Shown here: positions 1 through 64,000 of the stretch, piece by piece
Numbering within the stretch: the stretch's first letter is position 1
How the letters are laid out: the number at the start of each line of letters is the position of its first letter
Source: a virus
Reading direction: 5' to 3' (one strand)
Length of the DNA stretch: 64,000 nt
IMG/VR virus record: IMGVR_UViG_3300045988_112819
Notes under the pieces: model-generated
What the model was told of the DNA's origin: nothing
What the model saw: only the letters and a program-made list of their open reading frames with translations
Databases searched by the model: none
Program-made: the position numbers and the translations under genes

Positions 1-175
1 CGGTATCAACAATCTTCTTACCATAGGCTTTTGCATATTCTGCATCGCTATAGTAGCGAACATCTCGATGATTCTTAGTATTTGGATGCTCTACAGTAAC
101 ATAATATTTACCATTTTTAATAAAAGGCTCTTCAGTAATGCGCTTATAGGACTGAAAACTAGGTGCAACAGGCAT
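1..175 (-). CDS. hypothetical protein, N-terminal part only (gene continues past the window start); begins MPVAPSFQSYKRITEEPF
   Basis: ATG at 175-173 preceded by AAGGAGG; open to position 1. Confidence 0.5.
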   Translation of the reverse strand, partial: MPVAPSFQSYKRITEEPFIKNGKYYVTVEHPNTKNHRDVRYYSDAEYAKAYGKKIVDT

Positions 176-188
176 AATTTAAACCTCC

Positions 189-410
189 TTAATGATTTTC
201 ACGAAGTTCATCAAGAGCGTTCTTGCTCAAGCTAATGCAGCCTTCGCAATCCCAAGGGATAATCTTTACAGAACATAAATCTTCCTCGCTGTAGTAATCA
301 GTTACATTTCTGAGAGCTTCAGCGAAATTGCTACCGTAGGTAATGCCCTGATAAGTCTCTACCTGATAGTCTTCAAACACTTCTACCTCGTATTCGTAGT
401 AATTCTTCAT
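189..410 (-). CDS. hypothetical small protein (73 aa)
   Basis: ORF track; AAAGGAG RBS 8 nt upstream. Confidence 0.6.
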   Translation of the reverse strand: MKNYYEYEVEVFEDYQVETYQGITYGSNFAEALRNVTDYYSEEDLCSVKIIPWDCEGCISLSKNALDELRENH

Positions 411-470
411 CTTTTGATACTCCTTTCCTCATCTTCTATAATTATTATATCATTATTTTTTAATTTTTGC

Positions 471-505
471 AAAAGAAAAAGAGCTTCCTTGAGGAAGCTC
501 TTTGC
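471..505. terminator. intrinsic terminator hairpin (gagcttcc/ggaagctc) flanked by A- and T-tracts
   Basis: 8-bp GC-containing stem, 4-nt loop, T-run. Confidence 0.55.
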
Positions 506-560
506 TAAGATATAGTAATTTTATATTAACTCCATAAATACTAAGAAGTCATATGTGATT

Positions 561-848
561 CTATCCCAAAAGGAAAAAATTATATCTTCCATATCTGATT
601 CTGTTAAAATTGCGTATTCCATTATGCTTCCTCCTTAATCTTGTAATCATAATCAAGATTTTTAGAAATTCACCAAAATCATATCCAGAGATAATTCTAC
701 CGAATTTTGCGATGAACTGAGTCTGCGCGAAAAGAATAGCAAGTCTATATGCCTCGTCCGCAATCATATACTCAGGAGTTTCTCTATCAATAGGGAAATG
801 GCTCTCGAAAGTTTTATTTTCGATAGAACAAGTAATAATAGCAGTCAT
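561..848 (-). CDS. hypothetical protein (95 aa)
   Basis: ORF track; AAAGGAAG RBS. Confidence 0.5.
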   Translation of the reverse strand: MTAIITCSIENKTFESHFPIDRETPEYMIADEAYRLAILFAQTQFIAKFGRIISGYDFGEFLKILIMITRLRRKHNGIRNFNRIRYGRYNFFLLG

Positions 849-974
849 GGCATTTACTTCCTTTCTTATTTTATATATTTATTATATATTATAATAAATA
901 TAATTGCAACAAGAGAAAAATAGAAGATGCGTGTGTAGGCGAGATTGGAAATTCTCCAATCTCGCCTATTAGGA

Positions 975-1838
975 TTACTTAGATGTGTCTCCAGTGAGGA
1001 AGCTAAAAGGATTAGAGTTGCCCATCATAGCAGAAAGCATAAACATTTTACCCATATCGTTTCCATTATTGCCATCATTATCGCCAAACACCATGCTTGC
1101 CATCATCATAGGCATGAGATTGCCAAAAGGCTGGTCAGGAGAAGGTGCAGTATTACCAAAGTTTACGATAGGCATAATCTTGGTAATAAAGTTAAAGCCA
1201 AAGGGATTAGAGGTGGGAATTACAGTTTTAACCTCAGACTCAAGGATATCAATGACTTCAATGTTACCTTCAGAAATTGACGAAACGAACATGGGGTGAT
1301 GCTTATGGATAATCATGTCGCCTTCCTTTACAGCAGAAGCCGCGACAGGCATACGATATACCATATTCTGGAAGGTGAAAGTAAAACCAGTCACATCAAT
1401 GGTCTGCTTAGAGGTAGGATTATAGGTAAAATATTCACCCTTAGAATTACGAATAGCCAAGCCATAAGGAGAAAAAGCTACCTCGTCCCCGCAAGGGCCG
1501 AAATCAATATTCATATTAAAAGAGGACTTATTGGGCTTAGGATTAGTAGTAGCAGAATTAGAGTCAGTATACATTGCCTTTGTCAACCTTTCTTTCATAA
1601 TACTTACAAAACCGTAAGTGACGGGAATGTCATAGTGAAAAGAGCCACTATTTAAGAGTAGAAAAATTTCTCCACAGCGAATTTTAGTTTCAACTTCAAA
1701 AGTTAATTCTGAGGAAGCTAATTTCTTTAATAGTCTCCACGAATCATACGGAATTTTATAATATCCTGTTTTGGAATTAACTTTTTCTGTATATTTGTCA
1801 AGAATTGGGTCAATATCTTTAGAGCTAAGGCGATACAT
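975..1838 (-). CDS. hypothetical protein (287 aa)
   Basis: ORF track; no TAG. Confidence 0.6.
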   Translation of the reverse strand: MYRLSSKDIDPILDKYTEKVNSKTGYYKIPYDSWRLLKKLASSELTFEVETKIRCGEIFLLLNSGSFHYDIPVTYGFVSIMKERLTKAMYTDSNSATTNPKPNKSSFNMNIDFGPCGDEVAFSPYGLAIRNSKGEYFTYNPTSKQTIDVTGFTFTFQNMVYRMPVAASAVKEGDMIIHKHHPMFVSSISEGNIEVIDILESEVKTVIPTSNPFGFNFITKIMPIVNFGNTAPSPDQPFGNLMPMMMASMVFGDNDGNNGNDMGKMFMLSAMMGNSNPFSFLTGDTSK

Positions 1839-1840
1839 AA

Positions 1841-2377
1841 TTATACCTTCAATCTCTTGTTAAGTTCAGCAATTAGCTCCTCATTAGTAAAGTCACTAAG
1901 AGACTTCTCATTTTTATCAAGAATGAAAGCCGGCGCGAGCCCGCGGCCGTAGTTGTAGTAGGTGTAGTACGCAGACCCATCGCCGTTGACAGAGCAAACG
2001 CGGTTCGAGGCCCAATTATCTTTCTCAGGAGATCCCCAAGGGGTAACAAGCCAGAACCAATTCTTGATATGAGGAGTTAGAATATGATTATACTTGCGAT
2101 ATTCGTCGAAGGTAAGGGGTGCAACAGCGGTATTTAGCGAACCATATCCTTTATATCCATCCATTGCGGTCAGGTCGACATCGCGCGGAATAGCCTTGAT
2201 GCCAGTTTTCTTAAGCCAAGCCTCAGCGCCCTTCCGCAATGTACTCTCTTTATAGTTATTAGAATTTCCAAAAACAAAATCAATTCCTACTTCAAGTGCA
2301 ATTACGAAGGGGTTACCATCAATTTCGTCAAGAACAAGGCACTTTACTCCATTTACAGTAATAGTCTTTCCAATCAT
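1841..2377 (-). CDS. second DGR target: C-type-lectin/FGE-like (DUF1566-like) protein carrying variable repeat VR2 at its C-terminus (...NGDGSAYYTYYNYGRGLAPAF)
   Basis: Start MIGKTITV at 2377 with AAAGGAAG RBS (ORF track begins at an upstream ATG, 2443); C-terminal 82 bp aligns gaplessly to the TR with all 17 mismatches at TR adenines. Confidence 0.6.
   Translation of the reverse strand: MIGKTITVNGVKCLVLDEIDGNPFVIALEVGIDFVFGNSNNYKESTLRKGAEAWLKKTGIKAIPRDVDLTAMDGYKGYGSLNTAVAPLTFDEYRKYNHILTPHIKNWFWLVTPWGSPEKDNWASNRVCSVNGDGSAYYTYYNYGRGLAPAFILDKNEKSLSDFTNEELIAELNKRLKV
1930..2011 (-). repeat. DGR variable repeat 2 (VR2), remote from the cassette
   Basis: Shares the GC-rich ccggcgcgagcccg end with TR/VR1; 17 of 17 differences from TR fall where TR has adenine on the coding strand. 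Confidence 0.7.
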
Positions 2378-2393
2378 ATTTCTCTTCCTTTCT

Positions 2394-2585
2394 TTAATTA
2401 GAATACTCTTCAACCATTTGAGAAAGCATATCAATTTCATCATCTGTTATGTTATCAAAAAAGATACCGTATTTTGCGCAGATTTGAGCTTGCTGAGATG
2501 GATCGTTCATAGTACATGGCTTTGAAGCTAATTCTCGAGCAGCCAGTTCAAAAGCGCCAGTGTATGCGAGAAATGACATATCCAT
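2394..2585 (-). CDS. hypothetical small protein (63 aa)
   Basis: ORF track. Confidence 0.5.
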   Translation of the reverse strand: MDMSFLAYTGAFELAARELASKPCTMNDPSQQAQICAKYGIFFDNITDDEIDMLSQMVEEYSN

Positions 2586-2588
2586 ATT

Positions 2589-3023
2589 TTACACCTCCTC
2601 TATAGAATCAAATTCATGAATTAAGATTGTTCCATCACTGATTTTTTCTGCGCAAACAATGTGTTTAATTTCATATTTATTTTCATCGGGACAGTAAACA
2701 ATATGTCCACTTTTTAGCAAGGAAAGAAAGTCACTTTGATAGTAAGTACGACCTCCGAACTCGTTGCAAATTTTAAGGCGAATTTTATATCCTTCATCAA
2801 CAGAATAGAGATCTCTTACATTATTATCTACTTCGCATAACCGCCAAGTTGGGTCTCCATTATTAATGCTGACTCCAAGAACCGGAATAGGACTATAAGT
2901 TTCTTGAATAGCGAAGAATTTAGCTCTTTTGAGTTGGTCTGTATCAGAAAAGCCGAGGAACTCGCAGATTCTTACAGTGGAGTTCTTATATCCTTCTGAT
3001 TTAATCAGTTCACTAATCTTCAT
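2589..3023 (-). CDS. hypothetical protein (144 aa)
   Basis: ORF track. Confidence 0.6.
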   Translation of the reverse strand: MKISELIKSEGYKNSTVRICEFLGFSDTDQLKRAKFFAIQETYSPIPVLGVSINNGDPTWRLCEVDNNVRDLYSVDEGYKIRLKICNEFGGRTYYQSDFLSLLKSGHIVYCPDENKYEIKHIVCAEKISDGTILIHEFDSIEEV

Positions 3024-3070
3024 AACTTTTACTTCCTTTCCTTAACTTTCTATATATATTATATAATAAT

Positions 3071-3116
3071 TTTATAAAAAAATAAAGACGCTCTTTTAAG
3101 AGCGTCTTTATTTTAC
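3071..3116. terminator. bidirectional intrinsic terminator (aaagacgctc/gagcgtcttt)
   Basis: 10-bp stem flanked by A-run and T-run, immediately downstream of 3113..3625. Confidence 0.7.
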
Positions 3117-3625
3117 TCAAGGTCGATTACATAATTCTCTTGGATAAATGAATCTTCTGGAATATAGATGGTATACTCGGTAGACCATGGCCCAAGCAGG
3201 AAATTCAAAACTGGGTTTTTAAAACGGATTTTGTTTTCTTCTATGTATGGGGCATCATCTGTATTCTTAATATAGGACTGATCTGCCTCAATAGATTTGG
3301 CGGTTATACCTTTATCTGTTTGATACAGGAATGAGTAATAGAGCCCATCTTCTGTATAATAACGGCCTACGTAAGAACTAAAATTATCACTCAAAGCAGT
3401 AATAGAATATGTTTGAGTGGTTTTTGCAGAATAAGTTGCAGGTTCAATAAAAATAACAATACCACAAATTATAATCGCAAATAAGAAAGCGATAAACGCT
3501 GAAAGTACAACTCCGAGAATTGTAGAGAATAGATATTCTGCAAAAGAGTCACAGTCTTTATATAATACTATAAGCGATGTAACCATGAGTAATATAAAGA
3601 ATCCAATAGCTAATGGCATGAGCAA
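3113..3625 (-). CDS. membrane protein with N-terminal transmembrane helices (170 aa)
   Basis: ORF track; hydrophobic segments; AAGAGG RBS. Confidence 0.6.
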   Translation of the reverse strand: MLMPLAIGFFILLMVTSLIVLYKDCDSFAEYLFSTILGVVLSAFIAFLFAIIICGIVIFIEPATYSAKTTQTYSITALSDNFSSYVGRYYTEDGLYYSFLYQTDKGITAKSIEADQSYIKNTDDAPYIEENKIRFKNPVLNFLLGPWSTEYTIYIPEDSFIQENYVIDLE

Positions 3626-3859
3626 AACCTCTTTTCTTATTTATATAAATATATTACCATATTTTATTAAGATACGCAAGTAAATCTTATGGATTATAAC
3701 GAACCGTCATAATTTCTCACGGATGCGGGAATTTTTAGGCAGAGAAATTGGCAATCCCGCGATTTTAAAAACGATCGGAATATCCAAAAGAGGTAAAAAA
3801 TTGAGGTAAAATTTCATATGTACGTAGAGGAAGTATATCATGATTTTGAGAAAAATATT

Positions 3860-3910
3860 TAATTATTGGGTAAAGTTAATTTGTTTTTACCCTTTATTTT
3901 TTATATAATA
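3860..3910 (+). promoter_or_regulatory. candidate promoter (TATATAAT -10) ahead of the 3928 gene, divergent from the 3625 gene
   Basis: AT-rich, TATAAT at 3904-3909, weak -35. Confidence 0.3.
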
Positions 3911-3927
3911 TAAGGAGGTGATAGAAG

Positions 3928-4566
3928 ATGAAAGGAAATATATCAAAAAGATTTCCTGCTAATGTAACTCTTGATACCTAGACTTTTTTAAATGACAAAA
4001 AGATTGATGGAGAATTATATGCGTTATTTTAGGAATTATCATATGTAGATAAAAATGGATAGACAGTGGTTTCAAAAGATGATGTTCCTTCATAGAGTAG
4101 TCTATGTGAGAAACTTGGTATAAAAACTCCAAAGACTTATCGAGCGCACAGAGATTATCTTATAGCTTAGGGTTATATAATTGATGATGAAGAAAATAGG
4201 TAGTATATTCTTCCTATGAAAGAAGATATTTTCTTTATGATTCCATTGTAGACTTTGAGATTTATAAATGATACTTTGAAGGAATAGGTAATCAAGGTTT
4301 ACACATATTTAGGGCAAAGATGGAAATATAAAGAATCTTTAGGCACGGATGAAAAATATAGTTTTACTCTTAAGGAGATCGGTGAACATATAGGATTAAA
4401 AACGGAAGGAAGTTCAAGAAATTCTTAGATTGTGACAAATGCGCTACTGTGTTTGTCAAAGCTTGGTCTTATTGAGTATGAAAATTATTATGATTAGAGT
4501 AATGGTAAACCTGTTCCTCGTATGAGATTAATCTAGTTTAATTTAACTATTGAGCTGAATGGGTAA
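3928..4566 (+). CDS. winged-helix DNA-binding / replication-initiator-like protein (212 aa), 9 in-frame TAG read as sense, TAA stop
   Basis: AAGGAGGTG RBS; continuous only with TAG as sense; HTH-like segment FTLKEIGEHIGLK; followed by iteron-like repeats. Confidence 0.5.
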
Positions 4567-4608
4567 TTTTATCTATCTACGAAAGGGTAATTTTATCTAT
4601 TTACGAGA
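4561..4608. repeat. tandem 24-bp direct repeat x2 (gggtaattttatctatctacgaaa), iteron-like
   Basis: two adjacent near-identical copies at the 3' end of the initiator-like gene. Confidence 0.6.
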
Positions 4609-4660
4609 GGTAAAAAATCATATTATATCTAAATAATATACTAAATAATTTATCTAAGGG

Positions 4661-4704
4661 GACTTCGATATTTCTTCGAGCTTCGCTCTCAGAATATCGA
4701 AGTC
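4661..4704 (+). promoter_or_regulatory. 12-bp perfect inverted repeat (gacttcgatatt / aatatcgaagtc) between the two plus-strand genes
   Basis: seen directly; 20-nt loop. Confidence 0.4.
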
Positions 4705-4739
4705 TCATGTGCCCGCGATTATGATGGAGGATAAAAAAT

Positions 4740-4988
4740 ATGGAAGTATTTAAACCGATTAAGGTAGAAAATTATCAATTCATGAAAAATGGATTAAATT
4801 AGTATGAACCAGTACTGGTTTACTTTAAAGATGATGAAGAAGAAGGTAAGGTATATTTTGTAAAGAATAAATTTGATGATAAGTTAGAAGAATGGATGGA
4901 AGAGAATTTAAAGGTAGAAGGAAGAAGTAGAGTTATAGTAGATAAGTATAGATATCTTTACTCAAGATTTAGAGGATTCTATAGCTAA
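4740..4988 (+). CDS. hypothetical small protein (82 aa), 1 in-frame TAG; possible +1 continuation into a coiled-coil ORF to 5130
   Basis: GGAGG RBS; the downstream frame is open 4912-5130 without a start codon. Confidence 0.4.
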
Positions 4989-5295
4989 GCTAACCGCAGG
5001 AATAACCGATTTAGAAAAACGAATTGAAAAGTTAGAAGAAGGTTTTAGAAAAATCGAATCGAAAAATCGAGGTAAAAGTGGAGAGATGTACGATTTAATG
5101 GAGAAGATAAGATAGATAAACTCTTTGTAAAAGAAGGAATATAGTTATATAGAATAAGAGAAAGAGATAAAATTATAGAAGATTGAAGAAAACTGTGGAA
5201 ATAGTGGGGTTGGGTGCCGATCGGGTCTAGGTACGAACCATCACAACACTCGTCACAACGATCGTAAACCTAGCCTTCCGCGATTATAATATATA

Positions 5296-5340
5296 TAAAA
5301 AAGGAGAGAAGCTACAATACTTCTCTCTCCTTTAATCTTT
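5296..5340. terminator. bidirectional terminator (aggagagaag ... cttctctctcct)
   Basis: imperfect hairpin flanked by A-run and T-run between convergent genes. Confidence 0.55.
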
Positions 5341-5349
5341 TTCCTCTTG

Positions 5350-5805
5350 TTACTTTAAATGCTTCAAAAACTCCATAATACTATCTTCATCAGACTTAGT
5401 ATTACCCTTAACCTGAGGCACACTCTTTGCGAGAGCATCAGAAATAGAGTCAACAGCAATGTCAATTACTTCATCAAGACTCTCTGCATTAACAACTTTA
5501 GCAGAAGTCTTAGCAGTTACAATCATAGCCTGCATAAACTGCTTAATATCATTTGCTGTCCACTTAGGATTGCTCTTGCTATAAACCAATGCAGCCACAC
5601 GACCAACGTCATCCTCAGTGAGAGACAAATCATCAACATTTTCATAGAAAGTAGACTCAATCTCATCCAGAAGAATATCTCGTTCACGGTCTGCGGCGTT
5701 AGCCTCGGAGATTCTATTCATAGCATCAGTAAATGCCTTTGCAATCTCCTCCTGAGTGGAACCATTCTGCATTGCATCACGAATCATAATCTCATAACTA
5801 TTCAT
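5350..5805 (-). CDS. hypothetical acidic protein (151 aa)
   Basis: ORF track; flanked by ccgatcgggtctag direct repeats at 5217 and 5911. Confidence 0.6.
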   Translation of the reverse strand: MNSYEIMIRDAMQNGSTQEEIAKAFTDAMNRISEANAADRERDILLDEIESTFYENVDDLSLTEDDVGRVAALVYSKSNPKWTANDIKQFMQAMIVTAKTSAKVVNAESLDEVIDIAVDSISDALAKSVPQVKGNTKSDEDSIMEFLKHLK

Positions 5806-6335
5806 AATAAGTTCTTTTAGTTAGAAAAAGCGTTATGATGCTTCTTAAACTAAAATCCTCCTTTTCTTTATCTTATATATATTATATTATATTTTTTATA
5901 TATTGTCGAACCGATCGGGTCTAGATAAAAAGATCGCTTTAACGGAATCCCGCGGAAAAGATTTTTCCTTTTCAAATAGTTAGCAACATCTTTGCTATTG
6001 TTTGCTGTATCTTTAATAGTTTTAATTCTGTGAATATCAAGAAATTTTGAGAAAAACGAGGCATTTTTTGCTTATTTTTAAGTAAATTTGTTAGAAAAAC
6101 GCGCATTTTTGCAAGATTTTAGAGGTTTTTTGTTATATTTTGCGATAATAAGAGGTAAAAGATCGCGGGCCGATCGGTTTATCTAGCTAAAATCTCTATT
6201 TTTGAGCTATTTTTATCATAAAATTGTGTTAAACCGATCGGTTTCGCGAAAGAAATCTCTGGTCGTATTTGTTTTTCATAGCTATATCTTTGCTATTGTT
6301 AGTTGTATTTTAGAAAGTTTTGGTACTGTGAATAC

Positions 6336-6363
6336 TTGACAATTTTAAGATTTTTATTATAAA
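6336..6363 (+). promoter_or_regulatory. sigma-70-type promoter (TTGACA-16-TATAAA) inside the repeat region
   Basis: consensus -35 at 6336-6341. Confidence 0.45.
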
Positions 6364-6456
6364 AAATTGGACGAGAGAGCCAATATTGCTGGACCGATCG
6401 GAGCTAGATAAAGAAAGAAGTAAAGTAGGGCCGATCGGTGTTTGGAAGAGGGCGTT

Positions 6457-6591
6457 ATGAATTTTGGGAAAATCGCTATGAAGTTGCGTTATGGCCAAGT
6501 TGCTATGAAAATTTTGCGCTATGGTCCGATCGGGAAAACTCGGGCCGAGTCGCCCGCGACCGGCCCGTCGAGTTTAGGAAATATAAAATAA
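6457..6591 (+). CDS. possible small ORF (44 aa, internally repetitive IAMKLRYGQVAMKILRYG) overlapping the CCGATCGG sites
   Basis: GAGGG RBS 4 nt upstream; could equally be a non-coding transcript. Confidence 0.2.
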   Translation: MNFGKIAMKLRYGQVAMKILRYGPIGKTRAESPATGPSSLGNIK

Positions 6592-6619
6592 AAAGAGAGG
6601 CCAAAGCCTCTCTTTTCTT
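6584..6619. terminator. bidirectional terminator (agagaggc caaa gcctctct)
   Basis: 8-bp stem, A-run and T-run. Confidence 0.65.
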
Positions 6620-6869
6620 AATCCTCGTTTTCTAAATTGATTTCTCCTATACAGTTACACCGTATCGGAGATTCAAAAACAAATTCATCTCCATATCCAA
6701 CGATAGTTATTTCTCCATACTTTTTACAATACTCGTCTATCTTTTCGATTAGACTATTCCAATCTTTCTCTTGCGCTTTTTGTTTTCTAAGTGCCACTTC
6801 TTTATAGGCGGTAGCACTCAACCATTGCAACTCCTCATCATTCAGTTTGTCGAAATCAATATCAACCAT
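6618..6869 (-). CDS. hypothetical protein (83 aa)
   Basis: ORF track; AAAGGAG RBS. Confidence 0.65.
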   Translation of the reverse strand: MVDIDFDKLNDEELQWLSATAYKEVALRKQKAQEKDWNSLIEKIDEYCKKYGEITIVGYGDEFVFESPIRCNCIGEINLENED

Positions 6870-6886
6870 CTAAAAATCTCCTTTCT

Positions 6887-7339
6887 TTAATGAAAAATCT
6901 CAGCCGGAATTTCACTAAAAACTTGCTTAAATTGCTCCATAGTCAGTTCTCTTGCCGCTCTCTCAACCCTTTCTTTTGCCCAGTCGCAAACCATTTCGCA
7001 GGAAATAAATTTAATTTCATACCCAGTAATGGCGTAGATTTTAGGCGACCACTCAAATCTTTTTGTATCAGCCATATTTCCAGTTAAAATCATATATTCG
7101 CCGGTGGCTTGATTTTCTTCTGACTGTTCAACCCAACATTGAACTATATTTTCAACATAGTTTTTTCCAGTTTTAACCGCTTCTTTTTCGGTTCGAGCAT
7201 TGATTAAAAAGGTAGAAAGCATAATATCATCACGAAATGATACCGTAAATTTATAAGGCTTCTTAGAGAAGATGCCCTTGCGACCTTCACACCAAAAGGT
7301 AACTTGAAAATTAACACGAAATTGTTTTAAGCTTTCCAT
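6887..7339 (-). CDS. hypothetical protein (150 aa)
   Basis: ORF track; AGGAG RBS. Confidence 0.65.
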   Translation of the reverse strand: MESLKQFRVNFQVTFWCEGRKGIFSKKPYKFTVSFRDDIMLSTFLINARTEKEAVKTGKNYVENIVQCWVEQSEENQATGEYMILTGNMADTKRFEWSPKIYAITGYEIKFISCEMVCDWAKERVERAARELTMEQFKQVFSEIPAEIFH

Positions 7340-7344
7340 TTCTT

Positions 7345-7485
7345 TTATCTCCTGTAATAATCTTCAATATAAAATTTCATTTCTTTTTCTGTACTTTGTC
7401 CTAATACCGAATAAATAGTGGAAATGTCAAGGCAAGTTCTTTTAATTAAGAAACGAATGATAGAGTTTTTAAGTTTATTCATCAT
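7345..7485 (-). CDS. hypothetical small protein (46 aa)
   Basis: AGGGAGG RBS 7 nt upstream of ATG; below the ORF-track size cutoff. Confidence 0.4.
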   Translation of the reverse strand: MMNKLKNSIIRFLIKRTCLDISTIYSVLGQSTEKEMKFYIEDYYRR

Positions 7486-7511
7486 TTCTTTTACCTCCCT
7501 TCCATGGTTAA

Positions 7512-7540
7512 ATGATACCACATTTTCGGGAGAAAGTCAA
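7512..7540 (-). promoter_or_regulatory. sigma-A promoter TTGACT-17-TATCAT (second TTGACA at 7544-7549)
   Basis: consensus hexamers, exact 17-bp spacer. Confidence 0.6.
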
Positions 7541-7642
7541 GCTGTCAAGTTGCACAAATTTTCAATTCAAAATTGTTGAAAATGACAATAGAAGAAAAAT
7601 TCGGACCGCGGCGCACGCTGGCGGTCCGCTCAAAATTTTGCA

Positions 7643-7676
7643 TAAAAAAAATCTCCCCATAAGGGGAGATTTTTCT
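7643..7676. terminator. intrinsic terminator (atctcccc ataa ggggagat) with A8 / T-run
   Basis: seen directly. Confidence 0.7.
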
Positions 7677-8039
7677 TTAGTTGAGAATTATTGGATATGC
7701 CTTGCGAATAACCACCGTAACCATGGCCGGGGGAGTGTCGCACAAGAAACGGTCATTTCTGATAAAACGACCAATTCCCATATTCTGCCACAAAGTCCGG
7801 TTTACATCCTCGTATCGTAGGGTATTATACTTGGAAAGTTTGATATACCAATCATAGATAAAGGAACCATCTTCCGGCATGGTGTAATCTGGAACCCGCT
7901 TATAATTTCTCGTATGTTCTGCGGCTCTGCGCTCAAGATCATTTGTCGTGCCAATCTTGAGAATATAGCGCCCCTTTTTGTCGATATAATGTCCGACATA
8001 TAGAAACTCTTTTCCCCTTGTCTGTAAACTAACTATAAC
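7677..8039 (-). pseudogene. GIY-YIG nuclease gene without an in-frame start (VGHYIDKKGRYILKIGTTNDLERRAAEH...); the ATG and RBS at 7999 are in the -1 frame, so probably a 1-nt indel at the tcgg(g)aca run or a programmed shift
   Basis: clear GIY-YIG motif in a frame open 8039-7677; ORF track splits it into two overlapping ORFs. Confidence 0.5.
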
Positions 8040-8083
8040 TTACCTCTTTTCTGGTAGGGCCGGGGTAGGCCGACCCTACCACG

Positions 8084-8497
8084 TTATTTCTTCGGTTTAC
8101 GCTTTTGCACAAGCGTCAACTCGAAACTATCCCCACCAATAGAAAACGCAATCTGTCTTTCCTTGTTAGTAATAGACAAGTCAGCGATAGAGAATTGACT
8201 GTTTTTTTCCAAAAACTCTGCCAATTCCGCGATTATACCGCCTTTCGTGGCGTTTGGCTTGCGTTGCCGGGGCGTAAACTTATATGCCGTTGGAGCCTTT
8301 CTCGTCCCCGCATGGGCAAACTTTTGGGCAATTTTTGCCTTATCTGGCGGTAAATCGTATTCAGTCTTTTTATCAGCCTCTACCGCTTTATCATAGGCCA
8401 ATAACTCCGCCTCCTGTTCCGGCGTTAATTGTAGGGCTTTATACCTTGCAATCCGTTCAGCGTCACTAATGCGACTGGATATAATATCACCCCCCAT
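8084..8497 (-). CDS. hypothetical basic protein (about 137 aa; alternative GTG start at 8524 inside the hairpin)
   Basis: ORF track. Confidence 0.55.
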   Translation of the reverse strand: MGGDIISSRISDAERIARYKALQLTPEQEAELLAYDKAVEADKKTEYDLPPDKAKIAQKFAHAGTRKAPTAYKFTPRQRKPNATKGGIIAELAEFLEKNSQFSIADLSITNKERQIAFSIGGDSFELTLVQKRKPKK

Positions 8498-8508
8498 ATT
8501 ATAAGTTA

Positions 8509-8531
8509 GGGCGGGGATTTTCACCCCGCCC
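8509..8531. repeat. hairpin GGGCGGGGATTTTCACCCCGCCC, copy 1 (identical copy at 11149-11173), directly upstream of a gene start
   Basis: exact repeat of a GC-rich stem-loop. Confidence 0.6.
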
Positions 8532-8540
8532 TATACGGGG

Positions 8541-8951
8541 TTACGCCATCTTAAAGAGGGACTTGCCCTTCTTCTCCGTGCAGACCACTCGACCATCGAG
8601 TTTCAACTGCCGCACAAGGGCGGCGACCTTCTGGTTAGAATAGGCCGTCAGATCAGGAATAGCCTTGAAAATTTCCGTGCAGGTTACGCCATCGGTATCG
8701 GCATCCAGACCAGCCAGATACTCCATAATCTGCTCCTTAAAATTCTCGTTCTCCTGCTGGGTGGGAGTCAGCTTCTTGTCACCGCTAGAGCTATTCTTCT
8801 TACGCAGAAGCTCCAGCTCATGGTCAATGACAGTAATAGCCACCTCGATGGTAGTGCCATACTTTACCTCGCCGTCAGTCAAGAGGGCCTTAATGTCCTC
8901 AAAACGCTGGGCCTTAGTAATGCGGATTTTCTTCTCGTCCATAATATACAT
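8541..8951 (-). CDS. hypothetical protein (136 aa; likely start MDEKK at 8942)
   Basis: ORF track. Confidence 0.6.
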   Translation of the reverse strand: MYIMDEKKIRITKAQRFEDIKALLTDGEVKYGTTIEVAITVIDHELELLRKKNSSSGDKKLTPTQQENENFKEQIMEYLAGLDADTDGVTCTEIFKAIPDLTAYSNQKVAALVRQLKLDGRVVCTEKKGKSLFKMA

Positions 8952-8990
8952 CCTTTCTGGTTTTTAGGACTGTCCTTGTCCTTTGATTAT

Positions 8991-9291
8991 ATTGTACCAC
9001 ACTATTTGGTACTTGTCAAGAGGTTTTTCAAACTTTTTTCAAGAACTTTTGCTCTTTACTTGTTTGCCCTCTCAACCTCCCTTATAGTGTAACACACTTT
9101 GGAAAGTTTGTCAAGCCCTTTTTATTTAATTTTCAAGGTGCATTGCCTTGTTTTCTGTACTTATTATAGCACATCTTCAAAGGCTTGTCAAGAGATTCTT
9201 GAAAGATTTTTGAGAAATTCGCTGTCGCTGTCTGCCGTTCGTCTCTCTCACTTTCTGAATGTATTTTACCACAAGCAAAAGCAGATTGCAA
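8991..9291 (-). promoter_or_regulatory. cluster of four tandem consensus sigma-A promoters (P1 8991-9019 TTGACA-17-TACAAT; P2 9086-9114 TTGACA-17-TACACT; P3 9163-9191 TTGACA-17-TATAAT; P4 9263-9291 TTGCAA-17-TAAAAT), each with a TGTGg extended -10
   Basis: four repeated about 30-bp promoter units 77-100 bp apart. Confidence 0.6.
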
Positions 9292-9432
9292 GCGTCAAAT
9301 TGCACAAAAATCGGAATTTTGGGAGAAAGTTTTTGTGCAGAATTTTACACAAAACGGGGTTGAAATTTTTGTGCAACATTTACAAAGAAAAACTCGGGTC
9401 GCGCCGCTCCTGCGCGACCCGCTCAATTTTGT

Positions 9433-9464
9433 ATAAAAAAAAGAGGGGTAAAACCCCTCTTTTA
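9433..9464. terminator. intrinsic terminator (agagggg taaaa cccctct) with A-run / T-run
   Basis: seen directly. Confidence 0.7.
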
Positions 9465-9476
9465 GTCGGAAACGTC

Positions 9477-9626
9477 TTAAATAGCGTTCCCGATTTTGAA
9501 GCACTTGGCCGAAGGCGACCAAAGAGAACCGGCCTTGCGCTTAGCATCAGAACGGGCACGGTCAACATCCTTGCCGACACCCACAAACACATGGCCTGCC
9601 GCAGTCTTAAAATAGAAATTCATCAT
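9477..9626 (-). CDS. hypothetical small protein (49 aa)
   Basis: AAAGGGAG RBS; own promoter and terminator; below ORF-track cutoff. Confidence 0.45.
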   Translation of the reverse strand: MMNFYFKTAAGHVFVGVGKDVDRARSDAKRKAGSLWSPSAKCFKIGNAI

Positions 9627-9674
9627 AACAAAACTCCCTTTCTTTTATGAGGGTTATTCCCTCTTGATGATTAA

Positions 9675-9703
9675 ATTATACCACAATTCGGTGAAGCTGT
9701 CAA
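9675..9703 (-). promoter_or_regulatory. sigma-A promoter TTGACA-17-TATAAT
   Basis: consensus. Confidence 0.6.
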
Positions 9704-9746
9704 GGTTTTTTACATACTTTTCAGATATTTTTTATGGAGCGGGGCG

Positions 9747-10571
9747 TTAAGCCCCGACTCGAATAGTAGGTACATTCCGCATACTTGCGGAAAGCTGACG
9801 CTGAAAGTCTGTCATAGGAGGAAATTCCTTCCTATTCTCATACAGGGCCTTTCTCATGGGCTTATGTTGGCGCATACAGTACCACATGATTTCCGCCTCA
9901 ATGAGAACATCTTCAAGCCCCGTATGACTTTCCTCAAAATCGGTATTTCCAGAGATAAACCGCCACACGATTTCCGCAGTCTTACGGGGAACGCCATTGG
10001 CTTGGATATATCCATTTTCCTGACAGAATTTCTTATAAGTGGGCATATTGCAGATAACATCTTGTGTCATCTTCATAATATCCCAAATTTCCACACTGTC
10101 AAACGGGAACCAGTAGCGAAACTTAGAGCAAGTGACCCATCGTTGAGTGACCCGCAGAGCGTTATCGTCAAACCGGGCATTATAAGCAGCCACTTCCTTA
10201 ATTCCGTATCGCTCGATAGTATCAAGCATAGCCTGACGGATTTCATAAGTAGTAGCCATCTTGCGAGTGCCGGCCCGCAATTCCTCAACATAGCGGGGGA
10301 TTTTCCAATTATAATAGGCCGTCCGCATTAAGTCTCGCTCGTCATTGAAAATGTCCCGATTTACAAAACTTGCAGTTTCGTAAATATTGCCCTTGGTATC
10401 TACTACAGCCCAACCGCAGTCATATACCAGTACATTTGACATATCCATGCGGACACGCTCAGGAGTAATAATCTCCCCATCCTCTCCGATTTCAGCGGGA
10501 ACGGTTTCGGTTAGTGTGTTGGCGGTTTCAGTGTCAACCACCAGCACATAATGTCTGCGCTTATCAATCAT
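9747..10571 (-). CDS. DEDDh-family (DnaQ-like) 3'-5' exonuclease (274 aa)
   Basis: Exo I VVDTET, Exo II AYNARFDDNAL, Exo III HTGLEDVLIEAEI. Confidence 0.65.
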   Translation of the reverse strand: MIDKRRHYVLVVDTETANTLTETVPAEIGEDGEIITPERVRMDMSNVLVYDCGWAVVDTKGNIYETASFVNRDIFNDERDLMRTAYYNWKIPRYVEELRAGTRKMATTYEIRQAMLDTIERYGIKEVAAYNARFDDNALRVTQRWVTCSKFRYWFPFDSVEIWDIMKMTQDVICNMPTYKKFCQENGYIQANGVPRKTAEIVWRFISGNTDFEESHTGLEDVLIEAEIMWYCMRQHKPMRKALYENRKEFPPMTDFQRQLSASMRNVPTIRVGA

Positions 10572-10605
10572 AATCTATCAAGTCCTTTCTTCTCTTGATG
10601 GTATT

Positions 10606-10634
10606 ATTATAGCACATTTAAGGCTTGGTGTCAA
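10606..10634 (-). promoter_or_regulatory. sigma-A promoter TTGACA-17-TATAAT
   Basis: consensus; second promoter TTGCAA-17-TATTAT at 10766-10794. Confidence 0.55.
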
Positions 10635-10893
10635 GAGGAAAAGGAAAGTTTTTTTGGCTTAATCCTTTCAGTAGCTAATTGAAATTTAGCCGTATACTTT
10701 GCTTCCTTTACTTTCTAAGAGTTCGCGACCTCTTGATTTCTTGGCCTCTCCCTCCTGACATGATAATAATACCATACTTTTGGGAGAATTGCAAGATGGC
10801 AAATTGCACAACTTTTCGCCGCCAAAATTGTGCAACATCTACAAAGAAAAAAATTCGGCCCGCACCGCCCAAGCGCGGGCCGCCCAAACGACA

Positions 10894-10934
10894 ATAAAAA
10901 AATACCCCTCTCAATAATGAGAGGGGTATTTTTA
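10894..10934. terminator. intrinsic terminator (atacccctctc aataat gagaggggtat)
   Basis: 11-bp stem, A-run / T-run. Confidence 0.7.
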
Positions 10935-11126
10935 ATATCCAATATATTCCCTATTGATTAGTTCATCTATCCCATATACCAGATCATCAAGAGAGACAGG
11001 AAAATCATCATCAATTTCATTCTCTTCCATGCTCCGGCTAATCTGGCTTATGAGAATTGAAGCATTTCTCAATGTTTGTTTTTCCGTTGAATCAAAAATG
11101 AGCCTATTAACTTTCTTAATTTGCAT
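10932..11126 (-). CDS. hypothetical small acidic protein (64 aa; start MQIKK)
   Basis: AAAGGGAG RBS; ORF track extends to an upstream ATG inside the hairpin. Confidence 0.5.
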   Translation of the reverse strand: MQIKKVNRLIFDSTEKQTLRNASILISQISRSMEENEIDDDFPVSLDDLVYGIDELINREYIGY

Positions 11127-11148
11127 TGACAAAACTCCCTTTCTTTGT

Positions 11149-11173
11149 GGGGCGGGGATTTTCACCCCGCCCC
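11149..11173. repeat. hairpin GGGGCGGGGATTTTCACCCCGCCCC, copy 2
   Basis: identical to 8509-8531. Confidence 0.6.
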
Positions 11174-11177
11174 CCAT

Positions 11178-11639
11178 TCAGTCCAAATTGTTGATATATT
11201 CGATTATGTCTGTCTCTCCTGGATTTATTGTATCTCCTAAATGCCAACCGTACCTAATTTTATCATTATCATCAAAAAGGATAAACGGCGGTTCATAGAA
11301 ACTACGGAATACACATTTGGCTTTGGTCGTTCCGTATGCCACACAATGACATTTATGGGCCGGAAATTTATACCTTGCAAGCCATTCCTTTTTTGCGGCT
11401 GTGACTGCTTTCTTATATTCGGGAGTGCTTTCAGGTGGTAGCCATGTAATTACTCTAATTTCCCATCCGTTATTGATTGCCTTTAGAAGCGCATTTCGGA
11501 GGGCTTCCATGTCCCACATAGGGGCCGCGTCTCGGAATGGGGTAGGGTCTCCATTGCGGAGTTTTTCGAGCCAATTAGGGACTGCATACAAGTCCGCGAT
11601 AGTTCCATCCATGTCAAAGCAGAGCATTTTTTTAGTCAT
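11178..11639 (-). CDS. HAD-superfamily hydrolase, likely 5'(3')-deoxyribonucleotidase-like (153 aa)
   Basis: motif I FDMDGTIADL; AGGAG RBS; promoter TTGACA-17-TATAAT at 11664-11692. Confidence 0.5.
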   Translation of the reverse strand: MTKKMLCFDMDGTIADLYAVPNWLEKLRNGDPTPFRDAAPMWDMEALRNALLKAINNGWEIRVITWLPPESTPEYKKAVTAAKKEWLARYKFPAHKCHCVAYGTTKAKCVFRSFYEPPFILFDDNDKIRYGWHLGDTINPGETDIIEYINNLD

Positions 11640-11645
11640 TGTATA

Positions 11646-11894
11646 TCAATCTCCTTTTGTTTTATTATACCATTTATTGCACACCTTGTCAACAAGTTTT
11701 TCAAAAAAAGTTTTACGCCGATATACCTTATAAGGCATTGACATATAATCTATATAGATCAGAGGGTCTTGTAAAAGCACAGTTCGTATATAAATCTCAT
11801 AATTAACCGGGGTAGTAGTATGCCCGAATTGTCTACGATAAATTTCAGCCACGGTTAAGTATTCATTGGGCTGAATAAACTTTGAAGGTTTCAT
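11646..11894 (-). CDS. hypothetical protein (82 aa)
   Basis: ORF track; AAAGGAGGGG RBS; promoter TTGCAA-17-TATTAT at 11922-11950. Confidence 0.55.
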   Translation of the reverse strand: MKPSKFIQPNEYLTVAEIYRRQFGHTTTPVNYEIYIRTVLLQDPLIYIDYMSMPYKVYRRKTFFEKLVDKVCNKWYNKTKGD

Positions 11895-12052
11895 TTAGTA
11901 CCCCTCCTTTTTTCTGTACTAATAATACCATAATTTAAGGATAATTGCAAGATGGCGAATTGCACAAGATTTCAAGACAAAAATTGTGTAGAACTTACAA
12001 ATAAGAAAACTCGGCGCGCCGCGTGCGTCAGCGCGCCGTCGAATTTTTAGTG

Positions 12053-12084
12053 TATAAAAAAGAAGGGCCGAAGCCCTTCTTTTA
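12053..12084. terminator. intrinsic terminator (agaagggc cgaa gcccttct)
   Basis: seen directly. Confidence 0.65.
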
Positions 12085-12540
12085 TCTTTCAGCCATATTT
12101 GAAAAATACCTTGCGACTAATTTAACCATTTCGTGAATAGATTCATCATTGTGCAGATTTTTGTAACAAATGAATCCAATTTGTCCCCCATCAGAAAAAA
12201 TGGGAGTAATAAACATAGATTTCCACGCTGTCGCAGGTTGGCTGATATTACTCCATTCATCTGGTGGTATAGAAATTTTGAAAGAACTAGGCCCGCTTAA
12301 AAGTTTATCTGAATCGAAGATCGCCGCGGAAATGTGATTAACAGAAAGGGCATTTCGCATTTCGTGGGCATGGTCAACGAAAAAAGATAGTGGAGAATAT
12401 TTCTTGAAGGCTATACAGTCGCCATCAAGAAAAATTTCCATAGGGTCGCCTTCTCTAATTCGCATACTCCTACGAATTTCTCTAGGAATAACAATACGCC
12501 CTAGGTCATCAATATGTCGAACAATACCAACAGCTCTCAT
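12082..12540 (-). CDS. SpoVT-like regulator: AbrB/SpoVT swapped-hairpin N-domain plus GAF-like C-domain (152 aa)
   Basis: GIVRHIDDLGRIVIPREIRRSMRIREGDPMEIF matches the AbrB/SpoVT N-domain. Confidence 0.65.
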   Translation of the reverse strand: MRAVGIVRHIDDLGRIVIPREIRRSMRIREGDPMEIFLDGDCIAFKKYSPLSFFVDHAHEMRNALSVNHISAAIFDSDKLLSGPSSFKISIPPDEWSNISQPATAWKSMFITPIFSDGGQIGFICYKNLHNDESIHEMVKLVARYFSNMAER

Positions 12541-12548
12541 TTTTTTAT

Positions 12549-12584
12549 CGCGGGAGCATAGAATACAAGTCCTATACTCCCGCG
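12549..12584 (-). promoter_or_regulatory. 36-nt hairpin (cgcgggag...ctcccgcg) between the GGAGG Shine-Dalgarno and the ATG of the SpoVT-like gene
   Basis: 8-bp GC stem; SD-to-ATG spacing is 44 nt unless folded. Confidence 0.45.
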
Positions 12585-12594
12585 CCTCCTTTCC

Positions 12595-12993
12595 TTAAAG
12601 CGATTTCCGCAGTTCGTCCAGCAGAGTAGACAGAGTTTTCATGTCGCCGCCCATTTCCAGCTTGACGCAGATCAGACTTGCATTTTCCTCTACCCACTTT
12701 GTCACAGTGGACAGCTCTTCATCCATCGTTTGGTTGATGGGGTTGTAAAGACTGCACATATTTGACTTGGCACACTCCTGGTCATAATAGCGGCGGAGCT
12801 TATATCCCTTCGCTGTGGCGCGCTCAATAATCCTTGTATTCAGCGCCTCAATCTCTTTTCGGCCTTCCTCGATGAAATCCTCAAACTCTTTCATAGCGTC
12901 CGCATACTTGGCTCTGATTTCCTCTCGCTTGGCGTTCGCAATCTTGTTGACCTCATCATTGATATAGGCTTCAATCCTCTTAGTAACACGCAT
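12595..12993 (-). CDS. hypothetical coiled-coil protein (132 aa)
   Basis: ORF track; promoter TTGACA-17-TACAAT at 13054-13082. Confidence 0.6.
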   Translation of the reverse strand: MRVTKRIEAYINDEVNKIANAKREEIRAKYADAMKEFEDFIEEGRKEIEALNTRIIERATAKGYKLRRYYDQECAKSNMCSLYNPINQTMDEELSTVTKWVEENASLICVKLEMGGDMKTLSTLLDELRKSL

Positions 12994-13090
12994 TTCTAAA
13001 ACTCCCTTTCTTATTTTAATTTATTTTTGGGGGGCTGCCCCTTCCATAGTCTTATTGTACCACAGAAGGGGCAGTTTGTCAACCCCTTTT

Positions 13091-13321
13091 TTACAAGGAA
13101 AGTAAATCCATCATAGTCATTTCATCAACTGTCTTATCGGCTTCCTCATCGAAAATACCCTTGATAATATCGGCCGCGTCATCGGGAGTACACATGCCGA
13201 TCCGCAGGAATTTTCCAAAAGACTGGAGCATTGCCTGTGCTGCTTCTCCTGGGCAGAACTCCTCCATGGTCTTATGCAGAAGAATAATCCCCTGTCTATC
13301 CTGCTCAGTCATTCTATACAT
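13091..13321 (-). CDS. hypothetical acidic protein (76 aa)
   Basis: ORF track; promoter TTGACA-17-TATAAT at 13373-13401. Confidence 0.55.
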   Translation of the reverse strand: MYRMTEQDRQGIILLHKTMEEFCPGEAAQAMLQSFGKFLRIGMCTPDDAADIIKGIFDEEADKTVDEMTMMDLLSL

Positions 13322-13405
13322 AGCAATATTTCCTTTCTGGTTTAATGAGTTTTCCTTCTCTTTACATTATTGATTATACCACTGTTTAAGCGGTTTGTCA
13401 ACCCT

Positions 13406-13558
13406 TTACATCAAATTTTTTGCCAAATATGCGAACATTAGAATTTCTGCGGCAAACATGATTTCAAGCCGAATACAGCTCTTTTGAGCAGCCGCCATTA
13501 ACTGCCATGCAAGGCAGGCCACAAACGCAATCAAAACAATCATTGTGAAGGTAGTCAT
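13406..13558 (-). CDS. small membrane protein (50 aa)
   Basis: AAAGGAG RBS 8 nt from ATG; one hydrophobic helix. Confidence 0.4.
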   Translation of the reverse strand: MTTFTMIVLIAFVACLAWQLMAAAQKSCIRLEIMFAAEILMFAYLAKNLM

Positions 13559-13587
13559 ATATATACTCCTTTTCTGGTTAAGAGGGT

Positions 13588-13821
13588 TTATACCCTCTTA
13601 ACCTCGATAATCTCCATATCGAAATCTTCCCAATATGCGCCCATGAGAAGGTCATGCCGCAAGTCCCCTTCATTCTCATAGTCCATATCTTCCAGAATTT
13701 GGCTCCACTCGCTTTCGGAATACTGGGCCTTGAGCCAGTCCCATCCCGCATGGCGTGCGCCAGTTTCAGTATCAGAAACGCCGATAATCTTTTCTCTACT
13801 GTCAGCCATTACCAGATACAT
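13588..13821 (-). CDS. hypothetical acidic protein (77 aa)
   Basis: ORF track; promoter TTGACT-17-TATACT at 13875-13903. Confidence 0.55.
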   Translation of the reverse strand: MYLVMADSREKIIGVSDTETGARHAGWDWLKAQYSESEWSQILEDMDYENEGDLRHDLLMGAYWEDFDMEIIEVKRV

Positions 13822-14021
13822 AACTCATTCTCCTTTTGTTTCGAGGGCTTTTGTTCTCCCCTCTTGATGATACAAGTATAACAGATAACAGATAGAAAGT
13901 CAAGCGATTTTGGGAAAAAATCTTCCATCAGATTGCACAACAATTCGAGCCTAAAATTGTGCAAATTGCCTCTTGATAAAAAATTCCGGCCGCGCCTGTG
14001 GTGCACGGCCGGGCGAACGAA

Positions 14022-14053
14022 TAAAAAAAGAACCTCCTGAATTTCAGGAGGTC
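14022..14053. terminator. intrinsic terminator (acctcctga att tcaggaggt)
   Basis: 9-bp stem after an A-run. Confidence 0.6.
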
Positions 14054-14094
14054 ATTAATTTCTGCATACCAACAACTCCCTTTCTTTTGAGAAG

Positions 14095-14328
14095 TCAATC
14101 GGCATTTTCAACAATCTTTAATCCGTTTGCTTGGATAATTTTCATAGCTTCTTCAAGTGAGGAATCAACCGATCCGCAGTCAATGCAGATGTATTTTCTG
14201 CCATCTTTTACCATAGTAGTGAAATAGTATTCCTAACCGGAAGTAAGTCCCATTTGTTCACGCAAACGAATCGGAATCATAATTCTACCACTTGAATCCA
14301 ATTTGCGAGAGAAAGTAGTTTCTTGCAT
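14095..14328 (-). CDS. AbrB-family swapped-hairpin DNA-binding protein (77 aa), 1 in-frame TAG as sense
   Basis: RKLDSSGRIMIPIRLREQMGL matches AbrB VDELGRVVIPIELRRTLGI. Confidence 0.6.
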
Positions 14329-14394
14329 TTTGATAAATAAATTCTAGTGACCTAGGCTCGTGCGAAAAACGACTCCATCACGGGAATCGCCGAT

Positions 14395-14532
14395 TTAGAA
14401 CAATCGGAAGGAACATTTACCACTCGCAAGGCATTTCTGGCAGAACTGAGACATAGGACAATTCTTGCAAGAATCCTAGTTCAAACAGAACTCCAAAATA
14501 ACCGCGAGTGCTTTCAGCACTTCTAAGGTCAT
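14395..14532 (-). CDS. Cys-rich small protein (45 aa, CxxC x3), 1 in-frame TAG
   Basis: AAGGAG RBS; TAA stop; same frame as the AbrB gene downstream. Confidence 0.4.
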
Positions 14533-14580
14533 TAGAAAAACTCCTTTCTTTATTTTTCTATAATTATTATAATATATTTT

Positions 14581-14620
14581 TTTGAAAAAATCAATAGGGC
14601 CGGCATTACGCCAGCCCTAA
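14581..14620. terminator. terminator hairpin (tagggccggc attacg gccagcccta) followed by a T-run on the minus strand
   Basis: seen directly. Confidence 0.5.
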
Positions 14621-14737
14621 TCTCTGTAGCCAAACCAGATGGTATTTACCAATGTGAAGTAGAACTGTGCCATATCCCTTATTTGTCCAAACAGTGGAAC
14701 CGATAGGATATGTATGCGGTAAACGCTCAATACTCAC
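14606..14737 (-). CDS. possible small protein (43 aa) from a GTG overlapping the upstream TGA (GTGA)
   Basis: GGAGGTGG RBS at 7 nt. Confidence 0.25.
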   Translation of the reverse strand: MSIERLPHTYPIGSTVWTNKGYGTVLLHIGKYHLVWLQRLGLA

Positions 14738-14949
14738 TTTAGTTCCACCTCCTCGAAAGCTCCAATTTTTAGCAGATAATTATATAAGGCTCTATCTTGC
14801 TTGTCGCCGGTATTAAAATCAAGTGTACAAACACAGCCGGTAACATTGGAATTGAGAGGATGACCCAAACACCAGCCAGCCATATTACAAATTGTGTTTC
14901 CAAACTCCACAGACTTTTCTGCACTTTCAAATTTAATAACAGCAATCAT
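14734..14949 (-). CDS. hypothetical protein (71 aa; start MIAVIKF)
   Basis: AAGGAG RBS; ORF track begins at an upstream ATG (14988). Confidence 0.55.
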   Translation of the reverse strand: MIAVIKFESAEKSVEFGNTICNMAGWCLGHPLNSNVTGCVCTLDFNTGDKQDRALYNYLLKIGAFEEVELK

Positions 14950-15012
14950 ATTTATTTCTCCTTTTTTATCGTGGGGAGTGGAGGCCATAAACCTCCACTC
15001 CCGCAGGTTTTC

Positions 15013-15252
15013 TTAACCATCTACATAAATGATTAGATTGTTGCCTCTTGCTTTAATGCCAGTTACCGGAAGTCCCAGCACCCATTCCTTAGACGCCTCA
15101 ATGACGTCTCCTCCCAGGGTTATCTTGTGATCAGGTAGCTCATGGTAATGAGCTTGAGTATTCTCATTGATAATTTCGACCCCTTCCCCGTCAAAGAACA
15201 TGGTATCTTCTGCGAGCGGAGAAAGCAGACCTGCAATCATTTTCAAAGTCAT
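15013..15252 (-). CDS. hypothetical protein (79 aa)
   Basis: ORF track; promoter TTGACA-17-TATTAT at 15307-15335. Confidence 0.6.
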   Translation of the reverse strand: MTLKMIAGLLSPLAEDTMFFDGEGVEIINENTQAHYHELPDHKITLGGDVIEASKEWVLGLPVTGIKARGNNLIIYVDG

Positions 15253-15469
15253 TTCTTTTACTTCCTTTCAAATTCTTTTTGTGACCTTGTCCCTCTGGAC
15301 AAGTATATAATAACACATGACAAGAGGAATGTCAAGTAATTTCGGGAGAAAATCTTTTGTCGAATTGCACAGACTTTCGATCATATAATTGTTGAAACTG
15401 CCGGATAAATAAAAATTTGGGCCGCGGCGCACGCTGGCGGCCCGGCGAAAAGTCAATATGGAAAAGTGC

Positions 15470-15515
15470 ATAAAAATGACTGGCAATCTTTGTGCAGATT
15501 GCCAGTCATTTTTAT
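15470..15515. terminator. intrinsic terminator (tgactggcaatc ... gattgccagtca) plus T-run
   Basis: 12-bp stem. Confidence 0.7.
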
Positions 15516-15519
15516 TCCT

Positions 15520-15753
15520 TTACAGCTCCATGGTTTCCATGAGATAGCCTGTGCCCATCGGCACCTCCCGTAGATTGCTGGGACTTATACGCAACTTATA
15601 TTTCCTATTGATTTTATTCGCCGCACTTGTCTTATCTCTCGCTTGGACAATTACTGGTATATGGAGTTTATTCAGAGTGGGCTTATTAAGACTGAAATAT
15701 CCCATCTCTCTGCGCTTGCGGCCCATGGCGTCGATATAAGTCCCTCTATACAT
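15520..15753 (-). CDS. hypothetical small basic protein (77 aa)
   Basis: ORF track; GGAGG RBS. Confidence 0.6.
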   Translation of the reverse strand: MYRGTYIDAMGRKRREMGYFSLNKPTLNKLHIPVIVQARDKTSAANKINRKYKLRISPSNLREVPMGTGYLMETMEL

Positions 15754-15766
15754 TTTTTTCCTCCTA

Positions 15767-15913
15767 TTATTTAGTCATGAGAACGAACATATTATATTCG
15801 CTGTGCTGTGGGTTTGGCTCACAGTTATCCGCCACTATATCAGCCCAACTAAGAACTGCCCAGAGTAGGAGAGCGGCACAAATGCCGCCTCCTATCCGCT
15901 TAATAATTCTCAT
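15767..15913 (-). CDS. small membrane / secreted protein (48 aa)
   Basis: GGAGG RBS; ATGA overlap with the upstream stop. Confidence 0.4.
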   Translation of the reverse strand: MRIIKRIGGGICAALLLWAVLSWADIVADNCEPNPQHSEYNMFVLMTK

Positions 15914-16212
15914 TTCCATTTCTTTGCCTCCTGTTCTTTAACCCATTCAGTACCGATTGTATCTCCGACCATAGCAACCTTATATTCGTCTTCGCTTGCA
16001 ATTCTGGTATGCAGATTGCTATTGATAAACTTTCTATTGATATAAGCCCAGTGTGGCATATAGGCCACTCGCATGGCATTAAAAGCATCCAGGTCTAAGA
16101 TGATGCCGTCCTCTACCTCTGCGGAACGCACATTCATCTTATACCGCAAAAGTTTAATAAATTCACGCTTTCTAAAAGTAGGCCCAACGAACCACTTAAT
16201 ATAATTGTTCAT
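15910..16212 (-). CDS. hypothetical protein (100 aa)
   Basis: ORF track; GGAGAAAGG RBS. Confidence 0.6.
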   Translation of the reverse strand: MNNYIKWFVGPTFRKREFIKLLRYKMNVRSAEVEDGIILDLDAFNAMRVAYMPHWAYINRKFINSNLHTRIASEDEYKVAMVGDTIGTEWVKEQEAKKWK

Positions 16213-16258
16213 AGTCTTTTATCCTTTCTCCCCGTATAGCCGTTAGGTCAGCTTCTTT

Positions 16259-16405
16259 TTAATCTACGATTTCTCCACTGGATAAATCCACAATCCAATG
16301 ATTAGGATTGACTATCTCGTGACTGACCTTCCATCTTGCCATTGAAAGGGTGGATGGTTCATAATAGCGCATTTTCTCATTGGCTAAAACTTGTAACTGA
16401 TACAT
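16259..16405 (-). CDS. hypothetical small protein (48 aa)
   Basis: AAAGGGG RBS. Confidence 0.35.
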   Translation of the reverse strand: MYQLQVLANEKMRYYEPSTLSMARWKVSHEIVNPNHWIVDLSSGEIVD

Positions 16406-16435
16406 ATAGTATGCCCCTTTCTTTTAATTATTATA

Positions 16436-16469
16436 ACCCTGCCTTGCCTTGTGTTTTGCAAGGCAGGGT
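16436..16469. terminator. hairpin (accctgccttgc ... gcaaggcagggt)
   Basis: 12-bp stem downstream of 16480. Confidence 0.5.
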
Positions 16470-16479
16470 TTATAAACTG

Positions 16480-16854
16480 TTATCCTCTAATTTCTTCTTC
16501 TTGGGTCTTTGTCGCCCAATCAAAAGAGGTACGAACATCGGAAGGTCTGCGGAATTGCTCTGCTTCGGCCTCTGTCCCGCCTAATGCCATAGCATAGGCT
16601 TTCCAGTCAACCGTTCCTTTTGCGGTAGTTTCTTTATATACCACCGCTTTCGCCTTACCCTGCATTTGTACCGTGCCATATAGATAACTTGTTTTGTCCG
16701 TAGCCTTAAAAGCCTTACCTAATCTGGAGAATAGCTCTTTAGCCTTAGCCTTAGCTGCTTTCTCCGCCGCCTCCGCCGCAGACTTAGCCATCTTAGCGGC
16801 CATATACTCCATAATAATGGCTCGATCTTCATTGGTAAAATCAATCTTTTTCAT
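16480..16854 (-). CDS. hypothetical Ala/Lys-rich protein (124 aa)
   Basis: GGGAG RBS; promoter TTGACA-17-TACAAT at 16908-16936. Confidence 0.55.
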   Translation of the reverse strand: MKKIDFTNEDRAIIMEYMAAKMAKSAAEAAEKAAKAKAKELFSRLGKAFKATDKTSYLYGTVQMQGKAKAVVYKETTAKGTVDWKAYAMALGGTEAEAEQFRRPSDVRTSFDWATKTQEEEIRG

Positions 16855-17303
16855 ACTCTTTTGACTCCCTTTTTTTTTGTGGTGTGGTTCTCTTTTGTTC
16901 TGTCTGTATTGTATCAAACCTTTAGCAGTTTGTCAATACCTTTTTTGAAATTTTTTTAATTTTCAAAGTGCCGTGCTTTTGTCTCTGTCCTACTGGACAA
17001 GTCCAGTTTACCACCAAAATGCTCACTTGTCAATAGTTTTTTTGAAATTTCTTTCTCTCTCTTTTGCACAAAATAAATAACATCTTGTTGTGCAGTTTGC
17101 ACAAATCCTTTACGCGCGCGTATTCCTTTAGGGGGCGTGCTTTCTTGCTTTCGTACTTTAACGAGTGAAAGAGGCCAACTACACTTCAATACTTTACCAT
17201 GTGAAAGAGGGGCGTGTATTTTGGGAAAAACTGGAAATTTTTTTGTAAAATCGTTCTGCCACGCCATTTCAAAATCTAAATCGACTTTTCAATCTCAATA
17301 ACG

Positions 17304-17336
17304 AAAAAGAGAGAAGAACTCACTTCTTCTCTCCGC
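17304..17336. terminator. intrinsic terminator (agagagaagaa ... ttcttctctc)
   Basis: seen directly. Confidence 0.6.
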
Positions 17337-17463
17337 ATTTACACTTCTTTTTTAAATTATATATAATATGATCTTCTACTTTGTAAATTGGATATAATTC
17401 TCCACAGACTGCGCATATATTATAATAATGCTTGCCGTCAAACCATACTAATACTTTATCCAT
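17320..17463 (-). CDS. small Cys-rich zinc-ribbon-like protein (47 aa)
   Basis: CxxC and CxC pairs; overlaps the upstream gene end. Confidence 0.35.
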   Translation of the reverse strand: MDKVLVWFDGKHYYNICAVCGELYPIYKVEDHIIYNLKKKCKCGEKK

Positions 17464-17698
17464 CGTCGGTTGCCTCAAAACTAAAAATCAAATTATATCC
17501 ATCCTCAGTTTCTATCGTTTCATATCCTTTTAAGATATATCCATCCTCTAGTTTAATATTAATCGCATCAGATCTCCACATTGTAGGAATATACTCTAGC
17601 CTTGGATAACGATTGTTCTCCTCCACGCAAGCAGTCAACAATAGTAAAATCAAAACTATATTAATTATAAAGCTGATACTTCTTCCCAATTTTGTCAA
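17456..17698 (-). CDS. lipoprotein (signal peptide MTKLGRSISFIINIVLILLLLTAC with LTAC lipobox) from a TTG start
   Basis: GGAGG RBS 8 nt before TTG; ORF track begins at an upstream ATG (17728) overlapping pth2. Confidence 0.5.
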   Translation of the reverse strand: MTKLGRSISFIINIVLILLLLTACVEENNRYPRLEYIPTMWRSDAINIKLEDGYILKGYETIETEDGYNLIFSFEATDDG

Positions 17699-18098
17699 TT
17701 TCTTCCGCCTCCATTGGCCTAAATCCAATACACGTCAAAGTCCCTTCCGGGCCTTCGCGTTCTAATTCTGTTCTACAAGCATCATAGATAAGCCAATAAT
17801 CCTTATTCTCTTCCCATCCTAATTCTTCTGCTATCTTAACAGCCTTTAACAAATCATTCTTATTCTTCGCTCTACAAACTACTTTGGTCTCCGCTTCCGC
17901 TATCCAATTATGGAATAAGTCTCTATCGAGGCTTATTCCTATATGATATATAAGACCGTCTCTTTCTTTAACAACTTCTTTACTTCCCCAATATAACTTT
18001 TCCAAAAGAAAAGCAATAGAAGCATGGGAAACTTGTGCGGCAAGTTTCCCTGGAGACATATTTAAGTCTCGCCTCGCAATAATTAATTGCTTGAACAT
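17661..18098 (-). CDS. peptidyl-tRNA hydrolase, PTH2 family (145 aa)
   Basis: MSPGKLAAQVSHAS and C-terminal TLTCIGFRP match Pth2. Confidence 0.65.
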   Translation of the reverse strand: MFKQLIIARRDLNMSPGKLAAQVSHASIAFLLEKLYWGSKEVVKERDGLIYHIGISLDRDLFHNWIAEAETKVVCRAKNKNDLLKAVKIAEELGWEENKDYWLIYDACRTELEREGPEGTLTCIGFRPMEAEEIDKIGKKYQLYN

Positions 18099-18850
18099 TT
18101 TTCCAAAACCTCCAAGAAAATTCTAAAATTGCGGGAATTGCGGTTTGGAATCGCAAAATAGATATTTGGAATATTATAATTGCGGGCTGCGTTTACGAGC
18201 AAGATGGCGACCGTTGATGGATCTTGCATAAAAACACCACAGCCCCAGGCTCCCGCGATTAAATTTTCCACTCCCTTAGCCTCGGCAATTCGATACATAA
18301 AATTAATTCTCTCTTCCATTATCCTATTGTTTAGAGAAAGAGGAACTTGCTGATAAGTATGTGCTGTTCTATAATTAGGAGAAGCACAAGTAATTACATC
18401 AGCTAATTTTATACTATCGTCTTTTTCAAAGACTACATCAGGAGTATAGATAGCTCTATCAAGATATAGGGCTCGATTCAGTCTCTGTCTATTCCATGCG
18501 TAATAAGTATCATCAAAAGCAAGAAGAATAGGGTAAAGGTTGCTTTCGTGACACAATGCCTCTTCTTGTGCGGAGCTACCTCCAAGGAAATAACCACCTG
18601 GATGTTTATAGCTTGCATAATTTAAGATCGCAGTCTTGCTCCAATCGGTTAAACCGAATAGACAGGATACGCTATCTTGGTCTTTAAGATAAAAGGTATT
18701 ATGGTGGGTTTCTCGCGGTTTTTGCGGAAAAGGAAGATTGGGGCCAAAAATTTCAGAGTTTATAATTGCGCGATCTGTATCTTCCTTGAGTCTCACTTTA
18801 ATGTCTGCGTAATGCGATTGCGCGTGTTGTTTGAGCTCTTCTCGTTTCAT
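18083..18850 (-). CDS. PARG-like macrodomain protein (DUF2263 / TIGR02452), 255 aa
   Basis: HPGGYFLGGSSAQEE (GGG-x6-8-QEE signature) and GAWGCGVFMQDP; AAAGGAAAC RBS at MKREEL. Confidence 0.65.
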   Translation of the reverse strand: MKREELKQHAQSHYADIKVRLKEDTDRAIINSEIFGPNLPFPQKPRETHHNTFYLKDQDSVSCLFGLTDWSKTAILNYASYKHPGGYFLGGSSAQEEALCHESNLYPILLAFDDTYYAWNRQRLNRALYLDRAIYTPDVVFEKDDSIKLADVITCASPNYRTAHTYQQVPLSLNNRIMEERINFMYRIAEAKGVENLIAGAWGCGVFMQDPSTVAILLVNAARNYNIPNIYFAIPNRNSRNFRIFLEVLEKCSSN

Positions 18851-18893
18851 TGCAGTTTCCTTTCTTCCGTGCGGTTGGGCAGAAGTGGATAAT

Positions 18894-19082
18894 TTAATTA
18901 TCCCAATCTTCAAATAAAGTGTGTAAACTATTTGTTTCCGCCGCCAATCTCTTTAAATATTCTTTAAGAATTTTATTTTCTTTAACTTTAATTGCATAAT
19001 CGCAAGTATTGTCGCAGTCTGGTGTGTACTACCGACCGAATCTATTATAACAATAATCAATACAAGGACACATTTTACTCAT
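18894..19082 (-). CDS. Cys-rich small protein (62 aa), 1 in-frame TAG
   Basis: ATG overlaps the upstream gene end. Confidence 0.35.
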
Positions 19083-19428
19083 ATTTACACCCATTCATTC
19101 TACAGTCTATTGTGCATTGCCCTGACGCTCCTTCACAAGGAATAGCATCAGGATAGTATTCAAAATAAGACGAGGTTAATAGAACTTCATATCCAAGTTC
19201 CCGCAGTATTCTTTCTGCGACATATCTATCTCTTAATTTAATCCATTCTTCTCTATTTACTTTTGTTTCTTCATATATTTTTCGAGATTCTTCCATATCT
19301 ATTGTTATGATACCATCGGTGTTAGTTTTAAATACTGAAGGACTTTGTGTATGATAAAATTTTCGAAAGGGATTGTTAATATGAAGAACTTCTTCAGCAT
19401 ATTTGTCAAAATCTCCCGAAAATTTCAT
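19075..19428 (-). CDS. hypothetical protein (117 aa), start overlapping the folD stop (TAATG)
   Basis: ORF track frame; coupled start. Confidence 0.5.
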   Translation of the reverse strand: MKFSGDFDKYAEEVLHINNPFRKFYHTQSPSVFKTNTDGIITIDMEESRKIYEETKVNREEWIKLRDRYVAERILRELGYEVLLTSSYFEYYPDAIPCEGASGQCTIDCRMNGCKYE

Positions 19429-20213
19429 TATCTTTGCGCCTGTTTCGCTAACTATAAACAATTTTTCATCAACCCCAATCTTGTTAATAGACCTACTCCT
19501 CCGAGGACAGGAGTTGACCATACATTATTTCTTTTTGCGATTTCATCAATTTCTACAAAATCACCAAGAATAATTCCTGCTTCATTTCTGCGAATACCAA
19601 CATCTATAACAATAGCGTTAGGACAGGCTTCTCTTGTTAAGCTAAATTTTCCTACCGCAGAGACAATTAAATCTGCTTGCCTTGTTAAATAGAGTTTTGT
19701 ATTTATATCTGTTTTGCTATGACATACTGATACGGTCATATTTCTATCCAGTAGAGCTTTAGCCATTGGCTTTCCTACAATATCGCTTCTTCCCAAAACA
19801 ACAGCAGATTTACCTTCGTAGTTAAAACCACATTCATCCAAATAGTCTATAATTCCTCTTACTGTTGCTGGAGTAATATTGCTCATAGGATTTAAACCAT
19901 CCGCATCTTTAGAGATAGGTATTTGACTATAATTGAAATCAATTCCATTTGCTACTGGCATTTGAACTATTACCGCATCCCAGTCTTTTGCATGGCCTAA
20001 GAGTAATCTTAACTCTACTGAACTATTCGCTCTAAACACTTCTGCTTCCCAACCAAGAGCATTAAAGTCTTTTATTTTATTACGAATATAAATTTGATTC
20101 GCGAGATCCTAGGCTGTTGCGTCGATAATCATGAGTGATGGAACATTACCACTAATCTCCCGCAATTTGTTTACCTATTGTTGAAAATATTCTTTTATAT
20201 TAATCTATTGCAT
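19428..20213 (-). CDS. folD: methylenetetrahydrofolate dehydrogenase/cyclohydrolase FolD (261 aa), 4 in-frame TAG as sense
   Basis: VIVQMPV...KDADGLNP, GKSAVVLGRSDIVGKPMA, VIDVGI, TPVLGGVGLLT match FolD; GGAGG RBS; ORF-track fragment ends at a TAG. Confidence 0.75.
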
Positions 20214-20532
20214 CTGGATCAAGCCTCCAAGGGTCACTAGTATCGTAATCAATCATTTCATAGAAAGATATTTCATTTTCATTAACTTCTAATACCTAGT
20301 GAGGAATACACTATACTTCATAGTCAAAATCTTTATTAATATGGTAAGAAGTATATATATGAATAGCAATAGGTCTAGGATCATTAACTCCCTAAATATC
20401 CCATAAACTTATTGCTTTATTTTGGAAGATTTCCTAAGCATACTATGGAGATATAGCAATACTGATTATTAAGATATTAAAATAATACTATGCTTTTTCC
20501 GGTAAATCTAAATATGGTTCGTCAAAGAACAT
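20200..20532 (-). CDS. hypothetical protein (110 aa) with 7 in-frame TAG, translationally coupled to folD (its 3' end contains the folD RBS and ATG)
   Basis: open only with TAG as sense; AGGAG RBS; TGcTATAAT extended -10 upstream. Confidence 0.4.
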
Positions 20533-20603
20533 TGGCAAACAAATCTCCTATCTTATTTTTATAATTATATTATAGCATTTTTAAATAAATTAATCAAATA
20601 AGA

Positions 20604-20632
20604 TTTGACAATCTAGTTTTTTTTTGTTATTA
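20604..20632 (+). promoter_or_regulatory. promoter TTGACA-17-TATTAT for the plus-strand late operon
   Basis: consensus; divergent from the minus-strand promoter. Confidence 0.6.
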
Positions 20633-20657
20633 TATGAGTATAAAAGGAGATGACAGT

Positions 20658-21704
20658 ATGATAAAATTAGATTATACTATTGAGTCTCCAGAAGAACGGA
20701 AGGCACTTGTCGAAAAAATAATCGCAGAAAATCCGAACCTTAGTTCGAGTTATTTAGAAATATTAGCAGATTATTTAGTTCTATGTATGGAAAAGCAAGA
20801 GAAAAAAGAAAAGAATATATTAACAGATAATAGAATGGCTACTGTTAATAAAAGAGAATGTTCTTTCGAAGGGCTTGCGTCATAGATGGAAAATGGCGAG
20901 GATGGCATTTATGGTTTAATGTCAGAAAATAAAAATGTTATATTTTAGCCAAAGATTTCTATTACACAGAAAGATTTAGATACTATACCATGTTTAAAAT
21001 AGTTGAGAGAAACCATTAATGTCTGGGAGGGCGCTTTAAAACGCGCTGCTGGGACAAAATAGGCATATATGATGAAAAAAGCATTAATAGAGATGCGAAA
21101 AGATTAGTATATCATTAAGCAAGCATATTAGAAACCTATTATACCATGTAAATTAACGAGATCCGTAAGAACTCATATTCCTCTTGATGATTAGAGTTAT
21201 CTTAATGGACAGGAGGTAGTAGTAAAGGGTATTTCGCTAATGGACGCCAATGTTGTTTCTGCTATTTTATGCAATTATTCAAAATTAAAAGAGGATAGTT
21301 ATGATTAGTTTGAGGGAGATACATGGTATTTAATTCAATCATTTGAAGAAATATGTGATAAAGCTCTCAAAGACTTTCCAATCTATTTACGAATTGTTGA
21401 ACTCAAAATTGATAAAAAGTAGAATAACGAAATATAGGAAATATTAAAAAATGAGTTTGGTAAAACATATAGTGTTGAATATATTTCTAGCCTATGGAGA
21501 AATAAGATTCCTAAACTCATTGCGGAAGAGGCTTTAGAAGATTTTTTACGTTGGTAGTATAAACAAAAAGGATACCCAATGAAAAAATGTTCTAAGTGTG
21601 GGCAATTAAAGCCAGCCCATAATCAATTCTTTTCAAAGAATAAGACAAGCAAAGATAACTTATATAGTATCTGTAAGCGCTGTCGCAATAAGAAAAGAGG
21701 TTGA
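20658..21704 (+). CDS. hypothetical protein with C-terminal CxxC zinc ribbon (348 aa), about 11 in-frame TAG; first late gene
   Basis: AAAGGAG RBS; TGA stop. Confidence 0.6.
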
Positions 21705-21710
21705 TTATAA

Positions 21711-22880
21711 ATGAGCCATTATTGTAAAAAATGTGGTAAAACTATGGATGATACATAGTTTTATACATCAAAAAATTTAGAGAAGTATCCTCCAGATGGA
21801 AAGATGGATATTTGTAAAAAGTGTCTTACTATGCACGTAGATAACTGGAATCCAGAAACTTATAAATGGATTTTATAGGAGATTGACGTTCCATATATTA
21901 AAGAAGAATGGAATGGTTTATTGGAGAAATATGGAAAAGATCCAAAGAAAGTTACTGGATTAACTATTATTGGACGCTATTTATCTAAAATGAAATTAAA
22001 GCAATGGAATAAATACACTTGGGCAGATACAGAAACGCTAGAGAAAGATTCCATTGATAAAAAAGTTCTTAATATGAAAGCTCAAGGATTTACAGAAGAT
22101 GAAATCCAAGAGCAGTTGTCTATTGATAGAACTCCTCCAAAACCAAAAGAATTAGAGGATGTTTAGGCCCCTGTAGGAACTCCAGAATATGAAGATCCAG
22201 AGGAAGATGATGATTTTGGTGATTAGCTAACCGAAGAAGATAAATTAGTATTACGTCTTAAATGGGGCCGCGGATATTCTTGGGAAGAAAGAGTAAGAAT
22301 GGAGCAGCTTTACAATGATATGATGAGTTCTTATGATATTCAAGGAGCAGGCCATAAAGATACTCTTATTATGGTATGTAAAGCTAGTTTAAAAGCAAAT
22401 TAGTTAATTGATGCTGGAGATATTGATGGCTTTTAGAAGATGCAAAAAGCCTATGATAGTTTAATGAAAAGCGGCAAATTTACGGCTGCTTAGAACAAAG
22501 GCGAATCCGGTGAATTTGTAGATTCAATAGGTGAATTAGTAGCCCTTTGCGAAAGAGAGGGTTTTATTCCTAGATATTATACGGAAGGACCCCAAGATAA
22601 AGTAGATAGAACTCTTTAGGATTTACAGCAATATACTCATACTCTAGTTACAGAGGAAATGAATCTTGGTAATATGATCGAAGCTTCGTTAAGAGAAATA
22701 GTTAAAGACAGAGAACGCGAGGCAAATATTGATGTTGAAGATAGCGATGAGGATGAAGATTTATTTAATTACGAGCATCCAGAATTAACAGAAGAAGATT
22801 ATCAAGAGTATGAAGATATGAAAGAGTCGGAAAGAGACAAAGATGAGGAAATGTTAAATAATATATTAAAGGAGGTTTAA
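21711..22880 (+). CDS. hypothetical protein with N-terminal zinc ribbon (389 aa), about 9 TAG; small-terminase candidate by position only
   Basis: AAAGAGG RBS; directly upstream of terL. Confidence 0.5.
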
Positions 22881-22883
22881 TAT

Positions 22884-24629
22884 ATGGCATTAAAAGATTT
22901 ATTAAACCTTTCAAATAATAATAAGAAAATTGGTCTTTCCGAAGAAAGAGTTCGTGCGATAATTCCAGCAGCAAGATAGTATATAGCTTTTTGGAGAGAA
23001 TATCCAGATATGTTTATTGACTTTTTGTAGACCGGAGGAGACGAGACAAGAAAAAAAGAAATTAATTTTTATTTTTATTAGAGAGTTTTCTTGCGGGCGG
23101 CCATGAGATATAAGTATGTATACATGGTATTTCCCCGTGCCTATTCTAAGTCATTCTTATCAGTAATGGTGCTTATGTGTAGATGTATATTATATCCTGG
23201 ATGTAAGCTATTCATTACTTCTGGTGGAAAAGAACAGGCAGCAGGTATAGCAAAAGAAAAAGTCTAGGAAATTTGTAATGCGATTCCCGCGCTTTAGAGA
23301 GAGATTGATTGGCGAAGAGGTAAGACTTAGGAAGGAAAAGATTATTGTAAGTATATCTTCAAAAATGGATCTTATTTTGACAACGTTGCTGCTAGAGAAT
23401 CTTCTCGTGGTAAGCGTAGACATGGAGGATTAATTGAGGAGTGCGTTGGTGTAGATGGAGATATTTTAAATGAAGTTTTAATCCCTCTAATGAACGTTGA
23501 TAGAAGATGTTTAGATGGATCTGTTCATGAAGAAGAAACACTCAATAAATCCTAGATTTATGTTACTACTGCGGGGTGGAAAAACACATTCCCATATAAT
23601 AAGTTGATTACTTTGCTAGTGCGCATGATACTAGAACCCGAAAAGAGTATTGTAATGGGCGGAACATGGAGAATTCCTGTGCTAGTGGGATTACAATCCC
23701 GCAACTTTGTATAGGAGTTAAAACAAGATGGTACATTTAATGAAGCATCATTTGATAGAGAGTATGAATCTAAATGGAGTGGCACCGTAGAAGATGCCTT
23801 CTTTAATGGTGATGCTTTTGATAGAAGTAGAAAATTGCTTTAGCCTGAATATGAATCTTCCGGGCGCTCTTCTGCTCAAGCATATTATGTTCTTTCTGTT
23901 GATGTAGGAAGAAAGAAATGTCAATCTGTTGTATGTGTATTTAAAGTAACCCCTCAGTCTCAAGGACCAGCGATTAAGTCTCTTGTTAATATATATACTA
24001 TGGATGATGAACATTTTGAAGATTAGGCAATTAAGCTAAAAAGATTATATTATGATTATAAAGCTAAAATTATTGTTATTGACGGTAATGGACTTGGTGC
24101 TGGATTGATGGATTATATGGTTAAACCACAAATAGTGCCAGATACCAATGAAGTTTTTCCTGATTTTGGTGTAGCTAATGATGAGGATGGAGAATACAAA
24201 CGATTTAGAACAGATAATACAGAATATGATGCTATTTATGAAATTAAGGCAAATGCGCCAATTAATACCGAAGCCCATAGCAATGTTTAGACATAGTTGC
24301 GGGCTGGAAAGTTAAGATTTTTAATCGACGAAAAAGTTGCTAGAAATAAATTACTTGGTACCAAGAAAGGTCAAGCCATGAAACCAGAAGAGCGGGCAGA
24401 ATATTTAAAACCATTCACTTTAACTTCTATATTAAGAGAAGAAATGCTAAATTTGCGAGAAGAAAATGAGGGTGTAAATATTATTTTAAAACAGGCAAAT
24501 AAGTCTGTGCCCAAAGATAAATTCTCTGCGCTTGAATATGGATTATATTATATTAAATAGGAAGAAGATAGTAAACGCAAGCGTAAAAGTAGAAGATTTT
24601 CAGATTTTATGTTTATGAGTGAGGTGTAA
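22884..24629 (+). CDS. terL: terminase large subunit (581 aa), 13 in-frame TAG
   Basis: ATPase-like segment MVFPRAYSKS and nuclease aspartates IVIDGNGLG; continuous frame joins the ORF-track pieces 24105 and 24297. Confidence 0.75.
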
Positions 24630-24632
24630 GAT

Positions 24633-24989
24633 ATGAAGGCCAGTCGTGGAGAAATTAAAATTCATGAGATATTAGAGCAAAATGGCATGAACTTTAAAGA
24701 AGAGTATGAGTTTCCTGGGCTGAAAGCACCAAGTGGCAGGCCACTTCGTTTTGATTTTGCTGTTTTTGATGATGATGGAAATCTTGATTTTTTAATTGAG
24801 TATCAGGGTAAATAGCATTATTAGGCTGTTAGTAAATTTGGTGGAAATAGAGGATTATACCAATAGAAATATAATGATAATCAAAAGCGTAGATTTTGTG
24901 CATTAAAAGGTATTACCCTCATTGAAGTTCCCTATACGGAGGAAAATATCATCTCTTATGATTATTTAATGAGTAAAGCTGGATATTAA
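24633..24989 (+). CDS. PD-(D/E)xK-type nuclease-like small protein (118 aa), 3 TAG; possible homing endonuclease between terL and portal
   Basis: FDFAVFDDDGNLDFLIEYQGKQHY (D...EYQGK). Confidence 0.4.
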
Positions 24990-25006
24990 CACCTGGAGGT
25001 GATATT

Positions 25007-26632
25007 TTGTTAAAACGTCGATAGGAAGAAATAAGAGCTAAAGGTTTTGATCTACTAGATCGAGGTATTATTACTCGTTATCAATAGGAAGAAGATTTTT
25101 TGAACTATGATACTGTTGATTATGCAAAAATGCGAGTTGGATTACGGTCTGTGGATGATGCGCTTATTAATCTAGGCACATATAAAAAGATAAATAGAAA
25201 TTATGGAGATAAAAAGTTTGTATTAAATGCTATTTATAAGCATGATTACAAGACTTTAAGAGAGATTTCTAATTACTTTTATGAAAGTAGCGGTATTTAT
25301 TATAGATTATGTAAATATTTAGCCTTCTTATATAGATTTGATTGGTATATTACTCCATACACAGTAGATGCGTAGAAAGATAAAGATAAGCTATTGAAAG
25401 ATTTTTCAAAGGTCTTGCTTTACCTTGATAAATCTAGTGTGAAGAGAATGCTTGGAAATATATCATTAGATATTATTAAAGAAGGAGCTTATTATGGTGT
25501 AATTGTTGATTTTGGAGATAGATTTGCAATTTAGAAATTACCAGCTTCATATTGCAGAAGTAGATATTTCTAGGGCCCTAATCCAATAGTAGAATTAAAT
25601 CTTTAGTTTTTTGACACTTATTTTGCCAATCCGCAATATAAAATCTAGATATTAAAGATTTTTCCACAGGATATTCAAAAGGCATATATTCTTTATAAAC
25701 AGGGAAAATTAAAAGGGGATTATCCAGGTGATACTACTGTATGGTATCCACTAGATCCTAGTATTTCTGTAAAGTTTAGTCTAAATGATAATGAATTTCC
25801 TTTTCTAGCTGGGGTTATTCCTTCTATTATTGATTTGGATCAAGCACAAGAATTAGATCGTCAAAAGACAATGCAACAATTATTAAAAATTATTATTTAG
25901 AAGTTGCCTCTTGATAAAAATGGAGATTTGATTTTTGATGTTGATGAAGCAAGGGATATTCATAATAATGCTGTAACTATGTTAAAACGAGCTATTGGTG
26001 TAGATGTATTAACAACTTTTGCAGATATTGAAAAAATTGATACAAAAGATAATAATTCTAATACAACAACAGACGATTTGGAAAAAGTTGAACGTACAGT
26101 TTATAATAACTCAGGTGTAACTCATAATTTGTTTAATGCAGATGGCAATATTGCAGTTACAAATTCTATTTTGACAGATGAATCTAGCGTAAGAGATATT
26201 CCTCTCATGTTTACAGATTTATTAAATCGAGTAGTAGAGAAATTTAATCGCAAAAATCATTATGAGTTTAGAGCGGAAATGTTAGAAACTACCTAGTTTA
26301 ATTATAAAGAGTTATCTAAATTATATAAAGAACACGCTCAACTGGGTTATTCTAAGATGTTGCCACAGATTGCTTTAGGTCACTCTCAATCGAGTATATT
26401 AGCTACATTAACATTTGAGAACGAAGTATTGAATTTGGCAGAAATTATGATTCCACCTATGAGTTCTAATACCAGAAGCGGAAAAGATTTGGGTAATAAT
26501 AATTAGTCATCTAAAACTAATTCTTAGAATAAGTAGACAAGTTCAACTAATACTAATGGAGCCGGCAGGCCCAAAAAAGAAGATGGCGAAAAGTCAGATA
26601 AGACAATAGCTAATCAAGAAAGTTCGTCATAA
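25007..26632 (+). CDS. portal protein (541 aa) from TTG, about 14 TAG
   Basis: GGAGGTG RBS 6 nt before TTG; size and position; continuous through 25100 and 25904. Confidence 0.65.
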
Positions 26633-26646
26633 AGGAGGGATTGAAC

Positions 26647-27894
26647 TTGCATATTAGTGTTCCCATTTTAAATACGATGGAATATATTTAGAACACTTAG
26701 ATTTCTCCTCTAGTTAGTAAAGGTGTCTGCAAAGTTTGCTACGTTGGGTAGCAACCTAACCGCAACCATACTGTAATTACCAAAGAAGTGGCCGCGGAAA
26801 TGGGACGTAAACTACCAGGAAGTCCTATTGTTGGATATTTTAATCATGAAATAAATGATTTTGAAGGCCACAATAGAGAAATTATTGTTCGAGATGGTAA
26901 GTTTGCTATTGTTGATACCACAAGACCATATGGATTTGTTCCTACAAATGCAAATGTATGGTTTTAGAAGTTCAATGATGAAGGCGTAGAAAGAGAATAT
27001 CTTGTGACAGATGTATACATTTGGACTAGCGTTTATCCAGAATCTAAAAGAATCCTGGAGAATGGCAATAACCATTCTATGGAATTGAATGAAGAAAATC
27101 AATCAGGATTTTGGACAAAAGATGATAAAACAAATGAAAGAATCTTTATCTACAATGAGGCATTGATTGAGAAATTATGTGTTCTCGGAGAAAATGTTGA
27201 GCCTTGTTTCGAGGGAGCTCAATTTAGTTCTCAATTTTCTTTAGAGAATAATCAAGAGTTTTAGAAACTTAAAACTATGATGTATTCTATGATGGATCAA
27301 TTAAAAGAAACTTTAAATAAAGGAGGCTCTCAAGAACCTATGGAGAAAGAGAATAAAGCACCTACCGATTTCAAGAAAAATACTCCTAATCCCGAAGAGG
27401 ATAAGAAGACTTCTGAAAATCCTGCTCCAACTTCCGAGAAAGAGAAGGAAAAGAACGCTCCTCAAGATAAGAAGTATAATCTTGAAGAAGTAACAGAATA
27501 TACAGAGTTACTTACAAAGTTTACCGATCTAGAGACTAAGTACTCTGCTCTTGAGCAAGAAAAAACTAATCTAGATAATGAAGTTGCAGCACTAAGAGAA
27601 TTTAAACTTAATGCTGAACGTCAAAGTAAACAACAAATGATTGATAGTTTCTATATGTTAAGTGATGAGGATAAGAAAGATGTCGCTGAGCATATTGATA
27701 CTTATTCTTTAGATGATATTGAAGCTAAATTATCTATTCTTTGTGTTAGAAATAAAGTAAATTTCAATCTTGAAGAAAAGCATAAAGAAGAAGATAATAC
27801 CCCAAAGGGACTTTTTAATTTAAATAATCCAGAAACTGACAACGTTCCTGATTGGGTAAAAGCAATTCGTGAAACTGCTAAAAGCAGTATTTAA
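26647..27894 (+). CDS. scaffold protein, possibly fused to a prohead protease (415 aa), TTG start, 5 TAG
   Basis: AGGAGGG RBS; C-terminal coiled coil TDLETKYSALEQEKTNLDNEVAALRE; sits between portal and capsid. Confidence 0.5.
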
Positions 27895-27907
27895 GGAGGA
27901 TTAAAGA

Positions 27908-28597
27908 ATGGCTAAGAGTTCTAAAAGATTAGGTAATGCCACTTTTGTCCAGTATGGATATGGTCAAGTGGAGCCAAACCATCTTTCCGCTCCAAGAAAT
28001 GGTCAAGTATATGCTCAGCTTCCCGCAGCTAGCACTATTGAGATTCTTGAGAACGGTCAATTTGTAAAGTATGATTATGCAAAAGGCGTATGCGATTTTA
28101 GTACGGAAGCTACTTCTGGCGCCTGGATGATGGTATTTAATGAAGTAAAGATTTATAGAGATCGCGAAACTGATGCTGATTTTGCTATGATTAAGGATAA
28201 TTATAATGCTCGTGTATATAGTCCAATTGGACAAACAGTTTCTACACTTGCTACAATAAGTGATTATACCGGAGAAGCTGTGCGCGAAGGTAGTGATGTA
28301 GCATATAAGAAAAATATGGAGACATTTACTTATCCTGCATTGATGCCAGAAGGAACTAAAATGGTACCTCGCGTAATTAAGATTAGTATTGGCGATATTT
28401 GGACTACTAATACCATTAAGGCTAATGCCGGAGAACTTGCAGTAGGCGATCGTCTAAAGATTGATACTGATGGATATTTAACTAAAGATACTGAAACTTC
28501 TGCTAAAGGTGGAGATTTAGATCCTATCTTTGCAGTAGTAAAAGTGTATACTATGCCAGATCTTCAACCTGGTGTAAAAGTACAGCGTGTAGGTTAA
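27908..28597 (+). CDS. capsid-associated structural protein (229 aa), TAG-free
   Basis: ORF track; AAGGAGG RBS. Confidence 0.5.
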   Translation: MAKSSKRLGNATFVQYGYGQVEPNHLSAPRNGQVYAQLPAASTIEILENGQFVKYDYAKGVCDFSTEATSGAWMMVFNEVKIYRDRETDADFAMIKDNYNARVYSPIGQTVSTLATISDYTGEAVREGSDVAYKKNMETFTYPALMPEGTKMVPRVIKISIGDIWTTNTIKANAGELAVGDRLKIDTDGYLTKDTETSAKGGDLDPIFAVVKVYTMPDLQPGVKVQRVG

Positions 28598-28616
28598 TTG
28601 GAAGGAGTGAAGAAGA

Positions 28617-29669
28617 ATGTTAGATAAAGCTAATTTACTTAGTTTAATGAAAACTGTCGCTAATGCAAATCCTTCTGGTACCTATAGCTATCAAGGAGAG
28701 TCTTTTAGCTATGACGCTTTAAATACTACTTTGCGTAATGAGCTAAATGAATTTGTTGGCACAGATGAACTTTATAGAGAAAATAAAAATATTCTATTCT
28801 CTTTAATTGAGCAGACTATGGACGAAGTTGTTCCTAATCGTTTACTCAATTCTTATGGCAATTTTGCTGAGATTAGAACTTTCGCACAAGGCGACAAGCC
28901 TGTATTTACTCGTAGAACTGGACTTACTCGCGCTAAGCAATTCATTACTCGTGTGGGGCTTGCTGGTGTGTATGAGACCTTTAAGCTTGGTTCTGAGAGC
29001 TTCGAAGTTGGAACAAGCGCCATTGGTGGAGCTGCTCGTATCGGATTTGAGGAGTTCCTTGATGGAAGAGTAAACTTTGCAGAACTTACTCAAATTGTAA
29101 CAGAGGGTATGCAAGAGCTTATTTATAGAGAGATTGCTCAAGCTCTTATGGGTTCTATCAATCAGCTTCCCGCGGCAAACCGTTGTGCTGTTGCTGGTTT
29201 TGACGAACCAACTATGGATTATCTTGTAAATACTGCTACTGCTTATGGTCAGCCAACTATTTATTGCACTCGTGAGTTTGCAGTAAAAATGATTCCAGAT
29301 AATGATGCTTGGATTTCTGACAACATGAGAGATCAGTATTGGGGAACTGGTTATCTTGCAAATTACAAGGGAACTAGAGTGGTAATTCTACCTCAAACTC
29401 TTGAGGATGAGACTAACTCCAAAAAGATGATCGATCCAGGTTATGCTTGGATTATTCCTGGTGGAGCTGAGAGCCGTCCTGTAAAAGTTGCTTTTGAAGG
29501 TACTACCCACGTGCGCGAACGCAATGATAATGACGACTGGTCTCGTGATATTCAGGTTTACCGTAAGGTTGGTGTCGGTGTAATGATGGCGAATAACATC
29601 TTCTCTTATGTTGATACTGAACTTCAAGGCGAGCTTGATAATACTAACCCAAATCCAAATAATGGTTAA
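28617..29669 (+). CDS. major capsid protein (350 aa), TAG-free
   Basis: ORF track; size and position; GGAAGGAG RBS; followed by an attenuating terminator. Confidence 0.6.
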   Translation: MLDKANLLSLMKTVANANPSGTYSYQGESFSYDALNTTLRNELNEFVGTDELYRENKNILFSLIEQTMDEVVPNRLLNSYGNFAEIRTFAQGDKPVFTRRTGLTRAKQFITRVGLAGVYETFKLGSESFEVGTSAIGGAARIGFEEFLDGRVNFAELTQIVTEGMQELIYREIAQALMGSINQLPAANRCAVAGFDEPTMDYLVNTATAYGQPTIYCTREFAVKMIPDNDAWISDNMRDQYWGTGYLANYKGTRVVILPQTLEDETNSKKMIDPGYAWIIPGGAESRPVKVAFEGTTHVRERNDNDDWSRDIQVYRKVGVGVMMANNIFSYVDTELQGELDNTNPNPNNG

Positions 29670-29675
29670 TTGACA

Positions 29676-29710
29676 GGGGATAGGGAAATATCCCTATCCC
29701 CTTTTATTTA
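29676..29710 (+). terminator. intrinsic terminator (ggggataggga aata tccctatcccc) plus T-run
   Basis: 11-bp stem after the capsid gene. Confidence 0.65.
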
Positions 29711-29733
29711 TTGAGAAAAAGGAGATAAAAATT

Positions 29734-30267
29734 ATGAAAAATAGTTGCACTGTTTATAATAAGAGCGCAGGTCGTGTTGTATATAGATTGCCTGAATTGG
29801 GCGTGCGCCGTATGTTTTACCCTGGAGAACATAAGGAACTTGAAGTATCTGAACTAGAAAAGCTAGTACAAACACCTGGAGGCCGCAAATTAATTTATAA
29901 TTACTTGCTTGTGGATGATAGAGAGATTGTTGAATATCTTATTAATGGTAGGGTTGAACCAGAGTATTGGATGAAAGAAGAAGAGATTGATTCTTGGATG
30001 AATACGTGTTCTTTAGATGAATTTAAGGATGCTCTTGATTTTGCTCCAGAAGGCACTAAAGATCTGATTAAATCCCATGCTATTTCTCTTCCCTTAAATG
30101 ATATGTCTAAAAGAGACGCTTTGGAAAAACAATTAGGATTTAATGTTACTAAAGCATTAGAATTAACAGCAGATGATAAAAAGAATCCTAAGGAAGAGAA
30201 ACCTGTAAGAAGAGTGTCAACTACAAGTGAGGATGCTCCAAAACGCAGAGTAGCTATTTCTGATTGA
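29734..30267 (+). CDS. hypothetical structural protein (177 aa), TAG-free
   Basis: ORF track. Confidence 0.55.
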   Translation: MKNSCTVYNKSAGRVVYRLPELGVRRMFYPGEHKELEVSELEKLVQTPGGRKLIYNYLLVDDREIVEYLINGRVEPEYWMKEEEIDSWMNTCSLDEFKDALDFAPEGTKDLIKSHAISLPLNDMSKRDALEKQLGFNVTKALELTADDKKNPKEEKPVRRVSTTSEDAPKRRVAISD

Positions 30268-30286
30268 CATAAGGGAGGTTATAGCC

Positions 30287-30829
30287 ATGGATAATAAGAA
30301 ATATCCAATTTAGGGCGATCCGACCCCCTTTGAAGAAATTTATGATAGATTTTTTGGTAAAATTACTGATGATATGTATATGGAATGGACATAGGAAGAT
30401 ACCGAAAAAGATTTATATAATATCTTAATGGATGCTCTTCCTGGTTTTGAATTCCCTCGTTTTCCATTATACAGTTTTACCAATATAGAAAACAATGATG
30501 AAGAGACTGGAATAGCAACTATTATTCCAGCCTTTTCTGCACATTTAACGACAGAAGAAATAAATATTCTTGCTATTCTAATGTATAATACTTGGTTACA
30601 ACGCCAGGTGGCTTCAATAGAATAGACGAGAATGAAATATTCTGGAACAGATTTTAAAATGACTTCCTAGGCCAATCATTTAGCCAAATTAATAGAGTTG
30701 AAAAAGGAAGCAGAACGTCAAAGTCATCATATGCAGCGTCTCTATAAAAGAAGAAAACTAATTGATGATCAAGGCTCTTATAAATCAAACTGGTCAACAT
30801 TAAGAGAGACGAGTGTTTTTGATGGATAA
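30287..30829 (+). CDS. head-tail connector-region protein (180 aa), 5 TAG
   Basis: AAGGGAGG RBS. Confidence 0.5.
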
Positions 30830-31130
30830 ATATGATATTAATTTCCCATTAGAAACAAAAGAGTAGGATTTAAAGAGATTGATTAATTAGTTATGGAAGT
30901 TAATTCCAATGAGAGAGAATAATGAAGACTGGGTAAACCATTTGAATGTAATAACAGAAGAAATTAGTGGATTAGTTAAAATGTATAAAGATAGAGTTGA
31001 GGGACTTATTTTATTGTCTAAACTGGAAGGGTTATCTTCAAATGTCTGTAATGATTTTATGATTTATCGAAAAACAGTCTTTAGATGTATTGATTTGTTG
31101 GCGTAGGTGATTAGAGATGATGAATCTTGA
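30822..31130 (+). CDS. hypothetical protein (102 aa), 3 TAG, start overlapping the upstream stop
   Basis: frame continuous with ORF-track 30909. Confidence 0.45.
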
Positions 31131-31134
31131 ATTA

Positions 31135-32109
31135 ATGCGAAAAAGATTTGAATGGTAGGGTGGTATTCACTAGGAAGATAGAATGATCAAAGATAAATGG
31201 AGAACTCTTTAGAAAGCATTATTATATTCTTATCAAGCCTGTACCGTTCAATTAGTCTAGAAGTCAACCTAGGTTTTAGATGCAACGTTAGATGCTGTTG
31301 ATCCAGATATGAATATTTATCCTATGTGTCGTGCGCTTATTAATCCAGATAAAGTGAAACAGGACTATGATGATAAGATAATCTCCATAGATCATATTAA
31401 TCAATATGGGCCTGGAGATGTCTTTGAGTGGAAAAAAACTGGCACTCACTGGATAATTTATCTTGAAGAAATAACTGAGGACGCTTATTTTAGAGGGGAA
31501 ATAAGACGTTGTAGATATAGAATTAAGTTTAAAGATTAGGAAGGGAATTGGTGTTAGACTTGGGCTGCGATTCGAGGTCCAGTTGAAACCCAAATCGAGT
31601 CTATTTAGAAGAATCAAGAAAGATTGGATAAACCTAATCTTAGCTTAAACATACTTATGCCAAGAAATGAGAAAACTATTCATGCTTTTGATAGATATAG
31701 CGAATTTTTGTTCGCTGGAAGATGTTGGAAAGTTTAGGCTCCAGATGATATAAGTATGAAGAATGTAATTGAAGTTAGTGCAGAAGAAGATTATATAAAT
31801 AGAGACACTGATGATATAGAAAATAGTATGAAAGATGGTTTAATATTCGAACCAGAAGATCCTACTCCAAATAGCGGGATTATGGGAGAGACTTTTATTA
31901 AACCAATGATAGAAGAATCTTATTCTGTAGAAGAAGCTAATGGAGCTTGGTCAATATTAGAAAAGAATGTTCCTGTAACTTTATGTCCAAATGGAAATAA
32001 ATCTGTTTAGTTGGTGTGGAATAAAACTACTCATGGTCAATTCACTCTAGTATGGAAGAAGGATAATACTGTACTGGAAAAAGTTATTGTAGTAGAATCT
32101 TTATTTTAA
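31135..32109 (+). CDS. hypothetical structural protein (324 aa), about 10 TAG
   Basis: joins ORF-track 31309 and 31756 in one frame. Confidence 0.5.
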
Positions 32110-32124
32110 GGAGAGTGAATTGAA

Positions 32125-32661
32125 ATGAAAAAAAATACTTATGAGTATCCTAAATCTAGTTTGTTAGGTATGTAGAAAGATGCTTCTCTGATTATGGAAA
32201 GAATACTTTCTAATTAGAATGTTTTGAAATTATTAACTTATAATACTAGAGATTGGAAAAGTAAACCGACCGTTACAGGAGATATGATAAAGGAAATGAT
32301 TGATACTAAGTAGATTTCTGCTGTTCCTAAGATAAAGGTTGATAGACCAGAAAAATCTTATTTAAGATTGATCTATGGCACTATGGTTAGAAATTCTACA
32401 AATCCTGAATATAGAGATAATACATTTGGTATTGATATTATTTGTCATTATGATAATTGGGATTTGGGAGATTATGATTTACGACCTTATCGAATTGCGG
32501 GAGAGATAGATTCAATGCTTGATGGAACTCATTTAACGGGTATAGGAGAGCTAGAATTTGTATCAGCTACGCCATATATATATGATGAAGAATTTGCTGG
32601 TTTGTCTCTAACATATCTTGCTATTCGCGGAAATGAAGATAAGGTAAATCCACTTGCTTGA
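32125..32661 (+). CDS. hypothetical structural protein (178 aa), 3 TAG
   Basis: AAGGAG RBS. Confidence 0.55.
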
Positions 32662-32677
32662 TTATAGACTAGCTTTA

Positions 32678-33403
32678 ATGGCCGGGATTGATATTCCCAT
32701 TCCTGAATTACAACTTACTATTCACGTTCCCGTCATTAAAGAGATAGCTCTTATGGGAGAGACAAAATTTTTTATGGCAGTTCAATATTTATGTTTAGAT
32801 AAAGAATCATTAATATAGGACGAAACTCTTTTATCATCATTAACTAATTTTCAAGTATTGATGAAGGTGTTAGAATAGTCACAGGATAAAGATAAAAAAA
32901 ATGCTGTTATTATGCTACTTACATTATTATTTCCTGATTATATACCAGTAATAACTAGAAATTCAATAATTTTAACTAAGCAAGGAGAAAATTAGCCTTT
33001 GTTAATAGATGATAATAACTTTGATATTTTTCAAAGCGTACTAAAAGAGATTTTGTGTGTAAACAGTCTATTTTAGGGAAATAATGTTATCTATAATCCA
33101 GCTAATGACCGAGCTAAAGAAATTGCTGAAAAGTTAATGCGCGGTAGACGAAAAGTAGCAGAAATCAAAAGCAAAGGAAATAATGAGAGTGTTCTAACAC
33201 GCTATATATCTATCTTGACAATCGGATCTAATACAATGAGTTTAGAGGATTGCTTAAATCTAAATATGTTTTAGATATTTGATTTGATGGAAAGATATAA
33301 TGCGTTTATTGAATGGGATGTTGACTTGCGGGTTCGTCTTGCGGGCGGCAAACCAGATAAACCAGTTGAATCATGGATGCGAGATATACATCCTAAAAAT
33401 TAA
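32678..33403 (+). CDS. hypothetical protein (241 aa), 6 TAG
   Basis: continuous frame; TAA stop before a strong RBS. Confidence 0.45.
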
Positions 33404-33417
33404 GGAGGAATTAGCTC

Positions 33418-34809
33418 ATGCGTTTTGGTATTCGTGAGATTTGCGATGTAGTACTTCGTGCCAAAAGCTATCAGACTTTAGGTAATCGTAAGTTCTATAA
33501 AAATGAACCAGTTTTGTACTTTGACACTTTAAGAACCTCTACTCTTGAAGGTGCTGCAACAACTGTATACGCACAGGGCGGACGTGGATATACTAGATTG
33601 ATTGCTTGGGAAGGTGAGCGTACTCTAACATTTACAATGGAAGATGCTTTACTTTCTCCAGAGAGCTTCTCTATTCTTTCTGGTGCAGGTCTGCTTGATG
33701 CAACAAAAGAAGCTCCAATTTACGTTCATCAAACTTCTCAGGTAGAAGTTGAAACAGCTAACACTATCGTGATTCCTGATAAAGCTTGCTGGAATGGATT
33801 TGCAGATCATGAAAATGAAATGTATCATCGTTCTGCTGACATTTTTGTAATGGTATTAGGAGATGATGGTCAAGTTAATGCTGAACCATGCATTCCTGTT
33901 TCTGTTTCTTATACAGAGGACGGAAAATCAACTTTAACTTGCTATTCTCATGCGGGAGTGCTCCCATCTGGTACTATCGTTTTAGTTGACTATTATGTAA
34001 AGCGCACTGGTGGCGCCCAGATGATTGAGATTACCGCTGATAAGTTTGGTGGAAACTATTATCTTGAAGCTTCTACTCTATTCCGCCGTGAGAGCGATGG
34101 CGTAGATATGCCTGCTGAATTTATTATTCCTAACTGTAAGGTTCAGAGTAACTTCACATTCAGCATGGCTGCTAACGGTGATCCATCTACCTTTACATTC
34201 ACAATGGACGCTTTCCCAGACTACACTAAGTTTGATCAAACTCATAAAGTTCTTGCCGCTATTCAGGTAATTACTGATGAAACTGGGGAAACCGAAGGAT
34301 CTCGTGAGCCATGCTCTGAGAATGTTGGTACTTATGAGAGTGAAGCTGCTGATGTAACTGTAAATTTTGTTTCTAACAGTGCCACAGAGGCGGAACTTGA
34401 TGTAACTGGTACTGTAACAGGAAAGGCTTATGATACTGAGACTTATGGAGATACAATTCCAGAAGCCGCACAAATTAGCCTCCAAATTCCAGTAGAGAGC
34501 GATAGTACCAAGTATACTGTAGTAATAACTAATCCAGCATATGAGAAATACTTCTCTACTGATGACTGTATTGAGGGCAATACAAAGACTCAAACCGTAG
34601 ATGGCGCAGAATTGGCAGATGGCCTATTAGTAATTCTTACTAAGGAGAGTAATACAACTCCTATTACAGCTAAGATTACTAAGATTAACGGAGACTTTGA
34701 GAAGAGTTATACTATTAATAACAAGCTCAGTTTTGCAGAAAGCACAAGCACTTATTCTGGCGCAAAAATGCGCAATAAGTTAGTCTCTGTTAGCGATGAC
34801 ACCATTTAA
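33418..34809 (+). CDS. major tail protein (463 aa), TAG-free
   Basis: ORF track; AAGGAGG RBS; strong terminator after it; lies before the chaperone and tape-measure genes. Confidence 0.55.
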   Translation: MRFGIREICDVVLRAKSYQTLGNRKFYKNEPVLYFDTLRTSTLEGAATTVYAQGGRGYTRLIAWEGERTLTFTMEDALLSPESFSILSGAGLLDATKEAPIYVHQTSQVEVETANTIVIPDKACWNGFADHENEMYHRSADIFVMVLGDDGQVNAEPCIPVSVSYTEDGKSTLTCYSHAGVLPSGTIVLVDYYVKRTGGAQMIEITADKFGGNYYLEASTLFRRESDGVDMPAEFIIPNCKVQSNFTFSMAANGDPSTFTFTMDAFPDYTKFDQTHKVLAAIQVITDETGETEGSREPCSENVGTYESEAADVTVNFVSNSATEAELDVTGTVTGKAYDTETYGDTIPEAAQISLQIPVESDSTKYTVVITNPAYEKYFSTDDCIEGNTKTQTVDGAELADGLLVILTKESNTTPITAKITKINGDFEKSYTINNKLSFAESTSTYSGAKMRNKLVSVSDDTI

Positions 34810-34814
34810 TTTTA

Positions 34815-34850
34815 AGGGAGGACTTAATAAAGTCCTCCCTTTTTCTTTTT
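34815..34850 (+). terminator. intrinsic terminator (agggaggact taataa agtcctccct) plus T10
   Basis: seen directly. Confidence 0.7.
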
Positions 34851-34868
34851 ATAAGGAGATATAGGAGT

Positions 34869-36311
34869 ATGGATGTTAATATTTATGATTATGTATAGCG
34901 TTGGTCTTTAAATTATATTGTTTATCATAGTAGTCATTTAAGAGAATATGGAGATGTAGAGTCCGCAAATATTCTCTTTAGTGGATAGTATCAAGAGGCA
35001 ATGAGTAAAATGAAGACTGCGGGAATTGAGACTTAGATTGCATCAATTCAAGAATAGATGCAATCTAAGGGTCCAGTTGCCGCGAGCGGATTGAGAGTTT
35101 TAAGTGATTTATAGATTGGTACCTTATTGGATTCTACTCTTGATTAGATCGCGGCAGGTATTAATGAAGGAATTGAATTAGCCGGTGGATAGGTAAATTT
35201 TGAAAATTATAATACTATATTACAATAGGCTGGCAATTTTAATAATTTGTTGGCTAATGGGACACCTGATATAAAAAGAGTTAATGATTTTTTTAGATTA
35301 TTGATATAGGCTCTTATGAAAGCCAATATGATAAATGTCAGTGTTCTTGATGCTTTAACCTAGATAGGAAGATCGCTAGTTGGTACTAGTTTTTAGATAG
35401 ATAATTCTTAGCAGCACTATGTTATGTCCATTGAAGATGGGGATATCAATGTAGCGAAAGAAGTAATAGATTCGTTGAGTAGAGCGGTTTCAAGATTAAA
35501 TGAAGGTGGAAGTGTAAACTCTAGATCTTTTGCTAATACAATATCATATATTTTTAGAAAAGTTATTGGAAATTAGATTAGTCAAGCTATAGTCGCAGAA
35601 GGTATATCTATTGGAATTAATACTGCGGATAGTATATTAGATACTGCTATTAAGTAGTCTGGTGGAAAATTAAAGTGGGTTGATAGAGGATAGAATACTA
35701 CTTCTGACAATGGAAGTAGAGGTGCTGTTAAAGTTTTTAATAATGATGTTTTTAATTTGTCAGTAACTAAGGGTAATCAAGTATTTAATATAGAAATTAG
35801 TGCTAATGTTAATGCAAAGTGGTAGAATAAAAAGAAATCTGCAAATAGAATTTAGGTTTTTTCAAATATAAATGTAGGGGATTATTTTTCTGGTTAGCCA
35901 GAAAAATATCTTGCTTATAATATGATTGCTCATAGATTCACTGGATCAGATTTTGAAGAATCTTTTAATAATATTCGTGCATCGGTAGCCGCCTCATTTT
36001 TTAATGAATGGGTTTCTTCTGGCGGTCTAGCTTCTTCTAAAGGACATCTTGGTCAGTTACTTATTGTTAATGGTAAAGTTTTTTCTATTTAGCGTATTAT
36101 AAATAATATTTGTGATGACATAGTTCGCAATAGCGGTCATGAAATAGTTTCTATTGGGGGAGAAAATTCTACTGGTAATAAGTGGTATGGAAATACTGGT
36201 CCAAATGTATTAGACGCTTTAACTCGTAGTAATATAGTTAATGAAGTCATAAGTAAATTAACAATTTCTGCTACATTAAACAATAATATATTGTCTAAAT
36301 ACGCATATTAA
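34869..36311 (+). CDS. hypothetical tail-region protein (480 aa) with about 24 in-frame TAG (about 5% of codons)
   Basis: AAGGAG RBS; the densest TAG usage in the window. Confidence 0.45.
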
Positions 36312-36315
36312 AAAC

Positions 36316-36344
36316 TTGACAATAGTTAATTTTTCTAGTATAAT
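36316..36344 (+). promoter_or_regulatory. internal consensus promoter TTGACA-17-TATAAT ahead of the chaperone and tape-measure genes
   Basis: perfect hexamers. Confidence 0.6.
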
Positions 36345-36376
36345 AAAAATATAAATGAGATAAAGGAGTTTTTACA

Positions 36377-36916
36377 ATGAGTGAAATTACTTTTAAAGAT
36401 TTGGGTTTGGAGCCTAAAATTAAATATACAGAAGTAAAAATTGGAGAAGATAAGATTTTATCTGTGGTTAATTATCTTCCGATTGCAGATAAAACAAATC
36501 TTATTACTTTTGTCGCAGATTTAGCGATAGATGAGATGACTGGGTGTTTTAGTCCGGTAAGAGTAGAAACTTATTTTGCTATTGCTATTTGCAGATGGTA
36601 TGGTGGAATTGTTTTTGAGCAAGAAGATGTGCATGAAAATATTGCCAAAACTTATGATACACTAGAGACTAATGGTGTTATTGATGCAATTAGAAGTGCT
36701 ATTCCAGTAGATGAATTGTCTTTTATTGAAGACTTAGTTAGAGATACTTTAAGCGATATAGCAAGATATAATAACTCTGCCGCAGGCATTATCCAAATGA
36801 TGAATAAAAATGCTTCTGGATTAGATACATATATTACTGATATAATGGAAAAAATTAAAAATGGTGAGAATCTTGAAACTTTATCAGTAATTAAAGATGT
36901 GGTTGGAAAAGATTAA
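36377..36916 (+). CDS. tail assembly chaperone-like protein (179 aa), TAG-free
   Basis: ORF track; sits immediately upstream of the tape measure. Confidence 0.45.
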   Translation: MSEITFKDLGLEPKIKYTEVKIGEDKILSVVNYLPIADKTNLITFVADLAIDEMTGCFSPVRVETYFAIAICRWYGGIVFEQEDVHENIAKTYDTLETNGVIDAIRSAIPVDELSFIEDLVRDTLSDIARYNNSAAGIIQMMNKNASGLDTYITDIMEKIKNGENLETLSVIKDVVGKD

Positions 36917-36949
36917 TAAATCTAATATAATTTACAAATTAGATAGAGA

Positions 36950-36996
36950 ATTAAAAGGCTCTTGAGATATAATTCTCAAGAGCCTTATTTGTTTTA
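36950..36996 (+). terminator. intrinsic terminator (aaggctcttgag ... ctcaagagcctt)
   Basis: 12-bp stem plus T-run. Confidence 0.65.
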
Positions 36997-37021
36997 TGGG
37001 TGATAAAGGAGGAAAAGGATT

Positions 37022-40000
37022 GTGGCTAATAATAGAAGATTAAATTATTAGATTGGGTTTGATGTTGATACTGCTGAACTTTACAGAGCAGTAAACGAGG
37101 CAGTTCAATCTTTAAATAAAATCAGTGCCGGTTCTAAAGTTACAGCAGAATTGCGACAAGCTTCTTAGTCTGCGCTAGAGTTATCTACTTATATGCATTA
37201 GGCATTTAATCAAGGGACTGGAAAGTTAGATTTAGTAGCTTTTGAAAATAGTTTAAAATCTAGCGGAAGAATTCTTAAAGATTATGCCAACTCGTTAATT
37301 TCGATTGGTACCGAGGGGCAAAAGGCTTTTTTAAATGTAGCAACAGCGATTCAAAAAGCGGAGCTTCCAGCATTGCGCACTGGCAAAATATTCGATTAGT
37401 TATGGATTACTATGAAAAATACTATGAGATGGCAGATTACCTCCACCGCGTTAAATAGTTTTGTGGGAACCATAGAATCAGCTTATGGGTATGCACAAGA
37501 TCTAAATGAATCATTAACAAATATTCGTATAGTTACTGAAAACTCTGCGGAAGACATGGCTAAATTTGCTCAATAGGCAAATGAAGCAGCAAAAGCATTA
37601 AGTACAACTACTGTTGAATATAGTGATGCTGCTTTGATTTATTATCAATAGGGTCTTACTGAATAGGAAGTTTTAGATAGAACTGAAACTACTATTAAAA
37701 TGGCTAATGCCGCAGGAATTAGTGCATAGACCGCTTCGGATCAGCTGACCGCAGTTTGGAACAACTTCTATGATGGAAGTAAGAGTCTTGAATATTATGC
37801 TGATGTAATGGTGCGTTTAGGCGCCGATACAGCGTCTAGCTCTGATGAAATTTCAGAAGGTATCCAACAATTTGCCTCTGTAGCAGATACAGTTGGATTA
37901 AGTTACGAATATGCTGCTTCTGCTCTTGCTACTGTCACTGCTACGACACGTGAGTCTGCTAATACAGTAGGTACAGCATTTAGAACTTTATTTGCTCGTA
38001 TCCAAGGCTTAAATCTTGGAGAAACTCTCGATGATGGCACTACATTAAATAAATATTCTAAAGCTCTTGAAAAAGTGGGTATTGATATTTTTGATGTTAA
38101 TGGTGAGATTAAAACTATGGATACCTTACTTGATGAAATGGGTTCAAAATGGGAGACCTTATCTAATGACTAGTAGATTGCTTTGGCTTAGACCGTAGCC
38201 GGAGTTCGCCAATATACTCGTCTTATTGCACTTATGGATAATTGGGATTTCTTTTAGGAGAATTTAGCTAGTGCTTATGGAGCAGAGGGATCTCTTTAGG
38301 AACAGGCAGATATTTATGCTGAATCTTGGGAAGCTGCTAGAGATAGAGTAAAAGCATCTGCTGAGGATATTTATGATAGTGTCATAAATCCAGATTTGTA
38401 TATAAATGCAGATAATGTCTTAACTCCATTTTTATCTGGTATTGCAGACGCCATTGATGCAATGGGAGGGTTAAATGGTATTTTAGCTAGTACCGCTTTG
38501 TTGATTAATGGGATTTATGGAAATAAGATTGCTGAATCAATGCGTTCTATGGTGGCTAATATAAAAGTTCTATCTGGATTAGAGTAGAATAGAGCAAGAA
38601 ATTTGTAGGCATCAGCGGCTGAGATAGCAACTCAATTAGGCTTAACAAACTCTATGTCTTAGGCTGAAAAAAATCTTTTTAATATTATGGTTGACTAGGC
38701 TAATATATAGGGCCAAATAAATAGTAACTACGACGCGATGGATGCTAATGGTCGTAGATTAATTTAGACAGAACAGTTAAAATTAAGTATTTTGCAAGAT
38801 TAGTTAAAGACATATTCTTAGTAGTAGATTTAGTCTAGGGAAAATGTATTAAATCTTAGAGATACTATTTATTTTAATATAGGAATAAAAGATGGCTGGC
38901 AAGAAGAAGTTAAAGCAGAAATAAATAAATTTAATAGTAGAAATAAAAGTAATCAAATTTAGTTAAATATAAGAGCTAATAGTAACCTTGATAAAATTTA
39001 TAATGATGTTACTACTTAGTTAACTAGTTTAATTTAGCAATCTACAAAACTTGATACAGTGTATCAAGAATTTAAAAAACTTGAAAGCGCTGGAACTGCG
39101 ACTAGAGACAGCCTTCGTAATTTATTATCTAGTATTACGGGAAAAGAACATAATTATGCTTAGATTGAATGGCTGACTTAGCAATTAGAGGGGTTAAAAA
39201 ATTAGTCTCAAAATGCAAAATTGCAAATTCGTGAACTTGGGACTATTTTATAGACTATGGGAGCCGATCCAAGAGTAGTTACTTCTTATATTAATGAATT
39301 AACAAAATTGGAGTCTGTTACTGCAAGAACAACTGAACAAGAGGCTCGATATTAGGAATTGTTAGCGAAGTTCCCTAGTGTAATTACAAAAGCATTAATA
39401 CCAACGAGAGATTGGGCTACAATATTGGTTTAGGTTGGAAGTTCTCTTTCTAGTTTAACTATGATTATGAATGCTTTTTAGAGCATTGGAAGAATTTTTT
39501 CTGATGAAGATATGACTTCAACTGAAAGAATTGTAGCTTTGTTTACTTCTCTTGGTATGTTACTACCCTCTATTATTTCTGTTTATAAAACTTTAAATAT
39601 GTTAACTACTGCTCATGCTGTTGCAGCAGCAGCGGACGCCGCGGCAACATCAGTAGAGGCTTTAGCGACAGAATAGCTTGCTATGGCGAAGCAGAAAGCC
39701 GTTATGGCTTCCGGCATCTTAACTGCTGCAATTATGGTAGCAATAATAGCGATTACTGCAATAACAAGTGCTATAAAAGCATAGCATGAAGCAACCTTGG
39801 CTGCTGCTTAGGCCTCTATTGATGCGGCAAATGCAAAAAAAGAAGAAGCACAAGCGAATAGAGAGTTAATTCAATCTACTCAAAATGCCTTATCTACTTA
39901 TCAAGAAACTGGGGATGGAAAAGAAGAGTTAGATGATTTAACTCGTTAGTTGGCTGAAGCGTATGATTTAGAAGGCAGTGCATTAGCTAGACTAAGTGGA

Positions 40001-43000
40001 TAGTATGAAGATTATAATAGTGTTTTAAAAGCTGCTCAAGAAGCTCAAAGAAGAGAACTTTAGGAAACTTTGTAGTCCCAAGAAGAAGCGTTACGTGCGA
40101 ATGAAACTCTCATTCTTGAAACCGCGAGAGAGGGCGTGGGCCACGTATATTTTGGTGGAAATTATGAGGGGTCTTTTACTGGTTTTAATGATTTTTGGAA
40201 TGGCACCGAAGAAGATACTGCATCTAATATTCTTCTCAATAATGTGGACGCTTTATATAGTAGTTGGAATGACAATGTAATTGGTGGAAGAAGAAACTTA
40301 GCTTTTTCTATAGACCCAAATAATACAGAAGAATTAATTAATTTTTATGATCAATTAAATAATGCTATTAATTTGATGAATAATAGCATGACTGTTTCGG
40401 AAAGAGGAGCATCTGGACTTTACAATGCTGCTGTTGAGTGGCGAGATAAAATGGAAGAGGTTGTCACTCAATATAAAGAAACTAAAGAGAGTATAGATGC
40501 TATTCGGGTATAGCTTGGAGAGTTTAATAATTAGACTATTACCGATGATCAAGTATCAAGTTTAGCGTAGTATAAAATTTGGGTTAACGAAGTTACAGAG
40601 GCGCTCACTTCTGCTGGATATGAAGGCGAAGAATTAAACGATATAATCAATGATTTAGTATCTACTTCTCTGAATCCTGATATTAGTGGCTTTAAAGATA
40701 TTTATGACGCAATTTTAGAGGTTGAAGAATTAGTCAATGATGAAGAATTAAAAAGTAATCTTGAATCTATTTTTACAGATGAAAATTATGATACTTCTGT
40801 ATTAAATTTATTAAATTGGGGTGCTTTAACATAGGAGACTTTTTAGGATGCCTATGACAGTGCTAAAAAATATACTGATGCTATTTCCGAAGTTGAAAAC
40901 GCAACAGAATCTTTAACTACTGCACAATCTGTCTTAGAAACTCTTGGAGATGGAGATTTAGATCGAGAAGGATTAGAATCACTTTCTAAAACTGTTGATT
41001 GGGGAAATCAAGAAAAAGGAATTATTGATTTTAATTAGTTCCTTGCTATGACTTTGGTTGAACAATAGAGTTATTTATAGAGGATTATAAATGAGTCCTA
41101 TTAGGCTGTCAATAATGGATTAATAGATTAGATTAGTGAAGCAAAAAAGAGAATAACTGAGCAATAGGATATTTTAAATCAATATAGCGATTCTGAATTA
41201 GAACGTGCAGAAAAAGTTGTTTATGCTTGGGAACAAGTTCGAGAAGCGTATAATGATTATCAAGATAGCTTAAATAGCGGAGAAGAATTTAATCTTGATA
41301 ATTATACGATTGATTGGGATTTGTTAGGTGAAAATTTTGATTGGGAATCTTTTAAAACCGAAACTGCGGATAACGTAGTTAGTGCATTTGAGTATGGGAC
41401 AAAAGAAGCTCAAGATAAAATTGATACTGTAACTTTAGCAGAGTAGCTAATTAGTAGTTTATAGGATGATATAGATTCTAGCACAGCTTAGTTACAAATA
41501 AATGCAGAATTAAATTTTTAGAATCAATTAGATTAGATTGAAAATTCCGTTGATGGAATTGTAAGTGTATTCGATGCTATTTCTGATGGAGTAAGCTAGA
41601 CTACCAATGAAGCTGGAGAACAAGTTTGGAGTTTTAGTAGAGAAGCAGCTAAGGCTATTGAATCTATCTATCCAGGTTTTATAGCTAACGCGGAATTATT
41701 AAGGGATGGTACATTTGCTTTAACAGATGAGATGTATCAAGCATTTTATAATAGTTCTTAGGGGCAATTAGCTGTTGATGCTGATACCAAATCTAATATG
41801 CTTCAAAATCTTATTTCTCTTTTAGAGGCTAAACGAGGAGAGGCTGAAGCTTCGCTTAAGATCGCTGATCAGCTAGCTTCTGGAGAATTAACTATAAACG
41901 AATTATCAGATGAGCAGAAGAGAACTTTATTAGCGGGATATGTAAATGCTTAGAATCTTGCTAATGGAGAAATGTTAGATGATTAGGTCAATAGTTTAAC
42001 CGCACAAGATACAAATTAGTAGACTTTATGGACTAATGTTAGTGAGTATTCTGCTTAGGGCGCGCAGAACATGAGTACTAATGTATAGTTAAATACTCAA
42101 AATGTTCTTGCTAATCTTGAAAAAATTAGAGATGCGGCATATGCTACTGGAATTCAAGTATCTCAAATAGGAACTGATAATGTTACTAAGCAAGATTTTG
42201 ATACTTCTGCTGTTTCTTTTGATAGTTCGGCTGCAACAACAATAGATACGAGTAACGCTGATGATTTCTTAAATTCTTTAACTGCAAATTTAGATGTAGA
42301 ACCTGTAACCGCAGACGATTTAAATATTTATGGTGATGCTAGTGAGGCACTTGAAGCTAAGCAATCTTAGGCAGTTGGAGAAGCGCTAAGGGCCATTTAT
42401 TAGGGGAGTATTGATGGGTATAATGAGGCTATAGCAGCAGCAAAAATAGCCTAGAGCAAATTATTAGATTCTATTGATGGAGCTATAGAAGGAGTAAAGG
42501 GAAGTTCAAGTGGCGGAGATAATGAAGGCACTAAGTATGACGAAGAAGATGAAAAGACTCTAAAGGATATTGAAGATAGATACCATGAAATAACTCGCGA
42601 AATTGAGAATTAGAACGATTTATTAGATGATATTGGAAATAATATAGATAGAGCCTATGGAGCCAATAAACTTCAAGCATACTAGAGAGAACTTCAAGAA
42701 TTGGAGAAATAGCAAGCTAATTATAACAAACTACTTAATGAAGCTGAAACTTATCTTACAAAAGACTAGGCAGATCTTCAAGGGTTGTTTAATAATTCTC
42801 TTATTTTTGATGAAAATGGAGAAATTGAAGATTATCAAAGTGTTCTTCAATCTATAATAGATGATTATAATAATAATTTCTTGGCAGATTATAATGCTTT
42901 TTTAGTTACCTTTAGTAATCTTACTAAAGATGAATAGGAAGCTAGATAGGCAGAATATGATAGTTGGCAGTTACAAAAGGAAGCTGCTGATGAATTATTC

Positions 43001-45748
43001 CAAGCTCGTTAGGATGCTCTCGCCCAATATGAAGAAACTCTTGACAAAATTCAAGAAGTAAAGGATGAATAGGAAGAATTAGAAAGAAATATTGCAGATA
43101 ATAGATTGAACTAGATTGAATATAAACTTGAAGTTGTAATAGAAATAAAAGATGCTAAAGATGCTGTTCGTGAATTAACTAAAAAGATCGCAGAATCATT
43201 TGGTGACGAATTAACTCATGGTATTGAAGTCGCTCATATTGATGAAAATAGTGTGAACGAAAATATAAAAATAATCAAGGATTATGAAGAAACACTTAAA
43301 AGTTATCAAGAAGAATTGGCTAACGCAACGGATGCGACTGATATTGATGGAATTATAAGTAAAATATCTGATTTATAGGGTAAAATAATTTCTACCGCAG
43401 AAGCTCTACTTGATTGGGTAGAGGGTCTTGAAGAAATGTTGCCAAATGCATTAGACGCTGCATCTGAAAGATTCGCTGAATTTACTGATCAACTTGATCA
43501 TAATGAATCAGTTCTTGGACTTATAAAAGAATTGTATACACTTTAGGGGGTTACATATAAAACCGAAGAAGGATTTGAATAGCTCCAAAAAGTAAGCGAA
43601 GAAACAATGAAAGCTCAAATAGCAAATGCGCAGTTAAATAAATAGTGGTACGACGGCATTAAATAGGAACTTTTAGAAGCCTAGAGTGCGTTAGATGCAT
43701 TAGATGGTGATGAAACAGATCCAGCATATGATGGTTTAAAAGCTAATCGAGATGCATTATTAGAAGAATATAATGAAGCTCAATAGGCGATGTTAAGTTC
43801 CGCGCAAGCCGCTATGGAAACTGCACAAGAGATGTATACTTAGGCTATTGAAAGAGCCGTATACGAATTTGGATAGGCGGTTTCTGGCGGAGTTGGCTTA
43901 GATTTGCTACAAGACAAGTTCGATCATTACATTGAGCAAGAAGATAGATATTTAGATAAAGTAAATGAAGCATATGAAGTATCTTCTTGGTATAATAAAC
44001 TTCAATAGGATATTGATAAAGCCACTAATTCTAAAATGAAAGATTAGTTGAAATAGTTACAAGAAGAAATTGATATTCGTAGAGAGAATAATACTTTATC
44101 TGAATATGATCTAGAAATTCTTGAAGCTAAGTATAATGTTCTTTAGGCTCAGATGGCTCTTGAAGATGCTCAAAATGCAAAGAATCAACTTAGATTAGTA
44201 AGAGATAGTCAAGGCAACTGGAATTATCAATATACCGCAGATGCGAGTTAGATAGCAGATGCGGAATAGAATTTACTTGATGCAGAGAATGAATGGTATA
44301 ACATAGCTAAACAATAGGTTGAAGACGTTACTGGAGAAATTATTTCTACTTGGCAAGAATGTCAGGATAAAATAAAAGAGATTTATTCTGATATGACCTT
44401 GACTGATGAGGAAAGATCTGCCCGCGCGCAAGAAATCTATTCTTATTATACGCAGAAGGTTAAGGATCTAGAGAACGAAAAACAGATCGCTATTTAGGAT
44501 ATGACCGAAGCCGGTAATAAAGCCTTAATTGATATGGCTATTGTTGCGGGAGACGAGGTAAGTGATCTAACTGGAATTACAAGTCAAGAAATTTAGGATA
44601 TTATAGCTAATTCTGGCTCTAGTATTATTGATTTGTTATTATCTGATAATGAATAGATTCAAGATATAGTTGGAAGTAATACAAAACTTATTGATTTATT
44701 TGATAATGTTTTCGCAAAAGATCTTGCTAATATGACTTCTAATGCTGGAAATTTTGAAGATTTTCTATCTAAGGCCATGAACGAAGCAAGCGGAGCGATG
44801 GAAGATTATCAAACTACTGTCTCTGGAGTTGCAGATTAGACTGGAACAAGTCTTGATGATTTAGAAGGTTATCTTGATGATGTTACAACTTCTACAGAGT
44901 TATGTTCTGATGCGGGATCAGAAGCTGTCACTTAGATGTTAGAATAGATAAGCACTATTCAAGATTTAAGTCAAGAATATTTAGATATGGCTGAATCAGT
45001 TAGAGAATATATAAGGGCTCTTGAGGAGGCTGCTAGAGCAGCTGGAAATACAATAGAAAGCGCTGGAGGAATAGATAAAGATGATTTACCTCCCGCTAAT
45101 TCAGATCAATCTTCTGATAATAACTCTAGCAATAGTAATAGCGGATCTTCCAGTGGAGGAACTGGAAGTGGCAATGGAATCCCAGAAGTAGGAGACGAAG
45201 TCATTTATACTGGTGGAACTTATTATCATGATTCTTATGGCACAGATCCAGCAGGTAGACGTGGGCCCGGCAAGAAAGTTAAAATAACTAATATAGCCAA
45301 AGGCAGACCATATCCGATTCATGTATAGTCTAATAATTCTGCATATGGCTGGTTAAAAGAAAGTCAAATAAGCGGATTTGATACAGGGGGTTATACTGGA
45401 GAATTTGATAATGCTAAATTAGCTTTCTTACACGAAAAAGAGTTAGTTTTAAATCAAGAAGATACGAAAAATATTCTCGCGGCGGTTTCTGCTATAAGAG
45501 CTTTTGAACCTAGTTTTATAGCTTCTATAGAGAAAGCGCTTGATGGAAATGCACTATCTATTTCTAATCTTATGGCATCAAGATTAGGATCTAATACTTA
45601 GATTACTCCAGCAGATAACACAGTTGAACCGTATATAAATATTGAGCGAGTTGAGTTCCCAAATGCGACATCTTCTGATGAAATTCAAGATGCTATTCGT
45701 AGTTTAGCTGATGATGCTACTCAATGGGCAAATAGAAGAAAGGGATAA
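37022..45748 (+). CDS. tail tape measure protein, about 2908 aa, GTG start, dozens of in-frame TAG
   Basis: AAAGGAGG RBS; canonical tape-measure segment RLGADTASSSDEISEGIQQFASVADTVGLSYEYAASALA and hydrophobic MASGILTAAIMVAIIAITAI; one frame links ORF-track 37808, 38396, 40136 and 44987; not every codon was checked. Confidence 0.6.
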
Positions 45749-45799
45749 TAGGGGAGATTTCCTCCCCTATTATCCCTATGAGAAAAAGGAGGATAAATA

Positions 45800-48700
45800 A
45801 TGAATACTGCTTCTGAATCTATCTTTTAGACGATAGATATTCTAGTTGATAAAGCACTATCAAAATTAACTTATGATAAGACTATTTCAGCAGAGATTAG
45901 TAGTATTGTTAATCTTGATAGCGGAGAGTATAAAGTTAAATATTCTGGAAATATAGTTTCTGCTTTTGCGGATGATGTAAAAAAGCAGTATAAAGTAGGG
46001 GATACTGTATATGTTACTATTCCCCAGGATGATTTATCTGCAAGAAAAAGAATTGTTTGTAAGACAAATGAACAATCATTATCATATGGAGAGATGCTGT
46101 CGCTTTCTAATTCAATAATAGAAAAAAGCCCAACATTTGATACAATGTATGATTATGACAAAGATGCGGAAAGGGGCGTCGTAGCAGGCGCACCAGCAGA
46201 TAGTGATTTAAGTTAGTAGATTATTTATAGTGGTAATGAAGAAGGATATCATGGACTATTCCAATAGTATGCAAATAACAATGAGCTTATTAGAATAAAA
46301 GCCTCTTTCTTAACTACTTTCCATTGTGAACATACCAAAGGAAATTATGGTTTAGATATATAGTTTTTTACAAAGAGCGGAGATATAGTTTCTTATAAGC
46401 TTGATTTAAGTTCTTTTAATGGAGATCCCTATCGCTTTTAGGTCTACAGCCCGCAATCTGTGGTTATTAAGGCTCAAAAAAATTATTTAACTGGACTTAA
46501 ATAGATTAAGTTATTTGAAGAAAATTTTGTCTATGATCGTTATGTGGAATCTGGTGTAGTTACAGATAAAGAGAATAGAACTGTACCTAACATTTTTGTA
46601 AAGGATATAGAGATTTAGTTTGTTGAATAGAAAGATTTAACAGATAATTTATATTATTTAGATATTTCGACCCCGCAAGGAAATTCATTTACCAACGAGA
46701 TCTCTTCTCTTGATTTAGTTGGTCGATTAATTTATTAGGGCGATAATATAATAGATGAACAAACTTGTAAATGTAAGTGGTTTGAGCGAGATGTAAGTGT
46801 TTTGTTAGGTAGCGATTCTTACGATAAAAATGGTGGTGTAGGATGGGCTCCCGTCACAGCGTCCGAGAGCAATACGATGACACTTAAGGCTGAGCAAGTG
46901 AAACATTAGAAGTAGTATAAATTAGTGGTTATATATAATGATAGCGTAACATTGAGTGCGGAAGTAATGATATATAATTTAACAAGTAACTATGATTTTC
47001 AGCTTAAACAAACAACAGTAGGAGAAGATATTATCATTCAAATTTAGAACAATGCGGATAACACCGTTCTTATTGGAGATTGGTATATGCTTTATCCAGA
47101 TGGAAGCTATACAGCAGTTGGATTATAGCAAAATTCCATCACAGTTACTAATTTGTTATTGTACTCTTCTGTCACTTTTATTTGTGGAGTTTATAATAAA
47201 GAACATACCGAGATTATCTCTGTATTAGAACATCTTGTCACAAATAGCTCTTCTGAAGAAGATGTAACAATTACCTATAATGGAGAAGATACATTCAGAT
47301 ATGATGCAAATGGAGATATAGCTATTGAAGACGCTGAAAAAGAACGTACTCTTCAAGTTGTTTTAACTTGGAAAGATGGTGTAGGAACTTCTTATAAAGT
47401 AGAATGGATTGGTCCAGATGGAAAAGATATTACTAATTCAAGATATAATCCTAGCGAGTCTATGATTGAAAACCTCTGGGTTGACAATAGTAATATTTTA
47501 CATTATACTATTAAGTAGAAGTATAAAGTTAATTTTAACAATAATACTATCTTAGTTCGTATAATCACTATGGATGAGCAAGAATATTCTTTCCGAAAAG
47601 AAATTCTGTTCTTAAAAGATGGTGATTAGGGTACAAATGGTACTACATACGTAAGTGCTATTAGACCATTTGATCCTGACACTGGATTGAAACTATCTGG
47701 ATTAACTCCATTAGTTTATAGAGATGAATCTTGGGTAAATGAATTACCTATAAGATGCTATGTATATAAAGATGGAGAATTAATCAATAATAATGGTAAT
47801 TACACCCTATCTTATAAATGGACTGGTGTTAATATTGAATTGCGGGAAGGCGAGAATGATGACCGCAAAATAGCAAGTGGTACAACATAGTTGATCTCAA
47901 ATCCCGCAGGCGGATATGTAAAAGTTTAGGTAACTATTAATGACAATAAGAATAATAGAGCCTATGAAATTTACTGTAATTACCCTATTGATGTTGCTGT
48001 TAATTTTAGTGATGATGAATTAAATAATATTGATATTAGTTCTATTCCTTCTTATATTAAATATACTGCGTCTGGTGTTAATCCATCCTTTTATAGCAAT
48101 AACATTGAATTTATTGTTAATAATTAGGATTATAGTCGTAATATTTCTTCTCTTGTAAAAGAAATTTTAACAGTTGAAGAAAAAGATAATCTTTATTATC
48201 TTGAACCTGCATCTAGTTTTATTTTTGAAGATAATAATATTGCTTTATTAAAATGTGAATACGAAGGAAAATATATCTACCATCCCGTTATTTTATATCT
48301 TGATACATATGGCAATGAGCTAATAAATGGATGGGATGGCACATAGCTACAAATTGATGAAGAAAATGGTTAGTATATCTTAGCTCCATAGATTGGAGCA
48401 GGAGAGAAAGATAGTTTTAATCGTTTTACTGGTGTAGTTATGGGAAAAGATAGCGTTCAAGATAAAATAGGTTTATATGGTTATAAAGCTGGAGTTAATA
48501 CTTTTGGTTTAATGGAAAATGGAACAGCGTTTTTTGGAGCTAAAAGTGGTGGAGGATAGATCATTATTGATGGAACTTCAGCGAAGATTTATGGTGGAGG
48601 GAATTCTTCAGAAGAAGGTGGGGATGCCTCTAATGGAATGACTATTACTCTTGCTGATCTTAAAGCAGATGGATCTACCGAAGCTATAAAGATTGGCGGA

Positions 48701-49714
48701 GGAGCTTTTACAGTAAAATATAATGGAACTGTAAAAGCAACCAATGCAGAAGTTTCAGGGACTATTTACGCCTCTTCTGGTAAAATTGGAGGAACGAAAA
48801 CAGGATCTAATGGTTGGACTATTGAAACCAATAGACTATATAGCGGCTCTGGCTCAACGAGAGTTGAATTAAATAGCCAATCTCCAACCAATACTTCTAC
48901 TCCTACTAATAATAATGATTTTGCTATTTGGGCAGGAAGTGCTACAGCATCAAGTGCTAAATTTTCTGTTTCTAAAGGCGGATTAATTACTGCTAAATAG
49001 GGAAATATTGGAGGTTGGATTCTTTCTTCTAATAAGTTAACTAGTGATAATTATAGAACTGGAATAGCGAGCTCAGGCACTTATCGTTTTTGGGCAGGAG
49101 CTAGTTCTAGTAGTACAGCAGATAGACCAGTCTTCTCTGGATCCTCTTACTTTTATGTTACTAGCTCTGGAGAAATGTAGTGTAAAAATGCAACAATTAA
49201 TGGTTCAATTTACGCAGATGATGGTGAGATTGGTGGCTGGACTATCAGTTCTAATAGAATTTCTGGAGGAAGAACTACACTATATTCAAATGGTAGAATT
49301 GTGTGTGATGATTTTGAATCAGATAATGTAGATATTAGTGGAGATATTAATGCAACTACTTTGACTTGCAATAACGGTGAGATTGGTGGCTGGACTATCA
49401 CTGAAAGTGATATTAGAAATGGTGTAACAAGATTATCTGATGAAGGTCTTGAAACTAATTAGGTACAGATTTATATGGGAAGGAATTGGAACACTTATCT
49501 TGGATATTTGGGGTATGTTCCAGGTGAGGATGATGATGGAGTAACTGATAATATTGGTATTGCAACTATTGGAAGAGGGTAGAGTATTATTCTTAAATCT
49601 GCCAGAAATATTGCTTTAAATACTGAAGGAGCAGGTATTTGGGTTAATGCAAATCAATTCCATATGAATGTGCCAAAATCTGGATAGGATGGTATTTATG
49701 CCCAATTTGCGTAA
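45800..49714 (+). CDS. large tail protein (about 1304 aa) with repeated GxIGGW(T/I)I motifs; may be more than one gene
   Basis: AAAGGAGG RBS; single frame through 47153, 47687 and 48638; near-identical 30-bp repeats at 49216 and 49376. Confidence 0.45.
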
Positions 49715-49728
49715 GGAGTTGATAGTAT

Positions 49729-50469
49729 ATGGGTTCTGTAACTTTACATTCTCCTTCTTACTCTAGTGTTGGATAGAGATATGCTTCAATAAGTTGTACT
49801 GCGGTAGGATGGGTATATCCAAGTGATTCTGGAACGACTACTACGGGAGATAGTAAAAACGGTTCTAGAACTACTATTTCTTATAGCAATACAGTATGGA
49901 GTTGGAGCTTTAGTGATGGAGGCAGCTCTAGTTCAAAAGAACCAACTCATAATTTTACTGGTTTAACCGCGGGAAGGGCAAACACAGTTAGAGGCACATT
50001 AAGTGCTAGATGTACGAAAACCACTACTGTAACTCGATGGTCTACTCATAGAGAAGAAGTAGGAAAAGATGAAAATGGGAATCCAATATATGAAGATGTA
50101 ACAACAACTACTGGGCCAACTACGTCTAGGACAACAGTTAGTTTAGGATCTGCATCTGATAGTGTAACTGTATATACGCAACCAACTAGCTTTTCTTTTG
50201 GATGCAGTCCTGGAGATTATATAGCAGATTATGCTACAGCCAGCAAATGGAATTAGTTAGCTGACTAGGTTGGTAAATATAAAAGTTGGAGAAACTAGTC
50301 AAATCAGTATTCTTCATACAATAATTTAAAAGTTTCTCGTGGTGATTGGATAACTGCGAGTGTTTATAATTCTATGGCATCTGCTTGCGGGACTTCAAGA
50401 GTTACCGCAGATAAAACTTTGATTAGTGCAGCTTTATTTGAAGCTTTAGCAGATGCGGTTTCGCCATAA
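49729..50469 (+). CDS. Ser/Thr-rich tail protein (246 aa), 4 TAG
   Basis: AAGGAG RBS. Confidence 0.5.
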
Positions 50470-50489
50470 GAGAAAAAGGAGTCTTAATT

Positions 50490-50861
50490 ATGAAAATGTT
50501 AAACAAGGATATTTTGGAAGCAGTTGAGAATTTAAATTCTACAATACAAGATTGCTCACTTCTTCCCGCGAGCGTATCATATGCAGTAATAAGAAATTTT
50601 AAAATTCTTTCTCCTATTGCTGAGGATATTTATAACGAACGAAAAAAGATTATTGAAAGATATGGAGAAAAAGTTGATGATATAACCTATTAGATTTCAG
50701 AGGAGAAAAGGGAAGCGGCTAATCAAGAATTAAATGCTTTATTGGCGGTTAATACTAGTGTTCCATTAGCGACTTTTTCTATTGATATTTTATAGGGGTA
50801 TGATATTCCTTTAAAAGTTATGAATACTCTATATTTTATGGTGGAGGCTGACGAGGAGTAA
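50490..50861 (+). CDS. hypothetical protein (123 aa), 2 TAG
   Basis: ORF-track start; hairpin over the stop codon. Confidence 0.5.
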
Positions 50862-50946
50862 AACTCGTCAGCCTCTTGGCCAATTATATTTATAAAAAAT
50901 ATAAGATTTTTTAAATATTTTAGATGAGAAAAAGGAGGCGTTAATT

Positions 50947-53736
50947 GTGCCAATTAGTATTTATCCGCCTACTTTGTAGAGTACATAGCCAGCATTTCTT
51001 TCTAGCGTGAACGTATATCAGATAAATTTTACGCTATAGTCAATTACGTCTTTTAATGATATAGGTCATGTACAAGTGCGGTTAGTTCGTTAGTCTAATA
51101 ATAAAAGTATTGTAAATACAGACCAATATCCAGATGGAACTATTTATAAAGCTCCTTCTGCGATAGGGTCTTTAGGAAATCAATATTTTGTATCAATTAA
51201 TAGAAGCGAATTAGCCGAATCTTGGTAGCCAGGCTATTTATACAAAGTACAAATGCGTTTTGGTATAAATCCAATGTATACTTCATTATCAGAATTTGCC
51301 ACTTGGAAACAATAGCAGATAGACGCGGGAGCCTTTTCTGAATGGTCTACTGTAATGATAATCAAGGCTATAGATACACCAATTATTAAAATAGAAAACG
51401 ATGAAGCTAAACGAGAAGATGTTATATCTACTGAAAGAATAGAGGCAACTCTTACTCCTTTGTTTATAGGAAGCTTTAATATTAGCTCTGCTAGTAATGA
51501 ATTATTGGATAGATATAAATTTGATTTGTATGAAGGAGCCTCTAAAGATCCCAATTATTTACTTGAAACATCTGGATGGTTATAGCACAATGGTTCTATT
51601 AATAATACCGATACTTATAGATTTAAAACCGTGTTAACCAATAATAAAAGCTATACAGTAGTCTACTCTATTATTACTATCAATGAATATGAAGGAGAAT
51701 CAGAGCCTTATAATTTTTCAGTTAATAGGACCTATTTGGGAGATTTAGAGGGAGTATCTATTAGAGTTGAGGATAATGATGTATATTGTCGAGAAAATGG
51801 TTGTATAAAAATATTTTGTACTGCTAAAAATGGACTTAGTGGTAGTTATGTAATAACAAGAAGTTCTGAAAAAAGTAATTATTAGATATGGGAAGATTTA
51901 AAATATCTTAAATTTTCTAATCAAGTATTAAATGATTCAGTTATTCATGTTGATTTTACTATTGAAAGTGGTATAAGATATAAATATGCCATACAATAGG
52001 AAAATTCAGCAGGGTTGCGGACTTCTTAGGTATATGATACAAGTAACCAAGGTAGAAGTGTTGATTTCCAATATAGCTATATTTATAGGGATAATATATA
52101 GTTAAAGTTATCTCTTAATTAGACATTATCCAGCTTTAAACATACTACTTTAAGAAGTAAACAAGATACCTTAGGAAGTAAATATCCTCATTTGGTTTAG
52201 AATGGTAAGGCTTATTATGCAGAGTTTCCAATTTCTGGATTAATAAGTTTTTAGATGGATGAAGATTAGACATTTTTCTCTTTAAAAGATGATGGACTTT
52301 ATTACAATAATGAATTAGTAATTCCCAAAGACAAATTTATTAAAAACAATGTAACCAGAGGAAAATGTCAAGAGAAGTAGGAAACTTATTCTGAAGTTTC
52401 TACAGATGAAAATAAATTATCTATCTCAACTAGTTTAACAAATGATAATATTTTTATTGAAAGAATATTTAGAGAAAAAGTGGAAGAATTTTTAAATGAT
52501 TTTAATTATAAGCTCTTTAAATCTTCTACCGAAGGAAATATAATTATAGGCTTGCTGAATGTATCTTTGACTCCGAATAATACGGTCGGCCGCATGATTT
52601 ACTCTTTTTCTGCTACTGCGTATGAAGTTTTAGAGAATACCATAGAAAATTTAAATGAAGTTAATATAATAAATATTGGTAAATTTGAAAGTTTGGCTAG
52701 CGAAGATAGAATAAATTCTTTCGGATAGTTAAGTGGAATTTATGGTAGAAATATAGATTTATATGCAAAGATAAGAGAGCAGGAAGAAGTTAGTATAGGC
52801 GGAGGATATAAACTTAATTTAATTCAAGTTACAGATATTTAGATTGAGCAATATCCAAAAATAGATTTGACTGCACGATTACTAGAATTAGAAGCTCTTA
52901 AATCTGAAGCCGCGGGAGATGACGAGGATACTTCTGAATATGATAGACAGATTTAGGAATGTAAAGATTTGATTCTCGCTCTTGATGGTCCTGAATCCGC
53001 AACTATCGAAATTAATGTTAATGGTTCAAGAATTTTAGTTGCTCCAAATAGAGTTTATCATTTAAATGAAAATGTAAATTCTTTATCTTTGTCCGCGTCT
53101 AGCGTTCCTATTATTGTAAATTATGTTTGCTAGTTGAATTAGGTTGAGGACGTTTCTGTTGGAGTCGTTTCTGCTATTGATGCTTCTCGCATTTGGGGAT
53201 AGATTTCTGGAATTTTTACTGGTACAGATGGAGTTTTAAAATTCTATAATTACGATTATAGAAACAGTGAAACTTATCGTATATTTAGTAATGTTCCACC
53301 AAATATGGAAAAGTTTTTAGTTAAGGATAAATAGGGAGATACTATTGTTGATAATACAACCTTTAATCTATATAAAACCATTAATATTTACGAGATAATA
53401 AAAGAAGAGACATAGAAACAAGTTGAGCTTATATACAATACTCATTTTGAATTAAATGATGATGGATAGTTGACAGATGGCGAGATTTATTATACTTTTA
53501 GTGATATTGTTTTACTTGACATTGAGGCAGATGAAGGAACTACCCTTTTAATTAGTTCTAGTCCAGATGGAAGTAATCCGTCTATTATAAAGATTGGCTC
53601 AACTGGAAGGTATACTCTTAATCCATTAGATAATATGGTTAAATATATAGCTTTAGAAAGTGCTTAGTTTTGTGTAATAAATTATAAATGTTTAACAAAT
53701 CAAATGCGCATGAAGGTGGAATAGTATTATGTTTGA
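50947..53736 (+). CDS. baseplate / tail structural protein (about 929 aa), GTG start, many TAG
   Basis: AAAGGAGG RBS; frame joins 51355, 51631, 52480 and 53470; TGA stop overlaps the next start. Confidence 0.5.
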
Positions 53737-55633
53737 TTATTTAAATGATATGGATTTCCTTATAGCTCTTGATAAATTAAATATTAAAACTCATTACGCA
53801 AAAATTATTTTACTTTCTTTTGATGAAAAACCTATTAGAGAAATATAGGGCAACATAACTGCTGGTAGTTTAAGTGTTAATGGATCGTCCTCTGTTCGTA
53901 GAACAATTAACCTAACTATGTTGGCTAATGAGAATAATAGCGATATTGAAAATATAGATAATGAGATTTCAATAAACAAGAAGGTTAAAGTTTTTGTTGG
54001 ATATAATAATCCGTTAAAGTCTTATGCAAGATATGGAGATATAATTTGGTTTCCTTGTGGATTATTTGTTTTATCTAACGCATCGGCAGCAAGATCCACT
54101 TCTGGATGGACAATCTCTATAAGTGGAAAAGATAAAATGTGTTTACTTGATGGAACCGCAGGAGGGACGTTTCCAGGCTCCATAACCTTTCATGAAAGTT
54201 ATATATAGAAAAAAGATGGAGATATAGAAATTGTATATCCAACTATCTTTCAAATTATATATGAAGCAGTCAACCATTGGGGCGGAGAAGCTATAACAAA
54301 TATTATTATTACTGACATAGAAGAAACTTGTAAGATGTTGGTTAAATATATAGGAGATAAACCCATATATTTTAGCAATAATTATGAAAGTATGGACTTT
54401 TCTCCAAGCGCTGATTTTCCTCATATGATAAGTTATGGATAGGATGCTGGATATAGAGAAACTGAATTTACTTATCCGGGAGAATTAATTTTAGATGCTG
54501 GAGATACTGTAACTACTCTATTAGATAAAATAGTTGAAGTTCTTGGAAATTTTGAGTATTTTTATGATATAGATGGTCGCTTTATCTTTTAGTAGATAAA
54601 GAATTATCTTAATACTGGAAGTCCTTTAACAGAGTTATCTCCAGAAAATTATGTAAAGAGCTATAATAATGCTAAGTTTTTATACTCTTTAACCGATCTT
54701 GATACTACTACAGCCATAACCCGCAGTCCAAAGTTTGATAATATAAAAAATGATTTTTATGTTTGGGGAAAGAGAACCACTACATCTGGAGTAGAAGTTG
54801 ATATTAGGTATCATCTTGCTATTGATACCAAACCAATAATTGACTTAGCAGGATATTATATGTGGGCTGTGAGTGATAAAGAAACGGGATTAATTATAAG
54901 ATATGATTTTAATAATATATCTTCTGATTATTCAATATCAGGATATGAAGTAGAATTAGTTGGATCTCCATGCGATGAGTGGAGAGAGGAATTATATCGT
55001 AGAGCATTAAACGCACAAGTAACAAATAGTGTATATGATAATTATTATGATTCTGAATTAATCGCCGAATGGCGCAATTTATATAATCCACTAAATGGGA
55101 AATGGGATGAATATAATCATTGGAATCCAGATGTATTTAATAATCCAGGAAATCTAAACTATTGGCTAGATTTTATAGATACCGGTTCAGAAATTGGAAA
55201 ATATTCAATAAATGAGATAGGTAGAAGGACTAAAGTAATTAATAGTTCTGATATAACTTCCGTATATAATATAGAAGCTCCTGATATTATATTTATTGAA
55301 GGATTAGACCAGGATTTGATAGCAGAATATAGAGGAATTGGTTAGAGATTTTTTGTTCTTACTTCTGAGTATTATAATTTATTTTCAATAAGCTCCACAA
55401 ATGCAAGTTGTTTTGATAAAATTAGAGAAATGTTGTATTAGAATTTAAATTATAATACAACTATATCCATTACTTGTTTACCAAAATATTATATGGAACC
55501 AAATAATATTCTTTATGTTGAAGATAAAGACAGTGGACTTAGTGGAAATTATTAGATAACCCAATTCACTTTACCTCTTTCATATAATGGAACTATGAGT
55601 ATTACAGCCACGGAAGTATTAACAAGAGTATAA
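53729..55633 (+). CDS. baseplate / tail structural protein (634 aa), 8 TAG
   Basis: GAAGGTGG RBS; joins 53918 and 54860. Confidence 0.5.
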
Positions 55634-55649
55634 GGAGGAGTAGGAGATA

Positions 55650-56240
55650 ATGCCAACTGTTGGTCAAATATATTATAATGTAATAGATAACAACAGTGGT
55701 AGTTATGTTTCTAGTGGGTAGAATATATTCAGTGATATTGTTGTCCAAGTGGGGGCCTCTCAATTTAATAAAGTTGGAGTATAGGCTCCTGCTGGGACTA
55801 AGATAGTTATGAATGAATCAAAAACTATTATGGTTGGTAGAACTGGAATATATGAACTAGATGATGACATAGCTATTACTAATATGTATTTTATTAGACC
55901 TAGAAAGTATGAGAAAGACGAAGAAGCATCTCAGTAGGCTATTGAACAAGGAACTGCGGGAATGCAAGCCGCAGACAAAAAAAGAAGTGAAGATTTGGAG
56001 AGATTTTATAAAGAAAATCCAGATATGCCAGATCAAGATACCGATCCAGAAGGATATAAGGCTTATTGGGACGCATATAATAATATTTAGACTGCTTATA
56101 TAGAGGCTTATTAGACAGCATTAAGCTTATATAATCAGGGGGTAAATGGCATTTATGTACTACCAAATCCTGATAATGTTGATGCTCCAGAAAATTATTA
56201 GGATTTATATAATGTCATTATTGACTTTATTTATGTATAA
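55650..56240 (+). CDS. hypothetical tail protein (196 aa), 7 TAG
   Basis: GGAGG RBS. Confidence 0.5.
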
Positions 56241-56254
56241 GGAGGTGTCAAACT

Positions 56255-58165
56255 ATGGAGAGTTTCTATGGAGGACCTAAAGGTATAGATTTTGAAATTA
56301 AGCAAATCTTTACTAGTAAATATTAGATGGATAGAGATTTAACAAAGGGTTGGACATCTTCTATTTTCCCTGGAGATTTCGTTATTGTATCGTATGGTTT
56401 GCCAAGTGATGCAAATTATGATATTTATAAGAATGAAGATTTATAGAATTATGGTAAAAGTTATAACTCTACCCTTTGGAAAAAAGTTTTTAATGATAAA
56501 GATGGAAGTGGGTCTGCGGGCGGCCTAAGCTATGAGATGCAGGCTTCCATGACAGGAAATACACCAAGAATTAGCTTACATGATACAGAAGTTCTTGATG
56601 CCGACAAAGATCCAAATGTAGTTTGGGATAATACAGATTTAGATAGATTGTGGCTAACTTTTTAGCTACCTTAGAGTCAAAATATTCAATTAGGTGAAAC
56701 AACTGTTCTAGACTGCAATAAAAATCCTACTGCGGAATTAGATACAACGGATATAAATAATCCAAGTTTAAAATTATCTTTGCCACAATCACAAGTTATT
56801 GAAACGGCACTGGTTGAATTATTAAATGTTGGAGAGGAACCTACAGTATCCTTAGAAACGTCTGGTTCTTATTCTATAAATAGACCGGCAATTAAATTCC
56901 AATTACCTGTATCTCAATCATTATAGGAAGGAACTACAACAGCTCTTGATTCTAATGAAACACCATATTTTGAGATAAATTTTGATGATATAAATAATCC
57001 AGTTATTAATTTCTTTTTACCTCAAAGCTAGGTAATGGGAAATCCAGAGACTATTATTGTAGGTCCAGAGGAAAACCCATCAGTTTAGATAAATAATACT
57101 AATATTAATTCTCCGGTATTAAAATTTAGTTTACCAGAATCTATTAAGTTTTATTATGGTGAACTATTAGGGGAAAGAACTGCTGGGATTTATGAAGAAA
57201 CGAATGAAGCTTTTGCAGATTATAATATTGGTGATTATTATATTAATGCACCGACCGGTTTTATTTACAAGGTAACAAAGAAGTCGGGTACAACTTGCAC
57301 TTTCCAATATGTTGCTTGTATTTAGTCTCCATTGCCTGAAATAGAAGTAACAAAATTAGATCCTTACACAAATGGCGGTAGCGGGTATGAACCAACTGCA
57401 CCTACTGTAGTAAGAGAATTTACTAATACAGAAGAAACCGCTTGGAAACTTGTCTTTGGGCTGCCATCCGCGGTTAAATACGGAGTTTCTTTTGATTTTA
57501 TAGGAATTGATGAAGAGGGATCTGTCTCTAGTAAGATTATTTCTTCTGATACAGTAAATCTTGATTTCTAGATTCCAAGAGGATCTAAATTATTTGCTGG
57601 ATTAACTGTTTCTGATACATCTTTAAATGTTACTGTTGATGGAGCTAAAACAGGAGATCTGTATTTAAATACTGATACAGGAGATATTTATTCATTAGGC
57701 TCTAATGGAACATGGGTTAAGAACAAAGGAAACTTAAAAGGTCCTGTTGGAGAAGCTCTTAAAATAGTTAAAAGTTACACTATTAACGAAACTGAAACAA
57801 TTAAGGATTCTTTATAGAATGGCGTAAATTACATCGAAGAAAATTACGATGGAGAAATCAGCGCAGAGGATATTTTCTCTATTACTTGGGTTGAATATGA
57901 GACTAATTAGGAAACTTCTTATTGGTATTATAAAGCAGCCGATGGAGTATGGGGAAGAGTTCAACTAACCGGAGGTATTGCTAACCTTATTGATAATGAT
58001 TATAATAATGAAGATGGTGGAGAGGTAACAAATAAAACTTATAGCGTTCATTATATCAACACTTTAATCGGTGGAGCTATTACAAATAAAGATAGATAGA
58101 CATATTCTGCCGAATAGATAGAAGAGTTGTTATCTTGGGGAAGTTTTAGTGATTTAATACCTTAA
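56255..58165 (+). CDS. tail fibre protein (636 aa) with five (F/L)xLPQSQ repeat units in which TAG aligns with CAA
   Basis: AAGGAGGTG RBS; frame through 57332. Confidence 0.55.
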
Positions 58166-58198
58166 TTTATATTTAGAGAGTATAAAGGAGGGCCTAAA

Positions 58199-58981
58199 AT
58201 GGCTTTATTTAAGATTTTTCGAGGACCAGAAGATAATTTGAATAGTGTACCTCTTCATGAAGGATACGCTTATTTCACAGAAGATAAAGGAAATCTCTTT
58301 ATTGATATTAGTAATGAAGAAGGTGGGCGTTTGCAGGTAAATGCCTATGCTGCTCAAGTTCTAAAGAATGATATTACTGAGATTGATATTGATGATATTT
58401 TTCTTAAAAATATGACTGCCACTGTAGCTCAGGGCGGAACTGGACATAATAGTCTAACTGTAAATGCTTTATTAATTGGTAATGGAACTAATGCGGTAAA
58501 GATGGTTGAAATTGAGGCTGGTTAGGTTGTTATCGGAAATAGCGAGAATGGTGTAACAGGATTGCAAGGAACTGGCGCTTTATTTGCCGCTACAGCTGGC
58601 GCTCCGCAATTTGGAACGCTTCCAATTTCAGTTGGTGGAACTGGGGCAATTAATGCAGCAGGGGCGAGAACTAATTTAGATGTGTATAGCAAATTGGAAA
58701 CAGATAACTAGATTAGTGGAAGTACTACGGCAGCTTATCCAGCAACTCTTTCTGCATCAGGTTGGGTATTAAATGAAGATATGTATACATATACTTATTC
58801 CAATACTTCTTTAACTTGCGGAAAAGCAGGTAATGTGCCACCTATTATTAGTTATACTTCTAATCTTGAAGAGTATAGTAAAATTGATCACGCTGATGCA
58901 TCAGTTGGGGTTGGAATTACCTTTTATACAAAAGAAAAACCAACAAATGATATTGCTATTATTATCATTGATGTAAAATAA
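58199..58981 (+). CDS. tail fibre protein (260 aa; N-terminus MALFKIFRGPEDNLNSVPLHEGYAYFTEDKGNLFID), 3 TAG
   Basis: AAAGGAGGG RBS; joins 58781. Confidence 0.55.
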
Positions 58982-58986
58982 AAAAA

Positions 58987-59027
58987 ATGGGGAGAACCTT
59001 GAAATTAAGGTTCTCCCCATTTTTTTT
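58987..59027. terminator. strong bidirectional terminator (atggggagaacctt gaaatt aaggttctccccat) with A7 / T8; end of the late operon
   Basis: 14-bp stem. Confidence 0.8.
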
Positions 59028-59484
59028 ATTTCTCGCAAGGAGGTTTACTATATAAATGATAATGCGGTTTTTCTTCTCCAAACCATTTCCATCTTAGGTA
59101 GTCGTCTAATACTATTGCCAAAAGGCTTAAAAAGAACCAGGCGATAGAGAATGGTAAACAAATCTACCCCATAAAATTCAATGGAACGTGAGAATAATCC
59201 CAAATACCTAAGCCTAGTTTTACATTTAATACTAGACCAAAGATTAATTCTAAAGCAGTTATGATTAAAGAGCCTTTTACTCCTTGAGTAAGAATAGATT
59301 CTTCCCAAAGAACGTTCTCATTCATTAGTCCTATTAATAAAAAGCATAAGCCGCCCAATAAGAACATAGACCAATGACAAGTTCCAAAGCTGATAAAAGT
59401 TTTATAGAGGAACTCTATACCGTAATATAGAGTTCCTCCAACTGCAAATAGAATTATATTTTTACTCACTGTCGGTATCTTCAT
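59026..59484 (-). CDS. multi-pass membrane protein (152 aa), 1 TAG; possible holin-like
   Basis: 4 hydrophobic helices; stop inside the terminator T-run. Confidence 0.45.
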
Positions 59485-60124
59485 AGTTTAATTCAATAGC
59501 TTTTAATTTATCTATTGAATCAGCTTCGAATATCTAAGTTTTATATTCTTGCATTAAATGATATTTGGTATATACCACATTTGAAATAGCTAAACTTAGA
59601 GCGGATAATTGCTCTAAACTCCATGGCACACATTCTTCGTGTCGAGCGTGCCACTCAAGCGTAGGATTTTCTACTTCAGCCGCGAGAGCGACTTGATATT
59701 GATTGAGATTTAAGCTAATCTCAGACTGGTCCTCCTACGTAATTCCATATTCTTTTCCATCAACCCAAGTTAGTGGGTGGGTAGCAAGATACTCTGCGAA
59801 TAGTTTCTTGTTTTCCTCTTGTTTGTCATACTTTGCCTAATCTAAATCAGAAGTGAATGTTCCATCTTCTTGATTATATATTGAATAATTAGGAGTAACA
59901 TCTGATGGAATTGTTTCTATCTCTAATACTTTTACAGCATTAGATTGATTTAATACATCGGCTTTAATTAGAGTATAATGTGTATCTCCATTTGAGCCGA
60001 TAACCCCAGTTCCCTCTTCTTCCTCGCAGGCAACGACAATACCATTTGAGGATTGCAGTTTAATGTAACGTGCTTCTGAAAGAATATCAACTACTACATT
60101 CTCTCTATTTAATAGAATATACAT
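59462..60124 (-). CDS. hypothetical protein (220 aa), 3 TAG; ATG overlaps the RT stop (TAATG)
   Basis: frame continuous past the ORF-track end at a TAG. Confidence 0.45.
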
Positions 60125-61341
60125 TACTTTATTTCAACTCCTTTAAATAATGAACGAAAATAATTGTCCATATCTTGAATTATATAAAAACAAGTTCCTT
60201 TAGAAATATGTGCCCTCCAACCTTGATAGGATTTCTAAATTTCATCTGTTGAAATTTTACCCTCTAACCATAGCGCTTGCATTTTCTTTAACTTTCTGCG
60301 CTAATGAGCCACTTTCTTTTTAAAAGGAATTTGTATTATATGATTAGTGTCTGTGAGATAAAAGTTCCACTTTAAGTATTTTAATGGAGCGTGACGTTTG
60401 CCGTCCGCATGAATAGGAGAGATTCTAGTAATAGTAGTCTTTTTCTTATTCATCTTTAATCCTTGCTTATTTAAGCGAACTTCTATTCTCTTTTCACATT
60501 CGGCTAAGTATTGACTGTCATTGTGGAATAAATATAAATCATCCATATAACGACCATAATACTTAATATGTAACTCTTCTTTGATGAAGTGGTCAATTTC
60601 GTTCAATGCTAGCAATGCGAATAATTGTGATGTTTGACTTCCTAATCCAAGACTTTTATTATCATATTCATAGTATTTGCGGCCAGGCTTAAAATTAGTG
60701 GTACTAATTCTCGTGTATTTGTGCCGTTTACTAATATAATAATCTTTTCCTGGTATGGGAGAGGAATCTTTTGTTAGCTTAAAAGAAAATGTATCTATTA
60801 AATAACAGCATAGTTGATAAATTCTTTTATCTTTTATCAAACGTTTAGCCGCTTTCTTTAAAGATTTATGGTCAATAGAATCAAAATATTTTTGAATATC
60901 AATTCTTAACCCATAAAAATCTTTTCCTAATCCATATTCTCTATGAGCTTGTTGAAGATGTTTCTTTACTCTTTTTAAAGCAAAGTCTATTCCTTTTCCT
61001 CTTAAAGTAGCACAATTATCGTAGATAAATCTAGGAGTTAATTCTGGTAATAAAACTTGTTCACATAACGCATTTTGTACCAGTCTGTCGTTGATATGAC
61101 ACGCTCTTATATCTCTTGGTTTGCCTCGTTCGATTATCGAAAAACAACTAAACACAAGCTATTCGTATTCACACGCTCGCAGATCAGCTTCTGTTTTTAA
61201 AATTGTTTCTATCCTATTCTCTTCAAAATTAATTGTACTATCTTTCCATCGAACGTTTCGGCATACCTTATAAGACGCATCATACATAGTGTCAAAACTA
61301 CAAAAACGCTCGAAAGTAGTATCTTGATTTATTTCAGACAT
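60124..61341 (-). CDS. DGR-type reverse transcriptase (405 aa), 3 in-frame TAG
   Basis: INDRLVQNALC and LRGKGIDFA resemble the Bordetella phage Brt segments FKDRLVQHALC and RPDKGTHAG; motif 4 LGLGSQTSQLFALLALNEIDHF (the SQ hallmark of DGR RTs); motif 5 YGRYMDDLYLF; AAGGAG RBS. Confidence 0.8.
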
Positions 61342-61650
61342 ACTTTCTCCTTATCATGTAGCTATAGTGGTAGCTACTCGAGCTCCACGTCTACAGTCTT
61401 ACTTTATCCACTTTTTCAGTGAAATGGTTAAGTTCTCCTTAGATGAAAAGGCAGATCTACCTATAGTATATTATTCGATAGTTGTAGAGCAAAGCTCTTT
61501 AATGGTCTCTCAATCTCTTCCCCACATAGTGAGTGCAATCCAGAGTAAACCTTAATTAGATGGATAATAATATACTCCGGGGTACTATTTAGGCGTTGCT
61601 CGTTTGCGCTGCTCCGCAGCTTAACTCGCAACATGATAGCTCCATCTAAT

Positions 61651-61750
61651 CCGGCGCGAGCCCGTTGCTGTTGTTGTAGTTGTTGTTGTTCGCAGATCCA
61701 TCGTTGTTGACATTGCAAACGTTGTTCGAGTTGTTGTAGTTACGGGACCG
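61651..61750 (-). repeat. DGR template repeat (TR), 100 bp, AAC-rich on the coding strand (encodes RSRNYNNSNNVCNVNNDGSANNNNYNNSNGLAP)
   Basis: A-specific mismatches against two VRs. Confidence 0.8.
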
Positions 61751-61780
61751 AAAGATACAGAACTTAACCGCAGAAAAATA

Positions 61781-62275
61781 TTATCGACCTCTCCTATGGG
61801 TTTTAGGAGCCGAATATCTATGCTCGACTATAAGTTTATCTCTATTTTTTCTATCTTGGATTGATTCTTTTACTTTCTTAGTCAATCTAGCTAGATGTTC
61901 AAAAGATCTTCTTTTCTTTTTGCTGTTCTGAGCATACTAATAAATACATAGGTCGATTTGTCGAAATATACTATCACAATATTCAATCGCTCTATTGTGA
62001 TATTCATTTCTTTTTGTAAGGGTTTCTTTATCTTTTAAGTTTATCCTACACGCCTCATAACAGCAAGCATGTATACCCTTTCCGCATTTAATTATATCGT
62101 ACCCGAACGCTTGAAGAGGTTGACCCTCTCCAAGCAGTCCAGGTTTGCAGATTTGTTTTCCATCCTTATCAAATTCTCTAGGACAAGTTAAGACTAAAAT
62201 GTAGCCAACCAATTCACGGGCTTTATAAAGACAGTCTTGTTTTGATAGGTGTCTATCCTTTACTTTTACAGACAT
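61781..62275 (-). CDS. Avd-like accessory protein (164 aa), 1 TAG, between VR and TR
   Basis: position typical of avd; N-terminal KARELVGYILVLT-CPREF resembles the Avd four-helix-bundle family; otherwise divergent and Cys-rich. Confidence 0.4.
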
Positions 62276-62356
62276 TTAAAATTTCCCTCACTTGAATATA
62301 TAATTTTTTTATTGGACAATTTAACCTTAACTGTCCCGAATTGTTATTTTGCTGTA

Positions 62357-64000
62357 TTATCCAATGACGAAAGCCGGCGCGAGCCCGCGGCTGCCGCCGT
62401 AGCGGTTGCTGCTCGCAGATCCATCGCTGCTGACACCGCAAACGTTGACCGAGTTGTTGTAGTAACGGGACCGTTCCCAATACCACATCGTTGAATTCGT
62501 CAACGAACCATTGGCGTTCATCTGGTATTTAACTCTAGTAGAGTTGCTTGTATAGTAACTATAGGCCGTCTAACTTCCTCCAACAGTCCACTCCTAATAA
62601 GAACTAGCATAGCCGCTAGAGCTAGTAAATCCCATCTCACATTCAGAAGGTAGCCAACATTTTGCAGTTGTTTGAACATCCGCAGTATTATTCTAATTAC
62701 CATTACTAGCAGAACTTGTCTTCTTAGTAACAGATTTAATAGAAGCGGTTGCGCTACATCTATTACCAAAATCATTGCACAAGGATTGAGCGGTTGAACC
62801 ATTCCATAACGCGTTACTACCAAATGATGTACTGTTAGGTAAAGTTCCCGCAGTCTGGAAAGTTAATGTTCCAGTTCCATCCTAATCAGCACCAATACAA
62901 ATCATTGTAGCAGCGTTGGCACCAAGTACCGCACTAGAAAGACTTACAAGTTTCTTTTTACCTACACATTTCTTTCTTTCACTGGAAGAAGCCTTAGCTG
63001 CCCAGGTCTTTAATCCAGCCCACCACTTAGCATCACCAGTAGCAGTTTCAGAACCCCACTCCCAATAGCTTGCTGTTACTGTAACAGTCTTGTTACCTGG
63101 AGCAGTATGGTTAGTTCCGGCCGCAACTTTAATAGTAATCGTGGTAGAAGAAATAGCTGTACTGCCATCACCTTTAATAGTAAGAATATTACCACTTAAA
63201 GAGAGGGTAAGACCAGTAACACTAGTTGGAGTATAGCTAATAGCTCCATCTCCCGCGCGAGTAATAGTAACTTTAACGCCAGCACTATAATTATCTCCAT
63301 CAAGAGCAACAGAAGTTGGATTTACGGTTAAACTACCCGCGGCTTTATTAATAACCCAGTTTACATCAAGATTATCGGTTGTCTTATCAGCCCATCTATA
63401 GTTGCTCTTTAGAGTAAATGTAGCTGTATAAGTTCCTGCGTTAGTAGCGGAAGTAGTTCCACCAATCGTCATATAAGTGGTATTGAAATTATTCCAATAA
63501 GAAGTTCCACTTACTGATTGACTATTACCTGTATAGGTAAGATTACTTTTCCAGGTTGGTTTAGCGACAGATTTACGCTCAACAGTTACCGTAAATTTCG
63601 CAGATTGAGTTACTTCATTCTCTGTATAAGAAACAGTAATTTGCTAGCTGCCAACTGTAGTTAAGGATGTTGGTGAGCACGTATAACCTGTGACAGCCGC
63701 GCTTTTACTATCAGAGTAACTCGCTGTAACTACCATTCCTGTTGTTTGAAGGGTGTCGCCATATTCATAGGTCATCTTAGTTGGGTTAGTAGTAACCTAA
63801 ATACTAAGAAGTTTATGAATAACAGTTACCTTCTATGCAGTTTGACAAGTTTCACCGAGTTCTGAATAAGTAATAGTTACTTCAGTAACTCCGTCTGTTA
63901 AAGGACTTGGAGTAACTTGATATCCAGTTACTTCTGCTGTTGTTACAATAACACCATCCATGCCGTAAGATGCGGTAACTACCATTCCAGCAGGATTAAA
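62357..64000 (-). CDS. DGR target: tail-fibre-like protein with repeated Ig-like (Big-type) domains and a C-terminal C-type-lectin-fold VR region (...NVCGVSSDGSASSNRYGGSRGLAPAFVIG); N-terminus lies beyond the window end; at least 6 in-frame TAG
   Basis: frame continuous from the window end through ORF-track 62882..63472 to the TAA at 62357; Big-like repeats VTGYxxxPxxLT...ITVxY. Confidence 0.65.
62374..62473 (-). repeat. DGR variable repeat 1 (VR1), 100 bp, at the 3' end of the target gene
   Basis: 17 of 17 differences from TR occur where TR has adenine on the coding strand. Confidence 0.8.

Follow-up and report, generated by a model that had tools for sequence, protein, structure and literature searches.

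A probable second, nonadjacent target of a gut phage DGR, about 60 kb from its template repeat

Phage DGR targets with a C-type lectin (C-lec) variable domain are classically receptor-binding proteins. Mtd, which forms a trimer at the tail fibre tip, consists of an N-terminal beta-prism and a beta-sandwich domain followed by the C-lec domain. The DNA analysed here is a stretch of 64,000 nucleotides (the window) from a gut phage with a genome of ~145 kb. Its DGR resembles that of Bordetella phage BPP-1 (mtd-avd-TR-brt) in the target-avd-TR-RT gene order, in the adenine-specific mutagenesis, in the GC-rich, IMH-like end of the variable repeat (VR), and in the C-lec variable domain, but it has two targets, no downstream hairpin was recognised, and its Avd is assigned by position only. 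The smaller target differs from Mtd in having neither a beta-prism nor a beta-sandwich domain. Tentaclins (N-terminal C-lec, Ig domains, and an anchoring Ig domain) have the same two domain types as the larger target, the C-lec of which is a DUF6273 domain; however, the order is reversed in the larger target (Big_3 first, DUF6273 last), and the small target has no Ig domain.

Two-target DGRs with such a small protein have already been described; the present case adds a clean example to a known kind of system. The human gut phages nd4 and nd12 have DGRs with two targets, the second being nd4_tgt2 and nd12_tgt2 (Baykov et al. 2023, PMC10743442). The small target matched the 234-aa nd4 protein WRQ08026 in tblastn (27% identity over residues 3 to 176; E 1e-7), and both proteins have a single DUF6273-type C-lec domain, short flanking helices, and a 3' VR that forms a surface beta-hairpin. 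In nd4, nd12, and the phage studied here, VR2 is the shorter of the two repeats, the partner target combines C-lec and Ig domains, and according to our own mapping the VR2 of nd4 is also nonadjacent, at 11.7 kb from TR. However, nd4 and nd12 are myoviruses of 33 to 46 kb, whereas we are dealing with a 145-kb, TAG-recoded, siphovirus-like phage with a spacing of 60 kb and a cassette that would need stop-codon readthrough. Faecalibacterium phages Lelie and CP11 have a large and a small DUF6273 DGR target, and their authors leave the function open (Microbiol Spectr 2024, PMC11792537). As in the window, one TR serves two variable regions, and both targets are DUF6273 proteins with the VR at the C-terminal end of the domain; in tblastn, the window protein matched Lelie orf58 at 31% identity (E 1e-6). 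Lelie and CP11 differ in being temperate, 53-kb phages with the standard code, in which the small target lies ~15 kb from the RT. Many phage-associated DGRs have one adjacent and one nonadjacent target, nearly all within 50 kb, and the targets of one DGR can have different 5' mutagenesis boundaries (Wu et al. 2018, PMC5758913). The 60 kb seen here is slightly past that usual range because the genome is large.

The large, phAss-1-like TAG-recoded gut siphoviruses (PMC10607447) are distantly related to this phage, judging from a virion-protein match (53% identity over part of a 463-aa protein), and the two also have in common genomes of ~135 to 148 kb, the human gut as habitat, and TAG inside late genes; a text search of that paper found no mention of a DGR. 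Beyond what the earlier papers describe, the cassette genes and the VR1 target appear to need TAG-to-Gln readthrough and the VR2 operon is apparently standard-code, and small targets lie away from the cassette, near early or replication-type genes, in several lineages. The features of the window are as follows.

60124..61341, minus strand: DGR reverse transcriptase (RT), 405 aa, with in-frame TAG at 61159-61161, 60301-60303, and 60235-60237
61342..61650, minus strand: noncoding spacer between TR and RT, no ORF
61651..61750, minus strand: template repeat (TR) with 35 adenines, mainly in AAC/AAT codons; the 3' 80 nt (61651-61730) would serve VR2
61781..62275, minus strand: Avd-like accessory gene, 164 aa, basic, one in-frame TAG, named by position only
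62357..64000, minus strand: target gene 1, Big_3 Ig-like repeats and a C-terminal DUF6273 domain, seven in-frame TAG
62374..62473, minus strand: VR1, 100-nt variable repeat at the 3' end of the large target, varying among relatives
975..3023, minus strand: four-gene unit that includes target 2, with a hairpin terminator on each side and no in-frame TAG; its members encode 144 aa (2589-3023), 63 aa (2394-2585), target 2 (1841-2377), and 287 aa (975-1838)
1841..2377, minus strand: target gene 2, 178-aa stand-alone protein with a predicted C-type lectin fold, DUF6273-like, PHROG 9958
1930..2009, minus strand: VR2, 80-nt variable repeat encoding residues 124 to 150 of the small target
1925..1942, minus strand: IMH-like 3' end of VR2, in which GGGCTCGCGCCGG (1930-1942) is common to TR, VR1, and VR2 in the alignment

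The RT matched Pfam RVT_1 (E 1.3e-16) and is a DGR-type RT on the same replicon as VR2. Its best solved relative was the 328-aa reverse transcriptase 8ub7 (E 5e-15), which we take to be the Bordetella bRT. The Avd-like ORF sits between VR1 and TR, the canonical position; it had no Pfam or NCBIfam match, and an exact look-up of a fragment of it also gave no match. The spacer at 61342-61650 is presumed, by analogy with the BPP-1 DGR, to belong to the TR RNA and to serve in priming. Target gene 1 is cut by the window end, with ~20 codons from its start lying beyond position 64000, and has Pfam matches to Big_3 (E 2.7e-9) and DUF6273 (E 3.4e-10). The gene call for target 2 was confirmed: its ATG at 2377 has an RBS ahead of it, and public assemblies have the same gene call of 178 aa.

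A repeat search of the whole window gave exactly three copies, at 1927-2029, 61648-61750, and 62371-62473. When TR 61651-61750 was aligned without gaps to VR1 62374-62473 on the minus strand (100 nt), all 17 mismatches fell on TR adenines (P 6.8e-10). The corresponding alignment of TR 61651-61730 with VR2 1930-2009 (80 nt, 28 of them A in TR) gave 15 mismatches, again all at A (hypergeometric P 5.6e-9), and the A-specific pattern claimed in the first-pass annotation is thus seen once the TR-VR2 mismatches are tabulated from a gapless alignment. The count of 17 mismatches over 82 nt given there, all at TR A, was likewise reproduced when VR2 was widened to 1930-2011. However, positions 2010-2011 belong to a GCC codon that is constant in all relatives, and a mismatch at a non-A base follows directly; we therefore use 80 nt as the working length of VR2. 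For the window and the related loci covered, a third VR was considered and rejected, as each of those loci has the IMH pattern once and the whole window has three repeat copies.

The GC-rich end reported for VR2 is indeed present, as GAAAGCCGGCGCGAGCCCGCGGCCG at 1925-1949. In the window this sequence occurs only there and, with one mismatch, at 62369-62393, with 0 matches expected from shuffles. Directly after GGGCTCGCGCCGG, both VRs continue with CTTTC (1925-1929 at VR2) and TR with ATTAG, so that VR2 has a GC-rich IMH at its 3' end and TR diverges immediately beyond it (IMH*). The C-terminal tail GRGLAPAF had been described as invariant between the two targets, which holds for GLAPAF; the preceding G and R derive from the variable TR codons AGC and AAC, and the likeness of G-R in VR2 to S-R in VR1 is a coincidence. 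On its 5' side, VR2 has just 4 nt of TR homology (CTCG) before the first variable codon. Folding of the DNA downstream of VR1, VR2, and TR gave no common hairpin; VR2 had a z score of -3.1, with a structure that was not kept at VR1. We put the probability that gene 1841-2377 is a genuine second, nonadjacent target of the single DGR of this phage at roughly 0.9, judging from these alignments and from the variation among relatives described below.

By analogy with BPP-1, TR would be transcribed together with the spacer, and the RT and the Avd-like protein would copy it into cDNA, placing random bases opposite template adenines. The cDNA would then take the place of any VR that has the matching GC-rich 3' element (GGGCTCGCGCCGG plus CTTTC). 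Such a machinery would work in trans and could serve VR1 at a distance of 0.7 kb as well as VR2 at 59.7 kb. A shorter tract (80 nt) would be replaced at VR2, and the 5' junction there would have to resolve on very short homology because TR homology ends at CTCG. The product would be the 178-aa single-domain protein with a variable surface beta-hairpin at residues 124 to 150. If so, the locus would document trans-acting mutagenic retrohoming across 60 kb of a large phage genome.

In-frame TAG occurs in 279 of the 12,353 codons of the late block and in 15 of the 1,487 codons of the DGR block, versus 0 of 2,863 in the early block; some late structural genes are also without TAG. At the same RT positions, TAG alternates with CAG or CAA in relatives, and we therefore read TAG as Gln. 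The RT, the Avd-like gene, and the VR1 target would thus require TAG-to-Gln readthrough and, having in-frame TAG, would be made only after suppression is on, late in infection. As Gln codons are absent from the VR2 gene, nothing follows from its being free of TAG, and the argument that it is standard-code draws on its operon partners and on the block around it: the four-gene unit has 10 Gln codons, all CAA or CAG, and would lie as a TAG-free operon among standard-code minus-strand genes. No tRNA, hence no suppressor, was found in the window, and the visible portion of a tRNA array just outside it has no CTA anticodon. Scans of positions 1-6000 for promoters and terminators gave hits no richer than in shuffles, so consensus promoters give no expression timing. 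With the DGR genes apparently in the late TAG=Gln code and one target not, the timing of mutagenesis would be separated from that of target expression. Surveys confined to the RT neighbourhood or to the standard code would miss such targets and split such RTs.

The small target was predicted (AF2; pLDDT 95.7) to be a single C-type-lectin-fold domain, with the VR2 residues 124 to 150 modelled as a surface beta-hairpin near the C terminus. It is followed by a C-terminal helix (LSxFTTEELLxELxRR) that is conserved across 40 relatives. The protein matched PHROG 9958 (E 1.2e-32) and had tblastn matches in nd4, nd12, Lelie, and FP_Brigit; by homology, the single C-lec domain, the 3' VR, and the C-terminal helix it is of the nd4_tgt2 type. 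The 12 AAY codons of VR2 (15 residues each) and three further codons (4 each) allow ~8e15 variants. The first-pass annotation had correctly recognised a small C-type lectin fold and had likened it to FGE/DUF1566, an assignment that did not stand: neither FGE-sulfatase (PF03781) nor DUF1566 (PF07603) matched by sequence, and the protein is DUF6273-like instead. Its Pfam DUF6273 (PF19789) match reached 15.4 bits (E 0.017) over only the C-terminal quarter of the profile, below the gathering threshold of 23.5 bits. However, 7 of 40 family members passed E<0.001 (best, 1.3e-13), some close variants carry a precomputed PF19789 match, and the best viral matches by fold are DUF6273 proteins. The small target is therefore a divergent DUF6273 relative and not a scored member. 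A profile search of PDB sequences returned only noise.

The two targets had been called unrelated. Their architectures do differ (one has Big_3 Ig repeats and C-lec, the other only C-lec), but both variable domains are of the DUF6273 C-lec type; the difference is one of architecture and not of variable-domain type. The kinship of the two domains rests on Pfam DUF6273 and on the fold and not on direct alignment, as hhalign of the small-target family profile with the C-terminal domain of the VR1 target, VR excluded, gave no significant match. A BLASTP match between the two targets is mostly due to the VR itself.

Homologues of the small target in other phages are likewise distant from the cassette. 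The nd4 homologue, 11.7 kb from TR, is beside genes annotated as DNA polymerase III alpha, SSB, and DnaC; the FP_Brigit homologue lies 41 kb away, after HTH regulators and before exonuclease/RecT; and that of an IMG/VR group lies 8.8 kb from the cassette. These three were paired with a TR, while the Lelie homologue, past a resolvase and among unannotated genes, was placed relative to the RT gene (~15 kb). Small targets thus sit away from the cassette, in or beside early or replication-type genes, in several phage lineages. As the family is away from structural genes in each lineage mapped, the default assumption that phage DGR targets are receptor-binding tail proteins is open to question. We consider it about an even chance that the small protein, instead of forming a tail-fibre tip, acts as a soluble module for ligand binding whose expression does not depend on the virion-gene programme.

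A virion-attached receptor-binding module, docked through the C-terminal helix in an Mtd-like manner, is a serious competitor, which we rate at somewhat below even odds. The conserved helix could be the docking element, and the authors who described the homologous tgt2 proteins propose Mtd-like receptor binding for them (PMC10743442). What speaks against virion attachment is the location of the gene away from structural genes in the four lineages mapped, the TAG-free operon here, when nearly all virion genes are TAG-recoded, and the predicted lack of an N-terminal attachment domain such as the Mtd beta-prism. Gene position by itself does not prove a nonvirion function. The wider proposal that stand-alone C-lec proteins (PHROG 9958/divergent DUF6273) form a conserved class of nonvirion DGR targets in four otherwise unrelated gut Firmicutes phage lineages is, in our opinion, rather doubtful. 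Under it, the DGR would diversify at once an Ig-fibre adhesin of the particle and a soluble intracellular binder made independently of the virion programme. Such a hypervariable binder might, for instance, inhibit or sense a host factor that itself varies, such as a protein of host defence, and phage DGR biology would extend past receptor binding.

Related genomes show how VR2 varies. Among 15 distinct VR2 sequences, all 28 TR-A columns varied, versus 4 of the 52 non-A columns (Fisher P 1e-17); 231 of the 242 mismatch cells were at A, and 9 of the remaining 11 were accounted for by TR alleles. The small-target gene was found as 359 protein clusters, and among 110 cluster representatives the entropy peaks were at residues 125, 126, 129, 131, 132, 137 to 140, 142, 143, and 145. 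These residues correspond to TR AAC/AAT codons, and more than 100 clusters differ almost solely there. TR itself is identical or differs by 1 to 2 nt in ~20 related contigs, whereas the VRs differ everywhere at A sites. One metagenome scan for the VR2 flank gave no more than two contigs of 2 kb. Three non-A TR alleles inside the IMH-like element (GGGCTC, GGGCTG, and GGACTG) recur in VR1 and VR2 of the same genome: TR, VR1, and VR2 agree in the window and in four IMG/VR contigs holding TR and VR2 (two of the four carry identical VR2), including contig 080502 with the rare GGACTG allele. In a sister species with an RT of 76% and a small target of 47% identity, its own diverged TR differs from its small target at 17 positions, all of them A, over a distance of ~57 kb. 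Besides the window, at least five other assemblies have the two loci on one contig, contrary to what would be expected if VR2 and the RT were on unrelated replicons. The proposal of a second target of the same TR and RT on one replicon is thus upheld by the A-specific pattern, by variation confined to TR-A positions, and by the alleles common to TR and VR2. The evidence is unusually clean in that TR alleles reach both targets and the arrangement is retained in the sister species.

Could VR2 nevertheless be a decayed relic, that is, an old repeat copy or a former target that receives no further TR input? Its homology to TR is shorter than that of VR1 (80 versus 100 nt), and assemblies break at VR1 and not at VR2, which could mean less within-sample variation at VR2. 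However, every TR-A column varies in relatives while the rest of the gene is ~96% invariant, recent TR alleles are found copied into VR2, and the TR-VR2 pairing is maintained in a sister species with a different TR; linkage by descent without transfer is opposed by the A-specific hypervariation. Decay is therefore very improbable, and comparison between genomes, the source of all the activity evidence, indicates that VR2 is an active target and not a relic.

It is equally improbable that VR2 is served by another TR and RT in the ~80 kb of genome outside the window. The window covers only 44% of the genome, and two contigs of 146 and 114 kb have VR2 with no exact TR match, but the 146-kb contig starts 209 nt upstream of an RT fragment, so that TR was lost at the contig end, and two TR-specific patterns each match once per IMG/VR contig (contigs of up to 133 kb). 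Moreover, the window TR accounts for every non-A base of VR2, and its alleles track VR2. In the complete 144,663-bp contig, we expect no further copies of GGRCTSGCGCCRGCTTTC and no second RT or TR.

Ordinary recombination or gene conversion between the target genes, with no reverse transcription, could maintain similarity between VR1 and VR2, which agree in the GC-rich end and in 12 of the 21 bases that follow. This is even harder to credit, since in a single genome many TR-A positions distinguish VR1 from VR2 and each differs from TR only at A; conversion between VRs would make them alike and would neither give A-specific scatter nor keep TR invariant. A single DGR acting on two targets remains the preferred reading.

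A megablast search of window positions 1-8000 against GenBank phages gave no match, and positions 1-12377 are 100% identical to part of the 144,663-bp contig. Many assemblies of this phage are 143 to 149 kb in length, and the target loci are separated by 59.7 kb one way and ~85 kb the other, which contradicts the suggestion that they lie only a few kb apart across the window junction. The underlying idea of the window as an almost entire, circularly permuted genome is favoured only by the minus-strand orientation of the genes at its two ends, and it can be dismissed, as the window is part of a longer contig of a larger genome and its ends lead to different surroundings. Outside position 1 there are further small genes and the tRNA array, whereas divergently oriented resolvase-like genes lie upstream of target 1, beyond 64000. 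The partial gene at 1..175, for which a common locus with the truncated target at 64000 had been considered, is unrelated to that target and forms the start of an ordinary 160-aa protein.

A repeat search of the whole window returned a single repeat family, present exactly three times (1927-2029, 61648-61750, and 62371-62473). The GC-rich repeat end has two occurrences, one at 1925-1949 and a second, with a single mismatch, at 62369-62393; none would be expected by chance. Gapless comparison of the three copies on the minus strand gave the following assignment.

Template repeat (TR) and variable repeats (VR) of the diversity-generating retroelement (DGR)
61651-61750, minus strand: TR, the adenine-rich middle copy
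62374-62473, minus strand: VR1, 17 differences from TR in 100 nt, 17/17 at TR adenines
1930-2009, minus strand: VR2, 15 differences from TR in 80 nt, 15/15 at TR adenines

One TR serves two VRs, with adenine-specific diversification at both. The TR segment opposite VR2 contains 28 adenines in 80 nt, and the probability that all mismatches fall on adenines by chance is 5.6e-9 for VR2 and 6.8e-10 for VR1. The 17 mismatches over 82 nt reported for VR2 in the first-pass annotation were reproduced exactly when positions 2010-2011 were counted in. Those positions lie in a GCC codon that relatives keep unchanged, and a non-adenine mismatch follows; the working VR2 was therefore set at 80 nt. On the upstream side, TR-VR2 homology extends just 4 nt (CTCG) beyond the first variable codon (residue 125), which is nearly as variable as the rest (2.6 bits), and just past the GC-rich element the TR (ATTAG) departs from both VRs (CTTTC).

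The activity of VR2 was judged from natural variation among related genomes. The exact 178-aa protein encoded by target 2, the small gene carrying VR2 (1841-2377, minus strand), is present on a 144,663-bp human-gut contig, and the exact sequence of its neighbor was found on many related contigs. In nine related contigs, the target protein is near-identical outside residues 124 to 146 and scrambled within them. A large protein database holds 359 clusters of the 178-aa protein, with up to 573 members per cluster. Among 110 cluster representatives of 178 aa, entropy is high only at residues 125, 126, 129, 131, 132, 137 to 140, 142, 143, and 145, positions that coincide exactly with the AAC/AAT codons in the TR, and residues 133, 141, and 144 (TR codons GAT, TAC, and AGC) are less variable. 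Across 15 distinct VR2 sequences, 28/28 columns opposite TR adenines vary versus 4/52 others (Fisher P, 1e-17); 231 of 242 mismatch cells are at adenines, and TR alleles explain 9 of the 11 non-adenine cells. The TR itself is the same or differs by 1 to 2 nt across ~20 contigs, and its rare non-adenine alleles recur in VRs of the same genome.

Non-adenine TR alleles in the window and in related contigs and loci
GGGCTC: the window and contig 091188
GGGCTG: contigs 073130 and 081499 (identical VR2 in both); also VR1 of loci L016 and L024
GGACTG: contig 080502, in TR, VR1, and VR2
GCGCCAG: locus L019, in TR and VR1

Copying of non-adenine TR alleles into both VRs reaches through the shared GC-rich element at least as far as its penultimate base (GCGCCAG). 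Judged from such variation and from the sister species described below, information flows directionally from TR to VR2, a coupling that has been kept over evolutionary time. The proposal that VR2 is a second target of the same TR is thus strongly supported, both as an observation and in its core interpretation, by adenine-only mismatches, variation confined to TR adenines, and matched TR alleles.

The same arrangement was found in a sister species (IMG/VR contig IMGVR_UViG_3300029305_001775, 144,334 bp), whose RT and small target are 76% and 47% identical, respectively, to those of the window. Its TR (locus L099, 798-883) has many non-adenine differences from that of the window, the GC-rich end included. 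Its small target, ~57 kb from its TR and RT, has 17 mismatches to its own TR, 17/17 at adenines, and VR2 there follows the diverged TR and GC-rich end.

By analogy with BPP-1, RNA covering the TR and spacer would be reverse transcribed by the RT together with the Avd-like protein, the cDNA would home to any DNA with an IMH-like (GC-rich) end, and the 5' junction would be resolved by short homology, at VR2 a microhomology of 4 to 6 nt.

Assemblies often break at VR1 or at the TR (L015 at 4576-4751; starts of L017, L020, L022, L026, L031, L035, L094, L095, and L123). The first base of many contigs, some of 96 to 146 kb, lies within tens of bases of the 3' end of VR1 or a short way upstream of the RT, and one HMP scaffold contains two overlapping VR1 variants linked by an N, which suggests within-sample heterogeneity of VR1. 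VR2 lies uninterrupted mid-contig in its contigs.

Target 2 has no signal peptide or transmembrane segment that is obvious by eye. It matches PHROG 9958 (E, 1.2e-32), and its Pfam DUF6273 match is subthreshold (15.4 bits versus a cutoff of 23.5), with 7 of 40 relatives passing at E < 0.001. An exhaustive search returned 635 representative relatives, mostly stand-alone proteins of 170 to 230 aa. A confident AF2 model built from 40 relatives (pLDDT, 95.7; pTM, 0.86) had DUF6273 proteins as its top viral fold matches, and in it VR2 encodes a beta-hairpin and one more strand. In some VR2 alleles the variable tract has lost or gained whole codons (locus L014, 2209-2742; protein clusters of 174 to 179 aa), so hairpin length is occasionally altered by diversification. 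VR2 is followed by a linker and then a helix, LSDFTNEELIAELNKRL, kept across the family. This stretch (residues 151 to 178; 1841-1930), with the amphipathic helix LSxFTTEELLxELxRR, occurs family-wide, FP_Brigit included, has no counterpart in the VR1 target, and may be a docking or oligomerization element. Target 1 consists of Big_3 Ig-like repeats followed by a C-terminal DUF6273 domain (E, 3.4e-10). The two targets have a variable domain of the same type and nothing else in common; no direct alignment between them was obtained outside the VR. The earlier description of target 2 as a small C-type-lectin (C-lec) protein therefore stands, but its assignment to FGE/DUF1566 gives way to a DUF6273-like C-lec fold, as in target 1.

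The cassette runs on the minus strand in the order target 1, Avd-like ORF, TR, spacer, and RT.

Protein-coding and spacer elements of the cassette
64000 down to 62357, minus strand: target 1, seven in-frame TAG codons
62275 to 61781, minus strand: Avd-like ORF, one in-frame TAG
309 nt between TR and RT, minus strand: spacer
61341 to 60124, minus strand: RT, three in-frame TAG codons

In-frame TAG by gene block
20.6-59 kb, plus strand: late block, 279 in 12,353 codons
DGR block: 15 in 1,487 codons
975-19521, minus strand: block with the VR2 gene, 0 in 2,863 codons

None of target 1, the Avd-like ORF, and the RT is open under the standard code. Readthrough of TAG yields an RVT_1 protein of 405 aa for the RT, and its best solved relative is 8ub7, a 328-aa reverse transcriptase (E, 5e-15) that we take to be the Bordetella DGR enzyme bRT. 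At its three TAG positions, CAG or CAA interchanges with TAG in related phage RTs (59 to 90% identical), and TAG is therefore read as glutamine in this phage. All 10 glutamine codons of the VR2 operon are CAA or CAG; the probability of this would be ~0.001 if TAG were used as often as in the late block and ~0.05 if it were used as often as in the DGR block. On codon usage, the RT, Avd-like protein, and target 1 would be translatable only under TAG suppression, and the VR2 operon would be independent of it. No tRNA gene was found in the window. A tRNA array begins ~5 kb outside the window, past position 1 and on the downstream side of the VR2 operon (L001, 17725-20424). It comprises 10 or more genes, Ile-TAT, Leu, Asn, Asp, Ala, Glu, and Met among them; the examined part of it contained no CTA suppressor, and in some relatives GIY-YIG or PDDEXK genes are inserted into the array. 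Directly downstream of the RT are two minus-strand genes (59026-59484 and 59462-60124), both with in-frame TAG, one encoding a membrane protein (PF06541, ABC_trans_CmpB; E, 2e-11) and the other DUF4376-like. An exact RT fragment directly after a 716-aa Fer4/Pyr_redox_2 bacterial-type gene (L018; ENA contig_1993, 3,227 bp) is most likely a chimeric assembly.

Searches with tblastn matched target 2 to GenBank phages FP_Brigit (35% identity, full length), nd4, nd12, Lelie, and FP_Toutatis, of which FP_Brigit, Lelie, and FP_Toutatis are Faecalibacterium phages.

Placement of small targets in relatives
nd4: 11.7 kb from TR, adjoining annotated DNA polymerase III alpha, SSB, and DnaC
FP_Brigit: 41 kb from TR, directly after HTH regulators and before exonuclease/RecT; VR2 differences at adenines only
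Lelie: ~15 kb from the RT gene, beyond a resolvase; neighbors unannotated
IMG/VR group (L060 and L061): 8.8 kb from TR

No RT or TR was found within the examined flanks (up to 10 kb per side) in 39 of 41 IMG/VR family-member loci. Lelie orf58 is a "small DGR target" by position and homology, and the text available for that phage describes one large and one small DUF6273 target of unclear function (PMC11792537). FP_Brigit AUV56625.1, a 203-aa "hypothetical protein," is a second DGR target (MG711465.1, 3948-4559; TR near 45406; VR1 near 47471); in the text available for this phage, the Hoc-like target is the only one described. An earlier survey of phage-associated DGRs had already listed targets that are not adjacent to the cassette, mostly no more than 50 kb away, and had noted that the targets of a single DGR can differ in their 5' boundaries (PMC5758913).

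The nd4 match is nd4_tgt2 (234 aa), which belongs to a DGR with two targets and is the second of them; it has a single DUF6273 C-lec domain between short helices and was proposed to be an Mtd-like receptor binder (available portions of PMC10743442). We put at about 50% the probability that the small protein of the window is a soluble binder whose expression is separate from the virion program; a virion-docked receptor-binding module is a serious, if less favored, alternative. Since the closest systems have already been described, the novelty of the finding is modest. It usefully adds a TAG-recoded cassette, a reach of 60 kb, a TR-VR2 coupling conserved in the sister species, and the recurrence of small targets away from structural genes, an off-cassette placement on which the accessible parts of PMC10743442 and PMC11792537 do not dwell.

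Window positions 1-12377 are base-for-base identical to part of ERZ501415 NODE_16 (144,663 bp), and assemblies of this phage cluster at 143 to 149 kb, with the target 2 gene at varying offsets. We take the genome to be ~145 kb and either circular or terminally redundant, so that the window makes up ~44% of it. TR and VR2 are separated by 59,721 nt one way and ~85 kb the other, which refutes the suggestion that the targets lie only a few kb apart across the window ends. Nor do the ends form one locus: a 160-aa protein begins in the partial gene at 1..175 and ends 308 nt past the window, and target 1 starts ~20 codons past 64000, preceded by genes in the opposite orientation, resolvase fragments among them. 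Both loci do share one replicon: they occur together in the window and also in five or more other contigs, always 56 to 58 kb apart. The resolvase (PF00239) fragments, divergent from target 1 at ~820-1290 of L015 and L016, probably make up a single serine recombinase gene, interrupted by TAG, beside the DGR.

The small-gene block is punctuated jointly by two kinds of minus-strand elements. Repeats at 8990-9200, 13053-13091, 13373-13407, and 16907-16945 have the form TTGACAAAC-N14-TGTGGTACAATA, a predicted strong Firmicutes-type sigma-70 promoter with an extended -10, and GC-rich hairpins followed by T-runs (7571-7635, 9364-9428, 10825-10889, and 15387-15451) are likely terminators. On the plus strand, a tape-measure-sized ORF of 2,852 codons (37193-45748) contains 99 in-frame TAG codons and is comparable in size to the 3,149-aa tape-measure protein reported for phAss-1 (PMC10607447).

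Follow-up and report, generated by a model that had tools for sequence, protein, structure and literature searches.

Phages that read the stop codon TAG as an amino acid raise the question of how the codon is distributed among their genes, and of what keeps it out of those that lack it. The stretch of phage DNA examined here (IMG/VR record IMGVR_UViG_3300045988_112819; 64,000 nt, hereafter the window) represents about half of a 120-146 kb siphophage genome from the human gut, belonging to the phAss-1/SPbeta-like group, in which TAG is decoded as glutamine, presumably by the phage's own tRNA(CUA). An initial annotation had proposed that TAG is partitioned by gene class, and this was confirmed by per-gene counts, taken on a list of 81 called genes, together with an expectation based on composition. 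The early/late split in TAG use has been described before in published recoded phages, among them the related phAss-1, and the association of TAG avoidance with high expression described below is an incremental addition, a sharper version of a described pattern. Timing, expression level and cost per TAG are spoken of as we infer them, and the labels early, late and most expressed are presumptive ones based on gene order, promoters, homology and codon bias.

Under table 11, 42 % of the window is taken up by ORFs of 100 aa or more, as against 93 % with TAG read through, in which case the longest ORF reaches 2,914 aa. The terminase, the portal and the sigma-like gene give full-length family matches if TAG is read as glutamine and are broken by it otherwise. 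TAG was masked as X in the search from which alignment partners were counted, and glutamine was found at 250 of the 498 well-aligned non-TAG partners of TAG sites in the window (50 %; 14-fold enrichment; nine lineages). Glutamate was the second most common partner, enriched only 1.4-fold.

No tRNA gene was found anywhere in the 64-kb window. The proposal of a suppressor delivered by the phage gains support from an identical tRNA with anticodon CUA in four IMG/VR contigs of the same species, one of them sharing 95-99 % nucleotide identity with the window, but the gene is absent from the window itself. It was located using a degenerate anticodon-loop plus T-arm pattern, the same-species contigs being confirmed by an exact-sequence scan, is homologous to Sup-CTA of phAss-1 and is the single tRNA(CUA) found in the same-species loci read. 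An array of 13 tRNAs starts approximately 6 kb beyond position 1 of the window, and the suppressor is not among the 13 reached by walking from the window's left end. The tRNA(CUA) gene lies on the early-gene strand and its nearest neighbours are TAG-free; genes farther upstream on that strand do hold TAG and, hence, the suppressor is not within a purely TAG-free operon.

Ambiguous or less faithful decoding, for example as a mixture of glutamine and glutamate or by several suppressors, would provide a reason for proteins that form large regular lattices (capsid and tail tube) to exclude TAG for the sake of uniformity, whatever their yield. The second place of glutamate among the partners of TAG sites fits such a reading, many Firmicutes charge tRNA-Gln indirectly via Glu-tRNA-Gln, and phAss-1 has three tRNA(CUA) genes that differ from one another, the long variable arm of one of them recalling a type II tRNA. 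However, the strong enrichment of glutamine relative to glutamate and the single tRNA(CUA) in the same-species loci both argue against it, and it would leave the parallel avoidance of ATA, AGA and TTA (see below) unexplained. We consider it improbable.

Leftward genes and their promoters

The leftward genes (minus strand) are almost devoid of TAG; over 44 of them, 4,306 codons in all, 3 TAG were counted, and the 41 that are TAG-free never end in a TAG stop. The main block of approximately 36 small genes (6618-19521) uses TAA or TGA stops, has a raised GC content (0.41-0.47) and includes genes for PTH2 (17661-18098) and PARG (18083-18913). Between 6618 and 19100, 34 of the 36 genes are TAG-free, and 2 TAG were counted in 3,171 codons compared to 47 expected from composition. 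The depletion first reported for 6618-17700 stands, though the counts given there (about 35 of 40 genes TAG-free) do not, as 31 of 32 minus-strand genes in 6618-17730 lack the codon. Further leftward genes, nearly all of them TAG-free (975-1838, 1841-2377, 2394-2585, 2589-3023 and 3113-3619), occupy 189-3625 and point towards the tRNA array.

The few TAG-bearing genes of the early block include one for a small AbrB/MazE-like regulator (14095-14328; sub-threshold matches to MraZ and MazE_antitoxin, E ~1e-4), whose one TAG is a genuine in-frame codon within the domain. A cysteine-rich 45-aa ORF upstream of it (14395-14532) also contains one TAG and is preceded by a weaker promoter (14594-14566). 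At the right-hand end of the leftward genes, folD (19428-20252; 4 TAG) and the 110-aa ORF upstream of it (20200-20538) do use the codon (19428-20538 together); the ORF contains 6 TAG and not the 7 originally listed.

Ten strong sigma-A-type promoters lie on the minus strand between 9019 and 16936 (span 8991-16936), with first hexamers starting at 9019, 9191, 9703, 10102, 10634, 11692, 13082, 13401, 15335 and 16936. They match TTGACA-17-TATAAT at 11 or more of 12 positions, and have a 17-nt spacer, a TG-extended -10 and an A-rich upstream sequence. These promoters serve short operons, with GC-rich intrinsic terminators between the units, and the statement that each early gene has its own consensus promoter was an overstatement.

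The leftward genes would be early or host-takeover genes transcribed from the host sigma-A consensus promoters, and would need to be read in a cell that still contains RF1 and lacks the suppressor. The suppressor gene shares their strand and has TAG-free genes beside it. As TAG is neither sense nor stop in these genes, they read alike under both codes. That suppression begins only after infection is the published model (bioRxiv 10.1101/2021.08.26.457843, PMC9523058, PMC7886860).

TAG use in the late block

Among the rightward genes (plus strand), a sigma-A-type promoter (TTGACA-17-TATTAT with TG; 20605-20633), kept in all related lineages examined, precedes a gene for a sigma-factor-like protein (20634-21704; phrog_5767, E 1e-38) with 11 in-frame TAG; the orthologues of this gene contain 2-11 TAG in every lineage. 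Packaging and head genes using TAG follow (21711-27894), and encode a phrog_3314 protein (8 TAG), the large terminase (13), an HNH homing endonuclease (3), the portal (12) and a protein of which the C-terminal half is coiled-coil and scaffold-like (5). The capsid gene is immediately preceded by a TAG-free gene with strong codon bias for a 229-aa protein (27908-28597), by its position a putative head decoration or accessory protein. The major capsid gene (28617-29669; phrog_4088; no TAG in 350 codons) has the strongest codon bias of the late block, and its tblastn matches are annotated major capsid proteins of Bacillus siphophages. It is directly followed by a 12-bp terminator-like hairpin and T-run (29675-29702), retained by relatives, in which the stem shows compensatory changes, and then by a TAG-free gene with moderate codon bias for a 177-aa protein (29734-30267; phrog_30998, an unannotated family).

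Five head-tail connector or completion genes (30227-33403) use 3-10 TAG each and precede a gene with strong codon bias for the probable major tail (tube) protein, which has an Ig-like C-terminal part (33418-34809; phrog_2729; no TAG in 463 codons). Its homologues bear the annotation major tail or tail tube protein in Bacillus phages, and structural protein in the Lactococcus 949 group. In the AlphaFold model the conserved core is poor (pLDDT <50) and the Ig-like parts alone are confident, and a fold search returned generic Ig-like matches only; the identification therefore relies on homologues annotated by depositors. A PDB sequence search gave no match for the capsid protein or for the profile of the tail-tube orthologues. 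A second conserved 12-bp terminator-like hairpin and T-run (34814-34841) directly follows the tail-tube gene, and precedes a gene for a 480-aa protein (34869-36311) which, with 19 TAG (4.0 %) where about 24 had been reported, is the densest in TAG of the whole late block.

A perfect TTGACA-17-TATAAT promoter (36316-36344), kept in all related lineages, precedes a TAG-free gene without codon bias for a helical protein of 179 aa (36377-36916). This gene lies immediately upstream of the tape-measure gene, and the unit is closed by a conserved 13-bp hairpin (36955-36986). The predicted structure of its product is good (pLDDT 82) and had no match in the PDB; in BFVD it matched uncharacterised siphovirus proteins and, weakly (E ~0.08), tail assembly chaperones. 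Its position and the weak fold resemblance suggest that it is possibly a tail assembly chaperone, which is a guess. The 29734 and 36377 proteins, like the 27908 protein, are known only as PHROG families without annotation, and Pfam gave no match for any of the five TAG-free late proteins.

The gene for the 2,908-aa tape-measure-like protein (37022-45748), a role suggested by its length and position and by the long tape-measure genes of the phAss-1 group, contains 101 in-frame TAG. Those from 45800 to 58981, for which Pfam gave no informative match, are probable distal tail, baseplate and fibre genes by their position downstream of it, and contain 2-28 TAG each. A separate feature is found towards the right-hand end of the window, where a reverse transcriptase gene (RVT_1; 60124-61341) and a template repeat (61648-61750) that is 83 % identical to a variable repeat (62371-62473) make up a diversity-generating retroelement. 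The 62357-63985 gene carries the variable repeat at its C-terminal end, and all mismatches in the core of the repeats are at template adenines.

The 21 rightward late genes that use TAG (20658-58981) contain 287 in 11,150 codons (25.7 per 1000, or 2.6 %), at least two in each, and TAG accounts for 52 % of their glutamine codons. The density is not significantly heterogeneous across the 21 genes (P = 0.08), and the neighbours of the TAG-free genes have measured densities of 0.8 % to 4.0 % in place of the 2-5 % quoted. By comparison, the capsid block, major tail and chaperone-like genes, all correctly listed as TAG-free from the start, contain none in 1,398 codons. For these five genes, P = 1.5e-16 at the late per-codon rate and P = 1.3e-12 for the absence of TAG from 37 glutamine codons given the 52 % share. 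A count of TAG per gene against a chance expectation had been named beforehand as the check, and here too the depletion held (10.5 expected from position-specific base composition, none seen; P = 2.9e-5). The base after TAG (+4 context) is not biased (P = 0.45) and there is, thus, no independent sequence sign of RF1 competition at TAG.

Codon bias and possible reasons for avoiding TAG

These five genes lack TAG throughout 53 related loci, and do so in every one of ten lineage representatives (capsid identity 52-97 %; P from 2e-16 to 2e-3), across which the overall TAG load varies from 0.5 to 2.6 % of late codons. Those of presumed high expression favour CGT/CGC, GGT, GCT, ACT, CTT, ATT and C-ending two-fold codons and shun ATA, AGA, TTA, TCA and GGG. 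In the TAG-free genes, relative to the other late genes, ATA makes up 6 % vs 31 % of isoleucine codons, CGT and CGC together 60 % vs 22 % of arginine codons, and NNC a share of 0.243 vs 0.131 of two-fold NNY codons (P = 1e-7), a contrast that is seen in every lineage. An unsupervised principal component analysis of codon usage, from which TAG was excluded, placed the capsid, tail-tube and 27908 genes at the extreme (PC1 3.1-3.9) and 29734 at a moderate position (1.3), with no shift to preferred codons in 36377 (-0.65). PC1 is correlated with TAG density (rho = -0.59, P = 0.002); within the 21 TAG-using late genes, codon bias and TAG density are not significantly correlated (rho = -0.37, P = 0.12).

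Had the TAG-free late genes been acquired recently from a standard-code phage, TAG would have yet to accumulate in them, and their overall GC content (0.36-0.40; 0.31 in 36377) is, with the exception of 36377, above that of their neighbours (0.29-0.38, mostly 0.30-0.35). However, GC3 is alike in the two groups (0.17-0.28 and 0.18-0.29, respectively) and the higher GC content, hence, stems from amino-acid composition. Moreover, the five genes remain TAG-free in lineages with as little as 52 % capsid identity, in all of which the neighbouring genes carry TAG, and the five form three separate islands in one syntenic module. As the TAG-free state is kept across lineages and GC3 does not differ, horizontal transfer was rejected as highly improbable.

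Nor is there much to recommend a by-product of protein constraint or of low glutamine content, leaving fewer sites at which TAG is tolerated. The 29734 and 36377 genes do have two glutamine codons each, and the glutamine encoded by TAG in other late genes is extra glutamine. However, the frequency of CAA plus CAG is alike in all gene classes (2.65 % in the TAG-free late genes and 2.35 % in the other late genes), and the absence of TAG from 37 glutamine codons is significant, as noted above. The TAG-free genes are also not more conserved than the TAG-bearing terminase or portal genes. The terminase (84 % identity to the 79 % group), HNH and portal genes show similar or higher conservation, yet contain 1.5-2.5 TAG per 100 codons, and conservation is comparatively low in 29734, 36377 and the tail-tube gene. 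The codon counts and the conservation comparison largely refute this explanation, which we regard as very unlikely indeed.

The reading that we favour, with a probability of roughly 0.65, is a three-tier use of TAG set by where the codon is not tolerated. The leftward genes would form the first tier. In the second, the ordinary late genes, TAG would be a nearly neutral glutamine codon when the suppressor is present, and would have drifted to a uniform 2.6 % of codons in an AT-rich genome, the glutamine that it encodes being added to an unchanged frequency of CAA plus CAG. In the third, comprising the late genes that are translated most (those for the capsid and tail tube, 27908 and, to a lesser degree, 29734), TAG would be removed by selection that favours efficient translation and disfavours truncated subunits, along with other poorly served codons such as ATA, AGA, TTA and TCA. 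The codon bias of the capsid, tail-tube and 27908 genes would be as expected of the most expressed genes, as would the terminator hairpins after the first two, and virion copy number and the conservation of these 3' hairpins suggest a high abundance of the capsid and tail-tube proteins. The proposal that the highest-demand proteins avoid TAG gains support for three of the five genes (capsid, tail tube and 27908), or four if the moderately biased 29734 is counted, but does not extend to the unbiased 36377.

The 36377 gene would be TAG-free for a different or additional reason and, as a unit of its own with a conserved promoter of the host type, may be expressed without awaiting the suppressor. 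A similar argument could be made for all five genes, which would then lack TAG not through high expression but because they must be translated without the suppressor, either before the switch or, at any time, from host-type promoters. The perfect promoter and the hairpin of the 36377 unit, kept in all lineages, and the lack of codon bias in this gene are consistent with that argument, and the published model gives the same reason for the absence of TAG from early genes. However, the gaps upstream of the 27908, capsid and tail-tube genes are of 13-19 nt and contain no strong promoter, so that these genes are probably co-transcribed with TAG-bearing neighbours, and timing alone fails to predict their strong codon bias. 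As an explanation for all five genes it appears unlikely. Under the three-tier reading, the sigma-like gene, with its host-type promoter and 2-11 TAG, plausibly links suppressor build-up to late transcription.

With 101 TAG, the tape-measure gene would require a per-codon read-through of approximately 0.98-0.99 or higher for a useful yield. The earlier suggestion that suppression is inefficient has, therefore, to be qualified, as suppression would need to be nearly complete. The lack of +4 bias and the uniform late density suggest that the cost per TAG is small and visible to selection only at very high expression. It is conceivable, though doubtful, that TAG has a real per-codon cost after the code switch and that its distribution reports expression, with the number of TAG attenuating translation and setting the ratios of virion proteins, the sigma-like gene acting as a timer, and the recoding shaped by sites where TAG is forbidden and not by lysis gating. 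If so, a read-through of 0.95 would reduce the yield of the 101-TAG tape measure to ~1/180 of that of the TAG-free tail tube, which is near the copy-number ratio usually assumed for siphophage tails.

Comparison with other recoded phages

Recoded phages described previously (Ivanova 2014; Devoto 2019, PMC6784885; Yutin 2021, PMC7886860; Borges 2021/22, bioRxiv 10.1101/2021.08.26.457843; Peters 2022, PMC9523058) combine an early module compatible with the standard code with a recoded late module. They share with this phage the reassignment of TAG to glutamine, the presence of TAG in structural genes and its absence from another block, a low GC content and TAA as the preferred stop, and they encode a tRNA(CUA), here seen in the same-species contigs. 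In these reports the structural genes as a class use the recoded codon (PMC6784885, PMC7886860, bioRxiv 10.1101/2021.08.26.457843, PMC9523058), and Yutin et al. diagnosed recoding by means of in-frame stops in the genes for the capsid, terminase and portal (PMC7886860). Here the capsid and tail-tube genes are exceptions, being TAG-free family-wide and having the strongest codon bias. A non-exhaustive search of the literature on recoded phages found no statement of a TAG-free capsid or tail tube tied to codon bias.

The phage phAss-1 (proposed Phassvirus; Babkin et al. 2023, PMC10607447; OQ749652) is a human-gut siphophage of ~130-140 kb with a very long tape-measure gene and a large tRNA array that includes tRNA-Sup(CTA) (PMC10607447). 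It has TAG in its terminase, portal and tail genes, and its orthologues of the capsid block and tail tube are TAG-free; which genes avoid TAG is not analysed in the paper describing it (PMC10607447). The capsid protein encoded in the window shares 52 % amino acid identity with that of phAss-1 and 36 % with that of Enterococcus phage EF1, and identities of 53 % over the matched part for the tail tube and of 37 % for the portal were measured. A megablast search with 10 kb of the structural region found no match among GenBank phages, and the gene order around the capsid gene differs between phAss-1 and the window. Hence, this phage is a relative of phAss-1 that lies outside the proposed Phassvirus genus. 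The TAG load also differs, at 2.6 % of late codons in the window clade and ~1 % in the phAss-1 genes compared.

In some phages, codon use in late genes matches their own tRNA arrays, according to work cited in bioRxiv 10.1101/2021.08.26.457843. The shift to preferred codons in genes of presumed high expression resembles translational selection in highly expressed bacterial and phage genes but, unlike in ordinary translational selection, the avoided set includes a reassigned stop, the misreading of which ends the protein and does not merely slow its synthesis.

The reason for stop-codon reassignment in phages is debated, with late or lysis gating set against mutation pressure once a suppressor exists. 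This family provides a clean natural experiment, in which late TAG is uniform and context-free and is zero in the early and the most biased genes of every lineage, and a pattern of this kind suggests that the codon spread neutrally and was held in check by purifying selection. It also poses a testable number, namely what a single UAG costs in an infected cell. Gene callers and code predictors that rely on the capsid gene or similar markers would overlook or misjudge phages of this type.

Genetic code, relatives and suppressor tRNA

The window has a GC content of 35 %. Under the standard bacterial code, 42 % of its length falls within ORFs of 100 aa or more; with TAG read through, this rises to 93 % and the longest ORF reaches 2,914 aa. 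Reading through TGA gave no comparable gain in ORF coverage across the 64 kb. As TAG was masked as X ahead of the homologue search, there was no bias towards Gln, and in nine lineage representatives Gln lies opposite 50 % of the well-aligned window TAG sites, a 14-fold enrichment, with no other residue more than 1.6-fold enriched. Products of the plus-strand block (20.6–59 kb) are read here with TAG as Gln. They include a sigma-factor-like protein (20634–21704), the large terminase, the portal, a coiled-coil, scaffold-like protein, the major capsid protein (28617–29669), the probable major tail (tube) protein (33418–34809) and a tape-measure-like protein of 2,908 aa (37022–45748, 101 TAG), downstream of which lie tail genes presumed from position alone. 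An HNH homing endonuclease gene (24633–24989, plus strand, 3 TAG) separates the large terminase gene from the portal gene, an insertion kept across the related phage family.

The nearest described relative is phAss-1 (OQ749652), a human-gut siphophage which, according to Babkin et al. 2023 (PMC10607447), is TAG-to-Gln recoded and carries three tRNA-Sup(CTA) genes. Its capsid protein is 52 % identical to that of the window, and there is no megablast-level DNA similarity between the two. IMG/VR holds 53 related loci (capsid identity 55–99 %), all TAG-recoded to differing degrees. The window adds a new species to an already known type of recoded system, and its probable host is a Firmicute of the gut.

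No tRNA genes were found within the 64 kb window. Stepping left, an array of at least 17 tRNA genes begins approximately 6 kb past window position 1 on the early-gene (leftward) strand, as traced in related sequences (L058–L063, L065, L185 and L186). A degenerate pattern scan of IMG/VR contigs followed by an exact-sequence scan recovered an identical 76 nt tRNA with anticodon CUA in eight contigs, four of which are from the same species as the window (capsid identity 97–99 %). One of these, IMGVR_UViG_3300045988_080502, matches the window at 99.2 % identity across 21 kb of the structural region and at 95–99 % across most of the early region. This tRNA is clearly homologous to one of the phAss-1 suppressors and is flanked by TAG-free ORFs, with TAG-bearing genes further upstream on the same strand. 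One of the three phAss-1 tRNA(CUA) genes (62445–62532, corresponding to 12445–12532 in L056, a phAss-1 sequence) is 88 nt long with a long variable arm, as in type II tRNAs, and may not be a Gln acceptor.

The window also includes a diversity-generating retroelement (60124–63985, minus strand), consisting of a reverse transcriptase (RVT_1) adjoining a small basic protein (61781–62275) and a 542 aa target protein that carries the domains Big_3 and DUF6273. The 103 nt repeats (61648–61750 and 62371–62473), template versus variable, are 83 % identical, all mismatches in the aligned core fall at adenines of the template copy, and the target gene has the variable repeat at its C-terminal end.

Distribution of TAG among gene classes

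Per-gene TAG counts were taken from an 81-gene list built for the window. The 21 late (plus-strand) genes that use TAG contain 287 in 11,150 codons (25.7 per 1000), at least two in each gene, and TAG makes up 52 % of their Gln codons. Five further late genes (27908–28597, the capsid gene 28617–29669, 29734–30267, the tail-tube gene 33418–34809 and 36377–36916; 1,398 codons) have none, while the leftward genes have 2 TAG in 3,171 codons (36 genes, 6618–19100) and 1 in 1,135 (eight genes left of 6600). The probability of finding no TAG in the five late genes is 1.5e-16 given the per-codon rate of late genes, 1.3e-12 when only their 37 Gln codons are considered and 2.9e-5 against a composition-based expectation of 10.5. 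The partition of TAG by gene class proposed in the initial annotation is borne out, far beyond chance, though several of its figures needed correction: 34869–36311 is TAG-rich with 19 TAG rather than 24, the TAG-bearing ORF upstream of folD has six rather than seven, and the depletion in small leftward genes, put at 35 of 40, is 31 of 32.

TAG is not the first in-frame stop of any of the 41 TAG-free leftward genes and, with no TAG as either sense codon or first stop, they read alike under either code. CAA and CAG together account for 2.35–2.74 % of codons in the late and 6618–19100 classes; in the small class at the left end their share is 1.85 %. TAG in the late genes therefore represents extra Gln (4.9 % in total) rather than a replacement.

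The suggestion of a separate consensus promoter for every early gene was wrong. Between 9019 and 16936, ten strong promoters of the sigma-A type with a TG extension serve short operons with GC-rich terminators in between. The stems of these terminators are very GC-rich, and the early block from 8000 to 16000 has a GC content of 0.41–0.45 (up to 0.53 in single genes) versus 0.30–0.35 in the rest of the window, using GC-ending codons (GCC, GCG, CTG and CGG) that are nearly absent from late genes. This high GC may match host codon usage before phage tRNAs are on hand. The TAG-free leftward genes in 17661–18913 (minus strand) include a PTH2-type peptidyl-tRNA hydrolase (E 1e-22), notable in a phage dependent on stop-codon suppression, and a microbial-type poly(ADP-ribose) glycohydrolase (E 1e-25). 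Within the otherwise TAG-free leftward region but on the opposite strand, 3928–4566 (plus) encodes a 212 aa helix-turn-helix protein (sub-threshold HTH_36 match) with 11 TAG, 5 % of its codons.

Conservation and codon usage of the TAG-free late genes

In an orthologue-by-locus matrix, the five late genes are TAG-free in nearly all of the 53 relatives and their neighbours TAG-bearing in nearly all. When ten lineages with capsid identities of 52–97 %, phAss-1 included, were represented by one member each, the five orthologues had no TAG in nine lineages and three in the remaining one, against 5–25 per 1000 codons in the other late genes (depletion P from 2e-16 to 2e-3 per lineage). Protein constraint does not account for this, since the terminase, HNH endonuclease and portal are equally or more conserved yet TAG-bearing; the less conserved genes include 29734, 36377 and the tail-tube gene. 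Low Gln content is ruled out by the CAA plus CAG figures for the late classes, and recent transfer by the recurrence of three separate TAG-free islands family-wide with a GC3 that is that of the neighbouring genes.

The five genes also differ from other late genes in codon choice, in the shares of ATA among Ile codons (6 versus 31 %), CGT plus CGC among Arg (60 versus 22 %), GGT among Gly (43 versus 27 %), CTT among Leu (40 versus 22 %) and TCA among Ser (4 versus 13 %), and in C-ending two-fold NNY codons (0.243 versus 0.131, P=1e-7). The contrast recurs in all ten lineages, and such a pattern is usual for highly expressed genes of low-GC Firmicutes. When relative codon usage was examined by unsupervised PCA, leaving TAG out, the capsid gene (3.9), the tail-tube gene (3.8) and 27908 (3.1) lie at the extreme of PC1 (30 % of variance). 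Gene 29734 scores 1.3, the two TAG-poorest ordinary late genes 1.5 and 0.8, and 36377 lies among the unbiased genes (-0.65). PC1 and TAG density are negatively correlated (rho=-0.59, P=0.002), a relation that is not significant when only the 21 TAG-using late genes are considered (rho=-0.37, P=0.12). ATA and TCA are used by ordinary late genes and avoided by the capsid and tail-tube genes, and the tRNA array beyond position 1 contains genes for tRNA-Ile(UAU), which decodes ATA, as well as tRNA-Ser(UGA).

Among terminator-like hairpins on the plus strand of this region, the strongest directly follow the capsid gene (29675–29702) and the tail-tube gene (34814–34841). The first is present in all relatives, with compensatory stem changes, and the second is retained where the gene end of the lineage matches that of the window. 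The window tail-tube protein (463 aa) has an Ig-like C-terminal extension fused in frame; in lineages at 76–79 % identity (L009, L014, L024 and L029) the gene ends after approximately 305–312 aa with no hairpin after the stop, and the extension may be supplied via frameshifting or a separate ORF.

Codon bias and hairpins independently support, for three or four of the five genes, the initial proposal that the proteins in highest demand avoid TAG. Gene 36377, directly upstream of the tape-measure gene, is bracketed by a perfect TTGACA-17-TATAAT promoter (36316) and a hairpin (36955–36986), both kept in every lineage. Its product has a confidently predicted fold with weak likeness to tail assembly chaperones and no match among solved structures. 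The TAG-free state of 36377 needs an explanation other than high demand.

Read-through, timing and a third tier of late genes

The 21 late genes are homogeneous in TAG density (chi-square P=0.08) and there is no bias in the base after TAG (P=0.45). With 101 TAG, the tape-measure protein would reach a yield of 0.36 if the read-through per codon were 0.99, falling to 0.13 for 0.98 and 0.006 for 0.95, and suppression must therefore be nearly complete. Suppression had been described as inefficient, which has to be taken as a very small cost per codon. Each TAG must carry only a small cost in the capsid and tail-tube genes, one that excludes it because selection can act on it where expression is very high; truncated subunits poisoning assembly could increase this cost.

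Devoto 2019 (PMC6784885) and Yutin 2021 (PMC7886860) establish a standard-code-compatible block versus recoded structural and lysis genes, and the same split appears in Borges 2021/22 (bioRxiv 10.1101/2021.08.26.457843), Peters 2022 (PMC9523058) and Babkin 2023 (PMC10607447), the last on the phage group of the window. A switch of code late in infection, brought about by a suppressor that the phage itself encodes, is likewise an established idea in these five sources. The initial proposal of such a switch fits this model and the position of the suppressor, with the timing inferred from sequence. The sigma-factor-like gene (20634–21704) has 11 in-frame TAG in the window and 2–11 across all lineages, and lies directly behind a sigma-A-type promoter (from 20605) kept in all lineages. 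Given this host-type promoter and the in-frame TAG, it could be transcribed early by the host polymerase and its protein completed only with the suppressor present, making it a possible timer.

In Yutin et al. (PMC7886860), in-frame stops in the capsid gene are taken as a marker of recoding, and a limited search of portions of the literature on these phages found neither an exemption of capsid and tail-tube genes from recoding nor a link between exemption and codon bias. The TAG-free, codon-optimised late genes are a conserved third tier and an incremental addition to a known system.

Follow-up and report, generated by a model that had tools for sequence, protein, structure and literature searches.

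Early promoters of T4-type phages are carried by promoter-early stem-loops (PeSL), in which a GC-rich stem-loop terminator lies upstream of a sigma-70 early promoter (Arbiol et al. 2010, PMC2839356; Comeau et al. 2014, PMC4122927), and recombination crossovers have been mapped within or beside the stem-loop (PMC2839356; PMC4122927). The early block of the phage studied here, contained in a 64,000-nucleotide window (IMGVR_UViG_3300045988_112819), resembles this arrangement in that small composite cassettes are repeated among small, mostly orphan early genes, a GC-rich stem-loop that could stop upstream transcription precedes an upstream element, itself followed by a strong early promoter of host-sigma type, and indels and replacements in related phages are bounded by cassettes, with crossovers in or beside the stem-loop. 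It differs in lineage and host, being a TAG-recoded gut phage with Firmicutes-type extended -10 promoters; in the separate ordinary terminator before each cassette; in stem-loop geometry, fixed at 27 nt; and in having a specific inverted repeat, a candidate operator common to host chromosomes, where PeSL has an AT-rich upstream region.

The host-takeover module of Bacillus phage SPO1 reportedly combines densely packed, very small early genes with many near-consensus sigma-A promoters. Tiny early genes, near-consensus sigma-A promoters and interspersed terminators, all on the same strand and close to a genome end, are features of both loci. The SPO1 module is not known to contain a repeated operator or a GC hairpin of fixed size, and no sequence relationship between it and the window was found. 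Early promoters of phi29 are said to carry Spo0A boxes, and its p4 sites to have two arms ~15 bp apart. The likeness lies in early promoters whose binding sites couple early transcription to a host regulator and, for p4, in a small dimer that binds a pair of inverted arms, set well apart ahead of the -35, and touches RNA polymerase. However, the motif differs: TGTCGAA, the Spo0A box, shows no enrichment here (6 copies vs 5.5 expected), and no p4 homologue was found.

We consider it probable that each early operon is headed by a PeSL-like insulated promoter cassette with an operator for a regulator conserved across the host clade. If so, phage early operons would share one operator with host chromosomes and other phages.

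Organization and recurrence of the early modules

Six complete modules, all on the minus strand, were found; a seventh (6541-6617) is partial, and the block opens with a variant form (~17100). The order is constant: an ordinary terminator, a 27-nt nearly all-GC hairpin with a T-tract, TTGCACAA-N16-TTGTGCAA, and a sigma-A extended -10 promoter. In the complete modules each GC hairpin is preceded, at a distance of ~10-30 nt, by an ordinary A-tract/T-tract terminator (T1) and stands 20 nt upstream of the inverted repeat, with a TTGNNN-N17-TGnTAnnnT promoter downstream. The features are as follows.

16908..17104, minus strand: M0, start of the early block, with TTGTGCAA half-sites at 17097-17104 and 17064-17071
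Within 16908..17104, minus strand: M0, adjacent TGCACAA, giving TTGTGCAAacTGCACAA
Within 16908..17104, minus strand: M0, short ACGCGCGCGT palindrome in place of the 27-nt hairpin
17033-17005 and 16936-16908, minus strand: M0, two tandem promoters
15470..15515, minus strand: M1 T1, intrinsic terminator of the upstream operon, 19-20 bp stem with A-tract and T-tract
15419..15445, minus strand: M1 GC hairpin GGGCCGC-cagcgtgcgcc-GCGGCCC, then AAATTTTT
15365..15396, minus strand: M1 inverted repeat, degenerate distal arm TTCAACAA, 16-nt spacer, proximal arm CTGTGCAA
15307..15335, minus strand: M1 promoter TTGACA-N17-TGtTATTAT, -35 29 nt downstream of the proximal arm
14031..14053, minus strand: M2 T1 terminator
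13986..14012, minus strand: M2 GC hairpin CCGGCCGTGC-accacag-GCGCGGCCGG, then AATTTTTT
13933..13964, minus strand: M2 inverted repeat, perfect, TTGCACAA-N16-TTGTGCAA
13875..13916, minus strand: M2 TTCCCAAAA box (13908-13916) and promoter TTGACT-N17-TGtTATACT, -35 29 nt from the inverted repeat
12056..12083, minus strand: M3 T1 terminator
12012..12038, minus strand: M3 GC hairpin CGGCGCGC...GCGCGCCG, then AGTTTTC
11960..11991, minus strand: M3 inverted repeat, degenerate distal arm CTACACAA, N16, proximal arm TTGTGCAA
11922..11950, minus strand: M3 promoter TTGCAA-N17-TGgTATTAT, -35 9 nt from the inverted repeat
10898..10933, minus strand: M4 T1 terminator
10856..10882, minus strand: M4 GC hairpin CGGCCCGCGC...GTGCGGGCCG, then AATTTTTTT
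10804..10835, minus strand: M4 inverted repeat, perfect, TTGCACAA-N16-TTGTGCAA
10766..10794, minus strand: M4 promoter TTGCAA-N17-TGgTATTAT, 9 nt from the inverted repeat, TTCTCCCAAAAG box in spacer
9439..9463, minus strand: M5 T1 terminator
9395..9421, minus strand: M5 GC hairpin CGGGTCGCGC-aggagcg-GCGCGACCCG, then AGTTTTT
9300..9376, minus strand: M5 array of four half-sites, TTGCACAA 9369-9376, TTGTGTAA 9345-9352, CTGCACAA 9333-9340, TTGTGCAA 9300-9307
Inside 9300..9376, minus strand: M5 TTTCTCCCAAAAT box within the second half-site pair
9263..9291, minus strand: M5 promoter TTGCAA-N17-TGgTAAAAT, with three further tandem consensus promoters down to 8991
7647..7674, minus strand: M6 T1 terminator
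7602..7628, minus strand: M6 GC hairpin CGGACCGC-cagcgtgcgcc-GCGGTCCG, then AATTTTT
7550..7580, minus strand: M6 inverted repeat, degenerate distal arm TTCAACAA, N15, proximal arm TTGTGCAA
7512..7540, minus strand: M6 promoter TTGACT-N17-TGgTATCAT, 9 nt from the inverted repeat, TTTCTCCCGAAAA box in spacer
6541..6617, minus strand: M7, partial module of T1 (6590-6617) and GC hairpin CGGGCCGGTCGCGGGCGACTCGGCCCG (6541-6567), without inverted repeat or promoter

An earlier sequence-only reading had placed six hairpins and six inverted repeats correctly within 1-2 nt, and the order it gave, from terminator through hairpin and inverted repeat to promoter, was borne out in all six complete modules. 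Its count of "at least six" agrees with the complete modules but overlooked the M7 terminator and hairpin (6541-6617) and the hairpin-less M0 (TTGTGCAA at 17064 and 17097). The inverted repeat that it described for all six is present in each as the proximal arm TTGTGCAA, but the distal arm is degenerate in three (TTCAACAA, CTACACAA and TTCAACAA), so the proximal arm is the constant element.

Twelve copies of TTGTGCAA were counted against 2.1 expected and two of exact TTGCACAA-N(10-22)-TTGTGCAA against 0, and 8 of 11 same-strand TGTGCAA sites fall inside modules, which take up 4% of the window. Related phages supplied 130 unique module variants from 29 genomes, with an upstream T-run in 117, TTGTGCAA in 107 and the extended -10 promoter in 99. 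The sequence-only reading was to be abandoned if the elements failed to recur beyond chance or were absent from relatives; since they recur far above chance and are conserved in related genomes, it is not refuted.

The copies within the window are paralogous, with 60-80% identity across ~125 nt, as expected if the modules were duplicated selfish or neutral intergenic DNA with no function beyond promoter carriage. This explanation was already disfavored and is highly improbable, because hairpin pairing is maintained by compensatory changes, distant genomes and unrelated phages retain both the arms and their phasing to the -35, and host chromosomes carry the same operator motif.

The GC hairpin as a predicted fail-safe terminator

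Seven GC hairpins are present in the window, compared with 0.005 expected from shuffles, and none was found in its other 53 kb (of 64 kb). T1 and the GC hairpin are independent folds (z-scores -3.3 to -8), and a terminator scan picks up four of the seven hairpins. Their orientation is always that of transcription, and the T-tract is strand-specific, with 4.8 T per 8 nt past the hairpin on the gene strand vs 1.7 on the opposite strand. The hairpin is followed by RRTTTTT, and the one or two purines between stem and T-tract count against a terminator role. In 35 distinct sequences, for which position and GC content were the selection criteria, pairing holds in 94.6% of cells and both sides change in 7 of 10 pairs; none of 500 shuffles attains this score, and slid controls pair at 28-42%. 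Across 28 related contigs the hairpin length remains 27 nt in nearly all copies and compensatory changes keep the pairing, the covariation by which the sequence-only reading had proposed to check the hairpins. Non-Watson-Crick cells are chiefly G.T on the sense strand.

We propose that transcription of the upstream operon would stop at its own ordinary terminator T1, and that the very stable GC hairpin with RRTTTTT would form the first element of the next cassette, most likely as a fail-safe terminator. Such a hairpin would keep read-through RNA polymerase off the downstream operator and promoter. The fixed 27-nt length of nearly all copies, the invariant bases and the GC-rich loops are not accounted for by a plain back-up terminator. 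The 53 unique hairpins gathered at 27 nt show no indels, in a scan whose window was fixed at 27 nt and beside which a few copies of 25, 28 or 29 nt are listed. Positions C1, G3, C6 and G7 are invariant, the other stem positions vary and covary, and the GC-rich loops share a core in either orientation (GCGTGCG or CGCACGC). Hairpins of this class are essentially lacking in 420 kb of host-type DNA, and the late-gene terminators of the phage itself include none.

A consensus TTGACA-N17-TATAAT promoter stops 3-5 nt short of the hairpin in 18 module variants, so that the transcript would start with the hairpin, an odd arrangement for a terminator. Together with the fixed geometry and the maintained pairing with G.U on the sense strand, these variants would fit an RNA element other than a terminator, such as a hairpin protecting the 5' or 3' end, a site of processing, or a structure recognized by a phage antitermination or RNA-binding factor. 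We judge this improbable: 112 of the 130 variants have no upstream promoter and, with T1 ahead of the hairpin, should deliver little RNA to it; the adjoining downstream T-tract is a standard terminator signature, and no Rfam match was obtained.

Exchange of gene cassettes between related phages

Gene cassettes lying between hairpins are swapped, gained and lost among related genomes, and cassette strings differ by whole cassettes. The indel of one of them (cassette J) is bounded exactly at hairpin +31 and hairpin +0, a gene cassette in a related locus (L022) has been inserted with a copy of the M7-type hairpin context on either side, and homology breakpoints show a 4-5 fold excess at the edges of hairpins. 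Against hairpin-focused exchange, ~55% of breakpoints lie >300 nt from any hairpin, and phage mosaic joints tend to sit between genes anyway. The M7 hairpin is almost unchanged in sequence in 23+ related contigs, and the CCGATCGG-rich non-coding region next to it is the end point of seven related contigs. Because the cassettes are alike, they would double as sites where related phages exchange, gain and lose small early-gene blocks, presumably by recombination. Among the roles suggested earlier for the hairpin, those of second terminator and of recombination hotspot are each strengthened by the covarying pairing, one-strand T-tract, co-orientation and one hairpin-bounded indel.

The same data bear on the idea that the hairpin acts mainly as DNA, forming a cruciform or single-strand structure for a recombination, replication-priming or end-processing protein and marking the borders of mobile promoter-gene cassettes, somewhat like integron attC. 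Like attC, these are hairpin-forming sites that keep structure over sequence and delimit variable gene cassettes. The constant length and invariant end bases, amid stem positions that vary and covary, would suit such a role, as would the GC-rich loops with a core in both orientations, the two hairpins exactly bounding the cassette J indel, the placement of the L022 cassette, the invariant M7-type hairpin adjoining a region of contig ends and the lack of this class in host-type DNA. However, the hairpins are short perfect palindromes that lack extrahelical bases and R/L core sites, each cassette brings a promoter of its own, which integron cassettes do not, and neither an integrase nor a structure-specific recombinase was identified in the 64-kb window. 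The T-tract is one-sided in a hairpin always oriented with transcription, wobble pairs favor the sense strand, and breakpoint enrichment at hairpins is only moderate. A primarily DNA-level role is thus unlikely, and the fail-safe terminator remains our preferred reading.

The inverted repeat as a candidate operator

Sequence rather than pairing is kept in the inverted repeat, whose arms are each near-palindromic (TTG..CAA) and are separated by 15/16 or 26 nt in related phages. The gap to the -35 is 8/9, 18 or 29 nt in the phage family, and unrelated viral contigs give 8/9, 18/19 or 29 nt, counts that take in related sequences and are not independent; such gaps imply helical phasing with the -35. 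Conserved sequence, location upstream of the -35 and helical phase strongly indicate an operator for a sequence-specific DNA-binding protein, in line with the operator-like character first ascribed to the repeat.

Relative to the predicted start site, the repeat is centered near -60, -70 or -81. Promoters served by it match the consensus at 10.2 of 12 positions, compared with 10.9 for plain early promoters, and TATAAT occurs in 5 of 96 and 113 of 249, respectively, related and thus non-independent sequences being included in both comparisons. CRP sites at class I activator promoters reportedly lie at -61.5, -71.5 and -82.5; the helical-turn steps of the operator centers, the sub-consensus core promoters and the capacity to serve divergent promoters are all similar here. 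This geometry and the sub-consensus promoters suggest putative activation through RNA polymerase contact in the class I manner, with repression as the alternative. The site itself differs from that of CRP, spanning 32 bp with arms 24 bp apart center to center, dimensions that exclude a CRP/FNR-type dimer site.

The exact inverted repeat was found, mostly at intergenic positions, in at least 120 bacterial contigs; at least 120 further viral contigs carry it as well, both counts being samples and lower bounds. Among the matches listed, ~93 (about 75%) of the bacterial contigs are Clostridia, intergenic sites make up 65% in Clostridia vs 7% in non-Clostridia, and the motif is nearly absent from Bacilli. 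Conserved flanking bases are seen in the Clostridia and viral sets only. Chromosomal sites lie upstream of ordinary genes, including transporters, ECF sigma factors, TetR pairs and a 40-44 aa protein family. This distribution contradicts an operator peculiar to this phage or its AbrB genes and points to a shared regulator, undescribed so far. Given the motif in Oscillospirales-type Clostridia chromosomes and in the promoters of many other phages, the binding protein is most likely either a regulator conserved across the host clade or a paralogue of that regulator carried by phages.

AbrB/SpoVT-type proteins of the early block

The sequence-only reading had ascribed the operator to a regulator of the phage or of its host, with either of two phage proteins as an example.

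14095..14328, minus strand: g11, AbrB-type, 77 aa, one in-frame TAG, candidate phage regulator
12082..12540, minus strand: g16, SpoVT-like, 152 aa, N-terminal 82 aa matching TIGR02851

The N-domain of g16 matches the SpoVT model TIGR02851 with E=8.5e-27. The g11 gene occurs in 28 of 29 related genomes, with the single in-frame TAG in 22 of 28; being universal in the phage family, it is still a candidate regulator, and its distinct AT-rich promoter type and in-frame TAG suggest delayed synthesis. A tetramer of either protein could place one swapped-hairpin dimer on each pseudo-palindromic TTGYRCAA arm, the near-palindromy of which would fit a dimeric domain, and the accumulating protein would turn early promoters off or over. 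Among the matches listed, ~15 of 120 short motif-bearing viral pieces also encode an AbrB-type protein. This assignment is nevertheless partly disfavored and, in our view, doubtful. Among the matches listed, the ~93 Clostridia contigs have the motif ahead of ordinary chromosomal genes, and Bacilli nearly lack it despite near-identical SpoVT/AbrB N-domains. Moreover, g16 is found at only about half of related loci, the arms lack TGGNA, the motif reported for B. subtilis AbrB, and host loci show one AbrB/SpoVT-type gene near a site, which lies downstream of the gene. Separately, we observed that the phage recodes TAG as Gln and has a TAG-gated AbrB gene, and a DGR was noticed.

A recurrent promoter module in the early gene block

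On the minus strand, some 27 small genes, most of them without a family match, follow one another in a run from position ~17,300 to ~6,500. Six intergenic regions in this early block have one common layout, and its elements lie exactly where the sequence-only reading had placed them. Each module opens with an A-tract/T-tract terminator of ordinary type (T1), followed 10–30 nt further on by a 27-nt hairpin of almost pure G+C that starts with CGG, ends with CCG and passes through A/G-A/G into a run of T. About 20 nt beyond this GC hairpin lies the inverted repeat TTGCACAA-N16-TTGTGCAA, and the final element is a sigma-A promoter with an extended -10 (TTGNNN-N17-TGnTAnnnT), which in the six complete modules (M1–M6) matches 9–11 of the 12 consensus positions. 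Two further regions carry parts of the layout:

6541-6617, minus strand: partial module M7, a terminator and GC hairpin without inverted repeat and without promoter
about 17100, minus strand: first promoter region of the block, with half-sites and a short GC palindrome only

The window holds seven GC hairpins, where block-wise shuffles give an expectation of 0.005, and none occurs in the other 53 kb; the seven copies fall within 11 kb, in which most genes encode fewer than 150 aa and lack a family match. TTGTGCAA is present in 12 copies (2.1 expected) and the exact two-arm pattern in 2 (0 expected), and 8 of the 11 same-strand copies of TGTGCAA are inside modules, which make up 4% of the window. 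The elements thus recur beyond chance, and the module is real. Alignment of seven modules returned the common order and an extra short box, TTCTCCCRAAA. As a loose genome-wide pattern this box is not enriched (7 copies versus 5.2 expected); it is weakly enriched in the repeat spacers of other phages (6 versus 2.1), and TCCCAAA is enriched in modules (5 of 8 copies). We regard the box as a family-specific feature.

Modules delimit exchangeable cassettes in related phages

Relatives were gathered with the 274-aa protein encoded at 9747-10571, yielding 29 viral contigs with 36–98% identity to that protein. Modules were present in 28 of the 29, the gene content of the block being variable across these 28 genomes. 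Absence from related genomes had been named as an outcome that would speak against the module; because modules are kept across relatives, the opposite was observed. Among 130 distinct module variants from 29 genomes, the window included, an upstream T-run was found in 117, TTGTGCAA no more than 150 nt downstream of the hairpin in 107, and an extended -10 promoter in 99.

When the genomes were cut at the hairpins and the pieces clustered into lettered cassettes, related genomes proved to differ by whole cassettes. The string reads F-H-O-L-C-A-J-I in the window, F-P-O-L-C-A-I in the related phage L002, F-H-c-N-C-A-J-I in L005 and F-P-Q-o-L-C-A-J-p in L028. Between the window and the relatives L001–L003, homology breaks off 31 nt beyond the beginning of the M6 hairpin and sets in again with the first M7 hairpin base, so cassette J was gained or lost exactly between two hairpins. 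In a comparison that included related genomes, the ends of segments at least 90% identical were 4–5-fold enriched at hairpin edges and 2.5-fold at the promoter; over half of the segment ends lie more than 300 nt from any hairpin.

The GC hairpin is a covarying stem-loop of rigid geometry

Folding gives one stem-loop for T1 and a separate one for the GC hairpin. The stems of the GC hairpins have 8–11 pairs, 7–9 of them GC, with loops of 5–11 nt, and are followed by A/G-A/G-T5-7, so that one or two purines stand between stem and T-run. The T-run is restricted to the gene strand (4.8 T per 8 nt versus 1.7 on the opposite strand). A GC-rich stem-loop, a close U-tract and co-orientation with the upstream gene are, in silico, the attributes of an intrinsic terminator, and a terminator scan called 4 of the 7 GC hairpins terminator-like.

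For covariation analysis across related phages, a check proposed with the module, we assembled 35 distinct upstream windows that were GC-rich at the expected offset, anchoring them on the inverted repeat or on position because sequences must not be picked by their pairing. In this set 94.6% of cells pair, and compensatory changes have altered both sides of 7 of the 10 hairpin pairs, giving a covariation score reached by 0 of 500 shuffles; sliding the partner by 1–3 columns lowers pairing to 28–42%. No decayed copies were seen: windows anchored on the inverted repeat held either a well-paired 27-mer or no GC run. Across 53 unique hairpins, obtained by a scan with a fixed 27-nt window, C1, G3 and C6 are invariant, G7 is nearly so, and the loop is free of indels; a looser scan recovered a few copies of 25, 28 or 29 nt. 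Of the cells that are not Watson-Crick pairs, most are G.T on the sense strand; they reflect few independent events. Together with the T-run, they point to a function of the hairpin in the sense RNA. By structure, covariation, T-tract and orientation, all judged in silico, the GC hairpin is a candidate counterpart of the terminating stem-loop of PeSLs, the promoter/stem-loop early cassettes of T4-type phages, and termination is its predicted activity. Rfam searches at gathering and permissive thresholds gave only sub-threshold matches to terminator-containing leaders.

Might this be nothing other than an ordinary host-style terminator? The other terminators of the phage are AT-flanked hairpins unlike the cassette class, and 420 kb of host-type DNA contained 4 such GC hairpins, the one with a T-run being in a phage-like contig; this explanation was rejected. 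The GC hairpin class is, as judged from these comparisons, special to the cassettes. In distant phages with the same repeat, such a hairpin occurs at 11 of 54 oriented sites versus 1 of 54 in a control window (sites among the matches listed), and three of these hairpins, found beyond the close family, measure exactly 27 nt and are spaced 20–21 nt from the repeat. A simple back-up terminator does not explain this rigid geometry and restriction to cassettes.

In 18 module variants a consensus promoter fires directly into the hairpin. One clade of relatives has a perfect TTGACA-N17-TGgTATAAT ahead of the hairpin (L011–L027, ~13420-13510; L017, 9684-9750; L025, 8020-8085; L022, 13454-13515). This promoter ends 3–5 nt before the stem of the invariant M7-type hairpin and of some other hairpins, and transcription from such promoters would begin at the hairpin and reach the T-run within ~35 nt.

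The inverted repeat is shared with Clostridia and many other phages

In three of the six modules the distal arm of the repeat is degenerate, and the proximal arm has no compensating change. Since the distal arm decays without compensation, the repeat is conserved as a sequence and not as a potential hairpin; with arms conserved in sequence and devoid of covariation, an RNA or DNA hairpin was rejected. Within the phage family the arm spacer is 15/16 nt in 59 cases and 26 nt in 19, and the gap between proximal arm and -35 measures 8/9 nt in 64 cases, 18 nt in 11 and 29 nt in 13, the gap classes being steps of one helical turn. For gaps of 8/9, 18/19 and 29 nt the computed repeat centres fall near -60, -70 and -81, in agreement with the classic positions of class I activators. 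Within the family, repeat-served promoters match 10.2 of 12 consensus positions versus 10.9 of 12 for plain early promoters, and have TATAAT in 5 of 96 cases versus 113 of 249, both comparisons being drawn from related, non-independent samples.

When genomes of bacteria and archaea were scanned for the 32-bp pattern in its exact form, at least 120 contigs matched. About 93 of those listed are Clostridia, mainly Acutalibacteraceae, Oscillospiraceae, Ruminococcus (including R. bromii ATCC 27255), Faecalibacterium and unnamed Eubacteriales; the other 27 are spread over Proteobacteria, Bacteroidota, Actinomycetota and one archaeon, and look like chance hits. Among the matches listed, 65% of Clostridia sites are intergenic versus 7% of the others, and flanking bases are conserved only in Clostridia and viral sites, as with the A that follows TTGCACAA in 69%. 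A TTGACA -35 adjoins many Clostridia sites. Intergenic bias, conserved flanks and the adjoining -35 thus separate the Clostridia set from the rest. The host genes near the sites are varied, comprising a 40–44 aa protein family, a TetR/aminotransferase pair, ABC-transporter binding proteins, ECF-type sigma factors and GPH transporters. In Acutalibacteraceae, Oscillospiraceae and Ruminococcaceae MAGs (host contigs L034, L056, L072, L082, L099, L118 and L121), the repeat lies 6 nt upstream of the -35 of the conserved 40–44 aa gene, whose product has the consensus ...EI..K.FSFKKL.KVIELDAL... and no Pfam or NCBIfam match.

The same exact pattern was found in at least 120 viral contigs with G+C from 0.29 to 0.59. 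Among the matches listed, the repeat lies 8/9, 18/19 or 29 nt from the -35, with an additional 24-nt class in high-GC phages, and often stands between divergent promoters. The first genes downstream of the viral repeats encode diverse small phage proteins and no one regulator, and clustering of phage downstream genes with host flanking genes in search of an autoregulated regulator gave no single family. In the high-GC phages (viral contigs L158, L163, L172, L176–L178, L197, L201, L229 and others, G+C 0.55–0.59), the 24-nt gap to the -35 is accompanied by a second recurrent word, GCACGGTACAGG or CACGCAACAGTG, present both within the spacer and ahead of the -35; this suggests a composite operator in another phage group.

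Taken together, repeat centres at class I-like positions, sharing with the host clade and sub-consensus promoters lead us to read the repeat as a putative operator of a regulator conserved in the host clade, which probably acts through contact with RNA polymerase. An operator common to host chromosomes and many other phages would imply an undescribed regulator of a major gut clade. Full-text literature searches for the motif gave only primers and unrelated eukaryotic sites, and no description of it in the library covered.

Candidate binding proteins

Two genes of the early block encode proteins of the AbrB/SpoVT type:

14095-14328, minus strand: g11, AbrB-type protein of 77 aa
12082-12540, minus strand: g16, SpoVT-like protein whose N-terminal 82 aa match TIGR02851 (E = 8.5e-27)

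Either is a candidate binder of the repeat; among 29 family genomes, 28 encode g11. This assignment is opposed by the absence of g16 from about half of the related loci and by the occurrence of the motif next to ordinary chromosomal genes. The motif does not accompany the conserved SpoVT/AbrB domain wherever it is present, among the matches listed: Bacilli conserve the same DNA-binding domain and have almost no motif, contributing 1 of the at least 120 matches listed, with the GC-rich spacer typical of chance hits. Nor do host sites lie beside AbrB-type genes, save for one SpoVT gene that ends 17 nt before a site; a search beside host sites for homologues of AbrB/SpoVT, Spo0A and the early-block protein g22 found only this gene and the phage-like contig L111. 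An AbrB-type gene was present at one only of the host loci examined, and an AbrB-type protein in ~15 of the at least 120 other motif-bearing viral pieces listed, which are short. The winged-helix-like g22 (8541-8951), g23 and a T5orf172-domain protein are conserved in all family loci and are further candidates. Control through Spo0A boxes, as in phi29, was rejected: TGTCGAA occurs in 6 copies versus 5.5 expected, one of them in a module.

TAG recoding and the g10/g11 pair

Under the standard code, ORFs of 100 codons or more account for 34% of the window; with TAG as a sense codon the share rises to 89%. In relatives the in-frame TAGs align with CAA/CAG glutamine codons, so the phage reads TAG as glutamine. 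The late genes (20634-58981, plus strand) contain up to 101 in-frame TAGs, this number being reached in a 2908-aa ORF at 37022-45748. A tRNA scan found no suppressor tRNA in the window.

The early block is otherwise free of TAG, its sole TAG-containing genes being g11 and g10 (14395-14532, minus strand), which encodes a 45-aa Cys-rich protein just upstream of g11. Each is found in 28 of the 29 related genomes. In 22 of 28 genomes g11 contains exactly one TAG, whose position differs between lineages (codon 25, 32 or 40); g10 likewise contains a single TAG in 22 of 28, placed at codon 19 or 32 as counted in the window gene. An AT-rich promoter that lacks both repeat and hairpin drives the two genes. 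This arrangement suggests that g11 is a regulator whose synthesis waits for TAG suppression.

Comparison with known systems

In T4-type phages, PeSLs are strong sigma-70 early promoters that follow a GC-rich terminating stem-loop; they are clustered among orphan genes, and crossovers have been mapped in or beside the stem-loop (PMC2839356, PMC4122927). The window shares with them a host-sigma early promoter, in M1–M6 and in most variants of the relatives, many copies flanking small orphan genes in a plastic region, and indels or replacements bounded by cassettes, as in the whole-cassette differences and the J indel. A nucleotide search of the early block against INPHARED phages gave no match. 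Given this result, a different promoter style and TAG recoding, we consider the module an analogue of PeSLs and not a member; by this analogy it is best described as a PeSL-like, insulated and putatively regulator-controlled early-promoter cassette of an unrelated phage lineage. It goes beyond the known PeSL kind in its host-shared operator and its rigid, cassette-restricted hairpin.

Other hairpin-bearing systems were rejected. N4-like hairpin promoters have stems of 5–7 bp and a 3-nt loop, compared with 8–11 bp and 5–11 nt here; no RNA polymerase was found among the scanned proteins, and sigma-A promoters follow the hairpins. The 2908-aa ORF was read, by sequence inspection alone, as a tape measure protein. 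Integron attC sites do not fit, as no integrase was present among the scanned proteins of this incomplete genome and every cassette has a promoter.

A joint reading, which we put forward tentatively and consider rather doubtful as a whole, would run as follows. A major, undescribed global regulator in gut Clostridia of the Oscillospirales type (lineages of Ruminococcus, Faecalibacterium and Acutalibacteraceae) would have TTGCACAA-N16-TTGTGCAA as its operator, and well over a hundred phage lineages would wire early or divergent promoters to this regulator in strict helical phase in order to read host state. The fixed 27-nt GC hairpin would be more than a terminator, marking the borders of mobile promoter cassettes as a structure-specific element, and an in-frame TAG, placed there deliberately, would delay the family's universal AbrB-type regulator, so that a genetic-code switch would set the time at which early transcription changes.

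Shuffling of early genes by repeated promoter-terminator cassettes was previously known from T4-type coliphages. That an unrelated gut phage with a recoded stop codon has the same design suggests a general way to build and exchange host-takeover gene sets. The putative operator is a precise, searchable sequence that would tie phage early transcription to a regulator shared with the chromosomes of Oscillospirales, an abundant gut clade in which genetic manipulation is difficult and transcriptional control almost uncharacterised. Motif, phasing rules and candidate proteins make it testable what binds, which host state is reported and whether TAG times the switch, and the cassette may serve as a ready-made insulated promoter part for engineering these bacteria.

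Additional features of the window

G+C is 0.39–0.47 in the early block (8001-17000) versus about 0.29–0.37 in the late region and flanks. Ahead of the gene at 8541-8951, four tandem near-consensus promoters occupy 330 nt (8960-9291, minus strand) with no ORFs between them, and a leader of ~130 nt (10635-10766, minus strand) runs from the M4 promoter to a second consensus promoter; these could yield short non-coding transcripts or form a promoter stack. Leaders at 7498-7541, 9661-9704, 10592-10635 and 13861-13904 (minus strand) begin a few nt after the -10 with a common (A)TCATCAAGAGGG motif, Shine-Dalgarno-like and far from the start codon, which is reminiscent of Firmicutes 5' mRNA stabilisers.

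Another set of minus-strand genes, g10/g11 included, is preceded by an AT-rich upstream element of about TATAATATATAATAAATATA, followed by AAGAAAGGA and the start codon (845-895, 3020-3070, 5859-5893 and 14542-14576, minus strand). Its core 11-mer occurs 22 times versus 11.2 expected, and the element may represent a different promoter class.

Directly downstream of the invariant M7 hairpin, a mostly non-coding stretch of 1.3 kb (5217-6533) contains all 7 copies of the palindrome CCGATCGG, for which 0.25 would be expected. Seven related contigs end 0–1.9 kb past the M7 hairpin, and the region is suggestive of a genome end, an origin or an assembly-breaking repeat.

A diversity-generating retroelement (DGR) lies at 60.1–62.5 kb, with a reverse transcriptase gene at 60124-61341 (minus strand; phrog_1423, E = 3.5e-84). 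Its 103-nt template and copy (61648-61750 and 62371-62473) differ almost only at template adenines, and the copy is at the 3' end of a 542-aa gene (62357-63985).

Follow-up and report, generated by a model that had tools for sequence, protein, structure and literature searches.

A short SpoVT-like gene behind a candidate split ribosome-binding site and a TAG-containing AbrB-like gene in the early arm of a gut phage

Two genes for AbrB-fold proteins lie on the minus strand in the early arm of a phage genome, of which we analysed a stretch of 64,000 nt (IMG/VR record IMGVR_UViG_3300045988_112819; hereafter the window). The gene at 12082–12540 (−) encodes a SpoVT-like protein of 152 aa with an AbrB-type swapped-hairpin N-domain (aa 1–50) and a shortened GAF-like C-domain (aa 51–152); it contains no TAG codon and is the last cistron of its operon. 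The gene at 14095–14328 (−) encodes a stand-alone AbrB-fold protein of 77 aa with an invariant ICIDCG motif. An initial annotation had drawn attention to both genes and to a hairpin in front of the first, and its coordinates for all three proved exact. Searches of the early arm for other AbrB-fold ORFs or other Pfam DNA-binding domains found none. The cistron upstream of the SpoVT-like gene (12595–12993, −; stop codon TAA at 12595–12597) encodes a coiled-coil-like protein of 132 aa and stands ahead of the SpoVT-like gene throughout the clade with the putative split site. The promoter nearest to this pair is of the sigma-A type (TTGACA-17-TACAAT with TG, 13054–13082, −). A promoter scan placed two more further upstream (13373–13401 and 13875–13903, −), and the operon ends at two tandem intrinsic terminators (12058–12083 and 12012–12038, −, together spanning 12012–12083). 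The entire 10.9–13.8-kb segment is hypervariable between phages that are otherwise 98–99% identical, and for that reason we dropped the idea of a specific co-divergence of the 132-aa gene and the SpoVT-like C-domain.

A portal protein (PHROG 2739, 1.5e-80) and a virion structural protein identify the window as phage DNA, and Clostridia are the predicted hosts. Reading through TAG extends the longest ORF from 464 to 2913 aa, and none of the 64 genes terminates in TAG. The late genes use TAG for 304 of 648 glutamine codons (47%), with up to 99 in-frame TAGs in late structural genes; the early arm, which occupies the minus strand and is written nearly entirely in the standard code, does so for 4 of ~100. 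When orthologues are aligned, TAG stands opposite glutamine at three sites in the AbrB-like gene and at three in a small Cys-rich ORF. Thus, TAG lies in frame in essential genes, aligns with glutamine and never serves as a stop, as in code 15 (TAG=Gln); the window comes from a tailed phage of gut Clostridia in which TAG encodes glutamine. A tRNA search of the 64-kb window and of relatives' early-region loci (from contigs of 96–164 kb) detected no tRNA, suppressor or other. Known code-15 gut phages (phAss-1 and relatives, PMC10607447; crAss-like, PMC9523058) likewise concentrate TAG in late and structural genes, keep their early genes in the standard code, carry a very long tape-measure gene and have Clostridia as predicted hosts. 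Unlike them, the window yielded no suppressor tRNA and has a TAG-bearing small operon for a putative regulator within the early arm; similarity to phAss-1 at the DNA level is confined to a 71-nt promoter stretch. The late operon, too, has an ordinary sigma-A-type promoter.

The 152-aa protein scored above the curated cut-offs of both PF04014 (33.6 vs 24.7 bits) and TIGR01439 (39.5 vs 28.3 bits), and its best sequence match in the PDB was B. subtilis SpoVT (2W1T, E=1.5e-21). Its AlphaFold model (pLDDT 85.9) retrieved 2W1T_A as the top Foldseek match (E=2.9e-10, TM 0.73), the next matches being the GAF domains of fRMsr, KdpD and CodY. These matches uphold the SpoVT architecture, an AbrB N-domain joined to a GAF-like C-domain, that had been assigned to 12082–12540. 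In the HMM searches, PF04014 recognised the 152-aa protein, but neither PF04014 on the 77-aa protein (21.5 vs 24.7 bits) nor Pfam GAF_2 on the 152-aa protein (14.3 vs 28.6 bits) reached its cut-off. Support for a GAF-type C-domain is therefore confined to the level of the predicted fold.

In AbrB, the arginines R8, R15, R23 and R24 contact DNA. All four are invariant or nearly so in the SpoVT-like family, whose N-domain is a near-canonical AbrB/SpoVT DNA-binding domain and whose GAF-like domain is minimal. B. subtilis SpoVT (2W1T, TIGR02851) has the same order of an AbrB-type swapped-hairpin N-domain and a GAF-type C-domain; by eye, the N-domains are ~74% identical over the first 50 aligned residues, with the DNA-contact arginines conserved. 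The two proteins differ in length (152 aa here, 178–185 aa for SpoVT), and the GAF domain is ~22–26 aa shorter here, its middle being missing (query 83–107 against SpoVT 85–131). They also differ in setting, a phage early operon with sigma-A-type promoters as against a sigma-G forespore gene that acts in spore maturation. We rejected the 152-aa protein as a SpoVT orthologue, since TIGR02851 scored 94.2 against a cut-off of 235.9 bits and aligned to residues 2–82 alone; the Pfam model of the SpoVT C-domain (PF15714, SpoVT_C) did not match it. Instead, it is a member of a family of short SpoVT-like proteins (145–155 aa) specific to phages, with 238 relatives confirmed in IMG/VR, of which 80 were kept, many of them in contigs of 100–200 kb. 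The protein probably acts as a transcription regulator.

Phage-borne spoVT and abrB homologues have been reported before, and each piece described here is a new example of something known. Surveys count both among the genes enriched in spore-former phages, and in the Gut Phage Database hits to AbrB HMMs are frequent (Schwartz et al. 2023, PMC10294663; Bernard et al. 2021, bioRxiv 10.1101/2021.07.15.452460). These two reports give survey-level annotations and are not known to describe a short GAF variant, a split ribosome-binding site or TAG-bearing regulator genes. If our reading is correct, a widespread phage family would combine a host-like DNA-binding domain with a trimmed sensor domain, providing a concrete protein for the published idea of interference by gut phages with sporulation. 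The initial annotation had likewise suggested that the phage could reprogram sporulation decisions of its host.

The leader of the SpoVT-like gene has an unusual order. The Shine-Dalgarno sequence (SD) AAAGGAGG (12585–12592, −; GGAGG at 12585–12589) begins 2 nt past the upstream stop codon and is followed by a hairpin of 36 nt (12549–12584, −; 13–15 bp, loop of 6–10 nt) and then by the A-rich spacer AUAAAAAA (12541–12548, −), whose 8 nt separate the hairpin from the ATG at 12540 and hold no SD. The linear distance from SD to AUG is 44 nt. As first described, a perfect 8-bp stem lies exactly between GGAGG and ATG; its 8 G/C-rich pairs extend to 13–15 pairs when G.U wobbles are counted, and the hairpin alone folds at −24.8 kcal/mol. 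Neither AUAAAAAA nor the 3' arm of the hairpin contains an SD-like run that could act as a proximal SD. Most other genes of the phage carry AAGGAG 6–11 nt before the start, and the split layout is unique within the window. A mis-called start was considered and rejected: the N-terminus matches AbrB and SpoVT residue for residue, and this homology fixes the start codon. The hairpin is not a terminator either, having a U-tract on neither strand and not being flagged by a terminator scan. Rfam returned nothing at gathering thresholds across the window, and at E<=1 it gave only far sub-threshold matches between 11900 and 14700.

Relatives retain the hairpin, and its changes are compensatory. Eight distinct leaders, whose proteins are 54–67% identical, share the order SD, hairpin, spacer, ATG. 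Their stems differ in sequence, while a GGAGG-type SD (GGGAGG in L013 and L262) and an A-rich spacer of 8–10 nt are always present. The uninterrupted helices are 12–15 bp long (−20 to −26 kcal/mol), begin 0–2 nt past the SD and finish 8–10 nt short of the AUG; fold z-scores in six relatives range from −3.8 to −6. To score covariation we aligned the eight sequences, which are related to one another, with a covariance model fitted to the structure; this replaced a MAFFT alignment whose 3' arms were misaligned. In the new alignment 90.8% of cells are paired, against 31–57% in slid controls, and 8 of 14 pairs carry changes on both sides. The covariation score was 0.467 vs 0.222 and was reached by none of 500 shuffles. 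The hairpin is thus more than a chance fold. A metagenome pattern scan yielded one new hairpin variant, L312, among the matches listed.

The initial annotation had offered two roles for the hairpin, sequestering the start or bringing SD and AUG together. The second fits; the first does not, as neither GGAGG nor AUG is part of the stem. When folded, the hairpin would loop out 36 nt between SD and AUG and leave GGAGG at ~8 nt plus one helix width from the start, forming a split ribosome-binding site of the type found in T4 genes 25 and 38. The leader agrees with such a site in its distant sole SD, its stable intervening hairpin and the compensatory conservation of that hairpin. Translation initiation in Firmicutes is strongly SD-dependent. 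The T4 sites were reportedly described by Nivinskas et al. in 1999 and by Malys and Nivinskas in 2009. In T4, folding shortens the spacing from 22 to 5 nt at one site and from 27 to 11 nt at the other, and these sites occur in close relatives only (PMC3014915). Both systems share a linear SD that is too distant, a stable hairpin that cuts the spacing to a workable length, an intercistronic position, and presence in close but not in distant relatives. The looped-out segment is longer here (31–37 nt with 12–15 bp, reducing 44 to ~8–10 nt), the host group is Firmicutes, the phage has several similar intercistronic hairpins, and the site is known from sequence. By analogy with T4, the hairpin may well be required for initiation of the SpoVT-like gene. 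The leader would then be a clear case of a split ribosome-binding site beyond the T4 group, found in a phage of Firmicutes, whose initiation is strongly SD-dependent, and its natural compensatory variants would be a ready-made mutational series.

Other hairpins in the phage bear on this reading. Hairpins of similar sequence that are not terminators separate other cistrons at 14974–15002 (−), 13576–13603 and 8052–8081, each with a normal SD after it. At the first of these the order is stop codon, hairpin, SD (AAAGGAG), 8 nt and ATG at 14949; with the hairpin there in its usual place before the SD, the SpoVT-like leader is the exception. Among relatives at 39–47% identity, the hairpin again comes first and the SD after it, ahead of AbrB/SpoVT-like genes. 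In L122 the hairpin persists with the SpoVT-like gene deleted. An exact inversion of the loop distinguishes L014 from L015, which means that neither the sequence of the loop nor its orientation matters. Because similar hairpins in this phage and in distant relatives precede an ordinary SD, the hairpin may owe its existence to something other than the spacing of SD and AUG. All of these observations suit a generic intercistronic mRNA element, a processing site or an exonuclease-protecting stabiliser, whose adjacency to GGAGG is incidental. Low output of the SpoVT-like protein would then come from initiation without an SD on the A-rich leader or from ribosomes that re-initiate after the upstream gene. 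We give this explanation a real but minor chance. A generic element does not account for a GGAGG-type SD directly 5' of the stem and beyond the upstream stop codon in all eight leaders, kept although the flanking coding DNA has diverged to 27–48% protein identity, nor for a post-stem spacer held at 8–10 nt; almost all other genes of the phage, moreover, use a strong proximal SD. The two explanations are not mutually exclusive. With a split site, the hairpin would be one of a set of intercistronic hairpins that otherwise stand upstream of a normal SD; it would probably serve mRNA processing or stability too, the SpoVT-like initiation region having adapted around it.

A further possibility is that the hairpin inhibits initiation, holding the SD at a distance or blocking the 30S subunit until ribosomes completing the 132-aa gene, a helicase or a nuclease open the stem, in a form of translational coupling or a regulated switch. 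Only 10 nt separate the upstream stop codon from the stem, close enough for a terminating ribosome to reach the helix base, and the 132-aa and SpoVT-like genes always occur together. Additionally, T4 commonly has inhibitory structures at its initiation regions (PMC3014915). However, SD and AUG are both unpaired in the minimum-energy folds, a ribosome halted at the TAA could open no more than the first few of the 13–15 pairs, and an opened stem would leave the SD at a non-functional 44 nt from the AUG. We consider inhibition distinctly unlikely. Taken as a whole, we lean towards an account that joins a phage reading TAG as glutamine, a SpoVT-like leader with a split ribosome-binding site and an AbrB-like unit whose expression depends on the code.

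The 77-aa gene has its single TAG at 14233–14235 (codon 32, within the AbrB-like domain), where it is read as glutamine. That TAG had been seen and left uninterpreted in the initial annotation; as a sense codon it changes the meaning of the gene. Upstream of the gene lies a conserved structured leader (14329–14394, −) with no SD less than 20 nt from the AUG and its sole GGAG held in a conserved hairpin, and before this leader the small Cys-rich ORF (14395–14532, −; TAG at 14476–14478, codon 19), which is 45 aa long here, against 38 aa in most relatives. We rejected this ORF as a SCIFF/ranthipeptide precursor, its freyrasin-like match being at E=0.012 and 15.6 vs 30 bits. A promoter (TTGATT-17-TATAAT, 14566–14594, −) and a terminator (14595–14619, −) on the 5' side set the pair apart, and a terminator scan located its own terminators at 14031–14053 and 13986–14012 (−). 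The small ORF, as first cistron, and the AbrB-like gene thus form their own transcription unit, the sole TAG-bearing unit in this early-arm stretch. With TAG read as glutamine, the full-length product would be made only when the code switch is active. If this reading holds, such a regulator gene would be a direct handle on programme timing in recoded phages, especially given the ordinary sigma-A-type promoter of the late operon.

Translated with TAG as glutamine, the 77-aa protein stayed below the HMM cut-offs of MraZ (22.4 vs 23 bits) and TIGR01439 (18 vs 28.3 bits), as it did for PF04014, and matched PHROG 4681 at 7.6e-8. At the profile level, the family matched AbrB structures at 5.8e-5 and the SpoVT-like N-domain at 85% in hhalign. 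An AF2 model (pLDDT 68.7), run with the database homologue P0121 as first row, has the β-β-α-β-β topology, and its top Foldseek matches are AbrB (1YFB, probability 0.99), SpoVT and MazE, with C56 and C68 also found. This topology and R8, G14, R15, P19 and R23 are shared with AbrB and Abh N-domains (1YFB, 1Z0R, 2K1N, 2FY9), and the viral AbrB-like proteins C68 of pSSVx and C56 of pSSVi (3O27, 7XI6) are among the best fold matches. Within the family R8, R15 and R23 are invariant. Unlike AbrB, it has glutamate for R24, the invariant ICIDCG motif and a C-terminal helix; unlike AbrB, Abh and the viral proteins, its gene contains a TAG sense codon and its product scores below Pfam and NCBIfam cut-offs. 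By profile and predicted fold, the protein is an intact AbrB-fold protein, in line with the stand-alone AbrB-like gene with one TAG proposed for 14095–14328, and it likely acts as a transcription regulator.

Under the standard code the ORF would stop at codon 32, within the domain, and a pseudogene with a nonsense mutation, or a source of a 31-aa fragment only, would also agree with the lack of a suppressor tRNA in the window. Such a reading is hardly credible and already conflicts with the data. Past the TAG the frame remains open and conserved, and databases hold full-length members of 77–79 aa (~41 clusters, almost all metagenomic). The TAG occupies glutamine position 25, 32 or 40 depending on the lineage, the other lineages having CAA or CAG there; in the small ORF the positions are 19, 29 and 32. 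In the late structural genes, moreover, in-frame TAGs abound and TAG never ends a gene. Both cistrons of the unit carry a TAG or neither does, and in most recoded relatives both carry one. In 8 of 30 relatives the unit has no TAG; a portal-protein scan on whether such relatives are recoded returned close relatives alone.

PHROG 4681, matched by both proteins, is labelled antitoxin, PF04014 is named MazE_antitoxin, and a small partner gene lies directly upstream of each gene. One or both proteins might therefore be MazE/AbrB-type antitoxins of toxin-antitoxin modules, not regulators, which we find very unlikely. For the two neighbours, the 132-aa protein and the small Cys-rich ORF, searches of Pfam, NCBIfam and PHROGs returned no toxin family. 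With its GAF-like domain, the 152-aa protein follows the SpoVT architecture and has SpoVT proteins as best matches, and a partner-first gene order with a separating leader or hairpin is atypical of type II modules.

The motif TTGCACAA occurs 12 times in the window against 2.1 expected. It forms an inverted repeat, TGCACAA-N16-TTGTGCA (13934–13963, no strand), upstream of the −35 element of the promoter at 13875–13903, and a sequence scan located six more copies (7551, 9346, 10805, 11961, 15467 and 17065, no strand). The initial annotation had named the two AbrB-fold proteins as candidate binders of these repeats. The two half-sites, each a TTGNNCAA pseudo-palindrome, are 23 bp apart. Acting on these candidate sites, the AbrB-like unit could be sensor and timer of the genetic-code switch, a tentative proposal that we rate as rather unlikely. 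Its sigma-A-type promoter, within the standard-code early arm, would yield a full-length regulator only once a suppressor tRNA is active, from a start without SD behind a highly conserved structured leader. At sites by early promoters the regulator might shut the early programme or open the late one, and the spacing of the half-sites would suit a dimer of AbrB-type dimers.

The distribution of the repeat among relatives is confounded by phylogeny and short loci throughout. With that limit, phages L023–L034, which have the SpoVT-like gene, contain almost no TTGCACAA repeats, and some loci bear the repeat without a detected ICIDCG gene. All 30 loci with the ICIDCG gene carry 2–5 repeats, again subject to the same confounding. 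An exact-pattern scan of IMG/VR for the repeat gave mostly single matches among the matches listed.

The SpoVT-like gene lies at 12082..12540 on the minus strand, with its ATG at 12540, and the coordinates given in the initial annotation were exact on re-check. The 152-aa product scored above the cut-offs of both PF04014 (33.6 bits against 24.7) and TIGR01439 (39.5 bits against 28.3), bearing out the AbrB-type N-domain first assigned to it. Its best solved relative is SpoVT from B. subtilis (2W1T, E=1.5e-21), with an alignment that covers residues 1-82 plus a weak colinear match at 108-147. The proposed pairing of this N-domain with a GAF-like C-domain, the SpoVT architecture, agrees with the predicted fold: an AlphaFold model built from 20 family members (pLDDT 85.9) matched 2W1T_A first in Foldseek (TM 0.73), and the next matches were to GAF domains, those of fRMsr, KdpD and CodY. 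Database homologues form two groups, metagenomic proteins of 145-155 aa and bona fide bacterial SpoVT proteins of 176-185 aa, the latter 34-40% identical to the query across 90-100% of its length. We nevertheless rejected SpoVT proper as an assignment. Because the protein scored below the cut-off of the SpoVT equivalog model (94 against 236 bits) and, compared to B. subtilis SpoVT, lacks ~22-26 residues in the middle of the GAF domain, it is best placed within the AbrB family as a short SpoVT-like protein. An IMG/VR scan confirmed 238 relatives and, of the 80 kept, many are in contigs of 100-200 kb; large phage contigs thus often carry a member of this family. Variants in the database (proteins P0002, P0006 and P0021) include a one-base change in the G5 run at 12186-12190 (minus strand) that shifts the C-terminal frame, and a deletion fusing the 76-aa gene at 13091-13321 with the SpoVT-like gene's C-terminal half.

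The second regulator, encoded at 14095..14328 on the minus strand, had been described as a stand-alone AbrB-like protein, and for the 77-aa product that description is upheld at the family level, with single-sequence HMM scores (Pfam, NCBIfam) slightly below cut-offs. The protein matched PHROG 4681 (7.6e-8), its family profile matched AbrB structures (5.8e-5), and hhalign to the SpoVT-like N-domain gave 85%. Additionally, the predicted topology is beta-beta-alpha-beta-beta (pLDDT 68.7), and the leading Foldseek matches of the model were AbrB, SpoVT, MazE and archaeal-virus AbrB-like proteins. Together, these profile comparisons and the model support membership in the swapped-hairpin superfamily. 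The family comprises ~41 clusters with members of 77-79 aa, an invariant ICIDCG motif and a C-terminal helix. These two ORFs are the only ones with an AbrB fold in the window, and no Pfam DNA-binding domain was found in ~20 further proteins of the early arm.

The AbrB-like ORF contains a single TAG at 14233-14235. Reading TAG through extends the longest ORF in the window from 464 to 2913 aa, and individual plus-strand late genes contain up to 99 in-frame TAGs. In late genes, 304 of 648 Gln codons (47%) are written TAG, against ~4 of 100 in the minus-strand early arm (189-19521), while the 64 tabulated genes end in TAA (53) or TGA (11) and never in TAG. Orthologues of the AbrB-like protein have TAG at codon 32, 25 or 40, where other lineages encode Gln, and orthologues of the small Cys-rich ORF that precedes the gene show the same interchange at codons 19, 29 and 32. 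The phage thus decodes TAG as glutamine. Since TAG aligns with Gln in orthologues and never serves as a stop, the 77-aa ORF is an intact gene, and we rejected its reading as a pseudogene. No tRNA genes were found in the 64-kb window, and no suppressor tRNA was seen there.

Genes of the window include one for a portal protein (PHROG 2739, E=1.5e-80) and one for a structural protein of the virion, and a 2851-codon ORF is probably the tape-measure gene, judged by its size and its likeness to phAss-1. DNA similarity to named phages is limited to a 71-nt promoter stretch also present in phAss-1, which has been described as a gut phage with TAG=Gln and Clostridia as predicted hosts (PMC10607447). 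Two ~148-kb contigs with the 77-aa gene were binned in Oscillospiraceae and Eubacterium MAGs, a weak hint as to the host. Five plus-strand late genes (27908-28597, 28617-29669, 29734-30267, 33418-34809 and 36377-36916) are free of TAG, whereas roughly every second Gln codon of their neighbours is TAG; of the five, 33418-34809 matches a PHROG for a virion structural protein and 28617-29669 an unnamed PHROG. These five may encode the most strongly expressed virion proteins.

Upstream of the SpoVT-like gene, the TAA of the preceding 132-aa gene (12595-12597) is followed on the minus strand by GGAGG (12585-12589), a 36-nt hairpin (12549-12584), the spacer AUAAAAAA (12541-12548) and the ATG. The hairpin had been proposed either to sequester the start or to bring the Shine-Dalgarno (SD) sequence and AUG together. 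The former does not hold because neither element is inside the stem, and the latter is favoured. The hairpin is conserved in relatives, as eight leaders (the window, L009, L010, L013, L014, L015, L262 and L312) share the split layout: a stop codon, G(G)AA(A/G)GGAGG, an uninterrupted helix of 12-15 bp, an A-rich spacer of 8-10 nt and ATG. The downstream proteins share 54-67% identity with that of the window, and the stem sequences vary (CGCGGGAGUAUAG, GCGGGAGCAUAG, GCGGGAGCGUAAG, GGGAGUGCAAG, GAGAGGGCAAG). In a covariance-model alignment, 90.8% of cells were paired, with changes on both sides in 8 of 14 pairs. The covariation score was 0.467 against 0.222 for shuffled alignments, with none of 500 shuffles reaching 0.467, and sliding the partners by 1-3 columns reduced pairing to 31-57%; as the structure guided the alignment and the leaders are from related phages, these figures are support rather than proof. 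A GGAGG-type SD is retained outside any coding sequence in all eight leaders (L013 and L262 carry the GGGAGG-type variant GAAGGGAGG), while the adjoining 132-aa protein falls to 27-48% identity. The L014 and L015 hairpins (2958-2990 in each locus) have nearly identical stems, one basal base pair apart, and the loop of one, GCTATTG, is the exact reverse complement of the other, CAATAGC. This points to an inversion across the palindrome, and it shows the orientation of the loop to be immaterial.

In most of the phage's other genes AAGGAG lies 6-11 nt 5' of the start, and nowhere else in the window does the split layout recur. Its nearest published parallel comes from T4 genes 38 and 25, with split ribosome-binding sites in which a hairpin shortens the distance between SD and AUG (22 nt to 5 nt, and 27 nt to 11 nt) and which are confined to close relatives (PMC3014915). 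The SpoVT-like layout is similarly restricted. Hairpins of ordinary order are also present. The covariance model found a related one at 14974-15002 (minus strand), followed by AAAGGAG, 8 nt and ATG 14949 and preceded by a stop; two further intercistronic non-terminator hairpins (13576-13603 and 8052-8081) precede normal SDs, and more distant relatives have a hairpin and then an SD ahead of SpoVT-like or AbrB-like genes. Because similar hairpins precede normal SDs both here and in distant relatives, the hairpin is probably a general element between cistrons in these phages, with an inferred function in processing or stability. It might then play no part in SpoVT-like initiation, which we consider unlikely; the SpoVT-like leader is exceptional in that its SD sits 5' of the hairpin. 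On balance we lean towards a functional split ribosome-binding site, a reading that is compatible with a general element. The mechanically called start of the 14734-14988 ORF (minus strand), at 14988, falls in the loop of the 14974-15002 hairpin, and the true start is likely ATG 14949, with AAAGGAG 8 nt upstream.

The AbrB-like gene has a different leader, in which the 20 nt next to the ATG lack an SD. This leader (14329-14394, minus strand) measures 66 nt in the window and 66-88 nt across the window and L092-L124, and looks better conserved than the coding DNA. Its conserved hairpin, CG[AG][CU]UCC...GGAGUCG, contains the sole GGAG, UUUUCGCAC and CUAGGUCACUAGAA are near-invariant motifs, and no Rfam match was found for the leader.

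The two regulators belong to separate minus-strand transcription units. The SpoVT-like gene is the final cistron of a unit that opens at promoter 13875-13903, preceded by an inverted repeat at 13934-13963, and closes at two terminators (12058-12083 and 12012-12038); two strong promoters also lie inside the unit, at 13373-13401 and 13054-13082. The promoters without such a repeat (13040-13082 and 13373-13410) have a consensus TTGACA -35 inside a short G/C inverted repeat, GGGGTTGACAAACTGCCCC, a design also found ahead of SpoVT-like genes in many distant relatives. The AbrB-like unit follows a terminator at 14595-14619 and starts from TTGATT-17-TATAAT (14566-14594); it consists of the small Cys-rich ORF (14395-14532), the 66-nt leader and the AbrB-like gene, ending at terminators 14031-14053 and 13986-14012. 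The small ORF has 45 aa in the window and two other loci (A3 run), while most relatives have A4 and a 38-aa consensus ending in ...CQKMPCEW; the 45-aa form could be a genuine frameshift variant or else reflect a sequencing error in the homopolymer.

Each cistron of the AbrB-like unit has one TAG, against none in the tabulated genes for several kb on each side; thus, both full-length proteins require TAG suppression. Across 30 related loci, TAG is found in both cistrons or in neither, with few exceptions. Selection might maintain this as a timer, but 8 of the 30 loci lack the TAG. The first late operon has a sigma-A-like promoter (20600-20660, plus strand; TTGACA, 17-18 nt, TATTAT), and its first gene likely starts at 20658 rather than 20634. 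With such a promoter, control at the level of translation is plausible, and late timing may be set by TAG decoding, not by a special promoter. Homologues of spoVT and abrB on gut phages have been reported (PMC10294663; bioRxiv 10.1101/2021.07.15.452460), and there are earlier examples of TAG=Gln phages as well as of split ribosome-binding sites. The overall finding is sound, with parts that are further examples of described kinds; the most interesting possible reading is a regulator dependent on the code switch.

The TTGCACAA repeats are real, with 12 copies observed against 2.1 expected. They form TGCACAA-N16-TTGTGCA inverted repeats (at 7551, 9346, 10805, 11961, 13934, 15467 and 17065), with each half-site a TTGNNCAA pseudo-palindrome, 9-37 nt upstream of the -35 of seven minus-strand promoters, each preceded by a terminator pair. 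Related phages retain them, and apart from the SpoVT-like and AbrB-like proteins no DNA-binding protein is recognisable nearby. By co-occurrence across loci, the repeats could not be linked to either protein: one phage group with the SpoVT-like gene is almost without repeats, and some loci with repeats have no detected ICIDCG (AbrB-like family) gene.

The SpoVT-like cassette lies in a 10.9-13.8-kb segment that is hypervariable among phages with 98-99% identical portal and AbrB-like proteins. Compared to L013, L009, L014, L015 and L122, proteins of the segment (10900-13830) are 27-78% identical and some genes are missing. L122 has lost the SpoVT-like gene by deletion and retains the hairpin, the terminator and the 132-aa gene's 3' end, making the SpoVT-like gene accessory.

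Elsewhere in the early arm, 17661-18850 (minus strand) contains genes for a peptidyl-tRNA hydrolase of the PTH2 type (E=1.4e-22) and for a microbial-type PARG (E=1.1e-25); the hydrolase may be relevant to the code switch in a stop-reassigning phage. A reverse transcriptase (60124-61341, minus strand; PF00078, E=1.3e-16) adjoins a 542-aa repeat-rich surface-like protein (62357-63985, minus strand) and small ORFs, and the 59026-63985 region on this strand looks like a diversity-generating retroelement.
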